Shown: one piece after another, positions 1-64,000 of the stretch
Position numbering within the stretch: position 1 is the stretch's first letter
How the letters are laid out: each line of letters starts with the position of its first letter
Source of the DNA: Bacillota bacterium
Lineage (GTDB): Bacteria; Bacillota; Sulfobacillia; Sulfobacillales; JAIMBI01
Reading direction: 5' to 3'
Assembly: GCA_021846565.1 (NCBI GenBank)
Contig: JAJZWS010000005.1
Coordinates: 10,321 to 74,320, forward strand
Length of the DNA stretch: 64,000 bases
Made by a program: the position numbers and the translations under genes
Notes under the pieces: generated by a model
What the model saw: only the letters and a program-made list of their open reading frames with translations
What the model was told of the DNA's origin: nothing
Databases searched by the model: none

Positions 1-192
1 AAGACGCGGGTGCTGGTGGTGGTAGGCGCCAAAGACCGCGAACTCCGCGACGCAGCCGCCGAGGGTACCTGGGTGGCCCAGCAGCTGCGCGGCCGACGCC
101 TGATCGTGGCGACCGCCGGACACTACCCGTCGGCGGAGTCCCCGGAAGTGGTCGGGCCCGAGGTGGTGCGCTTCCTGTCCAAGGTCAGGTAA
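1..192 (+). CDS. alpha/beta hydrolase, C-terminal fragment (5' end outside window)
   Basis: Ends ...VLVVVGAKD...AGHYPSAESPEVVGPEVVRFL, the typical Asp/His end of an alpha/beta hydrolase fold; frame open from base 1. Confidence 0.7.
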   Translation, partial: KTRVLVVVGAKDRELRDAAAEGTWVAQQLRGRRLIVATAGHYPSAESPEVVGPEVVRFLSKVR

Positions 193-265
193 GGCCCCTC
201 GGTCGACGGCGCCTCGATGGGCGTGACGGCGCGCCGGTGTTCGTCGGCGGTGGTTCAACGAGACC

Positions 266-312
266 AAGAAAACACAAGACGCGGGCAAAGGAGAGCCTTT
301 CCCCGCGTCTTG
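266..312 (-). terminator. intrinsic terminator after the RRM gene
   Basis: Hairpin CAAGACGCGGG...CCCGCGTCTTG followed on the - strand by TGTTTTCTT, just past the stop at 321. Confidence 0.7.
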
Positions 313-320
313 CGAGAGCC

Positions 321-593
321 TTAGTAGCGGCGCGAACGCTCCTCGCGAGGACGCGCCTCGTTCACCGTCAAAGCACGGCCGCCGAAGTCGACCCCGCTCA
401 AACGCTCGATGGCGTGTTCCGCATGCTCATCCGCGACTTCCGCAAAACCGAATCCGCGGCTCCGGCCGGTTTCCCGATCCGTCGCCACCCGAACGGACTC
501 CACTTCTACGTTGGCCTCGTTGCGGAAAAGCTCCCGCAGTGATTCTTCCGTCGCCGACCACGGCAGATTGCCGATGTAAAGAGACTTCGACAT
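321..593 (-). CDS. RNA-binding protein (single RRM domain)
   Basis: MSKSLYIGNLPW (RNP2) and RSRGFGFAEV (RNP1), ending LTVNEARPREER; SD GGGGAGAG upstream of ATG 593. Confidence 0.93.
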   Translation of the reverse strand: MSKSLYIGNLPWSATEESLRELFRNEANVEVESVRVATDRETGRSRGFGFAEVADEHAEHAIERLSGVDFGGRALTVNEARPREERSRRY

Positions 594-776
594 AGTTACA
601 CACTCTCCCCAGACACAATTTGCACTGGGAAGCAGCTGTGAAGGTTTGGATCTGCATGGCTCAACCCGGACGTGCTCAATCAGCATACCACTCCGCTCCC
701 CGTTAATGCAAGGGGCAAACTGGGCGAATTCGTCCAGCGGTGAAATTTTTTTCCCTGAGCTGGCGGTGCCAAGGAA

Positions 777-3700
777 TTAGGGAGGACCCAGGGCGCTGAG
801 GGCGTGCTGGATCCGGGCCCGCTCCTGGGTGGGGGACTCCCACCAGTCCAGTGCCCAGGTCCGATGAATGCGCCATCCCAGTTCTGTCAGCACGGAAGCC
901 CGCAAGAGCTCGCGGTCGCCCACCGAGGGGAGGGCGGCGTACCCGGCCCCGTCCGTGAGCACGGCCAGTCCATAACGGTCGGGGTCGGTCGGGTCCACCA
1001 GCGCCAAATCGACCCGGAAGTCTGAGAGGCCCACGCCCACGTGGGCTTCGACGCCGTGCTCCGCCAATTCGGCCTGGATGTCGGCCAAGAGGCCGCCCGC
1101 CACGGCATGCTCGCCGGCGGTCGCGGGCGCCGAGGACATCGGCTGGGTCGCATACGCCAGATAGTCGCGCAGATCGCGGGCGCCGTCGGCGCGGGTGCGA
1201 CTGAGGTCAATGTCCTCAGGACCAATGCTGGCAAACAGTTGGGCTCGGAGGCGGGCGCGCGTGACGGCCACGTTGAGCCGACGAGGGCCGCCCGCCTGGT
1301 TCAGAGGGCCAAAATTCATGGCCATGCGCCCGCCGGCATCGCGGCCGAACGTGATGGAGAAGAAAATCACGTCGCGCTCGTCCCCCTGGACGTTCTCAAG
1401 GTTCTTCACAAAGACGCGCTCCGCCCCCTGCGCTGTGATGGCGGCCTCGAGGGCCGCATCCTCACTCTGCCGCTGGTCCAGCAGGGTCTCGATGAGTTGC
1501 TGCTGGGGCTGATTGAACGTAACCACGCCCAGCGTCTCGGTCGCGTGGTCGGGATCCTGGAAGTGCGCCTGAATCGCGTCCACGACCGCCAGGGCCTCGG
1601 CATGATTCGTCCGGCTGCCGCCCCGGTCATAGACGCCGCCCACTCGCACGAGGCGGACCGCCCGATCCTCCGTGCGGGGAGCGGGAATGGTGATCAATTG
1701 CCCGCCGTAATAGTGCTGGTTCGAGAACGCGATGAGCCGCTCATGCCGGCTGCGGTAATGCCATCGGAGGGATAGGCAGGGGACACCGGCCCCCAGGCAC
1801 TCGTCGAGGACGCTTTCCAAATCCTCGGTGTCGGGCGAAGCCTCCCCATCGTCGCCACCGCCCTGCCCACTGAAAAACTGCGTGGGGGGCAGCTGCTTGG
1901 GGTCCCCGACGACGATCGCTTGTCGTCCGCGCGCCATCACGCCCACGGCGTCCCAGACGGCGATCTGCGAGGCTTCGTCGAAAATGACGACGTCAAAGCG
2001 CGTGTCGGCGTCCAAATACTGGGCCGCGGACAGGGGAGACATGAGGAGACACGGCTTGATGCGGGGCAGCAGGGGCCCCAGGCGCTCCAGCAGCACCCGC
2101 ACGGGCAGGTGCTGGCGCTGCTTTTGCAGTTCCCGCAGCAGGGTGCGCATGGCCGGGTCCCGGGAGGACGTGGCAGGGACGGGCACCTGGGCGGCCAGAC
2201 GGTGGACGAGGTGCTGGGCCGCCCGTGCCCTCACCCGCTCGTCCAGAGTCCGAAGCCGATCGATGCGCCTCAGCTGTTCCGTCCGCGAAAATCCCGCCAG
2301 TTCCGGCTCCTGATCCATTACCATGCGGGCCCACCAGGTACGATACGAATACGTCCACTGTGGCAGCAGGTCGGCCGGCGCCGTGCGGCCGTCTTCGGCG
2401 GCGGCCACCACTGGGGCGAGCTCGGCCGCCAGTGCCTCGCGCCGGGTGGCCTGCCAACCGCACCAGCGGCGCCAGTCACCCTTCGCGCGGAGCCACCGGG
2501 CGGCCAAGCGGGACGCGTGCTGCACCGGGTCGGAGGCATCCGCTAGCTCAAGCGAGCCGCCCAGGGCCTCCACCGCCGCCGCGGCCGTGCAGAACGCCGG
2601 CCAGGCCTCCACAACAGTCGCGGGGGTGTCGGCGCCTCCGTTCGCCATCCAGTCCCCAGCCCAGCGGGCCAGCGCCGGGGTGCCACTTCCGCTGAGCATC
2701 CCCAGCGCGCGCCGGGCGTCTCGGTGCCACCTCGCCACCTGGGCTACTTCGTCCCAGTTGGTTTGGGCACCCTGGTAGATCGATCCTAAGAGCATAGGCG
2801 CCGACGGCTCCAGCGCGGCCAGCTCGGCTGCGGCCTGCTGCCAGTGCGTCAGCACGTCCAGCATATCGGCCACCTGCACGCCGGACGCCCTGCCGCCCAC
2901 CTGCGCGTGGGCATTCAGCGTGGCGCGCACGGCGCGCTCCCCTCGCCATTTGCCTAGCCACCGGGCCTGCTGGGCCCGCTCCCAGGTGGAGGCCAGGAGG
3001 GTGGCGTCCACGGCGGCGATGGAGTCCCGAAAGTAGGGGGCGAGCCGCTCCCAGCTGGCGGTGATGGCCCGGCCCAGCGCTTCGGCGCGCTGGAGCACGA
3101 TGCCGGTTGCCTCATTCAGCGCGCCGCGCACCCCAGCCGGCACGTCGCGGCCCCCGCCGCCGACCGCGAGCGCGTCGGCAAGCGCGCCCAGTTCCGCAAA
3201 CGACGCCGGGGTGGACAGGGGCCAGCCGGCGTCCTGAAGCGGCGGGAGCGCCTGCTCCATGTCAGACGCCGCCCGGCGCAGCACCAGCAGCGCTCCTTCT
3301 AAGGCGGCCGCCCACCCGCTCGACCATTCGGTGGCGGCGAGGCCCTGCAAAGGATGGTGGGGCCGTGGGGAGACGTCTGTGGCGCGGGCCGCCAGCTGCT
3401 CCACCAGTAGGTCCCGCTGCTGCAGCGCCGCCTCATCGAATCGGTCGGACTCACGCCACGCCAGCGGGAGTGGAGAAAATCGCTCGGCGCGGCGCTCGAC
3501 CACCACCGTCTCCAGGGCTTCGGCCAAGGACAGTCCGTTCGCGTGACGCCGGTGCAGCACCGCGTTCCAGTGAGCCAGCTGGTGCCGTACGCTCGCCAGG
3601 TCGTTGGCGGCCGCGGCCCACCGGGGGTCCGCCACCGGCCCAGCTGCGTCAAAGGCCGCCTGGAGCTGGTTCAGCACTTCCCGCTTGTTGGAGCGGGCCG

Positions 3701-5966
3701 AGTGCAACTCGAGGCAAAAGGGGGCCAGGCCCAACGCGTCCAACCGGCGCTGCACCACTTGCAGCGCCGCGGTTTTCTCAGACACAAACAGGACGGTTTT
3801 GCCCTCACCCAGAAAATTGGCGATGAGATTGGTGATGGTTTGCGATTTGCCGGTGCCGGGAGGGCCCTTGATCACCAGGTCGTGGCCCTCGCGCGCTCGC
3901 GCGAGGACGTTCAGCTGAGCCGAGTCAGCGGGGAGCGGCGCCAGGAGCGCCGCCTGGCCGAGGCGTTCATCCAGGTCGTCCCGCCGGTCCAGGTCTCGGG
4001 CGGGGTCGGGGGCGCCGGCGCCCAAAATGTGCGCGACCATGTGGCTCTCCAGCAGCGCGTCGGCCCGCTGTTCCAGGTCGCGCCACATCAGGTGCTTCGC
4101 GAACGACAGCAGGCTCACAGCACAGTACGACTGCACCTCGAATCCGGGGAGATCTTTCACGGCCAATCGCAGGGCCTGCAGGACCCGCTCGACATCCACC
4201 CCATGGTCATCGGCGGGCAGCGGATCCCATCCGCGGACCTCCACGCCAAACCGGTCGCGCAGCAGTTGCAGCAGGGTCGGGTTCACCAGTGTCTCGTCAT
4301 CATGGCGCCCGAGCCCAAAGTGGCTCCGCACCGAGGTGCGCGTCATCGTGACGGGCACCAGCAGAATGGGAGCGTGATGAAATGGGCCGCGGTTGCCGTC
4401 TTCTGACCACATGAGCATGCCCAGGGTGAGAAACAGTGTGTTGGCGCCGCCCTCTTCCCGGCCCGTCCGGGCGGTCCGAAACATCTCCAGCAGCCGGGTT
4501 TGCATCGTATCTCGGGGAAGCCACACGACCAGTTCCCGACGCGCCACCCAGTCGTACTGGCCCAGCATGTCGGGCACCTCCCCGGTCTTCGAAGCCAAAA
4601 GCGCGGCCGACCGCGGATCTTCGACGGATAACAGGTCTTGGGCGGACCGAAAGCGCCAGTCGCGCCCACTCGCCAGGGCATCCTCCACCAGCGCCGGATC
4701 AGGGACGACCAGCCGCACCGACAATCGCGACAGCTTGAAGTTCAAAAGGCGGTTGCGCAGGGTCAGGTCCAGCAGGCGGGACTTCCAGACCGCGAGGCGC
4801 TGAGCCGTAGGGTCCTTGGGCGAGGTGGGGCTCGTCAGCTCACCCAGGTCCAGGGGTGGCAGCTCGGGGACCGCCTCGATGGGTGCAGACGCCATCGGCT
4901 CCTGCTCGTCGACCGCCCCGCCCGCCACCCACCGCGTGGCGAGGGGACGCACCTTGGCGCGGCGGCATGCGGCGATGTCCACGGCACACCAAAAGCGGGT
5001 CTCGGATTCCAAGAGATGACTCGTTCCCATTTCCACCGCGGCGCTGAAAGGCGGGACCGGCCGCGAGGCGACGGCGGTGGCTTCCAGGGCGAGCATCTCG
5101 CCGGCCGAGACGCGTTTTCTGAGTGCCAGCAGGTCGTCCTCCAACACGGCCGGCAGGCTGGTGTCCACGAGCCAGACGCCCACCCAGGCGTGACCCTCGC
5201 TCAGGAACACGAGGGCATGGAGTCCCGCCTGCTCCAGGCAGGCGGTGAGCAGCATCGCCAGGTCCAGGCAGGTGCCGAGTCCCCCATCGATCATGCGGTC
5301 GGGCGTGCGGATTTTCTGGCCCTGCTGCTCGAATGACGCCGGCGGATTGCTGTACAGTACCCCGGTGGCGGCCACGGCCTGATAGATGGCAGCCACCTGA
5401 CGCCAGACATCCTCGCGCTGACCGGACTGGTAGCCCGACAGGGCGCCGGGGGGATCGGAGCCCGCGAGCAGACGGGCGGCGCGGCCCACCAGGCGCTCCA
5501 CCACGGGGTGGTTGGGCAGGCTGAACGCCGCCAGGAGGCCCGGCCACACCCGGAGGCCGGGCCAGTCATCGTACGCCATGAGGGCCACGGGGTACGTCCG
5601 AGCCCCCAGCAGCGTACCATTCGGGTCTCTCACCTCAGCGGTGATCTCCCCGTCCGTGGCTTCTGCGAGCTCGGACAGGTAGCGCTCGCGAAACCTCAAG
5701 TCGACCGGCTGAATCTCCCGCGTCTCCCCCGCGGCGAGACGGTCGATTTCGATCCCGGTGCCGCGCAAGGCCGACCCCGACAGTTCCAGGCGGACGTGCT
5801 CCAACGCCGCAGCGCCCCGGTTGGAGATCCGGGCCCGCTCCACGACCGGAATGCTGTTGCGTTCGGCCGCATGGTTGATGATGGGCTGGCAGTCCAAGTC
5901 AATTTGGACGACGGCGTGGGCCAGTGGGCCAGGGGCGGGGGCTCCCACCCCGTCGGACTTTTGCAT
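777..5966 (-). CDS. DUF4011-domain superfamily 1 helicase with C-terminal Vsr/REase-like domain (Hhe-like, putative anti-phage)
   Basis: WKSRLLDLTLRNRLLNF (DUF4011), Walker A GPPGTGKSQT, DEASQ, VGDPKQLPP, HYRS, ENVQGDERD, RLNVAVTRAR, C-terminal RVDLAL...LGWRIHRTWALDWW; SD before ATG 5966. Confidence 0.88.
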   Translation of the reverse strand: MQKSDGVGAPAPGPLAHAVVQIDLDCQPIINHAAERNSIPVVERARISNRGAAALEHVRLELSGSALRGTGIEIDRLAAGETREIQPVDLRFRERYLSELAEATDGEITAEVRDPNGTLLGARTYPVALMAYDDWPGLRVWPGLLAAFSLPNHPVVERLVGRAARLLAGSDPPGALSGYQSGQREDVWRQVAAIYQAVAATGVLYSNPPASFEQQGQKIRTPDRMIDGGLGTCLDLAMLLTACLEQAGLHALVFLSEGHAWVGVWLVDTSLPAVLEDDLLALRKRVSAGEMLALEATAVASRPVPPFSAAVEMGTSHLLESETRFWCAVDIAACRRAKVRPLATRWVAGGAVDEQEPMASAPIEAVPELPPLDLGELTSPTSPKDPTAQRLAVWKSRLLDLTLRNRLLNFKLSRLSVRLVVPDPALVEDALASGRDWRFRSAQDLLSVEDPRSAALLASKTGEVPDMLGQYDWVARRELVVWLPRDTMQTRLLEMFRTARTGREEGGANTLFLTLGMLMWSEDGNRGPFHHAPILLVPVTMTRTSVRSHFGLGRHDDETLVNPTLLQLLRDRFGVEVRGWDPLPADDHGVDVERVLQALRLAVKDLPGFEVQSYCAVSLLSFAKHLMWRDLEQRADALLESHMVAHILGAGAPDPARDLDRRDDLDERLGQAALLAPLPADSAQLNVLARAREGHDLVIKGPPGTGKSQTITNLIANFLGEGKTVLFVSEKTAALQVVQRRLDALGLAPFCLELHSARSNKREVLNQLQAAFDAAGPVADPRWAAAANDLASVRHQLAHWNAVLHRRHANGLSLAEALETVVVERRAERFSPLPLAWRESDRFDEAALQQRDLLVEQLAARATDVSPRPHHPLQGLAATEWSSGWAAALEGALLVLRRAASDMEQALPPLQDAGWPLSTPASFAELGALADALAVGGGGRDVPAGVRGALNEATGIVLQRAEALGRAITASWERLAPYFRDSIAAVDATLLASTWERAQQARWLGKWRGERAVRATLNAHAQVGGRASGVQVADMLDVLTHWQQAAAELAALEPSAPMLLGSIYQGAQTNWDEVAQVARWHRDARRALGMLSGSGTPALARWAGDWMANGGADTPATVVEAWPAFCTAAAAVEALGGSLELADASDPVQHASRLAARWLRAKGDWRRWCGWQATRREALAAELAPVVAAAEDGRTAPADLLPQWTYSYRTWWARMVMDQEPELAGFSRTEQLRRIDRLRTLDERVRARAAQHLVHRLAAQVPVPATSSRDPAMRTLLRELQKQRQHLPVRVLLERLGPLLPRIKPCLLMSPLSAAQYLDADTRFDVVIFDEASQIAVWDAVGVMARGRQAIVVGDPKQLPPTQFFSGQGGGDDGEASPDTEDLESVLDECLGAGVPCLSLRWHYRSRHERLIAFSNQHYYGGQLITIPAPRTEDRAVRLVRVGGVYDRGGSRTNHAEALAVVDAIQAHFQDPDHATETLGVVTFNQPQQQLIETLLDQRQSEDAALEAAITAQGAERVFVKNLENVQGDERDVIFFSITFGRDAGGRMAMNFGPLNQAGGPRRLNVAVTRARLRAQLFASIGPEDIDLSRTRADGARDLRDYLAYATQPMSSAPATAGEHAVAGGLLADIQAELAEHGVEAHVGVGLSDFRVDLALVDPTDPDRYGLAVLTDGAGYAALPSVGDRELLRASVLTELGWRIHRTWALDWWESPTQERARIQHALSALGPP

Positions 5967-6170
5967 TGCACACCTTCCCCGTGAAGTTTGCGATCGTCTG
6001 AATGGCAATACCTGCATGATTCGCCGCCATCCGCCCCGATTCCTGCCGAGTGCCGGATCGGTGAAACGCGGCTGCTATCTCCTGCCGCAAGATCCGCGAG
6101 CGCCGGGCGGACTGACGATGGGTGACGACCAGGAGCCGGTCCGCTAGGCTCAGGCAAAGGGGGCGGAGGC

Positions 6171-8405
6171 TTGCGGCTCATCATTGCGGAAAAGCCCAGC
6201 GTGGCGCGCGCCATTGCGGGGGTGCTGGGGCGCCCCACGCGTCAGGAGGGGTTCCTTGCGGTGGGGAGCGATCTGGTCTCGTGGGCCCAGGGACATCTGG
6301 TGAGCCTGGCGGAGCCCGAGGCGTATCAGCCGGAGTGGCGCCGGTGGAGCTGGGCTGGTCTGCCCATGCTGCCCGAGGCGTTTCGGCTGGCGCCGGTCTC
6401 GAGCGGTCGTGAGCAGCTGCAGGTGCTGGCCCGGCTGGTGAAGCGCGCCGACGTGGACGCTATCGTCGTGGCCACCGATGCGGACCGGGAGGGGGAGCTC
6501 ATCGCCCGCTGGCTGCTGCGCCACCTGAAGGTCCGACAGCCTGCGCTCCGACTGTGGCTCTCTGAAACGACGCCGTCCGCCATTCGGACGGCCCTCTCGC
6601 GCCTCGAGCCGGCGTCGGCCTATGAGCACCTGGGCCAGGCCGCGGAGGCGCGCGCCGAGGCGGACTGGCTGGTGGGGCTCAACGCGACGCGGGCCATCAC
6701 GCTGCGGCACGGGCAGCGCGGCCAGGGCGCCCTTTCGGTTGGGCGCGTACAAACCCCTACGCTGCGTCTCATCGCGGACCGGGATGCGGAGATTGACCGC
6801 TTCCGTGCCACGCCCTACTGGCAGGTGGAAGCCACGTTTATCACGACTGCGGCGCCGGAGGGCGAAACGTACCGCGGGGTCTGGATAGCATCCGGCCAGG
6901 CCGAGCCGGCCGACCGCATTCGGGATCGGGCCGTGGCCGAGCGTGTCATGCAACAGGTGCCGTCCGGCACGCCCGGCGTGGTGAGCCGCCGCGAGTCCCA
7001 GCGGGTGACCGTCCACCCACCTCGGCTGTACAACTTGGCCGACCTGCAGAAAGACGCGAACCGGCGGTTCGGGATGACCGCGCAGGACACGCTCGGCGCG
7101 GCGCAGCGTCTGTACGAGGCGCGTCTGGCAAGCTATCCCCGCACCGACGCGCGGGCCGTGTCGGCGGTGGAGGCCGCGTCCATGGGCCAGCGGCTCGGGA
7201 GCCTGGGCGCGCTCTATGGCGAATTGGTGTCGGCACTCCCGTCTCCTCTACCGCTGGGACGCATCACCAACGACGCCGAGGTGGCGAAGGCCGGACACCC
7301 GGCCATCGTGCCGACGGGCGAGCGACCGGGTCCTTCGGTGTCGGCGCGAGACCTGAAGATTTATGATCTCGTTGTGCGCCGCACGTTCGCGGCGCTGCTG
7401 CCGCCAGGCGTCGACGAGCGGACGACGGTGTGGACCAAGGCGGCGGGCGAACCCTTTCGCACCCAGGGCTCCGTGGTGGTGGTGCCGGGCTGGCGGATCG
7501 CCACGGGGCGCCTGCCCGCGGCGCAGGACCCCGACGCCGAGGCCGAGGCGCGCGAGCGGATCCCCGCAGGCTTGGCCGCCGGCCAATCTGTGGAGGTGAG
7601 CGGATTGGACTTGTTGGCAAAAACCACCAAGCCCCCGGCGCACCTGACCGATGCGACCCTGCTGGCGCTCATGGAAAAGCACGGCTTGGGCACGCCCGCG
7701 ACCCGGGCGGGGATCCTCGACACGCTGGTGCGCCGGGCGTACGTCGTGCGGGAAAAGAAAACGCTCGTGAGCACGGCCAAGGGTCGGGCGCTGTTAGAGG
7801 TGGCGCCGTCCGCCCTGCAGAGTCCGGATCTCACCGGCGACTGGGAAGCTCAGTTGGAGGCGATTGCGGGCGGCACCGGCGATGCGGCCGCGTTTGTCCA
7901 GTCGATCCGCGTCTACACGGCCGACGTGGTGTCGGCCGTGCGGGAGCAGGCCGCCACGGTGGTGGCCGGGGCCGCGAACGGCGTCACCGATGCCTCGACA
8001 CCGCTCGGGCCTTGCCCCGTCTGTCACGAGGGGCAGGTCGTGGCGACGCCCAAGGGCTGGGGCTGCTCGCGCTGGAAGGGGGGCTGCGCATTCACCATCT
8101 GGCGCACCGTGGCCAAGAAGCGTTTGACGGAACGGCAGCTGGCCACCCTCCTGGCGGGCAAAACCACCGGGGTGCTGAAGGGATTCAAAAACCGGGCCGG
8201 CCAGCCGTTCAGCGCCCGGCTGACCTTGCAAGATGGGCGCGTCACGTTTGTCTTCGGAGGCCACACGCCGGGGGCGCCGGACCGACGGGAGCCTGCTGAA
8301 CCGGTGGCCGCCCCCTGTGCGGCGCCCGCGCCGCGCCGTCGTCCGACACGCACCCGGCGCCCCGCCGCGAAGAAGACGGCCAGGGCCCGCCGCGGGCCGG
8401 CCTGA
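6171..8405 (+). CDS. topB: DNA topoisomerase III (type IA) with C-terminal Zn-ribbon/Toprim_Crpt-like tail
   Basis: IIAEKPS, ATDADREGE, SVGRVQTPTL, catalytic SYPRTD, GLGTPATRA, CPVC...GCS; TTG start with SD. Confidence 0.9.
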   Translation: MRLIIAEKPSVARAIAGVLGRPTRQEGFLAVGSDLVSWAQGHLVSLAEPEAYQPEWRRWSWAGLPMLPEAFRLAPVSSGREQLQVLARLVKRADVDAIVVATDADREGELIARWLLRHLKVRQPALRLWLSETTPSAIRTALSRLEPASAYEHLGQAAEARAEADWLVGLNATRAITLRHGQRGQGALSVGRVQTPTLRLIADRDAEIDRFRATPYWQVEATFITTAAPEGETYRGVWIASGQAEPADRIRDRAVAERVMQQVPSGTPGVVSRRESQRVTVHPPRLYNLADLQKDANRRFGMTAQDTLGAAQRLYEARLASYPRTDARAVSAVEAASMGQRLGSLGALYGELVSALPSPLPLGRITNDAEVAKAGHPAIVPTGERPGPSVSARDLKIYDLVVRRTFAALLPPGVDERTTVWTKAAGEPFRTQGSVVVVPGWRIATGRLPAAQDPDAEAEARERIPAGLAAGQSVEVSGLDLLAKTTKPPAHLTDATLLALMEKHGLGTPATRAGILDTLVRRAYVVREKKTLVSTAKGRALLEVAPSALQSPDLTGDWEAQLEAIAGGTGDAAAFVQSIRVYTADVVSAVREQAATVVAGAANGVTDASTPLGPCPVCHEGQVVATPKGWGCSRWKGGCAFTIWRTVAKKRLTERQLATLLAGKTTGVLKGFKNRAGQPFSARLTLQDGRVTFVFGGHTPGAPDRREPAEPVAAPCAAPAPRRRPTRTRRPAAKKTARARRGPA

Positions 8406-8417
8406 GTCCGCGTGGCC

Positions 8418-9407
8418 TCAGTCCCAGCCTTCGGACAACACCCGAGAAAGTTCGTCGTCGGATCCGTTGGCCCCGGTGAGTGGCAGGATGACGCGGCGTC
8501 GCTGAAGCTCGTCCCGAGCCCGGAGCGCAGCGGCAAGGCCTGCGGCGCCCGCCATTTCCGGCAGAACCCGCGCGTGGCGCAGCAGCAGGCGCTGAGCCGC
8601 GTACAGCTCGCGGTCGCTGACCAGCACGACGTCATCTACGGTGTCGCGAATCATGGCGAGGGGCAGGGAAAACGCCACCCGCGTGGCCAGCCCCTCGGCC
8701 TCGGTCTTCACGGCGGGGGTCTCTTCCAGCCGGCCCGTGCGATACGCGTTGTGCAGCGCCGGCGCGCCTTCGGCCTGCACGCCGATCACCCGCGCCGACG
8801 GGTTGACGGTTTTCGCCACCAGTCCGGCCGCGGACGCCCCCGACCCCCCACCCATGGGGACGAAAATCACGTCGGCGTCCGGCGCCTCCTCCAACGCTTC
8901 CAGATAGAGGGTGCCCACCCCCGCGATGAGCAGGGGCTCGTTCATCGAGTGCACGTAGCGGGCGCCCTGCGCCGCCGCATAAGCTTCCGCCGCTTCCCGC
9001 GCGGCATCAAAGTCGCGCCCGGTCCGCACGACAGTGGCTCCCAGACGCTCCATGGCGCGGGTTTTTACGTCGTTAGCCGCCTCGGGGACGAATACGCGCA
9101 CCGGCACGTCGAACAGCCGCCCCGCATAAGCCACCGACTGCCCGTGATTGCCCGTGGACGCTGCCACCATCCCTACCGGGGGCAGCCTGCCGGCCGCATG
9201 GTCGGCGGCCGCGAGGTTCACCCCGCCGCGCACCTTGAAGGCCCGAATGGGGAGGAGGACCTCGAGCTTCAGCAGCACGTCAAAACCGAGCGCATCCGAG
9301 AGGCTGTCGGCCCGGATGAGGGGCGTGGGGGCCAGATAGGGTCGGATGCGGCGGCGCGCCGCCAGCACATCGGCGAACGTCGGTCGGGATTCATGGTCAG
9401 CAGACAC
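8418..9407 (-). CDS. PLP-dependent threonine/serine dehydratase (serine racemase family)
   Basis: AFKVRGG PLP lysine, ASTGNHGQS, PMGGGSG; GTG start at 9407 with GAGGAGG SD. The upstream part of the 682-aa ORF is not part of the gene. Confidence 0.88.
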   Translation of the reverse strand: MSADHESRPTFADVLAARRRIRPYLAPTPLIRADSLSDALGFDVLLKLEVLLPIRAFKVRGGVNLAAADHAAGRLPPVGMVAASTGNHGQSVAYAGRLFDVPVRVFVPEAANDVKTRAMERLGATVVRTGRDFDAAREAAEAYAAAQGARYVHSMNEPLLIAGVGTLYLEALEEAPDADVIFVPMGGGSGASAAGLVAKTVNPSARVIGVQAEGAPALHNAYRTGRLEETPAVKTEAEGLATRVAFSLPLAMIRDTVDDVVLVSDRELYAAQRLLLRHARVLPEMAGAAGLAAALRARDELQRRRVILPLTGANGSDDELSRVLSEGWD

Positions 9408-9479
9408 GGTGCACCTCCTCAGGCTCATTGTCAGGGGGCACGGCGAGATCGGCGCCGACGGCCAGACCGACAGCCCCAA

Positions 9480-10007
9480 CCCACCCACCTCAGTCTGAAG
9501 CCCGTGCACGAAGTTGGCAAACGGCAGGCGGCGTGCAGAGCGGTCCCGCATCGATACGTGGGGGTGGTCGGCGCATGGGCCGCTACGCGCTCTCCCCACG
9601 TGAGGGGGTCCACTCGCCGGCCGGCACCGCGCCAAACCTGGTCCCGACCCGTTGGCGACCGCCGAGCCACGCAATAGGGCCGAAAGAGCCCACGTAATCG
9701 AGCGGGTGGCCAGATTCGGGGTTTCCCGTGGGCCCAGAACCGACGCGGAGACGGCGTCCTCGCCATCCAGCCACGCGGTCAGAAAGTTGATGAGATGGCG
9801 CTTGGCAACCAGCGTCGAGCTTTGGCGATGAGATGCCCCACGGCGTCGGCCAGCGCGGCGACAAAAGCATAATCCCGAGCCATGTAGGCGGCAAACGTGT
9901 GAGCCGGCAGGGCATCGGAGGCCAGTGCCTCGAGAAAAGGGTGCCTCGGCCCACCGTGACGCCACACGGGATTTCTCGGAACGGGCTTCGGGATGAGTCC
10001 TCGGCAT
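9480..10007 (-). pseudogene. frameshifted TenA/THI-4 (thiaminase II) family gene
   Basis: HPFLEALASDALPAHTFAAYMARDYAFVAALADAVGHLIAKA matches the TenA N-terminus; continuation (KRHLINFLTAWLDGE; PFANFVHGLQTEV) lies in another frame; boundaries approximate. Confidence 0.6.
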
Positions 10008-10156
10008 GGTCGCGTTGCTTCCCTGCGGCCCTGGTCGAGGGTTAGGATAGCACCCGCTGCGCGGCGCCGGTGGGCGCAGACACGGGGTGCCCCCGCTTGG
10101 ACCAAATCGGTACAATAGGCGCATACAGCGTCGAATGGGGTCGGGACGGGGTGGCG

Positions 10157-10705
10157 ATGGATAGCAAGCGGCGGACGCGGCTGGGGTGGGTGGGGGTGGG
10201 CCTGGGCGCCGCCTTCCTCGCGGGGGGATGCGGGCTGTTTGGGGCGCCGCCGCACAAGGCGCTGCCAGCCGTTCACGCCAAACAGATTGCGAGTCACACG
10301 GTGTCGGTCCCCGGCTATGGATTCGGCTTTCAGGTGCCCCGCACGTGGCGAGTGGCGAGCCCGGTGAGTGGCCATGCCCGTTGGACCTCGGCCCACGCCC
10401 ACCTGCAGGTGGAAGCCTGGGGAACCAAAACCGCCACGTGGGTGCATGCCGCATCGTTTGTGGCACACCAAACCCAACTGGGCATACCCACCCGGGGCCA
10501 CGTGGCGGCGTTCGCGGAAGCCACCGTCCACGGCTGGACCCGTCTTGAGGAGTCGTGGACCACGAAAAACGAGGACTATCTCCTGATTGCCTTTCTGAAC
10601 GGCCACGTGGCCAACGTGGCGCTGTTTCAATACGCCGCGAGCCGCCTCGCCATCGGCATTCAAGTCGTGGCGCATGCCGCCCAAACTTTTCAGCCGCGGG
10701 TCTGA
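10157..10705 (+). CDS. putative lipoprotein, unknown function
   Basis: Basic N-terminus, hydrophobic stretch and lipobox LAGGC. Confidence 0.65.
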   Translation: MDSKRRTRLGWVGVGLGAAFLAGGCGLFGAPPHKALPAVHAKQIASHTVSVPGYGFGFQVPRTWRVASPVSGHARWTSAHAHLQVEAWGTKTATWVHAASFVAHQTQLGIPTRGHVAAFAEATVHGWTRLEESWTTKNEDYLLIAFLNGHVANVALFQYAASRLAIGIQVVAHAAQTFQPRV

Positions 10706-11001
10706 GGCGGGGTGGGGCCCGGCGGGGATCATGGGCAGCGGCAGGAATGTTGAGCGGCGGGGTTTCGGGGGCGAATCGGCCCGGGGGCCGCAGGTACCCG
10801 CCAGCGGGAGGCTCGACGTCGCGCCCATGTGCTCGGGCTCACTGGTGAAGAGAGCCGGAGAGGCCGCTCGAACACGCGACCCCACGGCATCCGACAGCTC
10901 GCGTCTCGCCCCGGCGTGGTGGCCCGGGTTGATCCCTAACACGCTATAAAGCCAGCGGTGACGCCTTCGCCCGACAGCTGCCGACGATTGGAGCAACTTA
11001 C

Positions 11002-12261
11002 ATGACAGAAGTCCGTTCATCCCCGCCCAATCCGGGGGGAGTCCTGACGCCCTTTGCCCGCATCGTACTGGCCCAAGCGATCAACCGCTTTGGTGACGGG
11101 TTTTTCACGATTGGCATTTCATGGATGATTTACAGCGCCACCGGGTCCGTGCTGCCGTTGGGAATCCTGTGGGGCAGCTACATGATGGTGGCCGGGGCGC
11201 TGCAAACCGTGGCCGCCCCCCTGGTGGACCGCTGGGACCGGCGTGCGCTGACCGTGGGGCTCAACCTGGTCCGAGCGGCCGTGGTGGCGACACCGGTGGC
11301 GTTGGCCGCCACGCACAGATTTTCCACGTGGGAGCTGTACCCCGTGTTTGTGGTGCTGGGGGTGTTGGGGCTGCCGTACAACCCGGCCGTTCGGGCCATG
11401 ATTCCGCAAGTGGTGCCGGCAGAGCGGCTGCTCACAGCCAACGCCCGCCTGCAGGGCGTTATGGAAACGATGTACGTGCTGGGTCCGGCGGTGGCCGGAG
11501 TGACCATCGCCGCGTTCGGGCCGCTGACCGGCCTCGGCCTCGACGCCGTCAGCTTTTTGGCAGCCGCCCTCTTGATGGCGACGCTGCCGGGGTTGCGCCG
11601 GCCGGTCCCCGCGCCGTCGACCTCGTATGTCACCGCGATGTGGTACGGAGGCCGTGTGATGTGGCGGGATGCCCTCCTGCGGCGCCTGGCGCTGCTGGCG
11701 GTGGTGGTGCAGGTGACGGACGCTGCCTTCATTGTCCTGTCCGTCCCGTTGATTCGGTCGGTTCTTCATGGAACGACCCGCGGGGTGGGCTTTTTGGAAG
11801 CCTCCCTCTCGCTGGGGGTCATCGTGGGCGCAGTGGCCGTCAATCAACCGCGGCTGCGCTTTCTTCGGCGCGTGCGCTGGCCACTGGTGCTGCTGTTCTG
11901 TCTGGCCACGGGACTCATCGCCCTGGTGCCCGTGCTGGCCTGGGCGCTCATGACTCAGGTGGTTGCGGGCCTGGCCGACTCCGTGTTCATGGTGGAGTGG
12001 GAGACGCACTTTCAGTCCGTCGTCGACAACCAGGACCTGGGCCGCGTGCTTATGTTTCATGGGGGGTTCACGCGCGCCGCGCAGGCGTTGGGCGCTTTCG
12101 CGGCGGCAGGACTGGCGCTGTGGGTCGGCATTGGCGGCGCGTTTTTGTCTGTAGGGTTGGCGGGCATGGTGATGGCGGGCGCGCTGCTCCCCGGCCTGCA
12201 TCGCGCGGAACCGCGCTCCCGTGTGGCGCTTCATGGCAGGCGCAGCCGGAGACGGGCCTGA
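11002..12261 (+). CDS. MFS transporter (DHA3/macrolide-efflux-like)
   Basis: About 12 hydrophobic segments, motif A-like PLVDRWDRR, AQAINRFGD N-terminus. Confidence 0.85.
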   Translation: MTEVRSSPPNPGGVLTPFARIVLAQAINRFGDGFFTIGISWMIYSATGSVLPLGILWGSYMMVAGALQTVAAPLVDRWDRRALTVGLNLVRAAVVATPVALAATHRFSTWELYPVFVVLGVLGLPYNPAVRAMIPQVVPAERLLTANARLQGVMETMYVLGPAVAGVTIAAFGPLTGLGLDAVSFLAAALLMATLPGLRRPVPAPSTSYVTAMWYGGRVMWRDALLRRLALLAVVVQVTDAAFIVLSVPLIRSVLHGTTRGVGFLEASLSLGVIVGAVAVNQPRLRFLRRVRWPLVLLFCLATGLIALVPVLAWALMTQVVAGLADSVFMVEWETHFQSVVDNQDLGRVLMFHGGFTRAAQALGAFAAAGLALWVGIGGAFLSVGLAGMVMAGALLPGLHRAEPRSRVALHGRRSRRRA

Positions 12262-12703
12262 CGCGATTGCGCTACGCTGTGGGCCACCCCGCGACGCGCA
12301 TGTGTGTCGTCGCACGGGCCATGTGCTATGGCGGGCACATGCGCCAGCGTGGAGACGAGCCCGGCGAAGCGGCTCCGAGGCCTGACCGCTTAAGACCCGT
12401 TGCTCGCCTGTCCAGCTGACCCTCACGGAGCGGGTCCGGCGGCTGAAACAGCTGAAACAATTGTTGGATTTCCTCGGTATCCCCGTGCCCACGCTCGACG
12501 CGTGTTGAACGAGACCCCGCCTCCGTCCGAGGTCCCTTGTGAGGCCAACCCGCCCCAGGGGCCTGCTGGCCTGCTGGCCTGCGGGCTTGCCGACGTCGCC
12601 CTGCCACCCGCGATGGCGCGGGTCGCGAGCCGAGAGCCTATCCGAGCGGGCGTGTTTTGCGGGGTGCCACGACCGCCCTTGCACTGCGGCAACCGTCCCA
12701 ACC

Positions 12704-14662
12704 TTACTGGGGGGTTCCCAGCTGGGTTCGCAGGCGGTCCAACACGTCTGGATCCTCCAGTCCCGTTATGTCGCCCGTAGCCGTGCCGGACACCACCAGT
12801 TCGCGCAAGAGTCGCCGGACGATTTTTCCGCTCCGAGTTTTCGGCATGGCATCGATGACGTGAACCTGTGCCGGACGAGCAATGGGCGCAATGGTATCCG
12901 CAATGTGCGCCTTGACGCGGTCGGCAAAGTCCACCCCCACCCGCGCGCCCGCTCGCACCGTGAGAAAGGCCACCGGCACCTGTCCCCGAATCGGGTCGGA
13001 GATCCCGACGACGGCGGCTTCGGCGACTTCCGGCATGGTCAGGAGGGCACTTTCCATCTCCATCGTGGATAGACGGTGCGCCGCGACGTTGATCACGTCG
13101 TCAATTCGTCCCAGAACCCATACGTGCCCGTCGCCGTCCAACACGGCGCTGTCGTACGAGCCGTAGAGGCCCGACTGGCGAAAGTACTCTCGGCGGTAGC
13201 GCTCATGGTCCTTCCAGATGGTGCGCGCCAAGGTCGGGAAAGGCTTGGTGATGACCAACTGTCCCACTTGGCCCGGGGCCACCGGCTGTCCCTGTTCATC
13301 CACGACGGCAAAGGCATGGCCCGGCAGCGCCATGCCGCATGAACCCGGCTTGGCGGGGGTGACTCCCACCGCCGAGGAGGTCCACGCACTACCCGTCTCG
13401 CTCTGCCCGTAGGTGTTGTTGATCTCAATCCGCCCCTGGCCCATGTCCCGAAAGACCCACTCCCACGTAGTTTGGTCCAGGGGTTCACCCACCAGCGAAA
13501 TGAGGCGGAGCGAAGACAGGTCGTGCGGGGCGTACCATTCGGGTCCATAGCGGGCGAGCATGCGCAGGGCGGTTGGGGCCGTAAACACCTTGGTGACCCG
13601 GTGCTCGGCGACGATGCGGTAAAACCGATCGGGTTCCGGGAAGTCCAACGCTCCATCGTAAAAGACGTACGTGGCGCCGAATGGAAGGCCGCCCACCAGC
13701 TCAAAGATCGGGAACGTCAACCAGCCCACGTCGGCCGTGCACCAGTACACGTCATCCGGTCCCAGGTCCAGGGCCCATTTCACATTGTGGTAAGCACCGG
13801 TCAGAAAGCCCAGTCCGGCGTGGACCAGTCCCTTGGGCTTTGACGTCGTGCCTGACGTGACGATGATGAAACCGGGGGCGTTGGCCTCGAGTGAGACCGG
13901 AGCCAATTGTCCCGTCGTGGCCTTTAGTACGTCATCCCAGTACAGATCACGGCCCGGTGTCATCGGGACCTCCGCATCGGTGCGCCGCACCACCACCACG
14001 TGTTCGACGCTCTCGACGCGTGCCACGGCTTGGTCCAGGGTGCGCTTGAGCGGCAGCCGCCGGCCGCGACGAACCGCCTCATTGGCGGTCACGACCACGC
14101 GTGGCTCTGTGTCGGCCAGGCGCTCATAGAGGGCGTCGACCGAGAAGCCGGAAAAGATGATGTTATACACAGCGCCCAGACGATAACACGCGTGGGTGGC
14201 GGCAAACGTCTCCAGGAGATTCGGCAGGTAGATGGCCACCGTGTCCCCGGTGCGCACACCCATGTCATGGAGTGCCTGTGCAAAGGTGGCCGTCACCTGA
14301 TGAAATTCTCCCCACGACCACACCCGCTCGCCGCCCTCTTCCAGCACGTGTACGAGGGCGGGGCGGTCCCGCCGATTCGCCAGGTGGCGGTCAATGCAAT
14401 TGACGCTGACATTGCCCCGGCCGCCCACAAAAAACTGGAACTCCGGGAAGCTTCCTGTTAAATCGTGCTGCCACGGCTCAAACCAGCTCAGCTCTCGTGC
14501 CACCTGCGCCCAATAGGCACCGGGATCCTTCTCGGACTGTCGGGACAGCGTCCGGAATCCGTCGAGTGTGTCGACCGGCAATCGCCCGGACGGCCGATTG
14601 GGGGGCGGGACCAGGTAACTCTGAGCGATGAGCGCCAACGCTTCTGCTTCTCCTTCAGGCAT
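12704..14662 (-). CDS. acsA: acetyl-CoA synthetase / acetate-CoA ligase family
   Basis: TSGTTSKPKG AMP-binding loop, WCTADVGW, YGQSETG, GRIDDVINVAAHRL, PKTRSGKIVRR. Confidence 0.85.
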   Translation of the reverse strand: MPEGEAEALALIAQSYLVPPPNRPSGRLPVDTLDGFRTLSRQSEKDPGAYWAQVARELSWFEPWQHDLTGSFPEFQFFVGGRGNVSVNCIDRHLANRRDRPALVHVLEEGGERVWSWGEFHQVTATFAQALHDMGVRTGDTVAIYLPNLLETFAATHACYRLGAVYNIIFSGFSVDALYERLADTEPRVVVTANEAVRRGRRLPLKRTLDQAVARVESVEHVVVVRRTDAEVPMTPGRDLYWDDVLKATTGQLAPVSLEANAPGFIIVTSGTTSKPKGLVHAGLGFLTGAYHNVKWALDLGPDDVYWCTADVGWLTFPIFELVGGLPFGATYVFYDGALDFPEPDRFYRIVAEHRVTKVFTAPTALRMLARYGPEWYAPHDLSSLRLISLVGEPLDQTTWEWVFRDMGQGRIEINNTYGQSETGSAWTSSAVGVTPAKPGSCGMALPGHAFAVVDEQGQPVAPGQVGQLVITKPFPTLARTIWKDHERYRREYFRQSGLYGSYDSAVLDGDGHVWVLGRIDDVINVAAHRLSTMEMESALLTMPEVAEAAVVGISDPIRGQVPVAFLTVRAGARVGVDFADRVKAHIADTIAPIARPAQVHVIDAMPKTRSGKIVRRLLRELVVSGTATGDITGLEDPDVLDRLRTQLGTPQ

Positions 14663-15438
14663 TGGGGAACCTCCTTCGCTTTCTTGTCTTGAGACGGCAA
14701 CGGCCGCATATCGGACTCAGCCGCGATGCGGGCGTCTATTGAACCAAGCGACGGGTCGCAAAGATCTGCCGACGGCCACTCATCCGGGACGTTGTGTCAC
14801 AACCGCGGACATTGAACCCGGGAGCGATCCCATGAGCTAAGAACCGGACCGATGGCTGGCATTAGAGTATCCTGGAAGGCGGAAAGATCCAAGCTTGGTC
14901 GAGAGCCACCCGGGACGGAGTTGAAATTCCGGCATCCGCACGGGTTGGCGGCGTCCTCGTCGGGCGTGGTGCCGGCGAGTCGTCTGCCCGTGCCCATGTC
15001 CATTGGGCTACGGGCAATCAACGGTGCCGCAAGGACAGTCTGGTCCGGAACAGATTTCGGGTCTCGACGCACGCTTGGCGTGCGGAGTTCCGTGGCGAAC
15101 ATGGGAACGACACGACATCGCAGACGAGAACAAGCGCCGCTGGACCCATGGCCATGTCGAACCCCGCCGCTGCTCTTGGCCGAGCTGTCCGCACACGGCC
15201 CGAAGGAGAGAGGGCCGCTGGGCGCTCATTAAGTCCGCGGAAGCCACGATGATTCACCGGGCGAGAGCGGGAAGACGCCCGAGGGCACCAGCCAGGCGGT
15301 CGTAGTGTTCGGCGATGGGGCGACTCGCAGTCCGTCCGCCCCTTGGGGGGGGCGACCCCGTTCGGCCTGGCCCCGGCAGGGCGCGGCGGTAAGTGGGCAG
15401 GGGGCGGGAGAGCCCGCCCCCTGCCCACCCGGGCCCAC

Positions 15439-16140
15439 TCACGATGCATCGTGATTATCGGGGTGCAGCCGGATCCGTTCCGCAATCTCGGCGATCTGGT
15501 CCTCCAGGTCTGCCCGTTGGGTTTCCAGATGCCTCTGCGCGCGGCGCAGCATCAGCAGACTGGCATCGTCCCGCGGCCGGTCCGCCTCCGGCCAGCCGGC
15601 GCCCTTCTCCTCTCGGCCAGGGCCTCCGCGCCCGCGTGGCCCACATCCGCACCGCTCCCGCATCATCGGCCCCATCGGCCTGTCCCCCTCTGTGCCGTGC
15701 GGCCCCGAGCCGCACCGCTCCATCATCATCCTCATCGGTTTGTCCTCCTTCTCCTGGACGTGCTGCGTCGGGTCCGCCACCGCCGGCGTGGTGCCGTAGA
15801 TCTGGTGTTCTAGATCTATCAAGTCCTCCCAGGTCATCCGCGCGCCGGTGGTGGCCGCCCCGGTCTCGATCAGGTAGCGCGCCGACAACCCGAGATAGTA
15901 GGCGGCCATGTCCAGCGTGACCGGCACCGTAGTCTCCCACCGCGGTTCCGCCGCCAGGAATCGTCCCGTCCGTCGCGCCACGGCTTCGATGTCCGCGTAC
16001 CGGAAACGGCGGTGCGCGACCTGTCCGCGGCCAACCCGGTACGTGGGCAGCCAGCCCTGCCGGGAGTACCAACGGATGGTCACCGGGGACACCCCCAGCA
16101 GGGCCGCAGCTTCTTGGACCCGAAGATAACGACCAGCCAC
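15439..16140 (-). CDS. MerR/excisionase-like HTH DNA-binding protein with Cys/Gly/Met-rich repeats and C-terminal coiled coil
   Basis: YLRVQEAAALLGVSPVTIRWYSRQGWLP...HRRFRYADI HTH; GTG start with GGAGGT SD. Confidence 0.72.
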   Translation of the reverse strand: MAGRYLRVQEAAALLGVSPVTIRWYSRQGWLPTYRVGRGQVAHRRFRYADIEAVARRTGRFLAAEPRWETTVPVTLDMAAYYLGLSARYLIETGAATTGARMTWEDLIDLEHQIYGTTPAVADPTQHVQEKEDKPMRMMMERCGSGPHGTEGDRPMGPMMRERCGCGPRGRGGPGREEKGAGWPEADRPRDDASLLMLRRAQRHLETQRADLEDQIAEIAERIRLHPDNHDAS

Positions 16141-16170
16141 ACCTCCACCTCCAGTTCATCGAGCACTAAA

Positions 16171-16200
16171 AGAATAACCTGTAGCAGATGCGTCTGTCAA
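16171..16200 (-). promoter_or_regulatory. sigmaA-type promoter for the HTH gene with dyad in the spacer
   Basis: TTGACA-N18-TATTCT on the - strand; near-palindrome CAGATGCGTCTG next to the -35. Confidence 0.5.
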
Positions 16201-16605
16201 GGGGGAGAAGGGGCGCCTCGGGCAGGGGTCCTGGATGACTGCGGCGTGAGGCGCCCAGGAGTTCACAAGATTAGACCGGAGGAGGGGTCCGCAGGAGTGG
16301 TTGACTTCCGCGCGGGGGGGGATGGGCGGTCATGGAGACCCTTCGGGTGCGTGACGCCTGCCCGAGCCATGGGTTCGGGTCACGGGATGGGCTGGCGTGG
16401 GTCGTTTTACGGTGCGCCGTGCGGGGTGGTGTGGAGGTCGCGGCAGGCATCCAGGCCGCGGACGTCCATGGCCCGAGTGCCTTCGGGCCCGACGCTGAGT
16501 GGGCCTATCAGTCCTGCTAGTTCTGAGCGCTTAGGCAGGAAGCCCGCAAATAACCGCGAAGATTGCGCCGATCACACCGGAGAGGTCGTTCGGGAGGCGA
16601 TGGCA

Positions 16606-17232
16606 ATGGCTGATGCGACGACGCTGCGCACGAATTTGACGCCTCTCTTGGACGCCTTTGATTTCGATGTGGTGTACGCGAAGCGCCTGGGATCTGATGG
16701 CCGCTTCCGGATGATCGAGTGGGCGGGATTGCCCCCGAGAGGGCTGGATGAGCACATCATGGGATCAAGGGTGGGCCTGGGGGGGTACGTCTATGCCACC
16801 AGACGCACGGCGGTCACGAACCGGTACCATGCCGACGGCCGTTTCGCACCCCAGGACCTGCTGGTGATGAGCGGGTTGGATCACCTGGTGTGCTGTCACC
16901 GGGAGGTGCACGGCAGCGTCACCCTGGTTTATGGCGGCAACTATCGCCGCGAGATCGCACCGGTGGCCGCCATGGGCTTCAGCCAGGTGGTGGCGAGAGC
17001 CCCCGACATGCAGGCCATGGTGCCGGGCGGCACCGGCGCACGCGTATCGCCGCGCGAGCGAACGATTTTGTACCTGGTGTCGCACGGCTTCGAAGACCGC
17101 GAAATTGCCGAGATGCTGTTTGTGAGTCCTGCCACCATTCGCTTTCATCTACGCCACCTGCAAGCCAAATTTGGCTGCCGCAACCGAACGCATCTCGCTA
17201 CAGAAGCATTGCGGCAGGGGCTGCTGTCGTAA
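16606..17232 (+). CDS. LuxR-family transcriptional regulator with GAF-like N-terminal domain
   Basis: SPRERTILYLVSHGFEDREIAEMLFVSPATIRFHL LuxR HTH; GLGGYV GAF-like segment. Confidence 0.85.
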   Translation: MADATTLRTNLTPLLDAFDFDVVYAKRLGSDGRFRMIEWAGLPPRGLDEHIMGSRVGLGGYVYATRRTAVTNRYHADGRFAPQDLLVMSGLDHLVCCHREVHGSVTLVYGGNYRREIAPVAAMGFSQVVARAPDMQAMVPGGTGARVSPRERTILYLVSHGFEDREIAEMLFVSPATIRFHLRHLQAKFGCRNRTHLATEALRQGLLS

Positions 17233-17295
17233 CCGCCTCCGTTTAGCGACGATCAACGAAACTAAAGTGAGCGAACCTACGAAGGAGGTAGCGCC

Positions 17296-18066
17296 GTGAG
17301 ACTCGTGGACCTGAGCATCCCTATCGTCCACCAAGCCGACTTCGAGCCGTGGAAGCCGTCGATTCACTACATGACTCATGAGGCTGAGGGCTTGGACTGG
17401 GTCAAAGCCGAGTTCGGTGTAGCAGAATCGGACCTGGTGTGGTCGGAGGGCAAAGGCGCCGCCTTTGAAGAGGTGCACCTCATCACCCACACCGGCACGC
17501 ACATCGACGCGCCCTGGCACTACGGACCCACTTCCGGTGGCCAACCCGCGAGAACCATCGATCAGTGTCCGCTTGAGTGGTTCTTCGGCGATGGCGTGGT
17601 GATCGACGTACGTCACAGGAAGCCAGGGGAGCTTGTCACCGTCGCCGATTTGGAGCAGGGGCTGGCCCGCATCGATTACCACGTAAAGCCGCTGGACATC
17701 GTCCTGATTCAAACCGGATGCGATCACTGGCAGGAGGGGGCGAGCTACTTCGACCAGCCCGGCATGAGCCGAGAGGCCACGCTCTGGCTGACCACGCAGG
17801 GAGTCAAGGTGATCGGGATCGACGCATACGGCTTCGATCGCAAGTTTTCCGACATGCGTGAGGAATTTCTTTGTACGCACGACGGGCGCATCGTCTGGCA
17901 GGCGCACTTTGCCGGCATCACCGCCGAGTACTGCCAGATCGAAAAGCTGGCCAACCTCGACGCCATCGGCGCGGCACACGGATTCAAGGTGTCCTGCCTG
18001 CCGGTCAAGGTGAGTGGGGCCAGCGGTGCTTGGTGCCGAGCGGCGGCCATCGTGGAGGAGGCCTAG
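17296..18066 (+). CDS. cyclase family metal hydrolase (kynurenine formamidase-like)
   Basis: HTGTHIDAPWH motif, IGIDAYGFD, QIEKLANLD; AAGGAGG SD. Confidence 0.9.
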   Translation: MRLVDLSIPIVHQADFEPWKPSIHYMTHEAEGLDWVKAEFGVAESDLVWSEGKGAAFEEVHLITHTGTHIDAPWHYGPTSGGQPARTIDQCPLEWFFGDGVVIDVRHRKPGELVTVADLEQGLARIDYHVKPLDIVLIQTGCDHWQEGASYFDQPGMSREATLWLTTQGVKVIGIDAYGFDRKFSDMREEFLCTHDGRIVWQAHFAGITAEYCQIEKLANLDAIGAAHGFKVSCLPVKVSGASGAWCRAAAIVEEA

Positions 18067-18068
18067 CC

Positions 18069-19310
18069 GTGGCGCCCCAGATGAGACCTTCGGCGATGCG
18101 CTGGTGGATGTTGATGTTGTTGAGTTTGGGTTTTGTGGAGCTGACCCTGAACTGGTTCGACATCGCGGCGGCCTTTCCCCAGATTGGAGCTCAGTTTCGG
18201 CTTGGGGTTCCTGAGCTGGCGCTTCTGATCTCGCTATTCCTCGCCGGCTACGGCCTCTTTCACATTCCCACGGGATTCTTGGCAGCCCGGGTGGGGCTCC
18301 GGCGCATCCTTCTGGCGGGACTGCTCCTGGAGTCCGTGTGTGGCGCGCTCAGCGGTCTCGCCCCCAACTATGCAGCGCTCGCCGTGCTGCGCCTCATCAC
18401 CGGGATTGGGGGTTCGTTGTTTGTCGGAACAGGTTTTGCTGGGGTGACTGCCTGGTTCCGCGGGCGCCAGCTGGCACTCGCTCAAGGCATCTCCGGCGGC
18501 GCCGGGTTTGCCATCGGCGCGGCCATCGGTCTCTATGTGTGGGTAGGTGTCATTCAGGCGCTGACGTGGCCCGGAGCCATGATGGCCGGGGGGGCCGTCG
18601 GCCTCCTGATCTGGCTCGTGAACGTTGTGTGGCTTCGGTTCCCAGCTGAGGAACGCGATCAATTGGCCGCGCAAAATTTGAACTGGACCTCGGTGGGCCG
18701 TGTGCTCAGAAACAGAAACCTCTGGCTGTATGGGCTGTCCACCCTGGGCGCTTATGGTGCCTACTTCACCGCGTCGCAACTGATGGCTGGGTACGCCGGC
18801 ACCACGCTCAAGCTGGGCTCGGCGGCGGCGCTGCTGGCGGCCGTCATCGTTCTAGCCGGCATCCCGGGGTCGGTGGTCGGCGGCATTCTGTCGGATCGCG
18901 CTGGGAACCGCAAGCTGTTCATCGTGGGTGCGGTGCTGCTGGTGGGGGTGAGTCTCTTGCTCGTGCCCGTGGCCGGTGTGGTTTTGATCTGGATTCTCGC
19001 CAGCGTCGTGGGCTTCTTCATGATATTCGGATTTGCCGCGTTCACGTCCGTGCCCGGCGATTTCCCGGACGCCATCCCCCCGCCGGACGTGGCCACCGCC
19101 GAGGGACTGCTGCTGACCATCCTCGCCGTGGGCGGATTTCTGGTGCCCATTGGCTTTGGGCAGTTCGTGGCGGTCAGTGGGTACACCAGCGCCTGGCTGT
19201 TTTTGGGGGTGGTGACCGTCCTTTTTGGCTTGGTGGGTCTATTGGCTCGCGACCCCTTCAAGACTCTGCGAACGACGGGGCAGAGCACGGTGAAGGAGGT
19301 TCCCCGGTGA
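18069..19310 (+). CDS. MFS transporter
   Basis: Multi-TM protein, GFLAARVGLRR and GILSDRAGNRK motif A repeats; tightly packed between cyclase and FAH genes. Confidence 0.85.
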   Translation: MAPQMRPSAMRWWMLMLLSLGFVELTLNWFDIAAAFPQIGAQFRLGVPELALLISLFLAGYGLFHIPTGFLAARVGLRRILLAGLLLESVCGALSGLAPNYAALAVLRLITGIGGSLFVGTGFAGVTAWFRGRQLALAQGISGGAGFAIGAAIGLYVWVGVIQALTWPGAMMAGGAVGLLIWLVNVVWLRFPAEERDQLAAQNLNWTSVGRVLRNRNLWLYGLSTLGAYGAYFTASQLMAGYAGTTLKLGSAAALLAAVIVLAGIPGSVVGGILSDRAGNRKLFIVGAVLLVGVSLLLVPVAGVVLIWILASVVGFFMIFGFAAFTSVPGDFPDAIPPPDVATAEGLLLTILAVGGFLVPIGFGQFVAVSGYTSAWLFLGVVTVLFGLVGLLARDPFKTLRTTGQSTVKEVPR

Positions 19311-20284
19311 AGCTTGTCACCTTTGAAGTCAAGACGGCTGTCGGACCCCTGGAACGCGTGGGCATCTGGCTGGACGACGGCCGGATCGCAGATGCCAATC
19401 TCGTGGTGGCCGACTATCTTCGGAGTACGGGCAGGTCGCTCTACCCCCAGGAGGAGGCCCAGCACCGCGCCCCGACTCGGATGATCGAGTTCATCCGCCA
19501 AGGTCCTTTGGCGCTGGATCTGGTGCGTCAGGCGCTGGACCAGGCGCTGCGCGTCGGCAAGACCACCGGGCCGCTGGGCGAGGTGCTGGTGCATGCGCCC
19601 GACGGCGTGAGGCTTCGGGCGCCGATTCCCCGCCCACACCGCGTGCACGACTTCATGGTGGTGGAGGAGCATGTATTCAACGCCATGAAAACCGTGCCGT
19701 CGGAGTGGTACAATATGCCGGTGTGCTACAAGGGCAATCCGGATGCCATCATCGGCCCCGGCGACATCGTGCGTTGGCCGCGCTACACCGAGCGGCTCGA
19801 CTACGAGCTCGAGCTGTGCGCCGTGGTTGGACGTCCAGGGCGCGATATTGCTCGGGCGGATGCACCGTCCCATATCTACGGGTACACCATCTTCAACGAC
19901 TTCTCCGCCCGCGACATTCAGCTGCGCGAGATGTCGGTCGGGTTGGGACCGTTCAAGGGAAAGGACTTCGCCACCGCGCTGGGACCCTGCATCGTGACCG
20001 CGGACGAGTTCGACCCCCAAACCTCCGTGCTGGTGGCCCGCGTGAACGGTGAGGAGTGGTCGCGGGGCTCCATAGGAGCGATGCGCTTTAGCTACCCCGA
20101 GATCGTCGAGTATCTTTCGAATGAGGAGGATATTTTCCCGGGCGATATTTTGGGGAGTGGAACCGTCGGACGGGGGTGCGGCCTGGAACTGGACAGATGG
20201 ATTCAGCCCGGAGACGTGGTGGAGTTGGAATCCGAGGGCATCGGCGTGCTGTCAAACCCCGTCGGACCCAGGCAGAGCGGGTAG
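19307..20284 (+). CDS. fumarylacetoacetate hydrolase family protein
   Basis: LDYELEL, GYTIFNDFSARDIQ, KGKDF, PGDILGSGT. Confidence 0.92.
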   Translation: MKLVTFEVKTAVGPLERVGIWLDDGRIADANLVVADYLRSTGRSLYPQEEAQHRAPTRMIEFIRQGPLALDLVRQALDQALRVGKTTGPLGEVLVHAPDGVRLRAPIPRPHRVHDFMVVEEHVFNAMKTVPSEWYNMPVCYKGNPDAIIGPGDIVRWPRYTERLDYELELCAVVGRPGRDIARADAPSHIYGYTIFNDFSARDIQLREMSVGLGPFKGKDFATALGPCIVTADEFDPQTSVLVARVNGEEWSRGSIGAMRFSYPEIVEYLSNEEDIFPGDILGSGTVGRGCGLELDRWIQPGDVVELESEGIGVLSNPVGPRQSG

Positions 20285-20576
20285 ATCCCCGGTCGTCATC
20301 CCGCGCGACAACGGCGCGTCTCCGCTGGGAGCGACGTGCGGCCGGGCATGTAGCGGCTTGCGCTCCCGCGGCTGCCCCAGGGCCGCGCCGCCGCCGGCCG
20401 TCCGTTGACCACTCCTCGCGAGGGCGCGTGGCGCACCCGCGGTCCGGGGCCGATGAATGGCTGGGGTCGCTTGGGTGGTACACTCGCGGGGGATGGGGCC
20501 AGGGCGAGCCCGGTGCCCCTAGGCGCGGTGGACCACACAGGGACGCCGCCGCCTCCCGGCCGGAGGTGAATGGTAG

Positions 20577-21137
20577 ATGGCCATGAGTGGCGAGAAGGCA
20601 GCGGCCCCGGTGGGCCACGGCTCGGGCAGACCGACACGTCCGCTGTGGCGGGAAATTGTGCAGACGGTCGTGTTGGCCGCCGTGCTGGCCTTTTTGATTC
20701 GGACGTTTGTGCTAGAGTCCTTTCAGGTTCAGGGCCATTCGATGTTTCCGACGCTCACGACCGGCGACCGGGTGTTGGTGGACAAGTTGCTGTATCGCAT
20801 CGAGGGGCCGCGCACCGGGGAGATTGTCGTGTTCCAGTCACCGGTGAAGGAGAACCAGGACTGGATCAAGAGGGTCATCGGGGTGCCCGGCGACACGGTG
20901 AAGATTGTGGCGGGGCAGGTGTACATCAATGGCCACCGGTACGCCGAGCCGTTCGTCAAGCTCAACTACCGGTACAACTACGGGCCAGTCACGGTAACGC
21001 CGGGGCATTTGTTCGTGCTGGGCGACAACCGCACGAACAGCTACGACAGCCGCTACTTCGGGCTCTTGGCCGAATGGCGGGTGAAGGGTGATGCGTTCGT
21101 GGTGTGGTGGCCGCCCAAGGTCATTGGCGGCATCTAA
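20577..21137 (+). CDS. lepB: signal peptidase I
   Basis: GHSMFPTL catalytic Ser, IKRVIGVPGD catalytic Lys, GDNRTNSYDSR. Confidence 0.95.
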   Translation: MAMSGEKAAAPVGHGSGRPTRPLWREIVQTVVLAAVLAFLIRTFVLESFQVQGHSMFPTLTTGDRVLVDKLLYRIEGPRTGEIVVFQSPVKENQDWIKRVIGVPGDTVKIVAGQVYINGHRYAEPFVKLNYRYNYGPVTVTPGHLFVLGDNRTNSYDSRYFGLLAEWRVKGDAFVVWWPPKVIGGI

Positions 21138-21157
21138 CCGGAAACGGGCCCGGGCAT

Positions 21158-21186
21158 TTGACACGCAGGGTCGCGCAGGGTAGCAT
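21158..21186 (+). promoter_or_regulatory. sigmaA promoter of Ehr operon 1
   Basis: TTGACA-N17-TAGCAT directly upstream of the riboswitch. Confidence 0.75.
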
Positions 21187-21202
21187 GCCAACGCAACCAA
21201 TA

Positions 21203-21264
21203 CGGCGATGGAGACCGCCGGGGCTACGCCCGAACTGCCAGAGCATCTGGCTAATGACTCCTAC
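21203..21264 (+). ncRNA. fluoride (crcB) riboswitch aptamer 1
   Basis: CGGCG-ATGGAGAC-CGCCG (P1), GCCAGA-GCA-TCTGGC (P2), TAATGACTCCTAC; GGAG/CTCC pseudoknot; matches the consensus GGCGAUGGnGUUCGCC...GCUAAUGACnCCUAC. Confidence 0.9.
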
Positions 21265-21303
21265 CGTGCACGTGACGTTGACGTGGCGGTAGGGGTATTT
21301 TTT
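21258..21303 (+). terminator. riboswitch expression-platform terminator 1
   Basis: CTCCTACCG...CGGTAGGGG followed by TATTTTTT; the 5' arm overlaps the aptamer pseudoknot strand (ON-switch layout). Confidence 0.82.
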
Positions 21304-21329
21304 GTGCCGAAGCGGGAGAGGAGTTGCAC

Positions 21330-22262
21330 ATGCCAATCGTGGCACAGGGGCTGCAAGTGTTGTTTGTTCTGGCATTCGCGCCACTTTTAAAGGGCATCAT
21401 GGATCGGGTGAAGGCTCGCGGCATGCGGCGACAAGGCCCTCCGTGGGTTCAGCCCTATCGGAATCTGTGGAAGTGGGCTCACAAGTCCATCGTGCGCACC
21501 CCATACACCACGGGCCTCGCGGACTGGGTTCCCGTGTTATATTTCACGGCGCCCCTGATAGTGACTCTGTTAATCCCGGTGTTGACCACCATGCCGCTGC
21601 CGCTCGCGTTTATGGCGGACATTTTGGGCGGCGGACTCATTTTGGCCGGAGCCGGCTTTCTGCTGTTGTTCTACGCCCTGGACTCGGGCAGCGCCTACGC
21701 GGCCATTGGGGTGAGCCGCATCCGGCTCATCGGCACCCTGGGGGAACCACTGACGGTGATGGCCGTGTTCACGGCCGCCGCCGTGGGACACTCGACGATT
21801 CCCTACACGGTCAATCAGGCGTTCTTCGCCCAAAGTTTCTTCGCCCCGGTGCACCTGTTGGTGCTCCTGGCCTGGTTGCTGCTGCTGCTGGCCGAGGCCG
21901 GCCGCCTACCGGTGGACAACCCCGATTCGTCCCAGGAGCTGTCGCTCATCGACCCCAACCGGGTGTTTGAAGCCAGCGGCCCGGATCTGGCGCTGCTGGA
22001 GTGGGGCGGGTGGATGAAGTACACCGTGCTGTCCATCATTCTGGTGAACGTGTTGGGCTGGCCCGTGGGATTGGCGGCGATGCTGACGCCCGGCGCGCTG
22101 GCGCTGGCGATTCTGACGACGGCCGCCAAGCTGGTGGTGGTGGGGCTCGTGGTGGTGGGCATTGAGCTGTCTTTCGCCAAGCTCCGGCTGATGCGCATTG
22201 CGGAGTACCTGACGCTCTCGGTGGCCTTGGCCGCGCTGGCGGCCTTGGCCGCCGGGCTCTAG
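21330..22262 (+). CDS. Ehr complex 1 membrane subunit, HyfC/HycD (NuoH-like)
   Basis: RRQGPPWVQPYRNLWK, AEAGRLPVDNP, E.SG..LALLEW. Confidence 0.88.
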   Translation: MPIVAQGLQVLFVLAFAPLLKGIMDRVKARGMRRQGPPWVQPYRNLWKWAHKSIVRTPYTTGLADWVPVLYFTAPLIVTLLIPVLTTMPLPLAFMADILGGGLILAGAGFLLLFYALDSGSAYAAIGVSRIRLIGTLGEPLTVMAVFTAAAVGHSTIPYTVNQAFFAQSFFAPVHLLVLLAWLLLLLAEAGRLPVDNPDSSQELSLIDPNRVFEASGPDLALLEWGGWMKYTVLSIILVNVLGWPVGLAAMLTPGALALAILTTAAKLVVVGLVVVGIELSFAKLRLMRIAEYLTLSVALAALAALAAGL

Positions 22263-22314
22263 CGGCGGATTGGCGCCGATCCGGTTGCAGACTTTGTGTT
22301 GAAGGAGGAGCGCC

Positions 22315-22935
22315 ATGCCGGTGTGGTTGGTGCATCCCACGCTGATGGCCGAAGCGGGGGCGGCGGTGGTGTGGCTCGCGGCGAATCTCATTGCGCTGGC
22401 CCGCCGGCCCGCCACGGCCATCAGTTGGTATGCGATCGCGGGACTGGTCGAGGGGGGGCTGGCCGTGTTATGGGGGCTGGCCCACCACCAGGCCGCCTGG
22501 TGGAGCATGGGGATTTTGTGGATGGCCGCCAAGGGCGTCGTGGTGCCGCGGTGGCTGTTGGCGGCGCTGCCGCCGGACCGGTGGGAACTGGTCGCGTCCG
22601 GCACCCCGCGCCTGCTGCTGGGCAGCGCGGTGCTGGTGGTGGTGACCGTGGCCGCCGGAGGATCGGCGGGGGTGGCGGTGGCGGCGCTGTTGACCCCGTT
22701 TTGGCTTTTGACCCAGCGGCGCGAGCTGTGGGTGGCCGCCATCCTGCTGATGGAGGCGGAAGTGGCGCTCGGCTTTGTCGCGCTGGGCGCGCACGTCGCA
22801 CCGGCGACGGTCGATGTCCTGGACGTGGCCGAGGTCCTGTGGGCCGGGGCCCTGCTGGCGTGGCTGCTGCGGCGGGGCCGGCTGGATTGGGATGAGCCGA
22901 TTCACACGACGGCGCTTCGGCGTCTGAGGGGGTAG
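22315..22935 (+). CDS. Ehr complex 1 small membrane subunit, HyfE-like
   Basis: Hydrophobic; KGVVVPRWL and C-terminal TTALRRLRG typical of HyfE; same position as the HyfE of operon 2. Confidence 0.7.
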   Translation: MPVWLVHPTLMAEAGAAVVWLAANLIALARRPATAISWYAIAGLVEGGLAVLWGLAHHQAAWWSMGILWMAAKGVVVPRWLLAALPPDRWELVASGTPRLLLGSAVLVVVTVAAGGSAGVAVAALLTPFWLLTQRRELWVAAILLMEAEVALGFVALGAHVAPATVDVLDVAEVLWAGALLAWLLRRGRLDWDEPIHTTALRRLRG

Positions 22936-22940
22936 GCGAC

Positions 22941-24269
22941 GTGGCGGTATGGGTTCCCATCGCATGGGTGATCGGGATGGGAGCATTGGCGTCCGGGCGG
23001 GGCCGCTGGCCACTGGTGGCGGCCGCCGGCACGGCCTTGGCGGCGGCACTGGACGTGTCGCGCGCGCTGGCGCACCCGGCCTGGACGGCCGAATATGGGG
23101 CGTTGGTCCTGGTGCTGGCCACCTTTGCGCTCATCATGTCGCCCGCCTATTTCCTGGGGGCAGCGGTTCACCACCCGTGGCCCGCGGCCCGCGAGCGCTG
23201 GTACTACGCTTGGCTCGGGGTGTTTGCGGCGGCGCTCCTGGCGCTGGCGGCGCCGTGGCCGCTGGTGGATCTGTGGGTGGCCGTGGAAGCCACGACGCTG
23301 TCATCGGTGCTGCTGGTGGCCCTGCCCCCCGGCGCCGGGCCGTTTGAGGCTTCGTGGAAGTACGTGACGCTGGCCATGCTGGGCGGACTGCTGGCGTTGG
23401 GCGGCATCCTGCTGATGCAAAGTGGCGCGGCGGCCGACGTGGCCGTGGGGGCGCTGTTGATGCTGGTGGGCTTTGGGATCAAGGCGGGCTTGGTGCCGTT
23501 CCACACCTGGCTGCCGGACGCGCATGCCGAGGCGCCCGCCCCGGTGTCGGGCCTGCTGTCAGGGGCCGAGCTGGGGGGGATTCTTATCGTGGCGTGGCGC
23601 GGACTCACGCTGGCTCAGGGGCTCCTGCACCAGCACTGGCCACTTCTGGCGCTTTTGGCGCTGGGGCTCCTGTCCCTGCTGGTGGGGGTGGCTTTGATAT
23701 CTCGCCAGCACAATCTGAAGCGTCTGTTGGCGTACTCGTCCGTCGAGCACATGGGGGTCATTGCGGTGGGGCTGGCTTTTGGGGGGCCGGCTCTCTTAGG
23801 GGCGTTTCTGCACGTGTTTACCCACGGGTTGGCCAAAAGCCAGGCGTTTTATCTCTCCGGGTCGGTGCAGGCGCACTACGGGACCGTGGACACGCGGCAC
23901 ATTCACGGCCTGGGCCGCCGACTCCCGTGGACGGCCGGGGGTCTCATGGTGGCCATCGGAGCTCTGGCCGGCCTGCCGCCGCTGGGGCCGTTTTGGAGTG
24001 AGTGGCTGGTCATTCAGGGAGGGTTGGCGGACAAGGGGATGGCGGTGTGGGCGGCTCTGACGGCGCTGCTGCTGGCTGGCGGCTTCGTGGCGCTCATGTA
24101 CCGGCTGCCGCGGCTCTGGCAGGGCTCTCGGCCTCCGGTGCCCCCCGAGGGGGCGGGGCCGCCGGAGTCCAAATTCCTTTCCCTGCCTGTACTGTTGATG
24201 TCCAGCCTCACGATGTCGGCCGGGGTGGTCGTGCCCTGGGTGTTCCTGGGGTTGGGACGGGGGGTGTAG
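22941..24269 (+). CDS. Ehr complex 1 antiporter-like subunit, HyfF-like
   Basis: WVAVEATTL, EASWKY, GFGIKAGLVPFHTWLPDAHAEAPAPVS, KRLLAYSSVEHMG. Confidence 0.88.
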   Translation: MAVWVPIAWVIGMGALASGRGRWPLVAAAGTALAAALDVSRALAHPAWTAEYGALVLVLATFALIMSPAYFLGAAVHHPWPAARERWYYAWLGVFAAALLALAAPWPLVDLWVAVEATTLSSVLLVALPPGAGPFEASWKYVTLAMLGGLLALGGILLMQSGAAADVAVGALLMLVGFGIKAGLVPFHTWLPDAHAEAPAPVSGLLSGAELGGILIVAWRGLTLAQGLLHQHWPLLALLALGLLSLLVGVALISRQHNLKRLLAYSSVEHMGVIAVGLAFGGPALLGAFLHVFTHGLAKSQAFYLSGSVQAHYGTVDTRHIHGLGRRLPWTAGGLMVAIGALAGLPPLGPFWSEWLVIQGGLADKGMAVWAALTALLLAGGFVALMYRLPRLWQGSRPPVPPEGAGPPESKFLSLPVLLMSSLTMSAGVVVPWVFLGLGRGV

Positions 24270-24270
24270 C

Positions 24271-25653
24271 ATGGCCGACCGCATGATCGTGGGAATTCCG
24301 GAGTCGCACGCAACCGATCCGCTGTCCGATGCGCTGGGACAGATGGCGCGCGACGGCGCCGCCCTGCTGCACGCGTTCCTGAGCGCGCGCGGGCTCACGT
24401 TGGTCATCGCACCGGCAGCCCGGGGCGCGCCGGAGGAGATGGTCCTGGGGCCCGGTCCGTTCTCGCGGCCCACTCGCGCGGGCCATCAGCTGTTTTGGGG
24501 GATCGAGCACACGCTGCCCCCGATCGTGTGGCATCATGCCAGCCGGCGGCGCCCCGTACGGGGGCGGGGACTGCACCTCATGCCGCTCGGCCCGGTGCGC
24601 GGTGACGTGTCCGAGTCGCTCGCGTACCAGCTGGTGGTGCTGGGCGACGAGATTCACCAGGTGCGGCTGCGTGCCGGGTACAAGCGGCGGCACGTGGCCG
24701 AGGCCATGACGGGGGCGGATGTGTCGGCCGCCCTCCAGGTGGCCGAGCGGGTGACGGGGACCTCGCGGGTCGCGCACGCCCTGGCGTTTTCCCTGGCGGT
24801 GGAACAGGCGCTGGGCATCGGGGTGTCTGCCGCCGACCAAGAGGCCCGGGTGGTGCTGGCCGAGTTGGAGCGCATCACGAGCCACGTAGGGGATCTGGCG
24901 CTGTTGGCGGCGTCGACGGGCACCGTGGCGGCCGCTGCCGACTGGTTTCGCCTCAAAGAGACCCTGCTCAGGTTTCAGGCGGCGCTCACCGGGCACCGGT
25001 ATCTCATGGGGGTGGTGGGGCCGGGTGGGCACCGCCGGCCGCTGTCCCGCGAGCTGTCGGCGCTGCCCGCGCTGCTGGCCGCGGTCCGGGCGCAGGTGGA
25101 CGCCGTCGCCAGTGCGCTGGACGTCACCAACAGCTATCTGGATCGGCTGCACGGTGCGGGCCGCCTGCCCGAATCCCCGGACGGCGGGGTGTACTGGACG
25201 GGGTTTGTGGGCAAAAGTGCCGGACTCATGCGGGACACGCGCTGGGATGCCCCGTATGCCGCGTATGGGGCCCTCACGGCCGGTCTGGCGCCCGTGTCCG
25301 TCAATCGGCCCGATGCTTACGGCCGCGCCTGGGTGCGTCTGGGCGAGGTGCGCCAGAGCTTGCAGATGCTGTCGCGGGTGATGGATTTTAGGTCTCCGGT
25401 CGAGACCGCGGCGCCCCCCGAGAGGCAGGGTGGCGACCGGGGGGTGGGCTACGGGATGGTGGAGGCGCCCCGCGGCCGCCTGTGCTACCGCCTAGCGGTG
25501 CACGCGGGGCGCGTTCGCGCGGCGTCGCTCACCACGCCGTCCCAACTCAACTGGCCCGCGGTGCCGCTGGCGTTGGAGCAGCGAAACATCCTGCAGGATT
25601 TTCCCATCATTGACGCGAGCTTCTCCCTGGCTGTGTCCGCGTTGGACTTGTAG
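24271..25653 (+). CDS. Ehr complex 1 large subunit (HycE/HyfG/NuoD-like, no Ni-binding cysteines)
   Basis: GPVRGDVSES, ERVTGTSRVAHALAF, AELERITSH, VEAPRG, QDFPIIDASFSLAVSALDL; L1/L2 CxxC motifs absent. Confidence 0.88.
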   Translation: MADRMIVGIPESHATDPLSDALGQMARDGAALLHAFLSARGLTLVIAPAARGAPEEMVLGPGPFSRPTRAGHQLFWGIEHTLPPIVWHHASRRRPVRGRGLHLMPLGPVRGDVSESLAYQLVVLGDEIHQVRLRAGYKRRHVAEAMTGADVSAALQVAERVTGTSRVAHALAFSLAVEQALGIGVSAADQEARVVLAELERITSHVGDLALLAASTGTVAAAADWFRLKETLLRFQAALTGHRYLMGVVGPGGHRRPLSRELSALPALLAAVRAQVDAVASALDVTNSYLDRLHGAGRLPESPDGGVYWTGFVGKSAGLMRDTRWDAPYAAYGALTAGLAPVSVNRPDAYGRAWVRLGEVRQSLQMLSRVMDFRSPVETAAPPERQGGDRGVGYGMVEAPRGRLCYRLAVHAGRVRAASLTTPSQLNWPAVPLALEQRNILQDFPIIDASFSLAVSALDL

Positions 25654-25708
25654 CGCCCACACAGACGCAACGCCCGGGAGAAGTTGCCACACGAGAAGGG
25701 AGCGCCGC

Positions 25709-26245
25709 ATGTTTTATCGACGATGGCTTATGCACTATCTGAAGCGGCCGGTGGTGACCAGCTTTCCGGGTCAAGTCGACCCGGCCGCTCCCGCGCGCGC
25801 CCCGCTGGAGCCAGCCGCCCATCCGCTGTTTCGCCAATCGCTCACCCTGCGTCAGGTGGATGGGGGGTCGTGCAACGGCTGCGAGGCGGAGATCCAGCTG
25901 CTGGCGAGCCCGGTCTACGATCTGTCGCGCTTTGGCTTCGCGCTCTCTCCGTCGCCCCGCCATGCGGACCTGCTGCTCGTGACCGGCGTCATCACCGAGG
26001 CGATGGTGCCCGTCATCCGCACCGCCTACGACGCCATGCCTGAACCCCGCCTGGTGGTGGCGGTGGGCGCGTGTGCCACCGAGGACGGCGGCGGGTTTCA
26101 CGGCATGCCGGGGGTGGTGGGGCGGCTGGACGGGGTGGTCCCCGTGGCCGTGCGCATTCCCGGATGCCCACCCAGCCCCAACGACCTCCTGGCGGGACTG
26201 CTGGCAGCGGTCGGGCGCCCCGCACGCACCGCGGAGGCCCGCTGA
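25709..26245 (+). CDS. Ehr complex 1 small Fe-S subunit (HycG/HyfI/NuoB-like)
   Basis: DGGSCNGCEAEI, SPRHADLLLVTG, VGACA, IPGCPP. Confidence 0.9.
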   Translation: MFYRRWLMHYLKRPVVTSFPGQVDPAAPARAPLEPAAHPLFRQSLTLRQVDGGSCNGCEAEIQLLASPVYDLSRFGFALSPSPRHADLLLVTGVITEAMVPVIRTAYDAMPEPRLVVAVGACATEDGGGFHGMPGVVGRLDGVVPVAVRIPGCPPSPNDLLAGLLAAVGRPARTAEAR

Positions 26246-28230
26246 TGCTCGCGGCCGCGCTCTTGGTGCTGCTGACCGCGATTGCCGCCGGGCTCGGCCT
26301 GCTGCACGCGGGTCGGCCTCGGTCGCGCGCCGGGGCGCGCCTGGCGGTTGGCACCTGGTTCGCGCTGGCCATGGCGGGCGCGGTAGGGCTAATTTGGCGC
26401 AGTGGCACGCTGCGTCTGGTCACGCCGGTGGGGTCGGTGGGATGGCACGTGGATCCGTGGGTGGCTGGCTGGCTCATGGTCGTGGGGCTGATGGGCGGTT
26501 TCGCCGTGAGTGCGCGGGCCGCGGCCGGGGCGGTGCCGGGAGAAATGATCGCGGTCAGCTGGCTGGCGGTGGGCGTGGCCGGCATCTTAACTGCTGCCGA
26601 TGCCCTGACCCTGGTGCTGGCATGGGGTCTTTTGACCGCGTCCGCCTATGGGGCGGTGGTGGCCGGGGCGCACCGGGCACGGGTGCTGGCCGCGGGCTGG
26701 GTGCTCCTGGTGATGAATGAGCTGGGCACCGCCGCGCTCATCGTCGGCGCCATCCTGCTGACAACCCAAGTTGCGGTCGGCCCGGTGGCGGACGTCGCCG
26801 CGCTGTTGGGTCTGTTGGGCCTAGGTGCGAAGACGGGGCTGTTCCCCTTTCAGGTATGGCTGCCGGTGGCGGAACCCGAGGCGCCTGGGGTGGTGGCCGG
26901 TGTGTTGTCCGGGGTGACCACGGCGGTGGTGATGGTGGCACTGGGTCAGTGGTACGGCTGGACGCATCCGGACCTGACCGTGGGCTGGATCACGGTGGGG
27001 CTCGGGGTGGTGGGCGGCGCCCTGGGGGCGGTTCACGCGGCCCTGGACCATGACTTGAAGCGGGTGTTGGCGTACTCCACCGTCGAGTGGATGGGACTCG
27101 CCACCGCGCTGCTGGGCCTCTCCGTCGTCTTTCTCCGCACCGGTGCCCCCGCCCCCGCGGGTGTGGCGCTGGCCGCGTTTTATGCCGTGGCCCTCATGCA
27201 TCTAGGCGCCAAGACGGCGGCCTTTGGCATTGCCGGGTGGGTAGAGCAGGCGGGCGCGGGGCGGCGGCTGGATGCCTTGGGAGGGCTGTATCGCCGAGCC
27301 GGGTGGCTCGCGCGGTGGGCGCTTTTGGCCGTGATTGCCCTGATGGCGCTGCCGCCCACCGGAGGGTATTTGGCGGAGTGGCTATCCCTGGAATCCGTCT
27401 TCATGGAAAGCGCCGGGCCGCTTAAGCCGCCGCTTCTGGTCGTGGGCATCCTGCTGGCGCTTTTGGCCGCCACGGGCGCCACCGCCATGCTGCGCTGGTA
27501 TGGCGCCGTATTTCTGGGGCCTCCGCGCGGCCGCAAGCTGCCGCGCCGTCCCGACGCGGGGTCCGTCCGCCTGGTGGGGGCCGGTGCGGTGCTGGCCGCC
27601 GTGGCGGGTGTGGGGGTCGGGTGGTGGCTGCCATTTGCGGCGCGCTGGGCGCCCCCGCTCGTGGGTCAGCCCGTGCTGCGGCACCTGGTGGCCCGGACGT
27701 TTGGTGCGCATCCGGCCCCGGCGCTGCTGGTATCCCTGGGCGGGCGCGTGTTTGCCGGGCTGCCTGGCGCGCCGGGCGCCATCGTGTTTCCGGGTCCGGG
27801 ATTCACGGCCATCGCCCCTTGGTATCTGCTGTGGTTCGGCGGTGCGATGGTGCTCGGCGTGGCGTGGGCGCGCCGCGCGTGGATGCGGCGGCACCAACTG
27901 ACCGTACGCCGGGAGGCGCCTTGGTCCGGCGGGTCCCACTATCGGCGGGAACACGCGTGGACCGCCACCGCGCTGACGCACCCCTTGCGGCTGGCCTTTG
28001 CCCCCGTGATTCGTCTCACGCGCCGCCGGCAGGAGGGGGCGGTGGTGCGTGTGGACACGGACATCGCCGATCGCCTGCTGGAGCAGGGGATGCGGCCCGT
28101 GCAGCGATGGGTCGGGCGCATAGCCGATGCGCTCGCCCAAACCGAGTCGGGGCTGGTGAGCCACTATGTCTTGTATGTGCTGGCGGCTCTTGCGGTGGGG
28201 CTTTTGGCGCTCGGCCTCCACGCCGGCTGA
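26245..28230 (+). CDS. Ehr complex 1 antiporter-like subunit, HyfB-like
   Basis: KTGLFPFQVWLP, LKRVLAYSTVEWMG, LPPTGGYLAEW; ATG overlaps the upstream TGA. Confidence 0.85.
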   Translation: MLAAALLVLLTAIAAGLGLLHAGRPRSRAGARLAVGTWFALAMAGAVGLIWRSGTLRLVTPVGSVGWHVDPWVAGWLMVVGLMGGFAVSARAAAGAVPGEMIAVSWLAVGVAGILTAADALTLVLAWGLLTASAYGAVVAGAHRARVLAAGWVLLVMNELGTAALIVGAILLTTQVAVGPVADVAALLGLLGLGAKTGLFPFQVWLPVAEPEAPGVVAGVLSGVTTAVVMVALGQWYGWTHPDLTVGWITVGLGVVGGALGAVHAALDHDLKRVLAYSTVEWMGLATALLGLSVVFLRTGAPAPAGVALAAFYAVALMHLGAKTAAFGIAGWVEQAGAGRRLDALGGLYRRAGWLARWALLAVIALMALPPTGGYLAEWLSLESVFMESAGPLKPPLLVVGILLALLAATGATAMLRWYGAVFLGPPRGRKLPRRPDAGSVRLVGAGAVLAAVAGVGVGWWLPFAARWAPPLVGQPVLRHLVARTFGAHPAPALLVSLGGRVFAGLPGAPGAIVFPGPGFTAIAPWYLLWFGGAMVLGVAWARRAWMRRHQLTVRREAPWSGGSHYRREHAWTATALTHPLRLAFAPVIRLTRRRQEGAVVRVDTDIADRLLEQGMRPVQRWVGRIADALAQTESGLVSHYVLYVLAALAVGLLALGLHAG

Positions 28231-28285
28231 CCTCAAGGGGTCCTGCACGGAGCGATGACCAAGACGTGAAGAGGACCGAAGCGCG

Positions 28286-28316
28286 GACGGGCGGCCACAG
28301 CGCCCGTCTTTTGCTT
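28286..28316 (+). terminator. intrinsic terminator ending Ehr operon 1
   Basis: GACGGGCG-GCCACAG-CGCCCGTC-TTTTGCTT. Confidence 0.65.
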
Positions 28317-28417
28317 GGGTGGCGTCGCCGACGAAATACGGTGCAGAAGCGGGCTGACGGGAGATACCGCGAGGCGAAAGGACGACGGGACGGGAATCCC
28401 TCTGGTGCACGGCCCGT

Positions 28418-28446
28418 TTGACAGGCAGGGTGTGAAACCGTACACT
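28418..28446 (+). promoter_or_regulatory. sigmaA promoter of the DHA2 transporter, followed by an AT-rich possible operator
   Basis: TTGACA-N17-TACACT; downstream AT-rich TTTATATAGCGAAATAAA. Confidence 0.65.
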
Positions 28447-28509
28447 CTTGGTAGAAAGTTTATATAGCGAAATAAATCTGGCCGTTTCCACAAGCGAGGG
28501 AGGCGTCGC

Positions 28510-30807
28510 GTGTCACAGCGATCCATGAGCCCGGCCCAGTCATCCAACCGCATTGCTGACTCCAGGCGGTGGTGGGCGCTGGCCGCGGTGTTAATTACGA
28601 TGTTTTTCTCGTCCATGGACCAGACGGCCGTGTCGACCGCCATGCCGTCCATCATCGGGCAGTTGCAGGGCCTGTCGCTGTACTCGTGGGTGTTCACGGC
28701 TTACATGATGGCGTCGGCCGTCACCGTGCCCATCTACGGCAAGCTGTCCGACTCCTACGGCCGAAAGCCCTTTTACGTGTTTGGGCTCGTGGTGTTCATG
28801 GTGGGGTCGGCCATCTCGGGTCAAGCCTACAGCATGATGGACCTCATTATGGCCCGCGCGCTGCAGGGCATCGGGGCTGGTGCCATGCTTACTATGCCGC
28901 GCGCCACCATCGGCGACATTTTCAACCCGCGGGAGCGCGGCCGCTGGATGGGCGTCATCGGGGCCGTGTTTGGGCTGGCGTCCATCGTCGGACCGACACT
29001 CGGGGGCTGGATCACCGACAGTTTTGGATGGCGTTGGGTGTTTTACGTCAACCTGCCCATCGCGGCAGTGGCGCTGGTGCTGGTGCTGGTAAGTCTGCCC
29101 ACGGTGCGCGCAGCGCGGGCCGCGAGGGCCGACTGGCCGGGCATCGCGCTCCTGATTGTCGGGCTGCTGCCGATCCTCCTCGGGTTGACGTGGGCAGGAT
29201 CTGAATACGCGTGGGGATCCTGGGTGGTGCTGTCGCTCTTTGGCCTGGGGGCGGTGGCGCTTGGGGCGTTTGTGCTGGTGGAGCTCCGGAGTCAGGATGC
29301 CGTGCTGGCGCCGGCGCTGTTCAAAAGCCGGACGTTTACCAGCTCGGTCGTGGTGCAGCTCCTGGTGTCGATGGCGATGTTCGGCGCCCTCATGTACCTC
29401 CCCCTGTATGCGCAGGGGGTCATTGGGCTGTCGGCGGCGGCCAGCGGCGCCATTATGACGCCCATGATGCTGGCCTTCATCGGGGCCAGCGTGGTGGCGG
29501 GACAAATCATGACCAAGACCGGCCGCTACCGGTTGATGGCGCATGTCAGTGCCCTGGTGATGGCCGTAGGCATGTTTCTCTTGATGAGCATGACCGCGTC
29601 AACCAGCTACACGACCGCCATGCTGAACGTCGTGGTGATGGGGCTGGGCGTGGGTGGGGTGATGCCCATCCTGAATGTGGCCGTCCAAAACGCCTTTCCC
29701 TATGAGGTGATGGGCACGGTCAACGCGACGCAGCAGTTTGCGAGCTCGCTCGGCGGCGTGATTGCCGCACCGATTCTGGGCACCCTCATGACGCGCACAT
29801 TTGCCGCCCGGCTGCCTGGGCTCATGCCGGTCCGCCTGACGGCGTTGCTGGCGCACCTGCCGGCGTCGGTGCGCAATGCCGTCACCAATCCGGCCAGCCT
29901 GACCAACGCCGCCGCGCAAACGGCGCTGGGCCGAGAGTTTCGGACCCTGGGCCCGCTGGGCGGGCAGATGTATGGCAGCTTCCTGCACGCCGTGCGCGTG
30001 GCGCTGGCCGACGGCATGCACCAGCTGTTTTTAGCGGGGTTCGTGTTTGCGGTGGCGGCGCTCTTGGGCACGTTGGCTCTCCGAGAGGTTCCGCTCCGCA
30101 CCAATGAGTACTTCACCGAGCCGACGGTGGCGGCGGACGAGGGACCAGACGTCGGCCGGCGGGTGGTGGTCACCCTGTCGGCCGCGTACGGCGCCGGTGG
30201 CAGTGCCGTGGGGCGGCAACTGGCCCAGGCACTGGAGTTGCCGTTTCTGGATCGCCTCATCTCCGAGGGGGCGCTGTTTGCCGACGAGGCGAGCCGCTGG
30301 CCGATGGCGGACAATCCGGCAGGCGCGCGGTGGGCGCGCCTCGCGCACCTGCTCACACTGGCCGGGGTCAATGTCCCGCTCGCGCCCGACGGCACATGGG
30401 AAGAGCAAAAGTTCCGGGCCGATACGGAAGCGGTCATGCGGGAGGCCGCCAGCGCGCGGGGGGCCGTGGTGGTGGGACGCGCGGCGGCCCTGGTGTTTGC
30501 CCGGGACCCATCCGGCTTTCACGTGCGGCTGACGGGACCCGGGGAGGCGCGCTACGCCCGCGTGGCCAAGCGGCGGGCCGTGACCGCCGAGCAGTTTCGC
30601 GCAGTGGACCGCGCGCGCGAAGAGTATGTGCGTCACTTCTACCACGTGGATCCCACCGATCCGACGGGCTACGACCTCGTTGTCGACACCGGGAAGCTGT
30701 CGGAGGGCGAGGTGGTGGACCGCATTCGGGGCGCGCTGTCCGCCCACGCTCGCGACCCGCGCCGCACGGCACGCCCGGTGCCGCGACCCCTCACGGACCC
30801 CTGGTAG
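28510..30807 (+). CDS. DHA2 (EmrB/QacA) MFS efflux transporter fused to a C-terminal cytidylate-kinase-like domain
   Basis: MDQTAVSTAMPSI, YGKLSDSYGRK, WRWVFYVNLP; C-terminal VTLSAAYGAGGSAVGRQLAQALELPFLDR...VVVGRAA...YDLVVDT. Confidence 0.85.
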   Translation: MSQRSMSPAQSSNRIADSRRWWALAAVLITMFFSSMDQTAVSTAMPSIIGQLQGLSLYSWVFTAYMMASAVTVPIYGKLSDSYGRKPFYVFGLVVFMVGSAISGQAYSMMDLIMARALQGIGAGAMLTMPRATIGDIFNPRERGRWMGVIGAVFGLASIVGPTLGGWITDSFGWRWVFYVNLPIAAVALVLVLVSLPTVRAARAARADWPGIALLIVGLLPILLGLTWAGSEYAWGSWVVLSLFGLGAVALGAFVLVELRSQDAVLAPALFKSRTFTSSVVVQLLVSMAMFGALMYLPLYAQGVIGLSAAASGAIMTPMMLAFIGASVVAGQIMTKTGRYRLMAHVSALVMAVGMFLLMSMTASTSYTTAMLNVVVMGLGVGGVMPILNVAVQNAFPYEVMGTVNATQQFASSLGGVIAAPILGTLMTRTFAARLPGLMPVRLTALLAHLPASVRNAVTNPASLTNAAAQTALGREFRTLGPLGGQMYGSFLHAVRVALADGMHQLFLAGFVFAVAALLGTLALREVPLRTNEYFTEPTVAADEGPDVGRRVVVTLSAAYGAGGSAVGRQLAQALELPFLDRLISEGALFADEASRWPMADNPAGARWARLAHLLTLAGVNVPLAPDGTWEEQKFRADTEAVMREAASARGAVVVGRAAALVFARDPSGFHVRLTGPGEARYARVAKRRAVTAEQFRAVDRAREEYVRHFYHVDPTDPTGYDLVVDTGKLSEGEVVDRIRGALSAHARDPRRTARPVPRPLTDPW

Positions 30808-30931
30808 CGGGCCGCCCACAGGATCCGCCAGCCGGTGGGTCTGTTTGCTTGCGGGCGACGCCAACCAATGGCGCCTCGGCACGTTCAAGAGGGGAAGGCC
30901 AAAGGACGCTCTTGGGGAGGAAGACGACACG

Positions 30932-31432
30932 GTGGGGACGATGCCGCCCGGCGATGAGGAGCTGGTCCGCTGGGTAAACGTGTGGGGCGATAGGCTGGTG
31001 GGGTTTGTCATGACCTACGTCCACGACGCCGAGGTGGCGCAGGACGTGGCGCAGGAGACGTTCTTGCGCCTCGTGGCCGCCAGGCGAGGGGCGCCGGCGC
31101 GCTCCCTGCACCCGGGCTGGCTGTTTACGGTGGCACGGCGGCTCGCCCTGGACCACCTCCGCCGCCGGCGGCGGGCCCCCCCGGACACCGCAGCCGACAC
31201 GGCGGACCCGCGGGCCGCAGGCGCCTTTCTTACGGTAGAGGTCGAAAGCGTGCTGCGGCAGCTGTCGCGGGCGGACCGGGAGTGCCTGTGGCTGTTTTAC
31301 TACGGTGGGCTCACGCTCAGCGAAATCGCCGCCGAGCTGGAGGTGTCGCCGGACCGCGTCAAGGCGCGGCTGTTTCGGGCGCGCCGGCGCTTTGGCCAGC
31401 GGTGGCGGGATGACGAGGCGGCCCGAGGCTAG
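30932..31432 (+). CDS. ECF RNA polymerase sigma factor
   Basis: AQDVAQETFLR (region 2), WLFTVARRLALDHLR, region 4 LSEIAAELEVSPDRVKARLFRARR. Confidence 0.88.
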   Translation: MGTMPPGDEELVRWVNVWGDRLVGFVMTYVHDAEVAQDVAQETFLRLVAARRGAPARSLHPGWLFTVARRLALDHLRRRRRAPPDTAADTADPRAAGAFLTVEVESVLRQLSRADRECLWLFYYGGLTLSEIAAELEVSPDRVKARLFRARRRFGQRWRDDEAARG

Positions 31433-31469
31433 ATGACCTGACGGGCAAGATAGGGAAGGAGCGAGCGAC

Positions 31470-32462
31470 ATGGCGAAGCTAGGCCACCATGACCGAGAAC
31501 CCGAATGGACGGACGAACGCGAGCGCGCGTGGTTTTTCGCTCATGGGCTGCCCCCGGCGCCCGCCCCCGCGCCGTTTGACCGGAAGCGCTTTTTTTCGGC
31601 GGCGGCGCGACCGCAGGTCGGGCGACGTCCCGGTCAACGCGCAAACCTGGCGTGGAGCGTGGTCGCGGTCGCCGCCGCTGCCGTAGGGCTGCTCGTGGGC
31701 CCCCGCCTATTTGCGGGAGCAGGCACCACCACGCGGCCGGGTCCCGCGGAGGGGGTCGGGGGGAAGTATTTGGTGCCCCATTGGGGGGCCGCGACCCTTC
31801 TGAGCCTGACCAGCCAGGCGGCCCAGCAGGCCGGGAGCCTGGCGGCGCTGCACTACAGCTACGTGGCCACGACCGAGCGCCAGGCCCTCACCTGGGAGCC
31901 CAAGCTCGCCGTCAACCAAGACGGCGGCAGTCATCCGGTGTACGTGGCCGCCATCCCGGGCCACTTTCGGTACCGGACACTGCCCCCCAACGCGGCCGGG
32001 CGCCAGGGGCGCTGGCTGGTCGTGGTCGTGGGCCGCGTCAACGGGTCGGTGATTGCCACGGTCCTGCTGTCGCACCTGCCCGCGCCGCTGGCGCGCCTGG
32101 GGACGGTCACCCACGTGTATCTGCCTGCCGTTCGGTATCCACCGCTGACCGACGGCCCGGTCGTGTGTCCGGTGGCCTCCCATCTCAGCCCGCTGCCGCC
32201 GGGCGCCGGCGCGGCGGCACTCGCAACCTTGAACCAGTATCGGACGTCGATAAGCGATACCCCGCCGCTGGCCTCCCACAGCCTAGCCTACGATGGCCCG
32301 GCCGCGCAAAACCCCTACGGCGGGATTGTGGCGCGCACGTGCGGCGCGCCCGTGTTGGCCGATTCGTGGGCGATTACGTGGGGGAACGACCCTTCGCTGG
32401 CCACGACGGCATTTTTGGCCGATCAGCAGGGCCACTGGCGGGCGTGGGCGTTCTATCCGTAA
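31470..32462 (+). CDS. putative anti-sigma factor (single TM, extracytoplasmic domain)
   Basis: Directly follows the ECF sigma; one TM (WSVVAVAAAAVGLLVG) after a short cytoplasmic part; strong SD. Confidence 0.55.
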   Translation: MAKLGHHDREPEWTDERERAWFFAHGLPPAPAPAPFDRKRFFSAAARPQVGRRPGQRANLAWSVVAVAAAAVGLLVGPRLFAGAGTTTRPGPAEGVGGKYLVPHWGAATLLSLTSQAAQQAGSLAALHYSYVATTERQALTWEPKLAVNQDGGSHPVYVAAIPGHFRYRTLPPNAAGRQGRWLVVVVGRVNGSVIATVLLSHLPAPLARLGTVTHVYLPAVRYPPLTDGPVVCPVASHLSPLPPGAGAAALATLNQYRTSISDTPPLASHSLAYDGPAAQNPYGGIVARTCGAPVLADSWAITWGNDPSLATTAFLADQQGHWRAWAFYP

Positions 32463-32554
32463 GGGCCTGCGCATGACGGTTTCCCCCCCGGCGCACCTCT
32501 GGCACAATCAAGACAGATTGAGCCCCACCGGTGCCACCGGGGAGGAGGAGCCGG

Positions 32555-33454
32555 ATGCCGCGCGCAAGCTTGGGGCTCTTGGTGGCGGTGACCGCCATTT
32601 GGGGCCTCACGTTTGTCATGGTGCAGGATGCGGTGCGGATCATCCCGGTCCTGAGCTTTTTGGCGTGGCGCTTTCTGATGGCCGGGCTGGTCATGAGCCT
32701 GTTGACGGCCCGGGCGTGGCGCCAGGTGACCTGGGGCGCCCTTGGCCATGGGCTTGTGCTGGGGATCCTCATCGCGGCCGGCTACTGGCTCCAGACGTTT
32801 GGACTCCAGGCCACCACCGTCGACCTGGCGGGATTCCTCACGGGACTCGCGGTGGTCCTCACCCCAGTGCTGGCGTTTGTCCTGTGGCGGCGGCCCACCC
32901 CTCCCCTGGTGTGGGCGTGCGCGGCGGCGGCGCTCGGCGGACTCTGGCTGTTGGCCGGGTCCGGAGGGACGCTGTCTGTGGGCGACTGGCTTGTCGTTGG
33001 GGGAGCCGGGGCGTTTGCGTTGCAACTGTTGGCCACGGACGTCGCCGTCCGGCGCCACCCGCTCTCGGTGCTGGTGGCCGTGGAGCTGCTGGCGACCGGG
33101 CTCCTCTCACTCGCGGGCGCCGCGGTGACGGGCGGGGTCGCGTGGCCGGCGGGCACCGTGGTGTGGGGGGCGCTCATCGTCACGGCGCTGTTGGCGAGCG
33201 TGGCGGCGTTTTGGGCGCAGGGCTATGCGCAGCAGCGGGCGACGCCGCAGGCGACGGCCACGGTGCTGGCGGCCGAGCCGCTCTTTGCCGCTCTGTTTTC
33301 GTATGTCCTGCAGGGCGCCGCCCTGGTGGGGTGGCAGTGGGTCGGAGCGGGCCTCATCACCGGCAGCATCGTGGTCTTGGGACGCGTGGCCCCCGCCGAT
33401 GAAGGGCCGCCCGGCCTCGGGACCGTTGTGGCGATGGGGCCGCCGCGCGAATGA
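32555..33454 (+). CDS. EamA/DMT family transporter
   Basis: TAIWGLTF, WLQTFGLQATT, AAEPLFAALF; about 10 TM. Confidence 0.88.
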   Translation: MPRASLGLLVAVTAIWGLTFVMVQDAVRIIPVLSFLAWRFLMAGLVMSLLTARAWRQVTWGALGHGLVLGILIAAGYWLQTFGLQATTVDLAGFLTGLAVVLTPVLAFVLWRRPTPPLVWACAAAALGGLWLLAGSGGTLSVGDWLVVGGAGAFALQLLATDVAVRRHPLSVLVAVELLATGLLSLAGAAVTGGVAWPAGTVVWGALIVTALLASVAAFWAQGYAQQRATPQATATVLAAEPLFAALFSYVLQGAALVGWQWVGAGLITGSIVVLGRVAPADEGPPGLGTVVAMGPPRE

Positions 33455-33566
33455 CGCGTGTCTCGGGCAGCCCGCCGGCGGGCGCTAAAGGGCTCTCCTC
33501 AGGTATGACCACTTCCGGGTTCAGTGCTATGCTGGGAGGGAAGTGAGGGAGAGCAGGAGGGTCAAG

Positions 33567-33959
33567 GTGCAATATCGGATGATGGCGGCCAAGATTCATC
33601 GTGCGACTGTGACCGAGGCCGACTTGAACTATGTAGGGTCCATCACGTTGGACCGCGAGTTGCTGGATGCGTCGGGGCTGTTGCCCTATGAGATGGTCCA
33701 AATCACGAACCTGTCCAATGGCATCCTGTGGCAGACTTATATTTTACCAGGGCCGGCGCACCGTGGCGACGTCTGCTTGAACGGCCCGCCCGCCCGCCAC
33801 TTTCATCCCGGCGATCTTATTGTGGTCCTGGGATTTCGTTGGGTGGACGACCGTGAGATGGAGACGTACCAGCCGCGGACCGTGTTTGTGGATCAGCACA
33901 ACCACGTGACCAGTGTCGCCACCGCCGAGGAGCCGTTTACCCTGGCGCCCAACGCGTAG
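33567..33959 (+). CDS. panD: aspartate 1-decarboxylase-like pyruvoyl enzyme
   Basis: KIHRATVTEADLNYVG/SIT self-cleavage site, TY, CLNGPPAR. Confidence 0.85.
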   Translation: MQYRMMAAKIHRATVTEADLNYVGSITLDRELLDASGLLPYEMVQITNLSNGILWQTYILPGPAHRGDVCLNGPPARHFHPGDLIVVLGFRWVDDREMETYQPRTVFVDQHNHVTSVATAEEPFTLAPNA

Positions 33960-34010
33960 ACTCGCGCTGCCGGTGCCGCCACCCGTAGGACCATGCAAGG
34001 GAGGCGAGAC

Positions 34011-34277
34011 GTGAAGCTTGATCCGGTCGAGACGGAACCCGGTGGCGCCGTGGCCGCTGTGACTGTGGACGCCCGTGGCCTCAGCTGTCCGTTGCCGGTG
34101 ATCCGCGCTAAGCGGGGCCTGTCGACGGTCGATAAGGGCGCCGTGGTCCATGTCCTGGCCACCGACCCCGGCTCGGTCGCCGACTTCACCGCGTGGACCA
34201 AAAGCACGGGGCACGCGCTGGTGGCCGTGCGCCAGAATGCGGAGCTGTTTGAGTTTTGGATCCGCCGCACCCGCTGA
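34011..34277 (+). CDS. TusA family sulfur carrier
   Basis: VDARGLSCPLPVI, ATDPGSVADF. Confidence 0.9.
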   Translation: MKLDPVETEPGGAVAAVTVDARGLSCPLPVIRAKRGLSTVDKGAVVHVLATDPGSVADFTAWTKSTGHALVAVRQNAELFEFWIRRTR

Positions 34278-34858
34278 TGACCCCCGCGGCGGGTCCCGCG
34301 ACAGCCTTGCGCCGTTGGGATCCCCTGGCCATCCTGGTGTTGGCGGCGGCCGCGGCAGGCTATGTGGTGGCCCCGTATCTGTCTTTCCCTCCGGCGGCGT
34401 CGGGCCCGGTGCCCGTGGGACTCCGGGCGGGGGATCGGCCGCCCAACTTTACCCTCACGACGGTGACGGGCCACCGGCTGACGCGGTGGGCCCGCACCGG
34501 ACATGCGGTGTGGGTGAATTTCTGGGCCACATGGTGCGTGTGGTGCAAGGCCGAGATGCCGGCCGGGGAGTCTGTCTATCGCCAGGAGCACGGGCGCCTC
34601 GACGTCGGGAGCGTGGACGTCCAGGAGAGCCCGCCCGCCGTGGCGGCTTTTTTGGCAGCGCACCGCATCACCTATCCTGTGGTGCGGGATACGACCGGAC
34701 TCGTGTCCACGCGCTACGACGTCACCGGGTTGCCGAAGTCGATCTTCATTGCGCCGGGCGGGCACATTACCGCCGTGGTGACCGGCTCGCTCCTCTCGGC
34801 CCGGGGTATGGAGCCGGACGTGCGCCCGGCGATCAGCGGTGGGACGCGCGGCCGGTGA
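34277..34858 (+). CDS. TlpA/ResA-like membrane-anchored thioredoxin
   Basis: N-terminal TM, VNFWATWCVWCKAEMP, YDVTGLPKSIFI. Confidence 0.88.
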   Translation: MTPAAGPATALRRWDPLAILVLAAAAAGYVVAPYLSFPPAASGPVPVGLRAGDRPPNFTLTTVTGHRLTRWARTGHAVWVNFWATWCVWCKAEMPAGESVYRQEHGRLDVGSVDVQESPPAVAAFLAAHRITYPVVRDTTGLVSTRYDVTGLPKSIFIAPGGHITAVVTGSLLSARGMEPDVRPAISGGTRGR

Positions 34859-37172
34859 CGCGCAGCAACTCCGGCTGGGGCAGCGTGTTTGCGAGTGCCA
34901 AGCCGGCGGTGCGGGCGAGGTCTTCGGTCAGGCGCCGCAAGTCCTGATCCAAGTCGTCCGTCAATCCGTACACGGCGAGCACCATGAGCGTGCGGCCCCG
35001 GGCCCGCAGGGGCACCGCGAGAAGCCAGCGAAAGCCAAACAGGTTCCAGGATGGCTCGCGGGGACTGTCGTGCAAGTCAAAGCTGTCCGGCCAGCCCGGC
35101 CGAATCCAGGCGGTCTCGCCGGTGCGATACGCGTTGGACACCGGCAGACCCCCGTCCGGGTCGTCCGGGTCGATGGAAACGCGCCAGTCGTGAAAGTACC
35201 CGGATGCTTCACCCTGGGTGCCCACAACCCGAAAAACCTTGTCAGGGCCCGGTTCCAGCACGGCCGTGAGGCCCGACGACAGCAAGCGGTGGACGGATTC
35301 CAAGAGCACCTGCAGCACCCGCTCCCGCGAGGTGGCATCCACCAAGTCATGCTGGCCAGCCAGCACCACGGCCTGACGCCGTTCCGCCAGTTTTGCGCGC
35401 GAATCGGCCTCCGTACGCTGAATCAGGGCGGCCGCTAATGCCGCCAGCCCCTCCAGTCGCGAACGGCGGCTCGGGTCCGACAGCGCCCCCTCCGCCCCGT
35501 GATACACCTTCAAGAGCCCCAACAATGTCCCCTGCGCCACCAGCGGGACCGCAGCCGCCGACAAAATGCCGTCAGTCAGCAGCTCCTCCCGCCACGGCCG
35601 CATGCGGGCGTCCGTGCGCACATCGTCGGAGATGGACAGGTCCAATAGGCGGATGGCCTCGCCGTTGCACGACCGGCCGTCGTCGGTGGCCGGATCCCTG
35701 AACGACGCAAGGTCCAGCTGGAATGGCTCTTTGTCGGCATCGACACAGAACAGCCGCTCGCGGGCGGCATCCGTATACCCAATGAAGCCGGTGTGACCGC
35801 CCGTGAGGCTCAAGGCCGCCATGAGCACATGCTGGAGGGAGGCCACCAGGCTGTCTCCCTCCAGCTCCGGAGGGGGAGCCGCCGGCGGTACCAGGGCCCG
35901 GGCGGCCAACAGCAACCCCTCGCCCGACAGCTCGGTGGCCGTGGGCGGTAGTGCATCGGCATCGGTGAGCACCCCCACCAGGGCCGCCAGGCCCGTGAGG
36001 GTCTCCACCACGACGGGTCGAATGCGATTCGGCTCACGATAGGCCGCGACCAGCGCACCCCACGGTCGGTCCAGAGAAAATATAGGGAGCGCCAACAGAG
36101 AGCGTGACTTCCACGGGCCCTGGTCCGAAAGTTCCTGTAAGGCGAGGGGACGTAAACGGCGGAACAATTCCTCGCCCAACTTCCGGTCTGCTTGGGAAAA
36201 AGTTTTTGGCCCCGTGATGCCCTGCGTCGCCAACCAGCGCCACTCCACACCGGTGTCCTCCACGGTCCGCTGCAGGAGAGCGACGGTGTCGGCCCCGCTG
36301 GCCTGAGCCGCCACCGTGACCAGCGCCTCGGCGGCGCCCTCACCCCGGTGCATCCCGCGCGACGCGAAGCGCAACAGACGAACCAGCGAGGACACGAGCA
36401 CCTCTGGGGGCTGGGTCTTCTGGATTGCGAGGGGCGGCAGGGCGATGGCCGGGTCGGGGTTGGGATCCCAGTCCGGTCGTCCCAACAAGTAGCCCTGGGC
36501 CAGCTCAATGCCCAGTTCGCGCAGCGTGTTGAGCTCGGCCGGCGTCTCCACCCCCTCGGCGATCAGTTGAATGCCGTTCATGTGGGCGAATCGAGCCGTG
36601 GCTTCCACCAAACTGAACTTCACCGGGTCCACATCAATGTGGCGCACCAGCGCCAGGTCAATCTTGGCAAAATCCGGGCGCACTTCGACGAGGCGCGTCA
36701 GGCTGGAGTACCCCGCCCCCACATCGTCCACCGCAATGCGGTAGCCGTGGCGGCGAAGCCGTGAGAGCCAGCGGCTCAAATGCGGGCCGGCGGCGGTTTC
36801 CTCCAGCAGTTCCAGCACCAGGCGTCGGGGCGGCACGTGGGTTTGGTTTAGCAGCCAATCCGTCACGAGCGGCAGGGAGATCGGGAGCACATTCAGAAAG
36901 AACGGGGTGTCCCCCGGGGGCCGTGCCGCCAACTCCGACAGGATGCGGTCCAGAACAAACTGGTCCAGCGCGTCCGCTTCGCCGCTGGCCCGCGCCCACC
37001 GGAACAGCTCGTCGGGTCGAATGGGCTCCCCCGCGGCGGTCATGGGACGGGCCAGCGCTTCGTGGCCGAACGCCTGGCCCCGCAACAGCGATACAATGGG
37101 CTGGAAGGCGATGCGGAGGAGCCCCGGTTGAAAACGTGTCCAGACGGACAAAGCGTGGGGCGGTTCGCGCAA
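34833..37172 (-). CDS. EAL-domain c-di-GMP phosphodiesterase with C-terminal GAF-like domains
   Basis: FQPIV, HEALAR, VDDVGAGYSSL, KID, AEGVE, QGY; three GAF-like ends (LLALPI, AAAVPL, LLAVPL). Confidence 0.85.
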   Translation of the reverse strand: MREPPHALSVWTRFQPGLLRIAFQPIVSLLRGQAFGHEALARPMTAAGEPIRPDELFRWARASGEADALDQFVLDRILSELAARPPGDTPFFLNVLPISLPLVTDWLLNQTHVPPRRLVLELLEETAAGPHLSRWLSRLRRHGYRIAVDDVGAGYSSLTRLVEVRPDFAKIDLALVRHIDVDPVKFSLVEATARFAHMNGIQLIAEGVETPAELNTLRELGIELAQGYLLGRPDWDPNPDPAIALPPLAIQKTQPPEVLVSSLVRLLRFASRGMHRGEGAAEALVTVAAQASGADTVALLQRTVEDTGVEWRWLATQGITGPKTFSQADRKLGEELFRRLRPLALQELSDQGPWKSRSLLALPIFSLDRPWGALVAAYREPNRIRPVVVETLTGLAALVGVLTDADALPPTATELSGEGLLLAARALVPPAAPPPELEGDSLVASLQHVLMAALSLTGGHTGFIGYTDAARERLFCVDADKEPFQLDLASFRDPATDDGRSCNGEAIRLLDLSISDDVRTDARMRPWREELLTDGILSAAAVPLVAQGTLLGLLKVYHGAEGALSDPSRRSRLEGLAALAAALIQRTEADSRAKLAERRQAVVLAGQHDLVDATSRERVLQVLLESVHRLLSSGLTAVLEPGPDKVFRVVGTQGEASGYFHDWRVSIDPDDPDGGLPVSNAYRTGETAWIRPGWPDSFDLHDSPREPSWNLFGFRWLLAVPLRARGRTLMVLAVYGLTDDLDQDLRRLTEDLARTAGLALANTLPQPELLRVTGRASHR

Positions 37173-37332
37173 CGGAGAATCCGTCGTGACCGCCTCCCTC
37201 CTTAGCCAAACTGGGTCGCGACATCCCGGGAAGTCGCGAGAATATTGTCAGCATAAGCGGGTTCGGCGGGATAGCCAAGCCCGCGTGTCGAATTCAGGGG
37301 ACCGAGGTTCCCAGGACGCGGAGGGATCCATC

Positions 37333-38289
37333 GTGCTGGTGGAGTGCGTGGCCAATTTCAGCGAGGGGCGTCGGCCCGACGTGGTAGCCGCCATTGTCGA
37401 GGCGGCACGCGGCCCGGCCGTTCAGGTGTTGGACGCGTCCGCCGACCAAGATCACCACCGCTTTGTGTTGACCCTGGCCGGGGAGGGCGAGGCGGTGGCC
37501 GCGAGCGCCTTTCGCGCCGTGGCGGCGGCGGTCGCTCGCATCAACCTGACCCAGCACCGGGGGACGCACCCGCGCATCGGGGCGGCGGATGTAGTGCCGT
37601 TTGTCCCACTGGGCAACACGCCCATGTCCTATTGTGTAGGGCTGGCGGAGTCCGTCGGGGAGCGCATCGGGTCCGAGTTGGGGGTGCCGGTGTTTCTCTA
37701 CGGCGCCGCTGCCCGCCGACCCATGCGTCGGGATCTGGCGCGCGTGCGCCGGGGAGAGTTTGAAGGACTGGAGGCGCGCATGCGCGAGCCCTCGGGGGCG
37801 CCGGACTTTGGCCCGAGGGCTCCGCACCCCACGGCCGGAGCGGTCGCGGTCGGCGCCCGCCCTGCCCTGGTGGCCTTCAATGCCTGGCTCAGCACCGGCG
37901 ACTGGGCGGTGGCCGATGCCGTGGCGCGGGCGGTACGCGGGTCGAGCGGCGGCTTGGTGGGCGTGAAGGCGCTGGCCATGGACACCGCGACCCATGGTCA
38001 GATGCAGGTGTCGATGAACCTGGTGGACTTCCGTGCGACATCCCTGCCGGCAGCGTTGGAGCTGGTGCGGCGTGAGGCGGCGCGCTTTGGCGTGACGGTG
38101 ACGGAGACCGAAATCGTGGGCATGGTGCCGCTGGCTGCCCTGTTGGCGGCGGCACAGTACTATCTCCAGGCGCATCACTTCTCGGCGGGCCAGGTGCTGG
38201 AGCTGGGACTTCTCGACTGGGCCCGCTTACAGCCCGCCACGGGAAATCCGGACACGACCGAGACCGCGACCAGAGGACCACGGGGATGA
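37333..38289 (+). CDS. fctD: glutamate formiminotransferase
   Basis: LVECVANFSEGR, DHHRFVLT, HRGTHPRIGAADVVPFVP, QVSMNL. Confidence 0.92.
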   Translation: MLVECVANFSEGRRPDVVAAIVEAARGPAVQVLDASADQDHHRFVLTLAGEGEAVAASAFRAVAAAVARINLTQHRGTHPRIGAADVVPFVPLGNTPMSYCVGLAESVGERIGSELGVPVFLYGAAARRPMRRDLARVRRGEFEGLEARMREPSGAPDFGPRAPHPTAGAVAVGARPALVAFNAWLSTGDWAVADAVARAVRGSSGGLVGVKALAMDTATHGQMQVSMNLVDFRATSLPAALELVRREAARFGVTVTETEIVGMVPLAALLAAAQYYLQAHHFSAGQVLELGLLDWARLQPATGNPDTTETATRGPRG

Positions 38290-39524
38290 GCGTACCGACG
38301 GGAGGCTCGGCGGACATGGTGATCCGGCACATTGGCCAACTGCTCACGATGGCGGGCGGGGTGGGAGCCGAGTTTACTGCCTCGGCCGACGCGGCGGTGT
38401 GGATCGCGGACGGTCGCGTGCGCTACGCAGGACCCGAGAGCGGCTTGCCGCTCGAGGCGGACGGTTTCGTGGTGGACGCCGGGGGACGTCTGGCCACGCC
38501 CGGGCTGGTGGATGCGCACACCCATCTCCTGTATGCCGGCCAGCGGGCCCAAGAAGTCGCGCTCCGTGCTAAGGGGGCGAGCTATCTGGAGATGCTGGAG
38601 GCCGGCGGCGGCATTTTGGCCACGGTGTCCGCCACGACCGCGGCGTCTGACGAGGATGTGCTGGCCGCCACGCGGCGGCGGCTCGAGGAGGCACTGCGGG
38701 CAGGCACCACGACCCTGGAGCTGAAAACCGGCTACGGGCTGACGCCGACGGCCGAACTGCGCCTCCTCGGTCTGGCGGAGGTGCTCCGGGCCGAGGGGCC
38801 CCAGCGCCTGGTGCTCACCTTTCTGGGCGCGCACGCGTTGCCGCCATCTCACCGAGGGGACGCGGAGCGCTTTTTGGCGGAGATGGCTGCCGTGCACCCG
38901 GCGCTGGTGGGCCGGGCCGACTTCGTCGACATCTTTTTGGAGCCGGGGGTGTTTCAGGCCGCAGCGGCCGACGACTATCTCGCCCGGGCCCAGCAGCAGG
39001 GACTGGCCCTCAAGGTGCACGTGGATGAGCTCCAGGACGGCGGCGGGGCGGCGGTGGCCGCGCGCCGGGGCGCCGTGTCGGCCGACCACTGTGCCTACAC
39101 GTCGCCCGCAGGCATCGCCGCGCTGAAGGCGGCGGGCACCGTGGCGGTGCTGTTGCCGGGCACCGCGGGCTATCTGCACCCCGAGCACATGGCCCCCGCG
39201 CGACAATTTCTGGACCAGGGGGTGCCGGTCGCGATTGCCTCCGACGGGAACCCCGGGTCGTCGCCTACCAGCTGTTTGGGTACGCTGCTGCCGTGGGCGG
39301 CCGCGTGGCTGCACCTCACGCCCGACGAGGTGTGGACGGCGGTCACGCGGGGCGGGGCGGCGGCGCTGGGCCGGGGCGACGTGGGACAGCTTGCCCCGGG
39401 CGCCTGGGGCGACCTGGTCGTGTGGGACACCGACGACTATCGCGTGCCGTGCCATCGGTACGGCACCAACCTCGTGCAGGCGGTGTACGTGGGCGGACAG
39501 CGGGTCGCACCCAGGTGCCGGTAG
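38286..39524 (+). CDS. hutI: imidazolonepropionase
   Basis: PGLVDAHTH, GGGILATV, ELKTGYGL, KVHVDE, SADH, SDGNPGSS. Confidence 0.92.
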   Translation: MSVPTGGSADMVIRHIGQLLTMAGGVGAEFTASADAAVWIADGRVRYAGPESGLPLEADGFVVDAGGRLATPGLVDAHTHLLYAGQRAQEVALRAKGASYLEMLEAGGGILATVSATTAASDEDVLAATRRRLEEALRAGTTTLELKTGYGLTPTAELRLLGLAEVLRAEGPQRLVLTFLGAHALPPSHRGDAERFLAEMAAVHPALVGRADFVDIFLEPGVFQAAAADDYLARAQQQGLALKVHVDELQDGGGAAVAARRGAVSADHCAYTSPAGIAALKAAGTVAVLLPGTAGYLHPEHMAPARQFLDQGVPVAIASDGNPGSSPTSCLGTLLPWAAAWLHLTPDEVWTAVTRGGAAALGRGDVGQLAPGAWGDLVVWDTDDYRVPCHRYGTNLVQAVYVGGQRVAPRCR

Positions 39525-39532
39525 ACGGCCCG

Positions 39533-40358
39533 CTACCGCGCGATCGACGGAGTGCCCGACGCCACCACCTTGAGCGTGTCCCACATCCCGAGTTGTTCGT
39601 GCCCGGGTACGAGGCACGCAATCCGATACGTCCCGGCTTTCGTGGGCGCAAACGTGAACGTGGCGGTCGATCCCGGAGCCACCCCCGAGGTTGCGTTGGG
39701 GCTCGGCACCGGGAAAGGCCCATGTGGTGCTGTTGGCCGCATTGGTTACAATGGCCGCAGAGTGGGGCAGGAGCCCCTGGTTGCTCAGGGTGACGGTCAC
39801 CGTCTACCCGGTGGGTGCGGTGATGACCGTGGCGCCCTTGCCCTCGCCGTTGTAGTTGTGTACCCAGCCACCAGCGTGATGGACACGGTTTTGGCGGCCG
39901 CCTGACAGCTTAAAAACTTGCTGGGCGTGGCCAGGCCCGTCGCGGGTGCCGTGGTTTTGGGCAGGAGGCCCAGCGCGGCCGTCTCCTGTGCCTTGCCATT
40001 GCGCCCATTGGCACTGAACAGGAATGCCGCCACGGTTGCTGGCCTGCTTCTTAAGTCAGCGAGCCGGGGTTCCGCTTGGGCATGCATTTGTAGATGAATT
40101 GAGCTAGCTGGTTCTGGGTGGGGTTGAGCCCCTTTAAGCGAATGGACGACGTGGCGCTGATAAGGGGCAGGTATACGCCCGGCACGCCCAAGCCCGTAGC
40201 TCCGTGGCACACGGTGCAGGTCGTTTTGTGCAGGGAGGCCCCTGCACGATGTTCCCGGTCGGAAAACTGGGGGTCGAAAACGTAGGGCCCTGCCCACAGC
40301 CGGTCCCCACCAGCGCAACCAGCAGCATTCCGCTGGCAATCGTTCCCCGCCTGCGCAT
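39533..40358 (-). pseudogene. decayed lipoprotein cytochrome c-sulfocyanin (blue copper) fusion
   Basis: Lipobox VGTGC, heme motif CTVCH and MPKRNPGSLT, then KTVSITLVAG, SNQGLLPHS and IACLVPGHEQLGM Cu ligands, spread over several frames with an in-frame TAG. Confidence 0.75.
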
Positions 40359-40677
40359 GCCTATTCCTCCTGCTGAGCGCTGGATGGATCAGGTCACGAC
40401 GCAATCCCCACGGAATCCTCACCGCCATAGCGGTGCATTACGGGCGATATCTTCCTGACTTATAGTCACGCGAGAAGTGCGCGGCAACCGCTGGCCGCGA
40501 TATTGTGCACGCGTGCGCGAGCGCGACTCCGCCCCACGTGAACGATCGGCGCGTTCGGTTCATCCTCGTCCCGGGCATCGTCGTCCCGAAAGTCCGTGGC
40601 GTTTGATAGCATTGAGGTCCAGTGCCGGCCCCGCGGGACACCTCGGGCCGTACAGGGAACGCGAGGAGGGAGCATCC

Positions 40678-41292
40678 ATGAAAAACCCTTGGGACAACCG
40701 CGAGCGCCTGGAATGGCTGCTGGCACCCCGGCGCCAAACCTGGTTTCCGCGTGCGCCGATTGTGTTGGCGCTGGAGTTGGGCGAAGGGGCGGCCGTGGCG
40801 GATGTGGGGGCCGGCAGCGGATATCTGGTGGAGGAGCTGGCCGTGGCGGTGGGCTTAGCCGGACGGGTGTGGGCCGTGGATCCCAGCCCCCAGGCCCGAG
40901 CCCTCCTGACCGAGCGGTTTCAGGACGAGGCCCATCGCCAGGTGGTGGTGCGCGACGGCACAGCGGCTGCCACGGGGCTCGTGGACCGGTCGGCCGACGG
41001 CATGGTCTGGCTGGCCATTTATCATGAGCTGCTGCACGCGACACCCGACGGCGAGGAACTGCATCGGAGCTTTGCGGAGGCGCGGCGCGTCTTGAAACCG
41101 GGCGGTCGGCTGGTCATTGGCGACTGGCGGCCGGTGCCCACCGAGGTGGGCCCGCCGACCCGGGAGCGCGTGGATCCGGAGAGGGCGGGGCAGGCGCTGA
41201 CGGCGGCCGGGTTCACCGTGGCGTCCTCCACCAACCTGAGTGAGGCGGTGTGGCTGCTAACGGTCACGACCCCGGACGACGAGCCACAGTGA
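40678..41292 (+). CDS. class I SAM-dependent methyltransferase
   Basis: VADVGAGSG, RVLKPGGRLVIGDW. Confidence 0.88.
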   Translation: MKNPWDNRERLEWLLAPRRQTWFPRAPIVLALELGEGAAVADVGAGSGYLVEELAVAVGLAGRVWAVDPSPQARALLTERFQDEAHRQVVVRDGTAAATGLVDRSADGMVWLAIYHELLHATPDGEELHRSFAEARRVLKPGGRLVIGDWRPVPTEVGPPTRERVDPERAGQALTAAGFTVASSTNLSEAVWLLTVTTPDDEPQ

Positions 41293-41690
41293 CGGACGGG
41301 GGCGTGGGTCGCGTCTGGGGCGTCGGCGTGGATGCTGTGGACGTGGCGCGCTTTCAGGCCGCGGCGGAACGTCGGCCCCGTCTGGTGACGCACCTGTTCG
41401 ACGACGACGAGGTTCAATACGCGGGGGATGGGAGAAACCGGTGGGAGCGCCTGGCGGCGCGCTTTGCCGCCAAAGAGGCCATCGTCAAGGCCGCTGGGGG
41501 ATTTCGGGGGTCCGCGTGGCGCCAGATCGTGGTGGGGGGCCGCCTGAATCAGCCGCCCCCGGTGGCGGTCGGCGGTCCTTTGGGCGAGTGGATCGAGGCC
41601 CACCACCTCGTGGTCTTGGTGTCCCTGACCCATGAGCGCGCCGTCGCCATTGCGGTGGCGGTGTTGCAGACCGCGACAGGGGAGCCGTAG
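41289..41690 (+). CDS. acpS: holo-ACP synthase
   Basis: GVGVDAVDV, LAARFAAKEAIVKA, VSLTHE. Confidence 0.93.
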   Translation: MTDGGVGRVWGVGVDAVDVARFQAAAERRPRLVTHLFDDDEVQYAGDGRNRWERLAARFAAKEAIVKAAGGFRGSAWRQIVVGGRLNQPPPVAVGGPLGEWIEAHHLVVLVSLTHERAVAIAVAVLQTATGEP

Positions 41691-41691
41691 C

Positions 41692-43173
41692 ATGCACGTA
41701 CCGGTGTGGACCGCTGAAGAAGCACGGGCGGCGGATGCGGCCGCCGCCGCACTTGGGATCGACGGAGCCTGGCTGATGGAGGCCGCCGGCGCTTGCGTGG
41801 CGCGCCGCGTGCGAGCGTGGAGGGCCACCCGTCCCCTGATTCTCGTGGGACCCGGCCAGAATGGCGGCGATGGTCTGGTCGCGGCGCGCCGTCTGGCGCT
41901 GGCTGGGGTGGCGACTCGCGTCTTCATGCCGGCGACCCCGCGGTTTGCCGGGGCCGCCGCGGTCGTGGCCAGCGCTTGGGCCGCCGGGGCGCGGCGCGTG
42001 GCGGACGACGACCTCGCGGATGCGCTGGCCGCGTCAGACCTGGTGGTGGACGCTGTGCTGGGCACCGGGCAGAATCGGGCGCTGGGACCACCCTGGTCCC
42101 CCCTGTGGCCTCATTTAGCCGCCGCGCGGGTCTTGGCTGTGGACCTGCCCACCGGGGTCGAGGCGGATACGGGCCGGTGCTGGACCGACGGGCCGGTCAT
42201 GGTGGAAACCATGGCGGTCGGCGCGCTGAAGCCCGCGCATCTGCTGGAGCCGGCGGCGTCACGGGTGGGACGCTTGACGGTGGCCGACATCGGGTTGCCA
42301 ATGCAGCTCGGCGCGCGCTTTCGACTGGACTGGCCGGAGGATCGGCCTCGGGAGCGGGAGGCGGGGGCAGATAAATATGCCCGAGGCACCCTGGTGGTGG
42401 TGGGGGGCTCCGCCCAGTACACTGGCGCCCCCGGCCTGGCGGCCGCCGGGGGGATGCGGGCCGGCATGGGGTATGTGGAAATTTGGTGCGCTGCGGCTGG
42501 GGCGGAGCGCATTCGCTTTCTTCCCGCCGTGGTGCGGGTGCTGCCGGAGCACGAGGGGGCACTGACGCTGGACGAGGCCGCGGCGCGTGCCCTGGGGCGC
42601 GCGCGGGCGGTCGTGCTGGGCCCCGGAGGTACCGTCGCGGTGTCATTGGTGGAGGCGGTGCGGGCCACCGGTCTGCCGGCGGTGGTGGACGCGGGCGCGG
42701 TCGCGGCGTACGTCGCGGCCGGGCGGCCCCCTTGGCCCAGCGCGGTGTTCACCCCGCACGCGGCCGAAGCGGCCCGCCTGCTGGATCGCGAGCCCGCTTG
42801 GGTAGCGGGCCATCGGGAGGCGGCGATGCGGGAGATGGGGGATGTCACCGGCGGCGTGGTGCTGTTGAAGGGGCGTCGTACGCTCGTGGGTCGCGGAGAC
42901 GGTCCCGTGTTTGTCAACTGGCCCGGGGGTCCGGAGTTGGCTACCGCCGGGACGGGGGACGTGTTGGCGGGCGTCATCGGGGGACTGTTGGCGCGAGGCC
43001 TGGATTCCCTGGCGGCAGCGCGCCTCGGGGCGTGGTGGCACGGTCTGGCGGGGGAGCGGATGCGGTGGACGCACGGGCCGTCCGGGGGCTCGGCCGCGGA
43101 TCTGCTGGATGCCTTGGCGGCCGTGCGCCCCGAGGCCGGTGCCCCCGCCGACTGGCCGGAGTGGCTGTGGTGA
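41692..43173 (+). CDS. nnr: bifunctional NAD(P)HX epimerase/dehydratase
   Basis: LMEAAG, GPGQNGGDG, DLPTG, TPHAAE, LATAGTGDVLAG. Confidence 0.92.
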   Translation: MHVPVWTAEEARAADAAAAALGIDGAWLMEAAGACVARRVRAWRATRPLILVGPGQNGGDGLVAARRLALAGVATRVFMPATPRFAGAAAVVASAWAAGARRVADDDLADALAASDLVVDAVLGTGQNRALGPPWSPLWPHLAAARVLAVDLPTGVEADTGRCWTDGPVMVETMAVGALKPAHLLEPAASRVGRLTVADIGLPMQLGARFRLDWPEDRPREREAGADKYARGTLVVVGGSAQYTGAPGLAAAGGMRAGMGYVEIWCAAAGAERIRFLPAVVRVLPEHEGALTLDEAAARALGRARAVVLGPGGTVAVSLVEAVRATGLPAVVDAGAVAAYVAAGRPPWPSAVFTPHAAEAARLLDREPAWVAGHREAAMREMGDVTGGVVLLKGRRTLVGRGDGPVFVNWPGGPELATAGTGDVLAGVIGGLLARGLDSLAAARLGAWWHGLAGERMRWTHGPSGGSAADLLDALAAVRPEAGAPADWPEWLW

Positions 43174-44330
43174 CCGGGCCCCTGCGGGCGACGCGCGCCC
43201 TGGTGCGGCTCGCCGCCATCCGGGCCAACGTGCAGGCGGTGCGCCGCGCGCTGGCACCCGCGACACGCCTTTGGGCCGTGGTCAAAGCCAACGCGTACGG
43301 ACATGGGGCTGTGCCGGTGGCGACGACGGCGCTGGCGGCGGGTGCCGACGCCTTGGCCGTGGCGCTGCCGGAAGAAGGCTGGGAGCTTCGCCGAGCCGGC
43401 ATCGCGAGCCGCATCCTGGTTTTGGGACCCATTCTGCCCGAGCAGGCGGTGTCCGTGGTGAGTGCGGACCTGGACGCCATCGTGTTCAGCCCAGCGGTGA
43501 TCGAGGCGCTGGCGCGGGGCGCGGTAGACCTGGGCCGCCCGGCGCGGGTCCACCTGAAGGTGGACACCGGCATGGGGCGGGTGGGCGCACGACCCAACGA
43601 GGCGGCGGCCCTGGCCGAGCGCATTGTGGCCGAGCCATCGCTTCGGTGGGCCGGCCTCATGACCCACCTAGCGGATGCCGACCACGAAGATCCGGAGTGG
43701 ACCCGCGGCCAGTACCGTCAGTTGGTGCGGGTGGTAGAGGATCTGCGCCGGCGGGGGTGGTCGCCGCCGGTGCATGCGGCCAATTCGGCCGGGGCGCTGC
43801 GGTTCCCCGGCCTGCAGGCCGACGGGGTGCGGGTGGGGCTGGCGCTCTATGGCGCGGCGCCGTGGGCGGGATGCTCGCCGCTGGAGCCCGCGCTCACGCT
43901 GGAGTCGGTGGTGACCATGGTGAAGCGGGTGCCCACTGGCTTTCGCGTCGGGTACGGGCACACCTATGAAACCCCCGGGCCGCTCACCATCGCCACGGTG
44001 GCCGCCGGGTACGCCGACGGCGTGCGGCGGGGCTTGTCGAATCGCGGGGCCGCCATCGTGGGGGGGCGTCGGGTCCCCATCGTGGGGCGGGTGTCCATGG
44101 ATCAGCTGACGCTCGGCGTCCCGCCCGACGTGCCCGTGCACGTCGGCGACCCGGTGGTGTTGCTGGGCCGCGCGGGAGCCCTGGAGCTGTCGGCCCAGGA
44201 CTGGGCCGGGTGGCTGGACACCATTCCCTATGAAGTGTTCTGTGGCATCGCGGCTCGGGTGCCGCGGCTGTACGCGCCCGGCAGTGACGCGTCGGGGCGG
44301 CCCACCGGGTTTTCGAGCTGGCCGACGTGA
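43170..44330 (+). CDS. alr: alanine racemase
   Basis: AVVKANAYGHG, HLKVDTGMGR, GYADG, VGRVSMDQ, TIPYEV. Confidence 0.95.
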   Translation: MTGPLRATRALVRLAAIRANVQAVRRALAPATRLWAVVKANAYGHGAVPVATTALAAGADALAVALPEEGWELRRAGIASRILVLGPILPEQAVSVVSADLDAIVFSPAVIEALARGAVDLGRPARVHLKVDTGMGRVGARPNEAAALAERIVAEPSLRWAGLMTHLADADHEDPEWTRGQYRQLVRVVEDLRRRGWSPPVHAANSAGALRFPGLQADGVRVGLALYGAAPWAGCSPLEPALTLESVVTMVKRVPTGFRVGYGHTYETPGPLTIATVAAGYADGVRRGLSNRGAAIVGGRRVPIVGRVSMDQLTLGVPPDVPVHVGDPVVLLGRAGALELSAQDWAGWLDTIPYEVFCGIAARVPRLYAPGSDASGRPTGFSSWPT

Positions 44331-44357
44331 TGGGAATGGACCGATGGATCGGCCCGG

Positions 44358-44386
44358 CTGACGGCTGCGCGCCGGAAGCCTATAAT
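44358..44386 (+). promoter_or_regulatory. sigmaA promoter of the TA pair
   Basis: CTGACG-N17-TATAAT between alr and the antitoxin gene. Confidence 0.5.
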
Positions 44387-44470
44387 GGGCGGCGTCGAGA
44401 AATGTTCCATCGGGTTGGTGACCGAGCGAGCCGAGCCGAGCGACGATCGAAGTGGAAGAGGTGCATCCCC

Positions 44471-44752
44471 GTGGAACACGAGCATCGAGGGGACGTGGCC
44501 CGGTTGGTGGTGCGCATGCCGCGAGAACTGGTCGAAGCCTTGGATGACTTGGGGCGGGAGCAGCACCGCGGGCGCGCCGATTTGATTCGTGAAAGTGTGG
44601 CCCGCTACGTGGACCAGCGGGCGCGCGAGCGGCTCCGCGATGAACTCATCGCCGGGTACCGCGAGTGGGGCGAGATGTACTGCCATTTGCGTGAGGAACA
44701 GTGGGAGCCGGAGGCATGCGAAGTGGACGCAGCGAGTCCCAACGACCAGTAG
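44471..44752 (+). CDS. CopG/ribbon-helix-helix antitoxin (NdoAI/MazE-like)
   Basis: LVVRMPRELVEALD...RADLIRESV, LIAGYREWG; sits between alr and mazF as in Bacillota. Confidence 0.82.
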   Translation: MEHEHRGDVARLVVRMPRELVEALDDLGREQHRGRADLIRESVARYVDQRARERLRDELIAGYREWGEMYCHLREEQWEPEACEVDAASPNDQ

Positions 44753-45105
44753 GCGGGCAGGTCCGCCGGGGGGACATTTTCTTTGCGGACTTGTCGCCGG
44801 TGGTGGGGTCGGAGCAGGGAGGGGTCCGTCCGGTGCTGGTGTTGCAGAACGACATCGGCAATCGGTACAGCCCCACGGTGATCGTGGCGGCCATCACGTC
44901 GCAGCACAGCAAGGGCCGCCTGCCGATTCATGTCACGGTGGCCCGCGAAGACTCGCCGCTGGGGCGCGAGTGCCTCATCCTGTTGGAGCAGGTGCGCACC
45001 CTCGACAAGCGTCGGCTGAAAGACCGTGTCGGTCAGCTGGCCCCGCATATCATGGATCGGGTGGACCGCGCTCTCTCAATTTCGCTGGGGCTGTTGGACC
45101 TTTAG
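44716..45105 (+). CDS. mazF: MazF/PemK endoribonuclease toxin (NdoA)
   Basis: RRGDIFFADLSPVVGSEQGGVRPVLVLQNDIGN, LEQVRTLDKRRL; start codon uncertain. Confidence 0.93.
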   Translation: MRSGRSESQRPVGGQVRRGDIFFADLSPVVGSEQGGVRPVLVLQNDIGNRYSPTVIVAAITSQHSKGRLPIHVTVAREDSPLGRECLILLEQVRTLDKRRLKDRVGQLAPHIMDRVDRALSISLGLLDL

Positions 45106-45192
45106 CGCCCGGTGGGGCCCGGCAGGTGCGGTTGGGGCGATGGAGTGTGTGCGAGTGAGGCAAGAGTGAGACAGAGGGGAAGCGCAAGCGGG

Positions 45193-45939
45193 ATGAAACC
45201 GGTGGTGGGAATTACGACACGGCACGCGGCAGGCGGCGCGTTGCCGTCTGATGGGGTGGCGGTGACGTACATCGAGGCGCTGGCGCAAAGCGGCGCCGCC
45301 GTGGTGCTGTTGCCAAACGTGCCGAATCCTGATGTCGTGAGGGTGCTGGACGGCCTGCTGCTGACCGGCGGGGGCGACTTCGCCCCCACGTTGTTCGGCG
45401 CGGCAGACGAAGGCACGGACTGGGCGGGGTACTCGCCGGAGCGGGACGCCGCCGAAATTCTGTACCTGCGGGCGCTGCCGCCCGATGTGCCCGTGCTGGG
45501 CATCTGCCGCGGCCTGCAGGCCCTAGCCGTCGCGTTTGGCGGCTCGCTGGTGCAGGACATTCCTCGATCGCAGCCGGAGGCTTTGAACCACACCCAAGCG
45601 GAGCCTCGCGAGGCCACCACGCACACGGTGCGGTTGGACTCTACGTCCCGGCTGGCCCACATCGTGGGGCCAGGCCCGCTGGCCGTAAATTCCTTCCACC
45701 ATCAGGCGGTCGACCGCATCCCCGCCGGCTTTCGGGCGGTCGCCCAAGCCCCCGACGGCCTGATTGAGGCCATCGAGGGGATGGAGATCGAGGGAGCGGG
45801 CGGGCGGTTCGCCATCGGCGTGCAGTGGCACCCAGAGACGCTGATGGGGCGGCAGGCGCATGCCGACCGCCTGTTTTCAGCGTTTGTGGCTGCCTGCGCG
45901 GCGCGCTCGTCGCTGGCGGGAGCCCGGTTCGTTGGCTGA
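45193..45939 (+). CDS. gamma-glutamyl-gamma-aminobutyrate hydrolase family (peptidase C26)
   Basis: LLLTGGGD, GICRGLQ, VNSFHHQ, VQWHPE. Confidence 0.9.
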   Translation: MKPVVGITTRHAAGGALPSDGVAVTYIEALAQSGAAVVLLPNVPNPDVVRVLDGLLLTGGGDFAPTLFGAADEGTDWAGYSPERDAAEILYLRALPPDVPVLGICRGLQALAVAFGGSLVQDIPRSQPEALNHTQAEPREATTHTVRLDSTSRLAHIVGPGPLAVNSFHHQAVDRIPAGFRAVAQAPDGLIEAIEGMEIEGAGGRFAIGVQWHPETLMGRQAHADRLFSAFVAACAARSSLAGARFVG

Positions 45940-46948
45940 GGGTGTCGTGGAGATTCGGCGCGGAGGGCGGGTGGAAAGCGTCGTCCGCGCGGATGGGGTG
46001 GTGGTGGACAGTGCCGGCCGCGTGGTGGCGGGGTTCGGCCATCCTCACCGCGAAACATACTGGCGCTCAAGCGCCAAGCCGTTCCAAGCCGTGCCCGTGG
46101 TGCTGTCGGGGGCGGCGGCGCAGTTTCAGATGGACGCCCGGGACGTGGCCATGGTGGCGGCCTCTCACAGTGGCGAGCCCCGGCACACGACGCGCGTGGA
46201 GCGCCTGCTGCAGCGGGCCGGGCTGACCGCGGCGGATCTCGCGTGCGGCGTGCACTGGCCCAAGCATGCGGCTACGGCCCACGCGATGCGGCGCGCCGGT
46301 CTCAAACCCTCGCCTCTGCATCACAACTGCTCGGGGAAGCACGCGGGTATGCTGCTCACGGCCGCCGCGCGCGGGGTGGCCACGGCCGGGTACCTCGAAC
46401 CGGACCATCCCGTGCAGCAGACCATCCGCGACGTCGTGGCCCACTTTACGGGCATAGCCGCCCCCCGCCTGGCCACAGGGGTGGACGGGTGCGGCGTGCC
46501 GACCTTTTATCTGCCCCTGTCGCGGATGGCCTGGGCCTATGCCCGCCTGTACGACGGGCGGGGGCTGCCCGACGACGAGGCGGCCGCGGGCCAGCTGGTG
46601 GCGGAGGCGATGCGGACCCACCCGGAGCTGGTGTCGGGCGAGGGACGCCTGGAAACGCGGCTGGCCGAGGCGACGGAGGGCCGCATCCTGTCCAAGGGCG
46701 GTGCCGAGGGCGTGTACTGCGGGGCGCTGCCGGAACGCGGCTGGGGTGTGGCCATCAAGATCGACGACGGGGGGACGCGCGCCCGCGGCTCGCTGGTGGC
46801 GGCGGTGCTGAGCCTCTTGCCGGTGCTGGCCGAGGAGACGCGGACGCGGCTGGCGACCCTGGCGGTGGAGCCCATCCACAACGACGCCGGCCGACCGGTC
46901 GGTGAGATGATGCCGATAGTCGAATTGCAATGGGGGCAGGTGAGGTGA
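45932..46948 (+). CDS. L-asparaginase II (Rhizobium AnsA-type)
   Basis: RSSAKPFQA, ASHSGE, HNCSGKHAGML, DGCGVP, SKGGAEG. Confidence 0.88.
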   Translation: MAEGVVEIRRGGRVESVVRADGVVVDSAGRVVAGFGHPHRETYWRSSAKPFQAVPVVLSGAAAQFQMDARDVAMVAASHSGEPRHTTRVERLLQRAGLTAADLACGVHWPKHAATAHAMRRAGLKPSPLHHNCSGKHAGMLLTAAARGVATAGYLEPDHPVQQTIRDVVAHFTGIAAPRLATGVDGCGVPTFYLPLSRMAWAYARLYDGRGLPDDEAAAGQLVAEAMRTHPELVSGEGRLETRLAEATEGRILSKGGAEGVYCGALPERGWGVAIKIDDGGTRARGSLVAAVLSLLPVLAEETRTRLATLAVEPIHNDAGRPVGEMMPIVELQWGQVR

Positions 46949-48111
46949 CAGAGACGACACCGTTTGCGGTGACGAATGTGAGGCTGTTGGACGGCGGAGA
47001 TCTCGGATATGTGGAGCGGGGAGGGTTCCTGGTCAATGCCGACGGCCGCATCGCGGCCATCGACGCCAACTACACCCCGGCTCCCGGCGTGAGGGTGGTG
47101 GATGGTCAGGGCTTGTGGTGCCTGCCGGGCTTTGTGGATGCCCACAGCCACATTGGCTTGTCGACGAAGGGCGAGTCCGGCGACTCGGCGGACGGCAACG
47201 AGGCCACCGAGGCGGTGACGGCCGATGTGCGGGCACTGGATGGATTGAACCCGCGCGATCCGGCCATCCCGGAGACGCTGGCCGCGGGCGTGACCACCGC
47301 GTACGTGACCATGGGCTCCGCCAACGTGATTGGCGGGATTGGCTGCACCGTGCATCTCGCAGGACGTACGGTCGAAGAGATGGTCATGGTCCCGGCCGGG
47401 GGCATGAAGGCGGCCATGGGGGAGAACCCGCGCCGCGTGCACGGGGCCAACGCCAAGCGCCGCCCCGCGAGCCGCCCCGGGGTGGCCGCGGTGCTGCGCG
47501 AATGGCTGGAGCGGGCCCGTCGCTATGCCAACCAGCCCCCTTTGGGGGCGCGGGACTACAACCCGAAGCTGGAGGCGCTGGCCATGGTGGTGCGGGGGGA
47601 TGTGCCCCTCCGCGTGCACTGTCACCGCGCCGATGATATCGCCACGGCGCATCGCATCGCCAGTGAGTTTGGGCTCAAGTGGGTTATGGACCACGCCACC
47701 GAGTCACACTTTATTTTGGACGACGTGGTGGGTTGGGGCGTACCCGCCGTGGTGGGACCCTCGTTTGGGGCGGCCAACAAGGCCGAGACGCGCCACAAAA
47801 GCTTTGCCACGCCCGGCATCCTGGCTCGGGCGGGCGTGGCCACGGCCATCTGCTCCGACCATCCCGTGATTCCCTCGCAGTACCTGGCCATCTACGCAGG
47901 ACTGGCGGTGCGGGCGGGCATGCCCGAGTCGCTGGCGCTGGCGGCCATCACCAGCGTGCCTGCCGACATCGTGGGGGTGGGGGACCGCGTCGGCAGCCTC
48001 CGTGTGGGACTCGAAGCGGACTTCTCGCTGTTTACCGACAACCCCATGTCCCATGTGCAGGCCACCACGCGGGCGGTGTACATCGGGGGACAGCAGGTGA
48101 GCGGTACGTAG
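46945..48111 (+). CDS. metal-dependent amidohydrolase
   Basis: PGFVDAHSHIG, KAAMGENP, HCHRADDI, SDHPV. Confidence 0.88.
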   Translation: MTETTPFAVTNVRLLDGGDLGYVERGGFLVNADGRIAAIDANYTPAPGVRVVDGQGLWCLPGFVDAHSHIGLSTKGESGDSADGNEATEAVTADVRALDGLNPRDPAIPETLAAGVTTAYVTMGSANVIGGIGCTVHLAGRTVEEMVMVPAGGMKAAMGENPRRVHGANAKRRPASRPGVAAVLREWLERARRYANQPPLGARDYNPKLEALAMVVRGDVPLRVHCHRADDIATAHRIASEFGLKWVMDHATESHFILDDVVGWGVPAVVGPSFGAANKAETRHKSFATPGILARAGVATAICSDHPVIPSQYLAIYAGLAVRAGMPESLALAAITSVPADIVGVGDRVGSLRVGLEADFSLFTDNPMSHVQATTRAVYIGGQQVSGT

Positions 48112-48202
48112 CGGACCCGGGAGGGCGTAGACTCTTGTCCGGGTTGGCTCTACACTGAGAAAAATCGGTGGAAGCACGTGCCAAACCAAGGAGCGAAGCA
48201 GC

Positions 48203-48784
48203 ATGCCCGACGGAGTGGGACAAGTCCCAGCCGACTCGCTGGACGATGTCGCCCAGGAGGTGCGTCGCTGTGTGGCGTGCACCCTCTCTCAAGGCCGAAC
48301 GCAGGCGGTCCCGGGCGAGGGCCCGGTCCATGCGCGCCTCATGGTCGTGGGCGAAGGGCCGGGCCAGCAGGAGGATGAGGCCGGCCGGCCGTTCGTGGGC
48401 CGGGCCGGCCAGCTGCTGACCGACATGCTGCGGGCCATTCACCTCGAGCGTCCCGAGGTGTTCATCGCCAACGTGGTGAAGTGCCGCCCCCCAGACAACC
48501 GCACCCCGACCCCGGCCGAGGCCGAGGCGTGTGCGCCGTTTCTGGCCCGTCAAATCGCGCTTGTGAATCCCGAGGTGATTCTGGTGCTGGGACGCACCGC
48601 AGCCGAAGCCCTGATGGGCCCGGGCGTGCGCATCACCGCCGTGCGCGGCGTGTGGACCACCCTCGGCACCCGAGCCCTCATGCCGACGTACCATCCGGCG
48701 TATCTCTTGCGCGACCCCAGAAAAAAGAAAGAAGCCTGGGAAGACTTGCAGCGCGTGGCGGAGCGGTTGGGCATTCCGGTTTAG
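48203..48784 (+). CDS. uracil-DNA glycosylase family 4 (Fe-S)
   Basis: CVACTL, GEGPG, PFVGRAG, NVVKCRPPDNR, TYHPAYLL. Confidence 0.93.
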   Translation: MPDGVGQVPADSLDDVAQEVRRCVACTLSQGRTQAVPGEGPVHARLMVVGEGPGQQEDEAGRPFVGRAGQLLTDMLRAIHLERPEVFIANVVKCRPPDNRTPTPAEAEACAPFLARQIALVNPEVILVLGRTAAEALMGPGVRITAVRGVWTTLGTRALMPTYHPAYLLRDPRKKKEAWEDLQRVAERLGIPV

Positions 48785-49110
48785 CCACGGTCCCGCTTGG
48801 CCCGTCCGGCAGAGGCCCCATCGCGGTTTGTCCGCGCGGGTCTTTCGGCCACGGGTCGTATCCAAGGCGCCAAGGCGGCGGCCCCTTGGACCATTGCGAT
48901 TCGCAACGAATTGCGAGGAACTCACGGCGTGCGGCGGAGCGACTGGACGCCCCGCTTGGAGCGGGCTCAAACACGCCCACGAGTTCTCTACGCTACAAAC
49001 CGCCGGGACCGTAGCTCTATCCCCCGGGGCGTCCCAGAAAGGCTCGGCCGTCAGCGCGCCCTTGTCTTGTAGTACCGAATGTTCTACGTTCCACCCTGCG
49101 GAGGACGGCG

Positions 49111-49760
49111 GTGGAACAGCAAGTCCCAGGATGGGAGCTCAACCAGCACACGAGTGCTGTGTTGGACCGGGTAGAGAAGGGCGTGGCGGTTGCGATTACC
49201 CGCGACGGGCGACCGGTCGCACGCCGGTGCCCCTCTCTGAGCGGCTGGAGCCGGGTTTGCCTGCCCTGATCGCGATCGGTAGGGCTGTTGCGCCCACGGC
49301 TTTCGGGCCGTTGCCAGTGTCTCGGCCCGCGGGGACGCCGGAGGTCGATGTTGCGCTCTGCTCGTAAGGGACCGCGAGCGGGAACGCTGGTGATTTACCT
49401 CGATTCGTCGGCCATTGTGAAGCGTCAGTCGGACAGCCTTCGAGCATGGGGCGAGGAACACCATACAGCCACGCTGACGCCGTGTTTGGTGGAGATCGAA
49501 GTTGTGCGTGCGCTCAGGCGATACGGGGCCCTGGCCGGCGCCGCTGGGCCTGCGGTGATGGCCCACCTGCTTCGCTTGGACATCGACGCCACGACATGGT
49601 CGGCTTGAGGACGTTGGATGCCATCCATCTGGCGACGGCTGAAGTGTGCTGCATGCGGACAGGTATGGCTTGGAGTCGTTTGTGGTCGAGCGGCGGCCGC
49701 GGCGGGTGGTTTGACGACGGTATGCCCTGGCCTTGGGGACTCGAGATCCGACTGACAATT
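49111..49760 (+). pseudogene. degraded Phd/YefM antitoxin + PIN toxin (vapBC)
   Basis: ELNQHTSAVLDRVEKGVAVAITRDGRPVAR (Phd) then frameshift; VIYLDSSAIVK...EVVRAL and out-of-frame LRTLDAIHLATA (PIN); end approximate. Confidence 0.75.
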
Positions 49761-50042
49761 CATTCCCCCAAGGCCCGGACAGGGGCTGACGGCGCGGGGC
49801 CTCCCGATGCACCGGAGACAAGTTTCGGACAGCAACGACCGGCCCAGTTGGCTGCAAGCCCGTGGTGATTTGGGTGGCGCCACCGAGAATGCTTTCGCAC
49901 ACGAATCAGGGCCGCGCGGCGAAGTCGGCCCCCAGGAGCCGCCACCGAATCCTCCGTCAACGGGGACTTGGTCGACAGGGGCTGTGGGTGTTCAGTGCGG
50001 ACTCATCCCCTTGGGCGCGACCCCTCCCGCGTGCGGGGTCTG

Positions 50043-51410
50043 CTACCGCTTCATCACTTCGGCGACGCGGGACAACATTTCGGCGGTGGCCACGATCCCG
50101 CGGTAAAACAGATCCAGACGCATGTTCTCGTTGGGCGAGTGATTGGCCTCATCCTCGTTGGCATACGGAATGATGAACGATGGGATCCTCAGGATATGGG
50201 TGAAAACGTAATCGGGCAGGCTTCCTCCCAGCGCCGGTTGGATGTATGGCGTGACCCCATGGGCGGCCGTCAGCCCATCGGCCAGGGCTTGTAATGCGGG
50301 GTGGTCGGGCGGTGTGCGCGACGGGCGCATGTGGCCATGGGACACGTACTCCACGTCGGGGGCCACGTCGGCCAGGTAGTCGCGGAGACGCTGGTCGATA
50401 ACCACGGGATCCTGGTCGGCCACCAGGCGAACGTCGCATTTCACCGACGCGGTGGCGGGGATGATGGTTTTGTGTCCAGCGCCCTGGTAGCCAGCGGCCA
50501 TCCCATTGATCGAGAAACTGGGCGCGAGCATCAGGCGGCGATAGTAGTCTTCTTTGGGCCATGGCTCCACGGTCTCCAGCGGGAGTCCCAGGGTGCGCGC
50601 CACGATGGCGGGGTCAAAGGGCAGGGAGGCGATGAGCCGATCCTCCAGCTCGCCGACAGGTCTGACTGCATCGTAGAACCCGGGAATCTTGATGTGTCCA
50701 TGTTCACCGCGGAGGGCCGACAGGGCGTGCACCAACGTCCAGGCGGGGTTGGGGACCAGGTTGCCCTTGTTTCCAGAGTGATTGTCAAAGAGGGCGCCCT
50801 GGGCGCGTAGCTCAAAGCTCAGGATGCCCCTAACGCCGAGGTTGATGACCGGATGGTCGCCAATCCCCATCGGGCCATCGGAGGTGATGGCCAGATCCGC
50901 GCGCAGGCGGTCCCGACAATTGGCGAACGTCTCCGCCAGATGGGGACTGCCGGACTCCTCTTCTCCTTCCAGCACCACCTTGACATGCAGCGGAAGGATG
51001 CCGTCCACGGCACGGAGCGCCCCGATGCCCAGGATGTGGGCCAGGTGCTGCCCTTTGTTGTCGCCTGTACCCCGCCCGTAAAGTCGGCCGTCGCGAATGG
51101 TCGGCTCGAAAGGCGGGCTCTGCCAGGCATCCAGCGGATCCGCGGGCTGGACGTCGTAATGTCCATAAATCAGTACGGTGGGCACAGTGCCTTCAGGTCC
51201 GCCGGCTTCCGCCAGCAATACGGGGTAGCCCCGAGTGGGAAGCTTCGTGACGGAGAATCCGGTGTCATGGAGCATCCGGGTCACGAGGACTGCCGTTTCT
51301 TCGACCCGGGCGTGTTGGGCACTGATGCCCGCCTGCCGCACCTCGTCCATCCAGAGAGCCAAGAATGCATCCCGGTGCTGGTCGACATAGGGCCAAAAAC
51401 GCGACGACAA
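50043..51410 (-). CDS. M20/M25/M40 family metallopeptidase (dipeptidase/DapE-like)
   Basis: YGHYDVQP, GRGTGDNKGQ, EGEEESGS, NHSPNEN; TTG start with GGAGG SD. Confidence 0.9.
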   Translation of the reverse strand: MSSRFWPYVDQHRDAFLALWMDEVRQAGISAQHARVEETAVLVTRMLHDTGFSVTKLPTRGYPVLLAEAGGPEGTVPTVLIYGHYDVQPADPLDAWQSPPFEPTIRDGRLYGRGTGDNKGQHLAHILGIGALRAVDGILPLHVKVVLEGEEESGSPHLAETFANCRDRLRADLAITSDGPMGIGDHPVINLGVRGILSFELRAQGALFDNHSGNKGNLVPNPAWTLVHALSALRGEHGHIKIPGFYDAVRPVGELEDRLIASLPFDPAIVARTLGLPLETVEPWPKEDYYRRLMLAPSFSINGMAAGYQGAGHKTIIPATASVKCDVRLVADQDPVVIDQRLRDYLADVAPDVEYVSHGHMRPSRTPPDHPALQALADGLTAAHGVTPYIQPALGGSLPDYVFTHILRIPSFIIPYANEDEANHSPNENMRLDLFYRGIVATAEMLSRVAEVMKR

Positions 51411-52295
51411 GTCAAAACCTCCGTTGGTTGAATGAAGAGCAGTCAGCAACATCCGGACCGTGAACACCCGCAGGCATGAGTCACATCCCGCTTCGTTGCG
51501 AACAACGAGGTCCAGCGGCTCCATGCGTCCACAGCGAGCGTAACCGACGCGCATGGCGGAAGGCAAGCGGCAAGGGGCCCGGGTTTCGTGGCGACGCTTC
51601 CGACGAGAAAGAACCGCGCCGGGTGGCGGTGAGCAGCGCACCGCGCGGACCAACGCCGGCCTGGCTTAGCGGGCAGCCGCTGACACTCGCCTTCGGGCGC
51701 CGGTTCTGATGCGTGGCGTCGCCACCGTGAGCGCCCCGGCTCACGGCCTGGCTCAGCATTGGGGTACCCCGCCACCTTTGGCGGGGCGCGGCAGTCTTTC
51801 CCCCCTACTCGCGCCGGCTGCCGTCCTCACGGGAAGACGCGTGGCCAGCTGGCATCCGACCAGCGCCACAGGGCACTGACCCCTGACGGCGACGTCCCCC
51901 AAATCCCTGCCACGTGCGCGCTGGACATCACGACGGACCCCCGTGTGCACGCTCCATGGTCCTGAGGGGAGGCGCCTCGGATTGCGCGTAGGCAGGGTTT
52001 CGGGGCCGCTGGGTGCTTCGCGATGGGGGATGCTGGCCGCCATCCACGGGGCCCCCGCATCTTCGGTGAGGTACAACCGGGGGTCTGCGTCCCGGCTGGG
52101 TCCGCTGCTCGCCGTGTTGACCGTCATCCACCCGGCATCCGCCACGACCCAGACAATGCCGCACCGCCCTGGTGGACGGAGGAGATCGTGCCAGCGCGCG
52201 CGGGGCGCGGTTCTGGTGGAGGGTCCGAGCACCGAGAGCCATGCGCGGCCCGCCCCGCGTTGCGGGTGGGGCCAGGCAGGGCGGTGACGGCCTCG

Positions 52296-54404
52296 TCAGG
52301 TGATGCGGATCAGCAGCATAGCGACCAAGAGCGCCACGAAGGCGTAGCCCACGTACGCGTTGACACTGCCGCGATGCATCCGCGCGAACAGGTGGGCCAG
52401 CGCTCGCGCCCCACGGATGGAGGGATCCACGATGAGGCGGTCCACCACATAGCGCGAGCGATCTTCGCGCTGGACGCTGACCCGAAAGTGCTCGGCCACC
52501 ACCTCCTCGCGATCCACCGTCTGTCCGGGGCTCAGCACGGCGCGAAACACCACCCAAATGGGGCGGGCCACGCCGGTGGCCGTGTAGGTGAGGCCCGCAT
52601 CCACCGTGCGGGCACCACCGAGCCAGGGCCGTCCCCGGCGCACCCGCCCGTGACCCAAAAGCCTGGCCAGGGCAAACGCCAAGGCGAGCGCGATGCCGAT
52701 GGCAAGGGCCAGATAGGTGGGCGACATCGCAAACACGACGCCCGCGTGCAGGCGGGTGCTGGGATGCATGAACACCACACCGGGCGCCGGCAGCACGTGC
52801 TGCCCGAGGGCCGCCCCCAGGGGATAGAACGCGGACGCGAGCGCGGGCGGGAGTGTGGCCGGCTGAAAGAACGTGGGGATGAAGGCCGCAAGGTCATGGC
52901 TCTGGGCCAGACTGGCCGCTACCCGAGCCAATCCGGTCGCCACGTACGTGGGGGCAATGCCTAAGCCCAGTGCCAGCGCCGCCAACAATCCCATGGCGAT
53001 CCGCTGAGTGGCCGTCACGTCCCGGGCCTGCGCGGCGTGGTCGGATCGGTGCCGTCCCAGAAACGTCATGCCGTAGAATCGAATGAAAGCCGTGGCGGCC
53101 AGGCCCGCCGTCAAAGCCACGGTGACGCCGGCCAGCGCGAACGCTGTCTCCAGGGCCGGGTTGGCCATGGCGACGCTGCGCAGGAGGCTCTGCAGCAGCA
53201 GCCATTCACTGGCAAACCCGTTAAACGGGGGAATGGCCGCGATGGCCATCGTGCCCGCCAACAGAAACACCCCGGTCCACTTGAGCCGTCGCGCCAGTCC
53301 TCCGAGATGGTCCATGTTAAGTTCGTCGGTCGCCTGGTCGATGGCGCCGGCACCCAAAAAGAGCAGGGTTTTGTACACCGAGTGATTCAGCAGCTGATAC
53401 AGGGCCGCGATCCACGCCAGGAGGCCCAGGACCGGCAGGCCCACCCCATCGAACGTCATGGCGGCCCCAATCCCGATGGTGACCAGGCCCATGTTCTCGA
53501 TCGAGCTATGAGCCAACAGGCGCTTGATGTGCGTGTCGGTGGCCGCATACAGAATCCCCAAAAACGCGGTCACAACGCCAATGCCCAGCACGATCACGCC
53601 GGCGGCCGGGCTTGGCGGCGGCAATAGCAGCACGTTGGTCAGAATGATGCCGTACAAACCCAGATTGAGGATAGCCCCCGACAAGACGGCCGACGCATGG
53701 GCCGGAGCGGCGGGATGGGCGCGGGGCAGCCAGCTCATCGCGGGAAACAGGCCCGCCTTGACGCCAAAGCCCAGGAACGAGAGGCCGAAGACGGCCCAGC
53801 GCACGCCGACCGTCAGCCGGTCGGGCCCCGCGGCCGCAATCGCGGAAAACCCGATGTTGTGGGCGGCCAGCACCAAAGGCAGCCATGCGGCCAGCACCAT
53901 GAGGAAGCCCAGTTCACTGGCGCCCAGCATGGCGTAGGCGGCCCGGGGATTTTCGGGCGTCTCGTGGTCAAACACCACCGTGATGTACGACAGCACCGAC
54001 ATCAGCTCCCAGGCAATGAGAAAGGTGACGACATCGCCGGCCAACAGAATCAGCGCAATGGAACCAAGCAGGAGAGCCAGCGTGATGCCGAGCGGCCGCT
54101 GGTCGTATCGGTCCTGGTATCGGGCCAGGTAGCCCGGGGAAAAGAGATAGACGGCCAGGAACACGACCGCCGTCACCATCAGCAGGAATCCGCCCAGGTC
54201 CGTGAAGGTAAGCCGCAGCATGCCCCAACCGGCGAGCGGCCACAGCAGCCACTCTTGTCCGGGATGCGTGAGAACGGTCCCGGCCAGCGCGAGCAGCGCC
54301 AGCGCCTGGGCCACCCCCGCCGGTGCGGTCCACCGACCGCGCCGGGAGAGCCCGGCCGCCGCCGCCACCAGGGTGAGCCCGAAAAACAACGGCAGCGCGA
54401 TCAT
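52296..54404 (-). CDS. Ehr complex 2 antiporter-like subunit, HyfB-like
   Basis: FLIAWELMS, GFGVKAGLFPAMSWLPRAHPAAP, KRLLAHSSIENMG, PPFNGFASEW. Confidence 0.9.
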   Translation of the reverse strand: MIALPLFFGLTLVAAAAGLSRRGRWTAPAGVAQALALLALAGTVLTHPGQEWLLWPLAGWGMLRLTFTDLGGFLLMVTAVVFLAVYLFSPGYLARYQDRYDQRPLGITLALLLGSIALILLAGDVVTFLIAWELMSVLSYITVVFDHETPENPRAAYAMLGASELGFLMVLAAWLPLVLAAHNIGFSAIAAAGPDRLTVGVRWAVFGLSFLGFGVKAGLFPAMSWLPRAHPAAPAHASAVLSGAILNLGLYGIILTNVLLLPPPSPAAGVIVLGIGVVTAFLGILYAATDTHIKRLLAHSSIENMGLVTIGIGAAMTFDGVGLPVLGLLAWIAALYQLLNHSVYKTLLFLGAGAIDQATDELNMDHLGGLARRLKWTGVFLLAGTMAIAAIPPFNGFASEWLLLQSLLRSVAMANPALETAFALAGVTVALTAGLAATAFIRFYGMTFLGRHRSDHAAQARDVTATQRIAMGLLAALALGLGIAPTYVATGLARVAASLAQSHDLAAFIPTFFQPATLPPALASAFYPLGAALGQHVLPAPGVVFMHPSTRLHAGVVFAMSPTYLALAIGIALALAFALARLLGHGRVRRGRPWLGGARTVDAGLTYTATGVARPIWVVFRAVLSPGQTVDREEVVAEHFRVSVQREDRSRYVVDRLIVDPSIRGARALAHLFARMHRGSVNAYVGYAFVALLVAMLLIRIT

Positions 54405-55114
54405 GACTCAGCCACCTCCCGGGTTTCCCGGCTCAAGCCCGTGACCAGCTCCAGCGCATGCAGGATCGCCAGCGGCGGCGGGGGACACCCCGGGACGGTC
54501 ACGTCCACCGGCACCACGCGACTGGCGCCGCCCATCACCGCAAAGCTGTCGGCAAACAAGCCGCCGTTCAGCGCGCACACGCCGACGGCCACCACCCGCT
54601 TGGGGTCGGGCATCGCCGCGTACGTCTCCTCCAGCGCTACGCGCATGCCGACGGTTACGGGCCCCACAACCAAGAGGACGTCGGCATCACGAGGAGTTGG
54701 GGAGACGTAGATGCCATAACGGTGCAGGCTGTAGACGGGGCCCAGCAGCTGCCGCAGTTCGCTCAGGCAGCCGCCGCAGTCGCCGGCGTCCACGATGCGC
54801 ACATGGATGGACCGCTGAAAGCGGTGAGGCAGTGGCGGCGCAGCGGCCTGAGCCCACCGGTAGTCGTTCTGCCAGTGAACCGGGGCTTTGGGAGGTTGAC
54901 AGCGCATGCAGTGGATGCAGTGGTCAAAGTCCACGGCGACGCCCGCATCGCGTCCTGCCAGTGCGCCGACCGGACAGATGTTGGCGTCGAAGCGGTCTCG
55001 CGCCGTCACGGCCGTCGTGGTGGGTCGACCCGGCGTGACCCCCGAGGGCAGTCGGACAGCCCCCGGTCGGAGTGTGCGGACACCAGTCTTGAGTCCTTCC
55101 CAGAACCAGGGCAT
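54401..55114 (-). CDS. Ehr complex 2 small Fe-S subunit with N-terminal ferredoxin-like domain
   Basis: ICPVGA...CIHCMRC, then DAGDCGGC, PRDADVLLVVG, VGVCA, PGCPP. Confidence 0.9.
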   Translation of the reverse strand: MPWFWEGLKTGVRTLRPGAVRLPSGVTPGRPTTTAVTARDRFDANICPVGALAGRDAGVAVDFDHCIHCMRCQPPKAPVHWQNDYRWAQAAAPPLPHRFQRSIHVRIVDAGDCGGCLSELRQLLGPVYSLHRYGIYVSPTPRDADVLLVVGPVTVGMRVALEETYAAMPDPKRVVAVGVCALNGGLFADSFAVMGGASRVVPVDVTVPGCPPPPLAILHALELVTGLSRETREVAES

Positions 55115-55166
55115 CGCGTCTCCTCCCTCCGTTTGCTCTTTCCTCGGCGGCGCGTCCGCGCGGAGG

Positions 55167-56714
55167 CTACCGATCCGCGTCGGCCACCGACAAACCCAAG
55201 GTGCTGACGATAATGGGAAAGTCCTGAAAGGCGAAGTCGCGCACGGCGTCAGCCAGGCCGTGCCAGTTCAGAAAGGCCGGTGTCATGATGTGGCATCGGT
55301 CAACGGTTCCGGCGCTCCCGATCCGCACCCAGTACGCGAGCGCGCCCGATGGCGCCTCCACGGCGGCCAATCCCACTCCCGGGACCACCGGGACGGGAGT
55401 CTGGACCGGGCCGGCGGGCAGGGAGGCGGCGCACCGCTGGATCAGGTCCACCGACGCCGCCACTTCCCGGCGAAACACACGGAACCGCGCGTACCCGTCG
55501 CCCTCCGACTCGATGACCGGCGTGACGGGATGCTGGTCGTACGCGGCATACGGGTGCCAGCAGCGCACGTCGGCCGGGGCCCCAGACGCTCGGCCCACCG
55601 GTCCCACCAAACCCAGGGTGGCGGCCCGTGGGGGAGGCAGGATGCCCACCGCTTCCAGACGGTCCAAAAAGCTGTTGTCAAACGTTAGCCGATGGCAGAC
55701 CGCCTGGACCGCCGCCACCGCCTCGACGCCGGCCTCGGCCAGGGCGTGGAGCGCGTCGTCTCCGGGATCCCGGGAGAGGCCACCCAGGGCCACCAGACCA
55801 AACAGGTAGCGATGCCCCAGGTACCGCGCCGACTGCTGCAGCAGGCGCTCCTCCACGGCGGCCAGGAGATTGGCGGGGACGGAGAGGCCGGTGGATTCCA
55901 CGATGCCGGCGAGCGTGCCCACGTGGCTTCGCAGGCGCTCCCATTCGGCCAGCACGGTTCGGAGGGCACGCGCCCGGGGTGGGACGACGGCCGCGGCCAC
56001 GGCCTCGACGGCTTGTGCGAAGGCGAGGCCATGGGCAAAGGCCTGCATGCCGTTTACGCGCTCGGCAACCAGCACCGCCCGGTTGGGCGTTTGCCGTTCC
56101 ATGAGCTTCTCGAGTCCCCGGTACTTGTAAAACAGACGCACGTGCGCGTGCATGATTTCCTCGCCCACGGTCTCCAACAGGAACCGCACGGACTCCTGGG
56201 CCCCCGAAAACACGGGGCCGACCGGCATCACGAAGCGACCGGGCGCCTGCACGATGCGGGGCGGTTCGTACGGGTCCCGACCGCCGCCGTGGGCGGGAGG
56301 CTCCGGCCGCATGCGCATCGGTGCCAGACGTTCCGCCCAATCTTCATCGTGCAGGATGAAGTCGCCCAGTTGAGGGTGTCCCGCAAAATTGACGCCAAAC
56401 AGGTCCTCAGCCTCCCGCTCGGCCCAGTCGGCGGCAAATACGGTGGGCGTAATGCTGGGCACGACCGCCCCGTCCATCGCGACGTCCACCAAAAGCCACC
56501 GCGCTTCAGGACCCATCCACACATACTGGAGGTGCGGCGGGGGCGACCCCGTCGGGTGTTCCACCACCAGCCCGATGAAGAGGGGATGGTTCTCTGCCAT
56601 GAGCCGCCGCACCGTGTCCGGCAACGTGGCTTGGGAGGTGCTGACCATTTGCAGGGGCTCGCGGCCGGCGGGCGCGTCCGGCGCGCCCACTCTCGGCGCA
56701 TCCGTGCGGTTCAT
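55167..56714 (-). CDS. Ehr complex 2 large subunit (NuoC+NuoD-like, no Ni-binding cysteines)
   Basis: ADWAEREAEDLFG (NuoC-like), FYKYRGLEKL, ERVNGMQAFAHGLAF, VEAPSG, QDFPIIVSTLGLSVADADR. Confidence 0.9.
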   Translation of the reverse strand: MNRTDAPRVGAPDAPAGREPLQMVSTSQATLPDTVRRLMAENHPLFIGLVVEHPTGSPPPHLQYVWMGPEARWLLVDVAMDGAVVPSITPTVFAADWAEREAEDLFGVNFAGHPQLGDFILHDEDWAERLAPMRMRPEPPAHGGGRDPYEPPRIVQAPGRFVMPVGPVFSGAQESVRFLLETVGEEIMHAHVRLFYKYRGLEKLMERQTPNRAVLVAERVNGMQAFAHGLAFAQAVEAVAAAVVPPRARALRTVLAEWERLRSHVGTLAGIVESTGLSVPANLLAAVEERLLQQSARYLGHRYLFGLVALGGLSRDPGDDALHALAEAGVEAVAAVQAVCHRLTFDNSFLDRLEAVGILPPPRAATLGLVGPVGRASGAPADVRCWHPYAAYDQHPVTPVIESEGDGYARFRVFRREVAASVDLIQRCAASLPAGPVQTPVPVVPGVGLAAVEAPSGALAYWVRIGSAGTVDRCHIMTPAFLNWHGLADAVRDFAFQDFPIIVSTLGLSVADADR

Positions 56715-56794
56715 CCTCGTTCTCCTCTCTCGGGCGAGCGTCTAATCACCGGGTCGCCCTGCTTTGGATGAGCATCGGCACCCCCGGCCCCCCA

Positions 56795-58240
56795 TCAGCG
56801 CAAGGTGGCGGCGGCCATGCCCAACAAGTGATAAAGTGGCAGGGGAAGGTAGATCCCCAGCACGACCACGGGAACAATCCCCACGAGCATCGCGGCCGCT
56901 ACCGACCGGGGGAGCCGTACTGGCCCGTGCGTGGGGTGGCCAAATATCATGCCCCCCGTTCGGCGCAGAATCCCCAGAAAGGCAATGGCCAGGAACACCA
57001 GCAGCAGCGCGAGCACCAAGTAATCCTGCGCGGTGGCGGCCGCACGGAAAATCGTCAGCTCGCTGAGAAACACCGCAAACGGGGGCGCCCCCGCAATGGC
57101 CAAGGCCCCCACGAACAGGGCCGCCGCCGCCACCGGAGCGCTTCGCAAGAGACCGCGGACGTCCCCGATGGTGCGGGTGCCGGTCGCCAACAGCACACTG
57201 CCGCTGCCATAAAAGGCGAGCGACTTGGTGAGGCCGTGGGTCGTCAGTTGGTAGACGCAGGCCAGCGCCCCCAATGGCCCCAAGCCCAGACACAACAGCA
57301 GCATGCCCATGTGTTCCACCGTTGAAAAGGCAAAGAGGCGCTTGTAGTCATGCACCTGGAGCAGCAGGAAGGCCGCCGTGCCCACCGACACCAGCCCCAC
57401 GACCAGAGCCCACGACTGCGGCGACAATCCCGGCACGGCCGTGAACACTGGCCAAAGCCGCAGGATAACGTACAGCACCGTGCTCACCTCGACGCCCGAC
57501 AGCAAGGCGCAGACCGGGGTGGGTGCTTGGGAGTGGGCGTCCGGCAGCCAGGTGTGCATCGGCACTAGGCCCACTTTGGCACCAAAGCCAATCAGGATAA
57601 GCACAAACGCCAGCGCCACGACCCCCGCCGGCATGTGCGGTGCCGTCCGAATCAGCGCGCTCCACGTCTGAACCGTCACGTGGTTGCGCGTCAAGCCCCA
57701 CAGCAGTAGGAAAATGCCGAACGCGGCCACCGTGGCCCCCATAATCGTGATGACCGCGTACTTCCATGCGGCCTCCAACGCTTCGCGGGTGTTGGCGAAG
57801 CTCACGAGAAAGATGGACAGGACGGTCGTGAGCTCGATGGCCACCCAGGTAAGTACGGGCTGCAGCAGCAGCGGCACCACAAACAGCGACGCTTGAAAGA
57901 GATTGAGGTTAAGAAAGTACCGCCGCTGACGCGCCGGGTCCCCCGGGGCGAGGTGAGGAATGTACCCCCAGGAGTAGGCGGCCGCGGTGAGGCCCACAAA
58001 GCCCTGCAACACCAGGATCAGGGCCGCAAGCGCGTTGACGCCGATCCATCCGGGCAGCAGCACCCCGCCGACGTGGCGCGTCACGTCGCTCGCGACCGCC
58101 AGCGACGCGGCAAACGCCAGCAGGGCGGTTGCCAACGTGCTGAGCTTCGCCACCCGGACGTTCTTCACCACCAGGCAGAGCGCGGCGGACACCAGCGGGG
58201 CGGCCGGAATCACCCCCAGCAGCATGGCCGAAAGCCTCAT
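56795..58240 (-). CDS. Ehr complex 2 antiporter-like subunit, HyfF-like
   Basis: WVAIELTT, EAAWKY, GFGAKVGLVPMHTWLPDAHSQAP, YKRLFAFSTVEHMG. Confidence 0.9.
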   Translation of the reverse strand: MRLSAMLLGVIPAAPLVSAALCLVVKNVRVAKLSTLATALLAFAASLAVASDVTRHVGGVLLPGWIGVNALAALILVLQGFVGLTAAAYSWGYIPHLAPGDPARQRRYFLNLNLFQASLFVVPLLLQPVLTWVAIELTTVLSIFLVSFANTREALEAAWKYAVITIMGATVAAFGIFLLLWGLTRNHVTVQTWSALIRTAPHMPAGVVALAFVLILIGFGAKVGLVPMHTWLPDAHSQAPTPVCALLSGVEVSTVLYVILRLWPVFTAVPGLSPQSWALVVGLVSVGTAAFLLLQVHDYKRLFAFSTVEHMGMLLLCLGLGPLGALACVYQLTTHGLTKSLAFYGSGSVLLATGTRTIGDVRGLLRSAPVAAAALFVGALAIAGAPPFAVFLSELTIFRAAATAQDYLVLALLLVFLAIAFLGILRRTGGMIFGHPTHGPVRLPRSVAAAMLVGIVPVVVLGIYLPLPLYHLLGMAAATLR

Positions 58241-58902
58241 CGCGGCACCCCCTCGCCCAGCTGCTGCAGGCTGCTCACTTCCGTGCTGCCGAGGTGCTGC
58301 GCGATGGTGCGCGTCAGGATGGCGACCACCAGCACCACCATCACCCCTTCGAGCCCCGCGGCGGCTTCGACGATGGCCGACGAGGTGGTGATGGCCACGC
58401 CGGCAAAGAAGACGCCGTTATCTATGGCCATGAGGCTCAGCACCTGTGCCACCGCCTCGCGGCGAATGGCGAGCGTGTACACGCCAATCAGGAGCGCCGC
58501 TAATCCAAGCGGCAGGTTCACTGCCGCCCGCGCCGCAGGGGGCCCCAGCAGTGGGGCCACCAGAAAAAACGCCAACACCGTCAAGCCCAGCATGAGCAGC
58601 AGGGACACCGGCACGTTGACGGCCGACTCGATTTCCCGTCGGGCACGCAGCTCCTGGCCCAGGGTGCGCGTGAGGACGCCCGGAATGACAATGACTTTGG
58701 CCGCGACGGTGATGAGGGCCACCACCGCCAGCTCGGTCGAGTGGTGCAGCAGCGCGAGCAGCACAGTCGACAGCACCAGAAGCAGCGACTGTCCCACGAA
58801 CGCGCGCAGCACGGACTGAATCTGCCGAGACACCATGAGCAAGAACGTCATCAGAATAAACAGGGCGCCTACGACGGTATTTAGACTTGCCAGTGCCGCC
58901 AC
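58237..58902 (-). CDS. Ehr complex 2 membrane subunit, HyfE-like
   Basis: KVIVIPGVL, QVLSLMAIDNGVF, C-terminal STEVSSLQQLGE; GTG start with GGGAGG SD. Confidence 0.85.
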   Translation of the reverse strand: MAALASLNTVVGALFILMTFLLMVSRQIQSVLRAFVGQSLLLVLSTVLLALLHHSTELAVVALITVAAKVIVIPGVLTRTLGQELRARREIESAVNVPVSLLLMLGLTVLAFFLVAPLLGPPAARAAVNLPLGLAALLIGVYTLAIRREAVAQVLSLMAIDNGVFFAGVAITTSSAIVEAAAGLEGVMVVLVVAILTRTIAQHLGSTEVSSLQQLGEGVPR

Positions 58903-59001
58903 GTTGTTGCCTCCCACGTCGTTAAAACCTTCGCCAGCGCCACATATCGTCCGAAGACCACGGGACGGCAAAACCGGGGAGCGGACCTCAAAGCAGAGAG
59001 C

Positions 59002-59952
59002 TCAAAGATGAAACGGCTGCACCATCATGGCCAGCACCGCCACCACAAAGGCCAACCCTAAGAAATTCTCGATGCGAAACAACCGCAGCTTCGCCAGCGA
59101 TGTTTCGATGCCCGCCACCACGGCGAGGAACACCACGAGCTTCAGCGAAACCAGCAGGACGCCGAGTGCCACGGCGCCAGCCGCCGGCGAGGTGGCCAGG
59201 CCCCATGGCGTGACCAGGACGTTCAGGAGGACGAGGCTCAGCACCATCAGTTTGATGTGGCCGCCCCACTTGACCAGCGCCGCCGAGCGCCCGGAAAACT
59301 CGAGCGTTTTGGCCTCATCGATCATGGCCAGTTCAAAATGGCCGGACGGGTTGTCGACCGGGATCCGGCCCGTCTCCGCCAGGATGATCATGACGAAGGC
59401 GGCGACAATCAGCAGATGGGTCGGCGACACCAGCGCAGCCGTTGACGTCACCCAGTGAGCCTGCACCACATATGGGATGGTGGAATTGGCCGCAAAGGAC
59501 ACCGAGAAAAACACGATCATGAAGATGGGCTCCACCAGCGAGCTGACCATCCGGGTTCGGCTGGTCCCCATGGGACCGTACGGATTGCCTCCGTCAATGG
59601 CGGCCAGGGTCAGAAAGAAGCCACCCAGCCCCAGGATGAAGCCGGCCGCCACCATGTCGCCCATGAACGCCCAGAACAGCGGGAAGTCCGTGAGGGCGGG
59701 AATCAGCATCGTCACCAGCAGCGGCGCCACAAAGTACATGAACGGCGCGAACCGGAAGATCCAGGTGGAATCTTCTGGGATCACCTCATCTTTGTGAAAG
59801 AGCTTGCCGAGGTCAAAGTACGGCTGCCAGATGCTGGGCCCCAATCGGCCTTGCAAGCGCTCCTCGAAGCGGTTGAGTATGCCGCGAAACAAAGGAGCGG
59901 CCGCCAGGACGAAGGCGACCTGGACAAGGTTGAGCACGAGGCCCTGGATCAT
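59002..59952 (-). CDS. Ehr complex 2 membrane subunit, HyfC/HycD (NuoH-like)
   Basis: GRLGPSIWQPYFDLGKL, AETGRIPVDNP, ELAMIDEA, ETSLAKLRLFR. Confidence 0.92.
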   Translation of the reverse strand: MIQGLVLNLVQVAFVLAAAPLFRGILNRFEERLQGRLGPSIWQPYFDLGKLFHKDEVIPEDSTWIFRFAPFMYFVAPLLVTMLIPALTDFPLFWAFMGDMVAAGFILGLGGFFLTLAAIDGGNPYGPMGTSRTRMVSSLVEPIFMIVFFSVSFAANSTIPYVVQAHWVTSTAALVSPTHLLIVAAFVMIILAETGRIPVDNPSGHFELAMIDEAKTLEFSGRSAALVKWGGHIKLMVLSLVLLNVLVTPWGLATSPAAGAVALGVLLVSLKLVVFLAVVAGIETSLAKLRLFRIENFLGLAFVVAVLAMMVQPFHL

Positions 59953-59983
59953 CTCCACCCGCCCCCCGTCCCAAAGTCCTCCG

Positions 59984-60028
59984 CAAAACAAAATGACCCC
60001 AGCAGCTTTAGTACTGCCAGGAGTCATT
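59984..60028 (-). terminator. riboswitch expression-platform terminator 2
   Basis: AATGACTCCTGGCAG-TACTAAAG-CTGCTGGGGTCATT-TTGTTTTG on the - strand, overlapping the aptamer 3' end. Confidence 0.8.
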
Positions 60029-60080
60029 AACCGCTGTGCGGTAATTTTGGACGATTGTCCGCGGCGGATTCCATCGCCGC
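60018..60080 (-). ncRNA. fluoride (crcB) riboswitch aptamer 2
   Basis: Minus strand GCGGCG-ATGGAATC-CGCCGC (P1), ACCGC-ACA-GCGGT (P2), TAATGACTCCTG; one mismatch in the pseudoknot. Confidence 0.85.
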
Positions 60081-60106
60081 TCAGCCTCCATATCGCGTCT
60101 CCGAAA

Positions 60107-60134
60107 AGTTTAGCACGACAGAACTCCGTGTCAA
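60107..60134 (-). promoter_or_regulatory. sigmaA promoter of Ehr operon 2
   Basis: TTGACA-N16-TAAACT with extended TG motif, on the - strand upstream of the aptamer. Confidence 0.65.
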
Positions 60135-60378
60135 TCGGATGTGGACTCTATAGGGAATCTTGGCCTGCGAGTGCCAGGGGTCAGGCATACGCGTGGCTCA
60201 TGTTCGGGGGCTGCCCTTTCCCAACCCCCTTCGACGGTGTGGGCGATCCGCATGCAGAGGCGCGGCAACCAGGGAACCCTCCCCTTCTGATGCGAGGGGT
60301 GAGCTGCTACAGGATATGACGGCGAGATGCAGCAACCACCACCGGAGGCGACGCGGCCGCGCTCGCCCCCGGACGAAC

Positions 60379-61137
60379 TCAGGGTCGGACCGCCACCAGC
60401 AAGACCCGGTACTTCAAAAACGTGTCCTCGGGGAACAGCGCGTGACGAACGGCATCGGGCCACCGGTCCATCTGCTGGAAGGCGGCCTGCCCCTCTGAAG
60501 AGTTGGGGGTGACGGGGGCGAGCCACTCTTCGCGGGTCATCGGTTCCACGGTCAGCTCCATCCACTGCAGGCGCAAGTCCGCGCTCAGCAGATGGCCCAC
60601 CCATTGGTCCACCGTCTGGGCGGCCACATGCGATCGGTCTCGGAGACGCTCTATCTCGTTGAGCGCGTCCATGCTGGCGGCCGGCGCGCTCAGGTCGGAG
60701 ATGCCCAACCGCCCGCCGGGCTTCAGCACGCGTCGGCTTTCGCGCAGTACCTGTGGGAGGTCCGGAAAGTGGTGCGCGGCCCGCCGGCAGACGACCGCGT
60801 CAAACTGGCCGGCCTCGCACGGCAATCGCGCGGCATCGGCTTGGAGCCAGGTGATGGGATGCGGCAGCGCGCGCTCCTGCTCGGCCGCCCGGGCCACGGC
60901 CAGCATTTCCGGGGTGAGGTCGGCCGCCGTCACCGTGAGCCCGCGATTCGCCAGCTGAAACGCGACGTGGCCAGGACCCGTCGCGAGGTCGAGGGCCTGC
61001 TGGCCCGGTGCCAGGTCGAGGGCGTCCAGGAGGCGCGCCAAGTCGGCTCCACGGGCATGGCGTTCACTGGTCGCATAGTCGCGGGCATGCTGCCCAAAGT
61101 ACCGTTGCACATCCCGTCCGGTCCCGTTCGTGCTCAT
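60379..61137 (-). CDS. class I SAM-dependent methyltransferase (UbiE-like)
   Basis: LDLATGPGH, DLTPEML, RRAAHHF, RVLKPGGRL. Confidence 0.88.
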   Translation of the reverse strand: MSTNGTGRDVQRYFGQHARDYATSERHARGADLARLLDALDLAPGQQALDLATGPGHVAFQLANRGLTVTAADLTPEMLAVARAAEQERALPHPITWLQADAARLPCEAGQFDAVVCRRAAHHFPDLPQVLRESRRVLKPGGRLGISDLSAPAASMDALNEIERLRDRSHVAAQTVDQWVGHLLSADLRLQWMELTVEPMTREEWLAPVTPNSSEGQAAFQQMDRWPDAVRHALFPEDTFLKYRVLLVAVRP

Positions 61138-61261
61138 GCGGCGTCAGCCTCCGTTTCGTATGCCAGATCGCTTTCCGCCGCTCCACTATAAGGCAACGCC
61201 GCCGACCATTGGCGTCGGGCATGCAAGTGTGGTTGCATAGATTGCAACACACCGAAGGGGG

Positions 61262-62164
61262 GTGGAGGTTCTGAAGCTCCCGGATCTCGACCTGAAAGAC
61301 ATGGTGCTGGCGACGGCGTTGGCAGACAGTCGGCACTTGGGGGCGGCCGCCCGGCATGTGGGGCTCTCCGTATCGGCGGCCAGTCATCGGCTGGCTCAGT
61401 TGGAGGGGCGCCTGGGCGTGCCGCTGTTTCATCGGACGCCAGCCGGCATGGAGCTGACAGGTCCGGGCACGCGCTTTGTGGCCGAGGCGCGGCGCGCGCT
61501 GGACGCGGCGGAAGCGGCGGCCGCGTCCGTACGCGGCGAGCACCCGGTCATCCGGGTGGGCTCGGCCTGGCTCATGGCCACCACCTGGCTGCCGCCGCTC
61601 TTAGCGGCGCTGGCCCACGCCCATGCCGATCAGATGGTAGAAGTGGCCACCGGACGGTCCCGAGAAGTGGCCCGCTGGGTGGAAGACGGTCGGGTGCGCG
61701 TGGGCTTGGTGCGAGCCACCGAGGCGCGGCCGGGAGTGCGGGCCTTTGTGGTGGGCGCCGATCCCGTGGTGTTGGTGGCGCCCGTCGGGCATCCCTGGCT
61801 ACGAGAGGCCCCGCTGCCGGAACAACTGGATCGGGTGCCGTTTGTTGACGTGTCGCGTGACACCGGGTTCGGGCAGTTTGTCGCCGCGGCGCAGCGCGAC
61901 CTGGGGATCCACTGGCCCACCGCCGTTCGGGTGGACCACCTGGAGGCTGCGCTGGCGCTGGTGGAGGCGGGGGTGGGCCCGGCAGTGCTGCCGTTCTCGC
62001 TGGTGAACCGACGGGCCGCGGCCGAGGTGGCACCCGTGGCCGTCTCGGGGCTCGTGTGGCCCCGACGGCCGCTGGCGCTCGTGATTCGGGCCGGGGATGC
62101 CCTGCCGCCCTGGGCCGCGGCGTGGCCGGCGCTGCTGCGCAGTTTGGTGCCGCGTCAGGGGTGA
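61262..62164 (+). CDS. LysR-family transcriptional regulator
   Basis: AAARHVGLSVSAASHRLAQLEGRLGVPLFHRT; divergent from the methyltransferase. Confidence 0.9.
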   Translation: MEVLKLPDLDLKDMVLATALADSRHLGAAARHVGLSVSAASHRLAQLEGRLGVPLFHRTPAGMELTGPGTRFVAEARRALDAAEAAAASVRGEHPVIRVGSAWLMATTWLPPLLAALAHAHADQMVEVATGRSREVARWVEDGRVRVGLVRATEARPGVRAFVVGADPVVLVAPVGHPWLREAPLPEQLDRVPFVDVSRDTGFGQFVAAAQRDLGIHWPTAVRVDHLEAALALVEAGVGPAVLPFSLVNRRAAAEVAPVAVSGLVWPRRPLALVIRAGDALPPWAAAWPALLRSLVPRQG

Positions 62165-62171
62165 CGGCGCC

Positions 62172-62993
62172 TCACGCCGGAGTGGGGTGGCGCTCCAGGA
62201 AGTCGAGCAGGAGATGGTTGACAATTCCCGGCGTTTCGATATGCGGCAGATGGCCCGCGTTCTCGATCACCGTTAGCTCTGCGGTGGGGACGCGCGCCGC
62301 CAGCACGCGGCCGTATTCGACGGGGACAATCTGGTCGTGCCGGCCCCAGATGAGGAGAATCGGCATGGTGAGCCGCGGCAGCACTTCGGTGCGGTCCGGT
62401 CCCATGGGCGAGGCGCTCATGTACCGTCGGAAGGCGTCCCGGCCCCGGTTCAAGGCCTCGGCGTCTTCCATGGTCCGGTAGGGCGTCGTTCGCCGGTAGT
62501 GGTCGGGGTCGTGCACCAACTCCATCAGGTAGCGGTCGGGAGGAATGTCGAGCGGGTTCTTGGGGGCCAGCCCTTCGATGAGGACCGCCACGGCGTCCAA
62601 CAAGACCAGATGGGACAGACGGTCCGGACAGCGGATGGCAGCGGCCGTGGCCACCCGTCCGCCCATGGAGTTGCCGCCTAGCACTGCCCGCTCCAGTCCC
62701 ACGCCTGCCATCCAGTCCAGCAGTACTGGGCCGAGATCGTCCACCGTCTCGACACCCGCCATCCACGCGGAACCGCCATGGCCCGGCAGGTCTGGCGCTA
62801 GCACCCGGAATTGGCTGGACAAGCCTTCGAGCTGGTACCAGAACGCCTTGCCGGTGCCACCGCCCCCGTGAAGCAGCACCAATGGGTACCCCGTGCCCGC
62901 CTCCAGGTGCGTCATCGGCACCCCGCGCACCGTGGTCGTGATTTGCCTGAGTTCACTTTGAGCTGTCCATGCATCCGTTGGATGTTTCGCCAC
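62172..62993 (-). CDS. alpha/beta hydrolase
   Basis: LLHGGGG, PDLPGHG, GNSMGG nucleophile, WGRHD, AGHLPH. Confidence 0.9.
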   Translation of the reverse strand: MAKHPTDAWTAQSELRQITTTVRGVPMTHLEAGTGYPLVLLHGGGGTGKAFWYQLEGLSSQFRVLAPDLPGHGGSAWMAGVETVDDLGPVLLDWMAGVGLERAVLGGNSMGGRVATAAAIRCPDRLSHLVLLDAVAVLIEGLAPKNPLDIPPDRYLMELVHDPDHYRRTTPYRTMEDAEALNRGRDAFRRYMSASPMGPDRTEVLPRLTMPILLIWGRHDQIVPVEYGRVLAARVPTAELTVIENAGHLPHIETPGIVNHLLLDFLERHPTPA

Positions 62994-63084
62994 GAGTCGG
63001 TCCCCCTCCCGTTGTGCCTCGTTGTCGTACAGTTGTCGGGTCTCCGTGCTGTCAATTGTACTGCATGAAGCGGCAGAGTGCGTG

Positions 63085-63115
63085 AAAACGGCGGGCCGAT
63101 CTTATCGGCCCGCCG
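63085..63115 (-). terminator. intrinsic terminator after hppA
   Basis: CGGCGGGCCGAT-aag-ATCGGCCCGCCG-TTTT on the - strand. Confidence 0.7.
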
Positions 63116-63135
63116 CTTCCGATGACGCCGGGCCC

Positions 63136-64000
<865 letters not shown>

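What the first reader, a model, noticed from the sequence alone, without database searches (positions are those of the whole stretch)
21158..60134. Two independent fluoride-riboswitch-controlled Ehr membrane complexes: candidate uncharacterised fluoride/HF-defence system
Seen: two six-gene hydrogenase-4-like operons (21330-28230 +, 52296-59952 -) share the order HyfC-HyfE-HyfF-large-small-HyfB. Each has its own sigmaA promoter, crcB-type aptamer and overlapping terminator. No Fluc/CrcB channel or CLC-F antiporter follows either riboswitch, and none was recognised in the window. Established: fluoride riboswitches are ON switches that usually drive fluoride exporters or fluoride-sensitive enzymes. 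Genes annotated as formate hydrogenlyase have been noted downstream of them, but the function of Ehr complexes is unknown. HF crosses membranes at low pH and acidifies the cytoplasm. Inference: keeping the same regulation on two diverged paralogs suggests that fluoride response is the function of this Ehr clade. It could be an energised F- or H+ extrusion complex in an acidophile.
Basis: partly seen in the sequence, partly recalled or inferred. Interest (0 to 1): 0.92.

Follow-up and report, generated by a model that had tools for sequence, protein, structure and literature searches.

The report
Fluoride-switched hydrogenase-like membrane complexes, twice
Two fluoride-sensing RNA switches each turn on a six-gene, complex-I-like membrane machine that has lost its hydrogenase metal site, and the same switch-plus-machine cassette recurs across many bacterial phyla, giving a testable lead to the function of an orphan enzyme family.

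Summary
Rfam's fluoride riboswitch model hits both leaders (45 and 34.4 bits, cut-off 34). Each leader has a promoter-like site and a terminator whose 5' arm overlaps the aptamer's 3' end. Each is followed by HyfC-HyfE-HyfF-large-small-HyfB genes.

Both large subunits lack the NiFe cysteines, so these are Ehr complexes, not hydrogenases. The genome (95.7% complete) shows no CrcB, no CLC-F-type CLC and no HypD.

The link to fluoride is general. Of the 80 best related loci, from 12 phylum labels, 72 carry a same-strand riboswitch 3.1-4.5 kb upstream of the large subunit; that is 72 of the 74 with enough upstream DNA. In 61 related genomes, 46 of 52 Ehr loci have the switch, against 7 of 37 crcB loci and 0 of 17 loci of a third paralog.

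The antiporter-like subunits keep their proton-path Glu and Lys residues, and the iron-sulphur cysteines are kept.

Best reading: a fluoride-induced ion-translocating complex for pH and proton-motive-force homeostasis. Direct fluoride export is not excluded. The riboswitch literature already lists this association as 'formate hydrogen lyase'; the Ehr literature calls the function unknown.

The parts
21158..21186 (+). sigma-70-type promoter-like site of operon 1 (TTGACA-17-TAGCAT)
   Evidence: a consensus match only
21195..21270 (+). fluoride riboswitch aptamer 1 (RF01734)
   Evidence: 45 bits, E 3e-09, full model 1-64
21257..21304 (+). intrinsic terminator of leader 1: a hairpin whose 5' arm is the aptamer's 3' ACUCCUACC segment, then UAUUUUUU
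   Evidence: centroid -25.6 kcal/mol, z -3.7; sequence read
21330..22262 (+). Ehr-1 HyfC/NuoH-like membrane subunit
   Evidence: PF00146, E 1.5e-21; ATG behind a GGAGAGGAG stretch
22315..22935 (+). Ehr-1 second gene, HyfE-like by position; start uncertain (GTG at 22296 is also possible)
   Evidence: no Pfam hit; conserved in relatives by tblastn
22941..24269 (+). Ehr-1 HyfF-like antiporter-like subunit
   Evidence: PF00361, E 8.7e-42
24271..25653 (+). Ehr-1 large subunit (NuoD/HycE-like), with no NuoC-like domain and no NiFe cysteines
   Evidence: ERVTGTSRVAH; C-terminus without Cys
25709..26245 (+). Ehr-1 small subunit (NuoB-like) with 4 Cys of an N2-type cluster; the ORF is open from 25610
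26071..28230 (+). Ehr-1 HyfB-like antiporter-like subunit; the ORF as listed overlaps the small subunit, so the true start is probably later
   Evidence: (PF00361, E 4.5e-20)
28285..28309 (+). terminator-like hairpin after operon 1
   Evidence: a pattern match only
52296..54404 (-). Ehr-2 HyfB-like antiporter-like subunit
   Evidence: PF00361, E 6.3e-39; best solved relative HycC, 7z0s_C, E 4.6e-45
54401..55114 (-). Ehr-2 small subunit: NuoB-like part plus an N-terminal extension with a conserved 4-Cys motif
55167..56714 (-). Ehr-2 large subunit (fused NuoC-like and NuoD/HycE-like), without NiFe cysteines
56795..58240 (-). Ehr-2 HyfF-like antiporter-like subunit
   Evidence: PF00361, E 1.3e-47
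58237..58971 (-). Ehr-2 HyfE-like subunit
   Evidence: weak PF00420, E 7.6e-4, below cut-off; syntenic in 70 of 80 loci
59002..59952 (-). Ehr-2 HyfC/NuoH-like subunit
   Evidence: PF00146, E 9.6e-32; HycD, 7z0s_D, E 4.3e-33; start read
59984..60028 (-). intrinsic terminator of leader 2: the 5' arm AUGACUCCUGGCAG overlaps the aptamer's 3' end, then UUUUGUUUUG
   Evidence: -23.5 kcal/mol, z -4.0
60011..60087 (-). fluoride riboswitch aptamer 2 (RF01734)
   Evidence: 34.4 bits, gathering score 34, E 9.2e-06
60107..60134 (-). sigma-70-type promoter-like site of operon 2 (TTGACA-16-TAAACT, with TG)
   Evidence: a consensus match only

Best explanation
Each locus is a transcriptional ON switch. At low fluoride the leader forms a terminator. 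When fluoride is bound, the aptamer's pseudoknot holds the terminator's 5' arm and RNA polymerase reads into a six-gene operon.

The operons encode Ehr complexes. These are relatives of formate hydrogenlyase (Hyc/Hyf), membrane-bound hydrogenase and complex I that have lost the NiFe site. They keep iron-sulphur cluster ligands and a membrane arm with two Mrp-type antiporter-like subunits.

The most likely job is fluoride-specific ion homeostasis. HF that diffuses in releases H+ and F- in the cytoplasm. The induced complex would translocate H+ (or exchange cations for H+) to defend cytoplasmic pH and the proton-motive force without depending on ATP, whose supply fluoride cuts at enolase. Its drive is probably electron transfer through its FeS cluster(s), from an unidentified donor to an unidentified acceptor.

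Shown here: the riboswitch anatomy, Ehr membership, the near-obligate riboswitch linkage across phyla, and conservation of the ion-path and FeS residues.

Inferred: fluoride induction in vivo, the direction and species of ion moved, and the redox drive.
For: - Aptamers and overlapping terminators.
- Subunit families and order. Gene order C-E-F-L-S-B in 70 of 80 related loci; the other 10 are cut by contig ends or have the HyfB hit mis-placed.
- NiFe site lost. Among 81 type-2 large subunits the four Cys positions hold Cys in 6, 1, 1 and 0 sequences. Among 29 type-1 sequences none has an N-terminal Cys and 1 has one C-terminal Cys.
- No HypD in the genome.
- Linkage to the riboswitch. 72 of 80 loci have a same-strand hit of model R1 3128-4481 nt (median 3320) upstream of the large-subunit gene. 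Six of the other eight lack upstream DNA. L095 has its hit 5017 nt upstream, and L079 has none. Rfam's own model at gathering score confirms 9 of 10 loci tested.
- In 61 related genomes, 11 of 12 type-2 loci and 35 of 40 type-1 loci have an RF01734 hit 3.2-3.5 kb upstream. The twelfth type-2 locus has an R1 hit (L042). The comparison figures are 7 of 37 crcB loci and 0 of 17 type-3 paralog loci.
- Ion path kept. HyfF: TM5 Glu 75 of 77, TM7 Lys 77 of 77, TM12 Lys 77 of 77. HyfB: 70, 71 and 71 of 71.
- FeS ligands kept. In 78 small subunits the N-terminal four Cys are present in 78, 78, 74 and 78, and three proximal-cluster Cys in 78 of 78.
- The cassette sits in fluoride islands with enolase, crcB, DUF190 and further riboswitches.
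- Na+/H+ antiporters are reported as the next-most common riboswitch-associated class after the exporters (PMC11139923, passages read).
Against: - No experiment links any Ehr complex to fluoride, pH or ion pumping.
- The large subunit has neither NiFe ligands nor the residues that align with the quinone-binding His and Tyr of Thermus Nqo4 (the residue roles are recalled). No electron acceptor site can therefore be named, and no electron-input subunit is encoded in the operon.
- The fourth Cys of the proximal cluster is kept in only 31 of 78 family members.
- Proton pumping alone would raise cytoplasmic pH and so increase weak-acid accumulation of F-. It therefore does not explain tolerance in this family, where CrcB was not found in 8 of 8 genomes.
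- The central TM8 Lys of HycC/MbhH is Asn in 70 of 71 HyfB sequences.
Confidence: 0.5

Rival explanations
1. The Ehr complex is itself the fluoride extrusion device. It would export F-, or re-protonate F- and release HF, coupled to the proton gradient or to redox energy. In lineages such as this one it would stand in for Fluc and CLC-F.
For: - The cassette is tied to the riboswitch more tightly (72 of 74 usable loci) than the true exporter is: 7 of 37 crcB loci here, and about 15% of Flucs and 30% of CLC-Fs in PMC11139923.
- CrcB was not found in 8 of 8 genomes of the window's family, which are 84-97% complete.
- The 10 full-length CLC genes found in six of these genomes carry canonical GSGGS/GREGP or GTGGP/GAEGP motifs; G001 has only fragments and G004 has none.
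- In this genome the only membrane systems behind fluoride riboswitches are the two Ehr operons.
- Within the order, 15 of 17 genomes without CrcB have a riboswitch-Ehr locus; the other two are 71% and 63% complete.
- The residues replacing the NiFe cysteines are themselves conserved (Ser 79 of 81, Glu/Asp 81 of 81, Thr/Ser 72 of 81), so the pocket is still under selection.
Against: - The conserved Glu and Lys residues are those of cation and proton translocation.
- No anion transport is known to me for this module type (recalled).
- crcB lies within about 4 kb of the cassette in 17 of 74 loci, and 21 of 45 genomes of the order have both, so the complex usually works beside a channel rather than in place of it.
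- Type 1 has lost the conserved Glu/Asp of the pocket.
- Related genomes are not independent samples.
Confidence: 0.15
2. A secondary, Mrp-like cation/proton antiporter. The membrane arm would exchange Na+ or K+ for H+ at the expense of existing gradients. The hydrogenase-derived peripheral arm would be structural or regulatory rather than an energy input.
For: - No catalytic site can be identified.
- No electron-input subunits are encoded.
- The fourth cluster ligand is lost in 47 of 78 sequences.
- Type 1 has shed the NuoC-like domain and the N-terminal Cys motif.
- Solved relatives include Mrp subunits A and D.
- Na+/H+ exchangers belong to the same regulon (L007; PMC11139923).
Against: Seven FeS cysteines are kept in 74-78 of 78 small subunits, and the peripheral-arm subunits are kept in every full cassette across 12 phylum labels. 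That is hard to reconcile with a vestigial arm.
Confidence: 0.2
3. A genuine formate hydrogenlyase or group 4 [NiFe] hydrogenase that shifts metabolism towards fermentation under fluoride, as the annotation and the fluoride reviews read it.
For: - Database names such as 'formate hydrogenlyase subunit 5'.
- PMC11139923 and PMC8752731 describe the riboswitch-associated genes in this way.
- Geobacter Ehr subunits were more abundant with formate (PMC7894505, passages read).
Against: - No type-2 sequence can hold all four NiFe cysteines: the fourth position is Cys in 0 of 81. Type 1 has at most one of them.
- No HypD was found in the genome.
- The only PF00374-like hits in the genome are a 67-residue stretch of the Ehr-2 large subunit and NuoD.
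- No formate dehydrogenase or HycB-like gene is in either operon.
Confidence: 0.02

Closest known systems
Ehr (energy-converting hydrogenase-related) complexes, as described for Sulfobacillus genomes (PMC4378227, passage read), Geobacter (PMC7894505), comammox Nitrospira (PMC10284858) and Margulisbacteria (PMC6349859)
   Same: Six syntenic genes with NuoH, NuoL, HyfE and HyfB homology. The large subunit lacks the RxCGxCxxxH and DPCxxCxxH/R motifs. The window's two operons belong to this kind.
   Different: None of the passages read mentions fluoride or a riboswitch, and each calls the function unknown, never investigated or in need of experimental test. Here both operons, and nearly all relatives sampled, sit behind a fluoride riboswitch.
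E. coli formate hydrogenlyase Hyc (PDB 7z0s) and the Hyf operon
   Same: These are the best solved relatives of the large subunit (E 7e-51), HyfB (HycC, E 4.6e-45) and HyfC (HycD, E 4.3e-33). The large subunit is a fused NuoC-NuoD type in Ehr-2.
   Different: In Ehr-2 the NiFe cysteines are replaced: Asn and Gln in the N-terminal pair by the printed alignment, and Ser and Asp by my extension of that alignment beyond its printed end. There is no HycB, HycF or FdhF partner and no Hyp maturation gene. Regulation is by fluoride, not formate.
Pyrococcus membrane-bound hydrogenase MBH (6cfw) and MBS (6u8y), and Mrp antiporters (6z16, 7qru, 7d3u)
   Same: Antiporter-like subunits with conserved TM5 Glu, TM7 Lys and TM12 Lys. 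These are the model for redox-driven or gradient-driven cation translocation.
   Different: No NiFe or sulphur-reducing site. There is no separate NuoI-like two-cluster subunit, only a single N-terminal 4-Cys motif on the small subunit.
Fluoride riboswitch regulon (crcB motif; Baker et al. 2012, known to me only through citing papers)
   Same: An RF01734 aptamer with a terminator platform. 'Formate hydrogen lyase' is listed among the most common associated genes. Neighbours here include enolase, CrcB, DUF190, MutS-domain proteins, a Na+/H+ exchanger and NUDIX.
   Different: This genome has the switches but no recognisable exporter. The Ehr cassette is linked to the switch far more consistently than crcB is.
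Respiratory complex I (Thermus Nqo4, 2fug_4)
   Same: NuoB, NuoD, NuoH and NuoL/M/N-type core. An N2-type cluster motif is present.
   Different: The residues aligned with the quinone-binding His and Tyr of Nqo4 are Gln and Gly (the residue roles are recalled). There is no NADH-oxidising module.

Membership tests
Fluoride riboswitch (Rfam RF01734, crcB motif) | Score at or above the curated gathering score over the full covariance model | tested here: met
   45 and 34.4 bits against 34, model positions 1-64. The second hit is marginal; orthologous leaders score 32.4-37.2 bits.
Fluoride riboswitch (Rfam RF01734, crcB motif) | Expression platform that competes with the aptamer's 3' pseudoknot strand (ON switch) | tested here: met
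   The terminator hairpins share ACUCCU(AC/GG) with the aptamer and are followed by U-runs.
Fluoride riboswitch (Rfam RF01734, crcB motif) | Binds fluoride and induces the downstream genes | not testable with these tools
   No RNA run holds the locus.
Ehr complexes | Group-4-hydrogenase-like gene set (NuoH-like, antiporter-like, NuoD-like large and NuoB-like small subunits) | tested here: met
   Pfam; solved relatives.
Ehr complexes | Large subunit lacks the NiFe-binding CxxC motifs | tested here: met
   ERVTGTSRVAH and ERVNGMQAFAH, with C-termini free of Cys.
Group 4 [NiFe] hydrogenase / formate hydrogenlyase | Four Cys ligands (RxCGxCxxxH and DPCxxCxxH/R) | tested here: not met
   The motifs are as quoted in PMC4378227.
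Group 4 [NiFe] hydrogenase / formate hydrogenlyase | Hyp maturation genes and a formate dehydrogenase or ferredoxin-like partner | tested here: not met
   HypD was not found in the assembly, which is 95.7% complete. No such gene is in either operon. Other hyp genes were not searched.
Respiratory complex I | Quinone-binding His and Tyr of NuoD, and an NADH-oxidising module | tested here: not met
   Alignment to 2fug_4 puts Gln and Gly at those places (the residue roles are recalled). No NuoE, NuoF or NuoG is in the operons.
Mrp / complex I antiporter-like subunits (PF00361) | Conserved TM5 Glu, TM7 Lys and TM12 Lys of the ion path | tested here: met
   The TM numbering is recalled; the columns come from alignments to 6cfw_H and 7z0s_C.
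Fluc / CrcB fluoride channel | PF02537 domain protein | tested here: not met
   0 matches in the genome and 0 of 8 genomes of the family. The control rang in 11 of 14 genomes.
CLC-F fluoride/proton antiporter | GNNLI/GMGLI, GREGT/V and GEVTP signatures (PMC11139923) | tested here: not met
   The genome's two CLCs read GSGGS...GREGP...GGVFAP and GTGGP...GAEGP...GGVLAP.

The most novel reading that the evidence does not exclude
A complex-I-like machine built on Mrp-type antiporter modules is itself the fluoride defence pump. It would expel F-, or re-form and release HF at the former NiFe pocket, using proton-gradient or redox energy. That would make it a third, primary-active or gradient-coupled class of fluoride exporter, and it would explain how this CrcB-less, CLC-F-less lineage from mine waters tolerates HF.
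Probability: 0.15. Interest if true: 0.95.

Novelty: new member of a known kind. Interest (0 to 1): 0.72.

Why it matters
Ehr complexes are found in hundreds of species: 484 relatives were confirmed in a one-genome-per-species collection. The papers whose passages I read, from 2014 to 2023, call their function unknown, never investigated or untested.

The fluoride literature knows the same genes only under the annotation 'formate hydrogen lyase' and explains them as a fermentative shift. That reading fails, because the NiFe site is absent.

Joining the two literatures gives a simple experimental handle on an orphan branch of the complex I / hydrogenase superfamily: add fluoride. It also points to an unrecognised layer of fluoride tolerance, which bears on bioleaching of fluoride-bearing ores and on organofluorine bioprocessing. 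If the complex moves fluoride itself, it would be a new transport mechanism.

Tried and rejected
- A plain regular expression for the aptamer core missed about half of the Rfam hits. It was replaced by a covariance model, R1, built from 31 Rfam hits. R1 includes the window's own two leaders, so their R1 scores are not independent.
- A 'first ORF after the switch' script gave spurious ORFs in this G+C-rich DNA. It was replaced by tblastn plus the longest downstream ORF.
- The MFS/cytidylate-kinase-like gene at 28510-30807 was considered as a seventh gene and possible exporter. It was rejected: a terminator-like hairpin and a promoter-like site lie between it and HyfB, and it follows the operon only in G003 among the 12 type-1 regions fetched.
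- The 159-aa ORF at 51753-52232 after operon 2 has no Pfam hit and only patchy similarity in one relative. It is not counted as a gene.
- The six-frame family searches for DUF6062 and DUF190 found nothing in the genome. The DUF6062 control rang in no genome, so that blank says little.
- Expression: no RNA holder is listed. Two runs labelled RNA-Seq held a 0.08 share and on laying looked like DNA contigs of a relative about 90-95% alike. This gives no evidence on expression either way.
- L079 has no riboswitch hit even with filters off. The Ehr genes there follow another gene directly.
- Five type-1 loci in relatives have no upstream hit (G029:C222, which starts 731 nt from the contig end, and G002:C155, G012:C1, G036:C121, G045:C48). 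They were not followed up.
- Papers not held: Baker 2012 (PMC4140402) and McIlwain 2021 (PMC8217344). What I say of Baker 2012 comes from citing papers. Supplements are closed, and Baker's supplementary gene lists may already name these operons.
- That no paper links Ehr with fluoride rests on searches of the held library only.
- Rows dropped before counts:
  - Two sub-cut-off CrcB fragments (G025:C2:2350232, G037:C62).
  - From one search's table I took as type 2 the 12 rows with 48% identity or more over the full length.
  - I took as type 1 the 40 rows with 33-39% identity starting at query residue 109-158.
  - I left out the 17 type-3 rows, the NuoD-like rows, G057:C437 and the fragment G043:C43.
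- The type-3 count of 0 of 17 was made by eye.
- The tree is a quick search with long-branch warnings and no secure root.

Full report
WHAT IS THERE

Rfam's curated fluoride riboswitch model (RF01734) finds exactly two matches in the 64-kb window. One is at 21195-21270 (+) with 45 bits. The other is at 60011-60087 (-) with 34.4 bits, against a gathering score of 34.

Each is followed by a strong hairpin and a U-run (-25.6 and -23.5 kcal/mol, z about -4). The 5' arm of each hairpin is the aptamer's conserved 3' ACUCCU segment. This is the usual design of a fluoride ON switch.

Behind each leader lie six genes in the same order:
- NuoH/HyfC-like
- a small hydrophobic HyfE-like gene
- an antiporter-like HyfF-type gene
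- a NuoD/HycE-like large subunit
- a NuoB-like small subunit
- a long antiporter-like HyfB-type gene

The assignment of the second gene is weak. Operon 2 has a sub-threshold NuoK-like hit, and operon 1 has no Pfam hit at all. The two sets are 31-45% identical.

THEY ARE EHR COMPLEXES, NOT HYDROGENASES

Where E. coli HycE has its first two nickel-iron cysteines, the window's proteins read ERVTGTSRVAH and ERVNGMQAFAH. Their C-termini hold no cysteine.

- In 81 type-2 large subunits (80 loci plus the window), the four positions hold Cys in 6, 1, 1 and 0 sequences. They are otherwise Ala/Ser, Thr/Ser, Ser (79 of 81) and Glu/Asp (81 of 81).
- In 29 type-1 sequences, none has an N-terminal Cys and one has a single C-terminal Cys.
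- The residues that align with the quinone-binding His and Tyr of Thermus Nqo4 are absent too (their roles are recalled).
- The genome has no HypD. Its only other PF00374-like hit is NuoD.

By contrast, the cluster ligands of the small subunit are kept. Among 78 type-2 sequences, an N-terminal four-Cys motif is present in 78, 78, 74 and 78, and three proximal-cluster Cys are present in all. The fourth proximal-cluster Cys is present in only 31; it is Asn in 27, Gln in 6 and Asp in 4. That N-terminal motif has only weak, sub-threshold Fer4 similarity.

Type 1 lacks the NuoC-like domain and the N-terminal motif but has the four NuoB-type Cys.

THE MEMBRANE ARM LOOKS FUNCTIONAL

I aligned HyfF and HyfB to MbhH (6cfw_H) and HycC (7z0s_C). 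Both keep the TM5 Glu, TM7 Lys and TM12 Lys. Across the family the counts are 75, 77 and 77 of 77 for HyfF, and 70, 71 and 71 of 71 for HyfB. The central TM8 Lys is Asn in 70 of 71 HyfB sequences.

HyfC is the best-conserved subunit, at about 60% identity between phyla.

NO KNOWN FLUORIDE EXPORTER

- The assembly (134 contigs, 95.67% complete) has no CrcB match.
- It has two CLC genes on other contigs, with canonical motifs rather than the CLC-F signatures (signatures from PMC11139923).
- CrcB was not found in any of the 8 genomes of the window's family.
- The 10 full-length CLC genes found in six of those genomes are canonical too; G001 has only fragments and G004 none. The exception is a short atypical CLC in G005, about 300 nt downstream of its Ehr-1 HyfB.
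- A third, sub-threshold riboswitch hit in the genome (29.7 bits) precedes a dynamin-family GTPase. The same pairing recurs in two relatives.

HOW GENERAL IS THE LINK

In 61 related genomes, RF01734 is common: 48 of 61 have a hit, with up to 15 hits in one genome. I crossed the coordinates.

| Locus type | Loci with a same-strand riboswitch upstream |
|---|---|
| Ehr type 2 | 11 of 12, at 3.2-3.5 kb; the twelfth has a hit with my own model (L042) |
| Ehr type 1 | 35 of 40, at 3.2-3.5 kb |
| crcB | 7 of 37, within 1.5 kb |
| Type-3 paralog (RxCGxD...ELCxxC) | 0 of 17 (by eye) |

Beyond this order, a search of one genome per species confirmed 484 relatives of the type-2 large subunit. In the best 80 loci, my covariance model finds a same-strand hit 3128-4481 nt upstream of the large-subunit gene in 72. 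Six of the other eight lack upstream DNA. One has its hit 5017 nt upstream, and one has none.

Rfam's own model at its gathering score confirmed 9 of 10 loci checked, at the same coordinates.

The 80 loci carry 12 phylum labels and keep the gene order in 70 of 80. Within about 4 kb of the cassette, recurrent neighbours are DUF6062 (19 of 74 loci), CrcB (17), DUF190 (17) and enolase (12). Further riboswitches often precede these neighbours. One representative of each cluster was scanned against Pfam.

A quick maximum-likelihood tree puts type 1 (29 rows) and type 2 (81 rows) on opposite sides of well-supported branches (SH-aLRT 99 and 97). The root is insecure and there are long-branch warnings. 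Type 1 was found only in Sulfobacillus-like Firmicutes.

READING

The near-obligate coupling to the riboswitch holds across distant phyla. It is absent from a paralogous complex in the same genomes. It is much tighter than for crcB itself: 7 of 37 here, and about 15% in PMC11139923. Together these say that fluoride stress is the condition this cassette exists for.

The intact cation path, and the presence of Na+/H+ exchangers in the same regulon, favour ion translocation for pH and proton-motive-force homeostasis. The kept FeS ligands suggest a redox drive, but donor and acceptor are unknown.

This reading does not explain how F- itself leaves cells of a lineage without Fluc or CLC-F. That keeps direct export alive as the boldest reading. 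Against direct export stand the frequent pairing with crcB and the cation-type residues.

The hydrogenlyase reading found in the fluoride literature is contradicted.

WHAT IS KNOWN

- Sulfobacillus genomes were reported in 2014 to hold exactly such six-gene, motif-less 'Ehr' clusters of unknown function (PMC4378227, passage read).
- Later papers repeat that the function is unknown or has never been investigated.
- Reviews citing Baker 2012 list 'formate hydrogen lyase' among the commonest riboswitch-associated genes.
- Eight full-text searches found no paper that joins the two. Baker 2012 and its supplements could not be read.

The window is therefore a new member of a known but uncharacterised kind. 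Its value lies in the generalisation and in the exporter-less background.

HABITAT

The DNA is held at half or more of its sampled words by six runs from two studies, labelled mine drainage and mine tailings metagenomes. No RNA evidence was obtained.

Noticed in passing
own genome, contig C81:15743-15803 (-) = L003:1501-1561: A third fluoride-riboswitch-like hit (29.7 bits, below the cut-off of 34) lies just upstream of a dynamin-family GTPase gene. Riboswitch plus dynamin GTPase recurs in G006 (L120) and G055 (L034), so the weak hit is probably real.
   Followed up: partly
window 28510-30807 (+): An MFS transporter fused to a cytidylate-kinase-like domain (765 aa) follows operon 1. A terminator-like hairpin and a promoter-like site of its own lie in between. 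Among the 12 type-1 regions fetched it sits at this place only in G003.
   Followed up: yes
G005:C48:40564-41965 (-) = L141: A short CLC without CBS domains, with atypical motifs (GHGTE, GKEGP, GGIITP), lies about 300 nt downstream of the Ehr-1 HyfB gene in one genome of the family. It is neither a canonical CLC nor a textbook CLC-F.
   Followed up: partly
L084:8169-9671, L103:9387-10208 and 17 further loci: DUF6062 proteins are the most frequent neighbour of the cassette. They occur in 19 of 74 loci (23 cluster members, 15 of them downstream on the same strand), and in L103 one lies directly behind its own riboswitch. This is an unstudied family that seems to belong to the fluoride regulon.
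   Followed up: partly
small subunits of 78 type-2 cassettes (window residue C210 of 54401-55114): The fourth Cys ligand of the N2-type cluster is kept in only 31 of 78 sequences (Asn 27, Gln 6, Asp 4, others 10). The other three are invariant. This suggests a cluster with a non-Cys ligand in most members.
   Followed up: no
G013:C2:3247275-3248594 (L149) and G018:C1:1522292-1523638 (L150): A third Ehr-like paralog occurs in the order, with gene order B-C-F-L-S. Its large subunit keeps three of the four NiFe cysteines (RICGAD / RVCGAD and ELCYSC). None of its 17 loci has a fluoride riboswitch upstream.
   Followed up: partly
alignment A2 (31 riboswitches of the class): Riboswitches in front of Ehr operons in this order carry an extra G+C-rich hairpin between P1 and P3 (for example window 21220-21234 and 60063-60048). 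Those in front of MutS-domain, crcB or exchanger genes mostly lack it.
   Followed up: no
G004:C95:24492-27725 (L119), G006:C47 (L121), G007:C92 (L123): In one genus of the family, a riboswitch controls a three-gene operon: a 306-aa protein with no Pfam hit, a DUF1537-type kinase (SBD_N/NBD_C) and a PdxA-family dehydrogenase. By tblastn, G000 has no match to the first two proteins.
   Followed up: partly
G036 and G029: Some genomes of the Sulfobacillus-containing family hold 9-15 fluoride riboswitch hits, several clustered on one contig (G036:C67 has seven). This is an unusually large fluoride regulon.
   Followed up: no
L078 and L081; L084 and L085: Identical or nearly identical type-2 large subunits occur in records labelled as different phyla: Deltaproteobacteria and Binataceae, and Verrucomicrobiia and Nitrospirota. 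This reflects either horizontal transfer of the cassette or mislabelled bins.
   Followed up: no
window 34833-37172 (-), 37186-39524 (+), 45860-48111 (+): Between the two operons lie ordinary genes: an EAL-GAF signalling protein, a formiminotransferase and amidohydrolases, an asparaginase II, an NAD(P)H-hydrate repair enzyme and an alanine racemase. None has a visible link to fluoride.
   Followed up: yes

Follow-up and report, generated by a model that had tools for sequence, protein, structure and literature searches.

The locus lies in a 64-kb stretch of DNA that was analysed as a whole (hereafter, the window). A six-gene operon on the plus strand (operon 1) is preceded by a promoter, an RNA element of the fluoride riboswitch family and a terminator, and a paralogous six-gene operon with a leader of the same three-part layout is found on the minus strand (Table 1). 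A preliminary description of this DNA had given operon 1 a length of 6.9 kb, and the stretch from its first start codon to its last stop codon (21330-28230) measures 6,901 nt.

Table 1. Features of the two leaders and of the two operons in the window
Feature	Position	Strand	Basis or remark
Promoter 1, sigma-70 type	21158-21186	+	Promoter scan; -35 TTGACA 21158-21163, 17-nt spacer, -10 TAGCAT 21181-21186; 10/12 consensus positions matched
Fluoride riboswitch aptamer 1, RF01734	21195-21270	+	Rfam cmscan
Aptamer 1, P1	21204-21207 with 21216-21219	+
Aptamer 1, pseudoknot	21210-21213 (GGAG) with 21258-21261 (CUCC)	+
Aptamer 1, insert hairpin	21221-21231	+
Aptamer 1, P3	21237-21240 with 21248-21251	+
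Intrinsic terminator 1	21257-21303	+	Hairpin 21257-21296, then A, then T6 21298-21303
Ribosome-binding site GGGAGAGGAG	21314-21323	+	Direct reading
Start codon ATG of operon 1	21330-21332	+	21330 is its A
NuoH/HycD-like membrane subunit, 310 aa	21330-22262	+	Pfam NADHdh, E 1.5e-21
Small protein, 206 aa	22315-22935	+	Position conserved in closer loci
Antiporter-like subunit (NuoM/N, HyfF-like), 442 aa	22941-24269	+	Proton_antipo_M, E 8.7e-42
NuoD/HycE-like large subunit, 460 aa	24271-25653	+	Profile matches; alignment to 7z0s_E
NuoB/HycG-like small subunit, 178 aa	25709-26245	+	From ATG 25709
NuoL/HyfB-like antiporter subunit, 661 aa	26245-28230	+	From ATG 26245; 1-nt overlap with preceding stop codon
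Terminator-like hairpin after last gene	28285-28309	+	Weak T tail
Second complete switch	59985-60134	-	cmscan, R1, fold, promoter reading
Promoter 2	60134-60107	-	TTGACA-16-TAAACT with TG
Aptamer 2, RF01734	60087-60011	-	34.4 bits (gathering score 34); 48 bits with R1
Terminator 2	60027-59993	-	Pseudoknot-overlapping hairpin, followed by T-rich tail
Paralogous six-gene Ehr-type operon (operon 2)	59952-52296	-
Operon 2, NuoH-like	59952-59002	-
Operon 2, HyfE-like	58971-58237	-
Operon 2, HyfF-like	58240-56795	-
Operon 2, NuoCD-like large subunit	56714-55167	-	Without NiFe Cys
Operon 2, NuoB-like	55114-54401	-
Operon 2, HyfB-like	54404-52296	-

Gene content of the two operons

The open reading frames of operon 1 are separated by short gaps or overlaps. 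The interval from the riboswitch to the terminator-like site contains only six genes, and no electron-input subunit is encoded there: neither HycB/HycF-type ferredoxin subunits nor a formate dehydrogenase gene is found in the operon. NCBIfam models of hydrogenase-4 and complex-I subunits are matched, in nearly all cases far below the curated cut-offs. The product of the last gene matches the hydrogenase 4 subunit B model with an E value of 6e-70, below its cut-off, and every match of the 442-aa antiporter-like product to hydrogenase-4 subunit F models is also below the cut-off. The 206-aa protein has no Pfam or NCBIfam match; it occupies the slot of the HyfE-like subunit in the paralogous operon, and the two proteins share no clear similarity.

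The preliminary description had considered the genes to be of the Ehr (energy-converting hydrogenase-related) type, and alignment of the large subunit to HycE (7z0s_E) agrees with this view. The four positions of the NiFe-ligand Cys residues are occupied by T162, S165, S450 and L453: the protein reads RVTGTS where HycE reads RVCGIC, so that the N-terminal Cys pair is replaced by Thr and Ser, and its C-terminus has no Cys. In the small subunit, the four Cys of the proximal [4Fe-4S] cluster are kept, and the CxxC, GxC and GCPP motifs align with 7z0s_G and 6cfw_J. Operon 1 thus encodes a homologue of group 4 NiFe hydrogenases without both Cys motifs, together with NuoH-, NuoB- and antiporter-like subunits. 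Because none of the four ligand positions carries a Cys, the complex cannot bind NiFe and is classified as Ehr-type. The same absence rules out a group 4 [NiFe] hydrogenase or a formate hydrogenlyase. Respiratory complex I was also considered and discarded, as NuoE/F/G, NuoI, NuoA and NuoJ are not in the gene set; a separate NuoD-like gene is found elsewhere in the genome (contig C108).

The large subunits of operons 1 and 2 are 37% identical. Aptamer 2 passes the Rfam threshold just barely, and the gap that precedes the start of operon 2 is 58 nt long.

Just after operon 1 lies a plus-strand gene (28510-30807) whose 765-aa product joins an MFS transporter to a cytidylate-kinase-like domain; the gene keeps this place after the operon in one related locus (L007). 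Its membership in the regulon was entertained and rejected: the gene has a promoter-like site of its own (28418-28446), and its similarity to a riboswitch-controlled MFS gene of a relative (G006) is merely generic. The latter has no close homologue in the genome of the window (G000).

The leader of operon 1 and its predicted mode of action

A promoter scan detected the TTGACA-N17-TAGCAT promoter that had been proposed upstream of operon 1. It is one of two promoter-like sites within 20500-29500, a region whose shuffled versions contain 0.8 on average. The pattern TTGACA-17-TA[G/T]CAT is kept in two close relatives (L007 and L008), despite a diverged spacer in L008.

When the whole window was searched with cmscan, two matches were obtained in total, and both belong to RF01734. 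Aptamer 1 reaches 45.0 bits (gathering score, 34; E value, 3e-9) and covers model positions 1-64 of 64, so that its earlier assignment to the fluoride family holds above the curated Rfam threshold. The score rises to 58.6 bits with R1, our own covariance model, which was built from 25 Rfam-validated aptamers. Direct reading places the beginning of GGCGATGGAG at 21204 and TAATGACTCCTAC at 21252-21264. None of the strongly conserved Rfam consensus positions (GGCGAUGG, AAC and CUxAUGAxUCCU) is missing, and both GAUGG and AUGACUCC are segments of the leader RNA (21193-21305). In the RF01734 consensus, according to Rfam, the 3' tail ACUCCU pairs with GGAG in the P1 loop.

The minimum free energy fold of 21193-21335 (-62.2 kcal/mol; z, -3.35) was equalled by none of 200 shuffled sequences, and contains P1, the insert hairpin, P3 and the hairpin of terminator 1. 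On its own, this hairpin has 16 bp with one bulge and a 7-nt loop, and a predicted energy of -24.5 kcal/mol. A simple terminator scanner did not list it; its structure is, however, that of an intrinsic terminator, a GC-rich hairpin directly before a U-tract. The 5' arm (21257-21273) includes the four pseudoknot nucleotides CUCC, which bears out the proposal that one strand of the aptamer doubles as the 5' arm of a T-tailed terminator. In L008, the upper part of the stem is rebuilt from different bases and the hairpin is retained. From the end of the T-run (21303) to the start codon there are 26 nt, the distance originally estimated. Promoter, aptamer and pseudoknot-overlapping terminator are all in place, as expected for the antitermination layout attributed to this leader.

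The following mode of action can be proposed. RNA polymerase would initiate near 21193, at the near-consensus sigma-70 promoter, and would then transcribe the 76-nt aptamer, whose membership in the RF01734 family predicts that it binds fluoride. With fluoride bound as a Mg-F complex, the pseudoknot between GGAG and CUCC would be held; the CUCC strand being occupied, the terminator hairpin could not nucleate, and transcription would read through into the six genes. Without fluoride, ACUCCUACCGU would pair with GCGGUAGGGGU, the hairpin followed by U6 would form, and transcription would end before reaching the start codon. Because terminator 1 shares the pseudoknot strand, the liganded aptamer and the terminator should be mutually exclusive, and fluoride-ON control is predicted. 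The same logic is found in passages of Weinberg et al. (2010; PMC2864571), where terminators overlapping the crcB motif are described and more ligand is expected to inhibit the terminator and raise expression.

Altogether, we assign a probability of roughly 0.88 to the reading that switch 1 is a transcriptional fluoride-ON riboswitch placed ahead of an operon for a six-gene, NiFe-less membrane complex. Judging from the layout, operon 1 would be mostly switched off when fluoride is absent, and induced when it is present.

Conservation of the switch and variation of its expression platform

For comparison, 63 loci were drawn from contigs of one genome per species by means of an alignment of 36 large-subunit homologues. 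Most are from Bacillota metagenome-assembled genomes; Sulfobacillus, Alicyclobacillus, Ammonifex, Desulfosporosinus and Sporolactobacillus are among the named ones, and the cultured Sulfobacillus harzensis DSM 109850 (L020) and Alicyclobacillus mengziensis (L042) are represented. Gene order is conserved across the loci, in which all NuoH matches were obtained with the operon 1 protein as query. No Cys occupies any of the four NiFe positions in the 63 related large subunits, and all four Fe-S Cys are kept in 56 of 62 small subunits.

Aptamers were searched for with Rfam and R1, after discarding a simple regular expression that missed the Alicyclobacillus type and gave a few matches within coding regions. 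In the window plus the 63 loci (895,947 nt), R1 detected 91 aptamer matches. Every NuoH-type operon start with upstream DNA, 57 of 57 (55 in the loci and 2 in the window), has a match on the same strand less than 520 nt upstream; because the loci were chosen by peptide patterns of this Ehr clade, such a count describes the clade and not all Ehr complexes. Scores of 37.9 bits or higher were obtained for 53 operon-start aptamers, and scores of 19-26 bits for the other four (L046, L047, L050 and the second operon of L012). Rfam itself confirmed 15 of the 19 operon starts given to it, that is, 13 of 17 in the loci and both in the window; distant operons from Alicyclobacillus, Ammonifex, Desulfosporosinus and Sporolactobacillus were among those confirmed. 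At the Rfam threshold, no aptamer was detected in four of the 17 locus operons (L045, L046, L047 and L050).

The alignment of the 91 aptamers gives further indication of a conserved structure. Pairing is found in 93.7% of cells, and both partners vary in 12 of the 14 pairs; none of 500 shuffles reached values as high, and if the partners are slid along the alignment, pairing falls to 34-50%. P1 is paired in 100% of cases, P3 in 91.6% and the pseudoknot in 90.8%, the alignment having been fitted to P1 and P3 with the pseudoknot outside the model. At pseudoknot columns 20-175, 40 sequences have UA, 30 have CG, and the operon 1 aptamer has an A-A mismatch.

These data bear on the idea that the aptamer-like sequence might have arisen by chance, or be the remnant of a decayed element, and have no regulatory role. 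We consider it extremely improbable: the E value of aptamer 1 holds across the whole window, all 57 related operon starts have the element in the same position, with covariation, and relatives also retain the promoter and the terminator.

Conservation of the aptamer is accompanied by diversity in the expression platform. A home-made rule was used to recognise terminators: a hairpin of -9 kcal/mol or lower, starting at most a few nucleotides from the CUCC strand and followed by a T-rich tail. By this rule, 48 of the 57 leaders have a terminator, at least four of them doubtful (L027, L036, L029 and L041). The remaining nine, mostly of the Sulfobacillus type, lack a T-tract and have a GGAGG Shine-Dalgarno sequence so positioned that the CUCC strand or a neighbouring helix might sequester it. 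In a set of Sulfobacillus-type leaders (L020, L027, L032, L036, L038 and L056), no T-tract terminator is found and a conserved GUCGGAGGUGG adjoins the start codon. This arrangement suggests that the leaders without T-tract may be a translational version of the switch, acting by sequestration of the Shine-Dalgarno sequence. Hence, the terminator type, to which both switches of the window belong, is not universal in the clade.

The existence of nine non-terminator platforms indicates that the strength and the mode of control vary within the clade, and raises the question of whether switch 1 might be real but leaky or backed up, with substantial basal expression that fluoride would tune rather than turn on. 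The mismatch at columns 20-175 goes in the same direction. However, the terminator 1 hairpin is strong and ends in T6, and the promoter scan detected no further consensus-like promoter on the plus strand of 21330-28230. A leaky switch is therefore, in our opinion, an unlikely alternative, albeit one to be taken seriously.

Fluoride-related context, possible role and comparison with known systems

The genome of the window (95.7% complete) has only two aptamers above the Rfam threshold, those of the two Ehr operons, and one more match at 29.7 bits (cut-off, 34; 34.1 bits with R1). The latter, on the minus strand of contig C81 (15743-15803; L003:1501-1561), lies 48 nt upstream of the likely GTG start (L003:1452, after AGGAGG) of a gene for a dynamin-family GTPase. 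We had regarded this match as lying merely inside the dynamin-like coding sequence, an interpretation that was withdrawn upon finding a better start codon and the same context in a relative: in G006, an aptamer above threshold (43.4 bits) is directly upstream of a Dynamin_N open reading frame. A bacterial dynamin-like protein under fluoride control may thus belong to this regulon. In three other genomes of the genus there are two aptamer matches each, upstream of each Ehr paralogue where the contigs permit the view. In other members of the family, further aptamers precede genes for an MFS protein, a MutS-like protein, a dynamin-like GTPase and a 306-aa protein without assignment.

Elsewhere in the clade, neighbouring aptamers precede crcB, pyrophosphatase, metallophosphoesterase and MutS-like genes as well as DUF6062. 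Genes such as crcB, pyrophosphatase and MutS-like genes make up the classic fluoride regulon in the portion of a review on the subject that we cite (PMC11139923). Three loci (L009:6713-8461, L011:10178-11956 and L014:10893-12641, plus strand) harbor, directly downstream of the Ehr operon, a gene for a soluble protein of 582-592 aa preceded by a second strong fluoride aptamer (43-50 bits, R1). The protein has a C-terminal Cys-rich motif and belongs to no Pfam family, and it was not found in the genome of the window with this query. In addition, a plasmid of Alicyclobacillus sp. ALC3 (L059) carries a fluoride-switched cluster with seven aptamer matches in 15 kb, which precede crcB, an MFS gene, a sigma-70 factor gene, genes for a metallo-beta-lactamase-fold protein and a lone NuoCD-like large subunit, and two unknowns.

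The company of these aptamers is relevant for another reading, namely that the RNA might have the fluoride fold but an altered specificity, and recognise another ligand. Variant riboswitch classes with altered ligands exist for other folds, and the genes under switch 1 are not a fluoride exporter. The strongly conserved consensus positions are, however, all present, and the same aptamer type precedes crcB, pyrophosphatase and MutS-like genes in the same neighbourhoods of relatives. We therefore view a change of ligand as very improbable, if slightly less so than a chance match.

CrcB was not found in the genome of the window. Among 31 genomes sampled, all of which have the Ehr large subunit (G000-G030), CrcB (PF02537) is found in none of the eight of the window's family (G000-G007; completeness, 84-97%) versus 19 of 23 others of the order (G008-G030), where two copies usually lie in tandem. 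The genome of the window also has two CLC genes, which were examined as candidate CLC-F exporters. They read GREGP or GAEGP and GxFAP or GVLAP, which are canonical motifs, and the candidates were rejected since both lack the CLC-F signatures GNNLI/GMGLI, GREGT/V and GEVTP, as given in the cited portion of PMC11139923.

DNA nearly identical to that of the window was detected in mine drainage metagenome runs from one study, possibly its source, and in a mine tailings metagenome from a second study. Three runs labelled RNA-Seq are probably DNA, and contain contigs of a relative roughly 93% identical.

Under acidic conditions, fluoride passes into the cell as HF, which then gives up a proton in the cytoplasm. 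The NuoH-like and the two antiporter-like subunits, if induced by fluoride, would fit a proton- or cation-translocating role, and the most likely function of the complex would be to offset, by such translocation, the cytoplasmic acidification and the loss of proton-motive force caused by HF. The retained NuoB cluster may be compatible with a redox-driven complex. That the complex moves fluoride itself seems less likely.

A broader and tentative proposal, which we would rate somewhat below even odds, is that the Ehr clade might be a dedicated fluoride-stress machine, at the centre of fluoride defence in the window's family. Three observations are in keeping with it: (i) CrcB was not found in the eight family genomes, and the CLC proteins of the window's genome lack CLC-F motifs; (ii) the four genomes of the genus that were searched (G000-G003) have aptamer matches at two paralogous Ehr operons, contigs permitting; and (iii) the only other match in the window's genome precedes a dynamin-like membrane GTPase. 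Were the proposal correct, the complex might pump protons or cations via the retained NuoB Fe-S cluster, or act as an Mrp-like antiporter, and pumping would counter HF-driven acidification in the acid mine habitat.

What is added here is modest: the strict pairing of switch and operon, the duplication of separately switched operons, and a lineage in which no recognised fluoride exporter was found. Strict pairing provides a hint at the purpose of an orphan complex, and may bear on the fluoride tolerance of bioleaching acidophiles. The riboswitch class, the logic of terminator overlap and the association with 'formate hydrogen lyase' genes are already in print, the association since 2010. Full-text literature searches, with Baker 2012 and supplements outside their scope, retrieved no paper linking fluoride to Ehr or to an energy-converting hydrogenase; likewise, no link to the Ehr complex was found in the Sulfobacillus fluoride-riboswitch literature, judged in part from titles and abstract openings.

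Switch 1 resembles the Bacillus cereus crcB leader (RF01734, transcriptional) in having P1, P3, a pseudoknot to which the 3' CUCC strand contributes, and an overlapping terminator. It differs in the insert hairpin of 10 nt that separates P1 from P3, and in the nature of the genes under control, which do not encode an exporter.

Pairing of this riboswitch with a hydrogenase-3/4-like operon has a published counterpart. Passages of Weinberg et al. (2010; PMC2864571) place the crcB motif, with overlapping terminators, upstream of 'formate hydrogen lyase' genes, and 'formate hydrogen lyase' figures among the most common riboswitch-associated enzymes in the cited portion of PMC11139923, which refers to Baker 2012. 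The large-subunit homologues analysed here also bear automatic names such as 'formate hydrogenlyase subunit 5' and 'hydrogenase-3 subunit E'. Since none of the 63 large subunits has a Cys at the NiFe positions, the complexes of this clade cannot be formate hydrogenlyases.

The best solved relatives of both subunits are E. coli formate hydrogenlyase (PDB 7Z0S) and Pyrococcus MBH (PDB 6CFW), with E values of 1e-25 and 3e-19 for the large subunit and of 9e-33 and 6e-32 for the small one. The Fe-S Cys of the latter are in register with those of HycG (7Z0S) and MbhJ (6CFW); unlike both structures, the operon 1 complex lacks NiFe ligands.

A comparable gene content is known from the Ehr complex of Sulfobacillus. 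With reference to Marreiros et al. (2013), Justice et al. (2014; PMC4378227) describe for it six syntenic genes homologous to nuoH, nuoL, hyfE and hyfB, and a large subunit without RxCGxCxxxH and DPCxxCxxH/R. Six genes and a NiFe-less large subunit are also found here, and Sulfobacillus loci are among the relatives analysed. The same genes appear as 'function unknown' in the bioenergetics literature (PMC4378227) and as 'formate hydrogen lyase' in the riboswitch literature. The word fluoride has 0 occurrences in the account of Justice et al., whereas every operon start examined here has an aptamer match.
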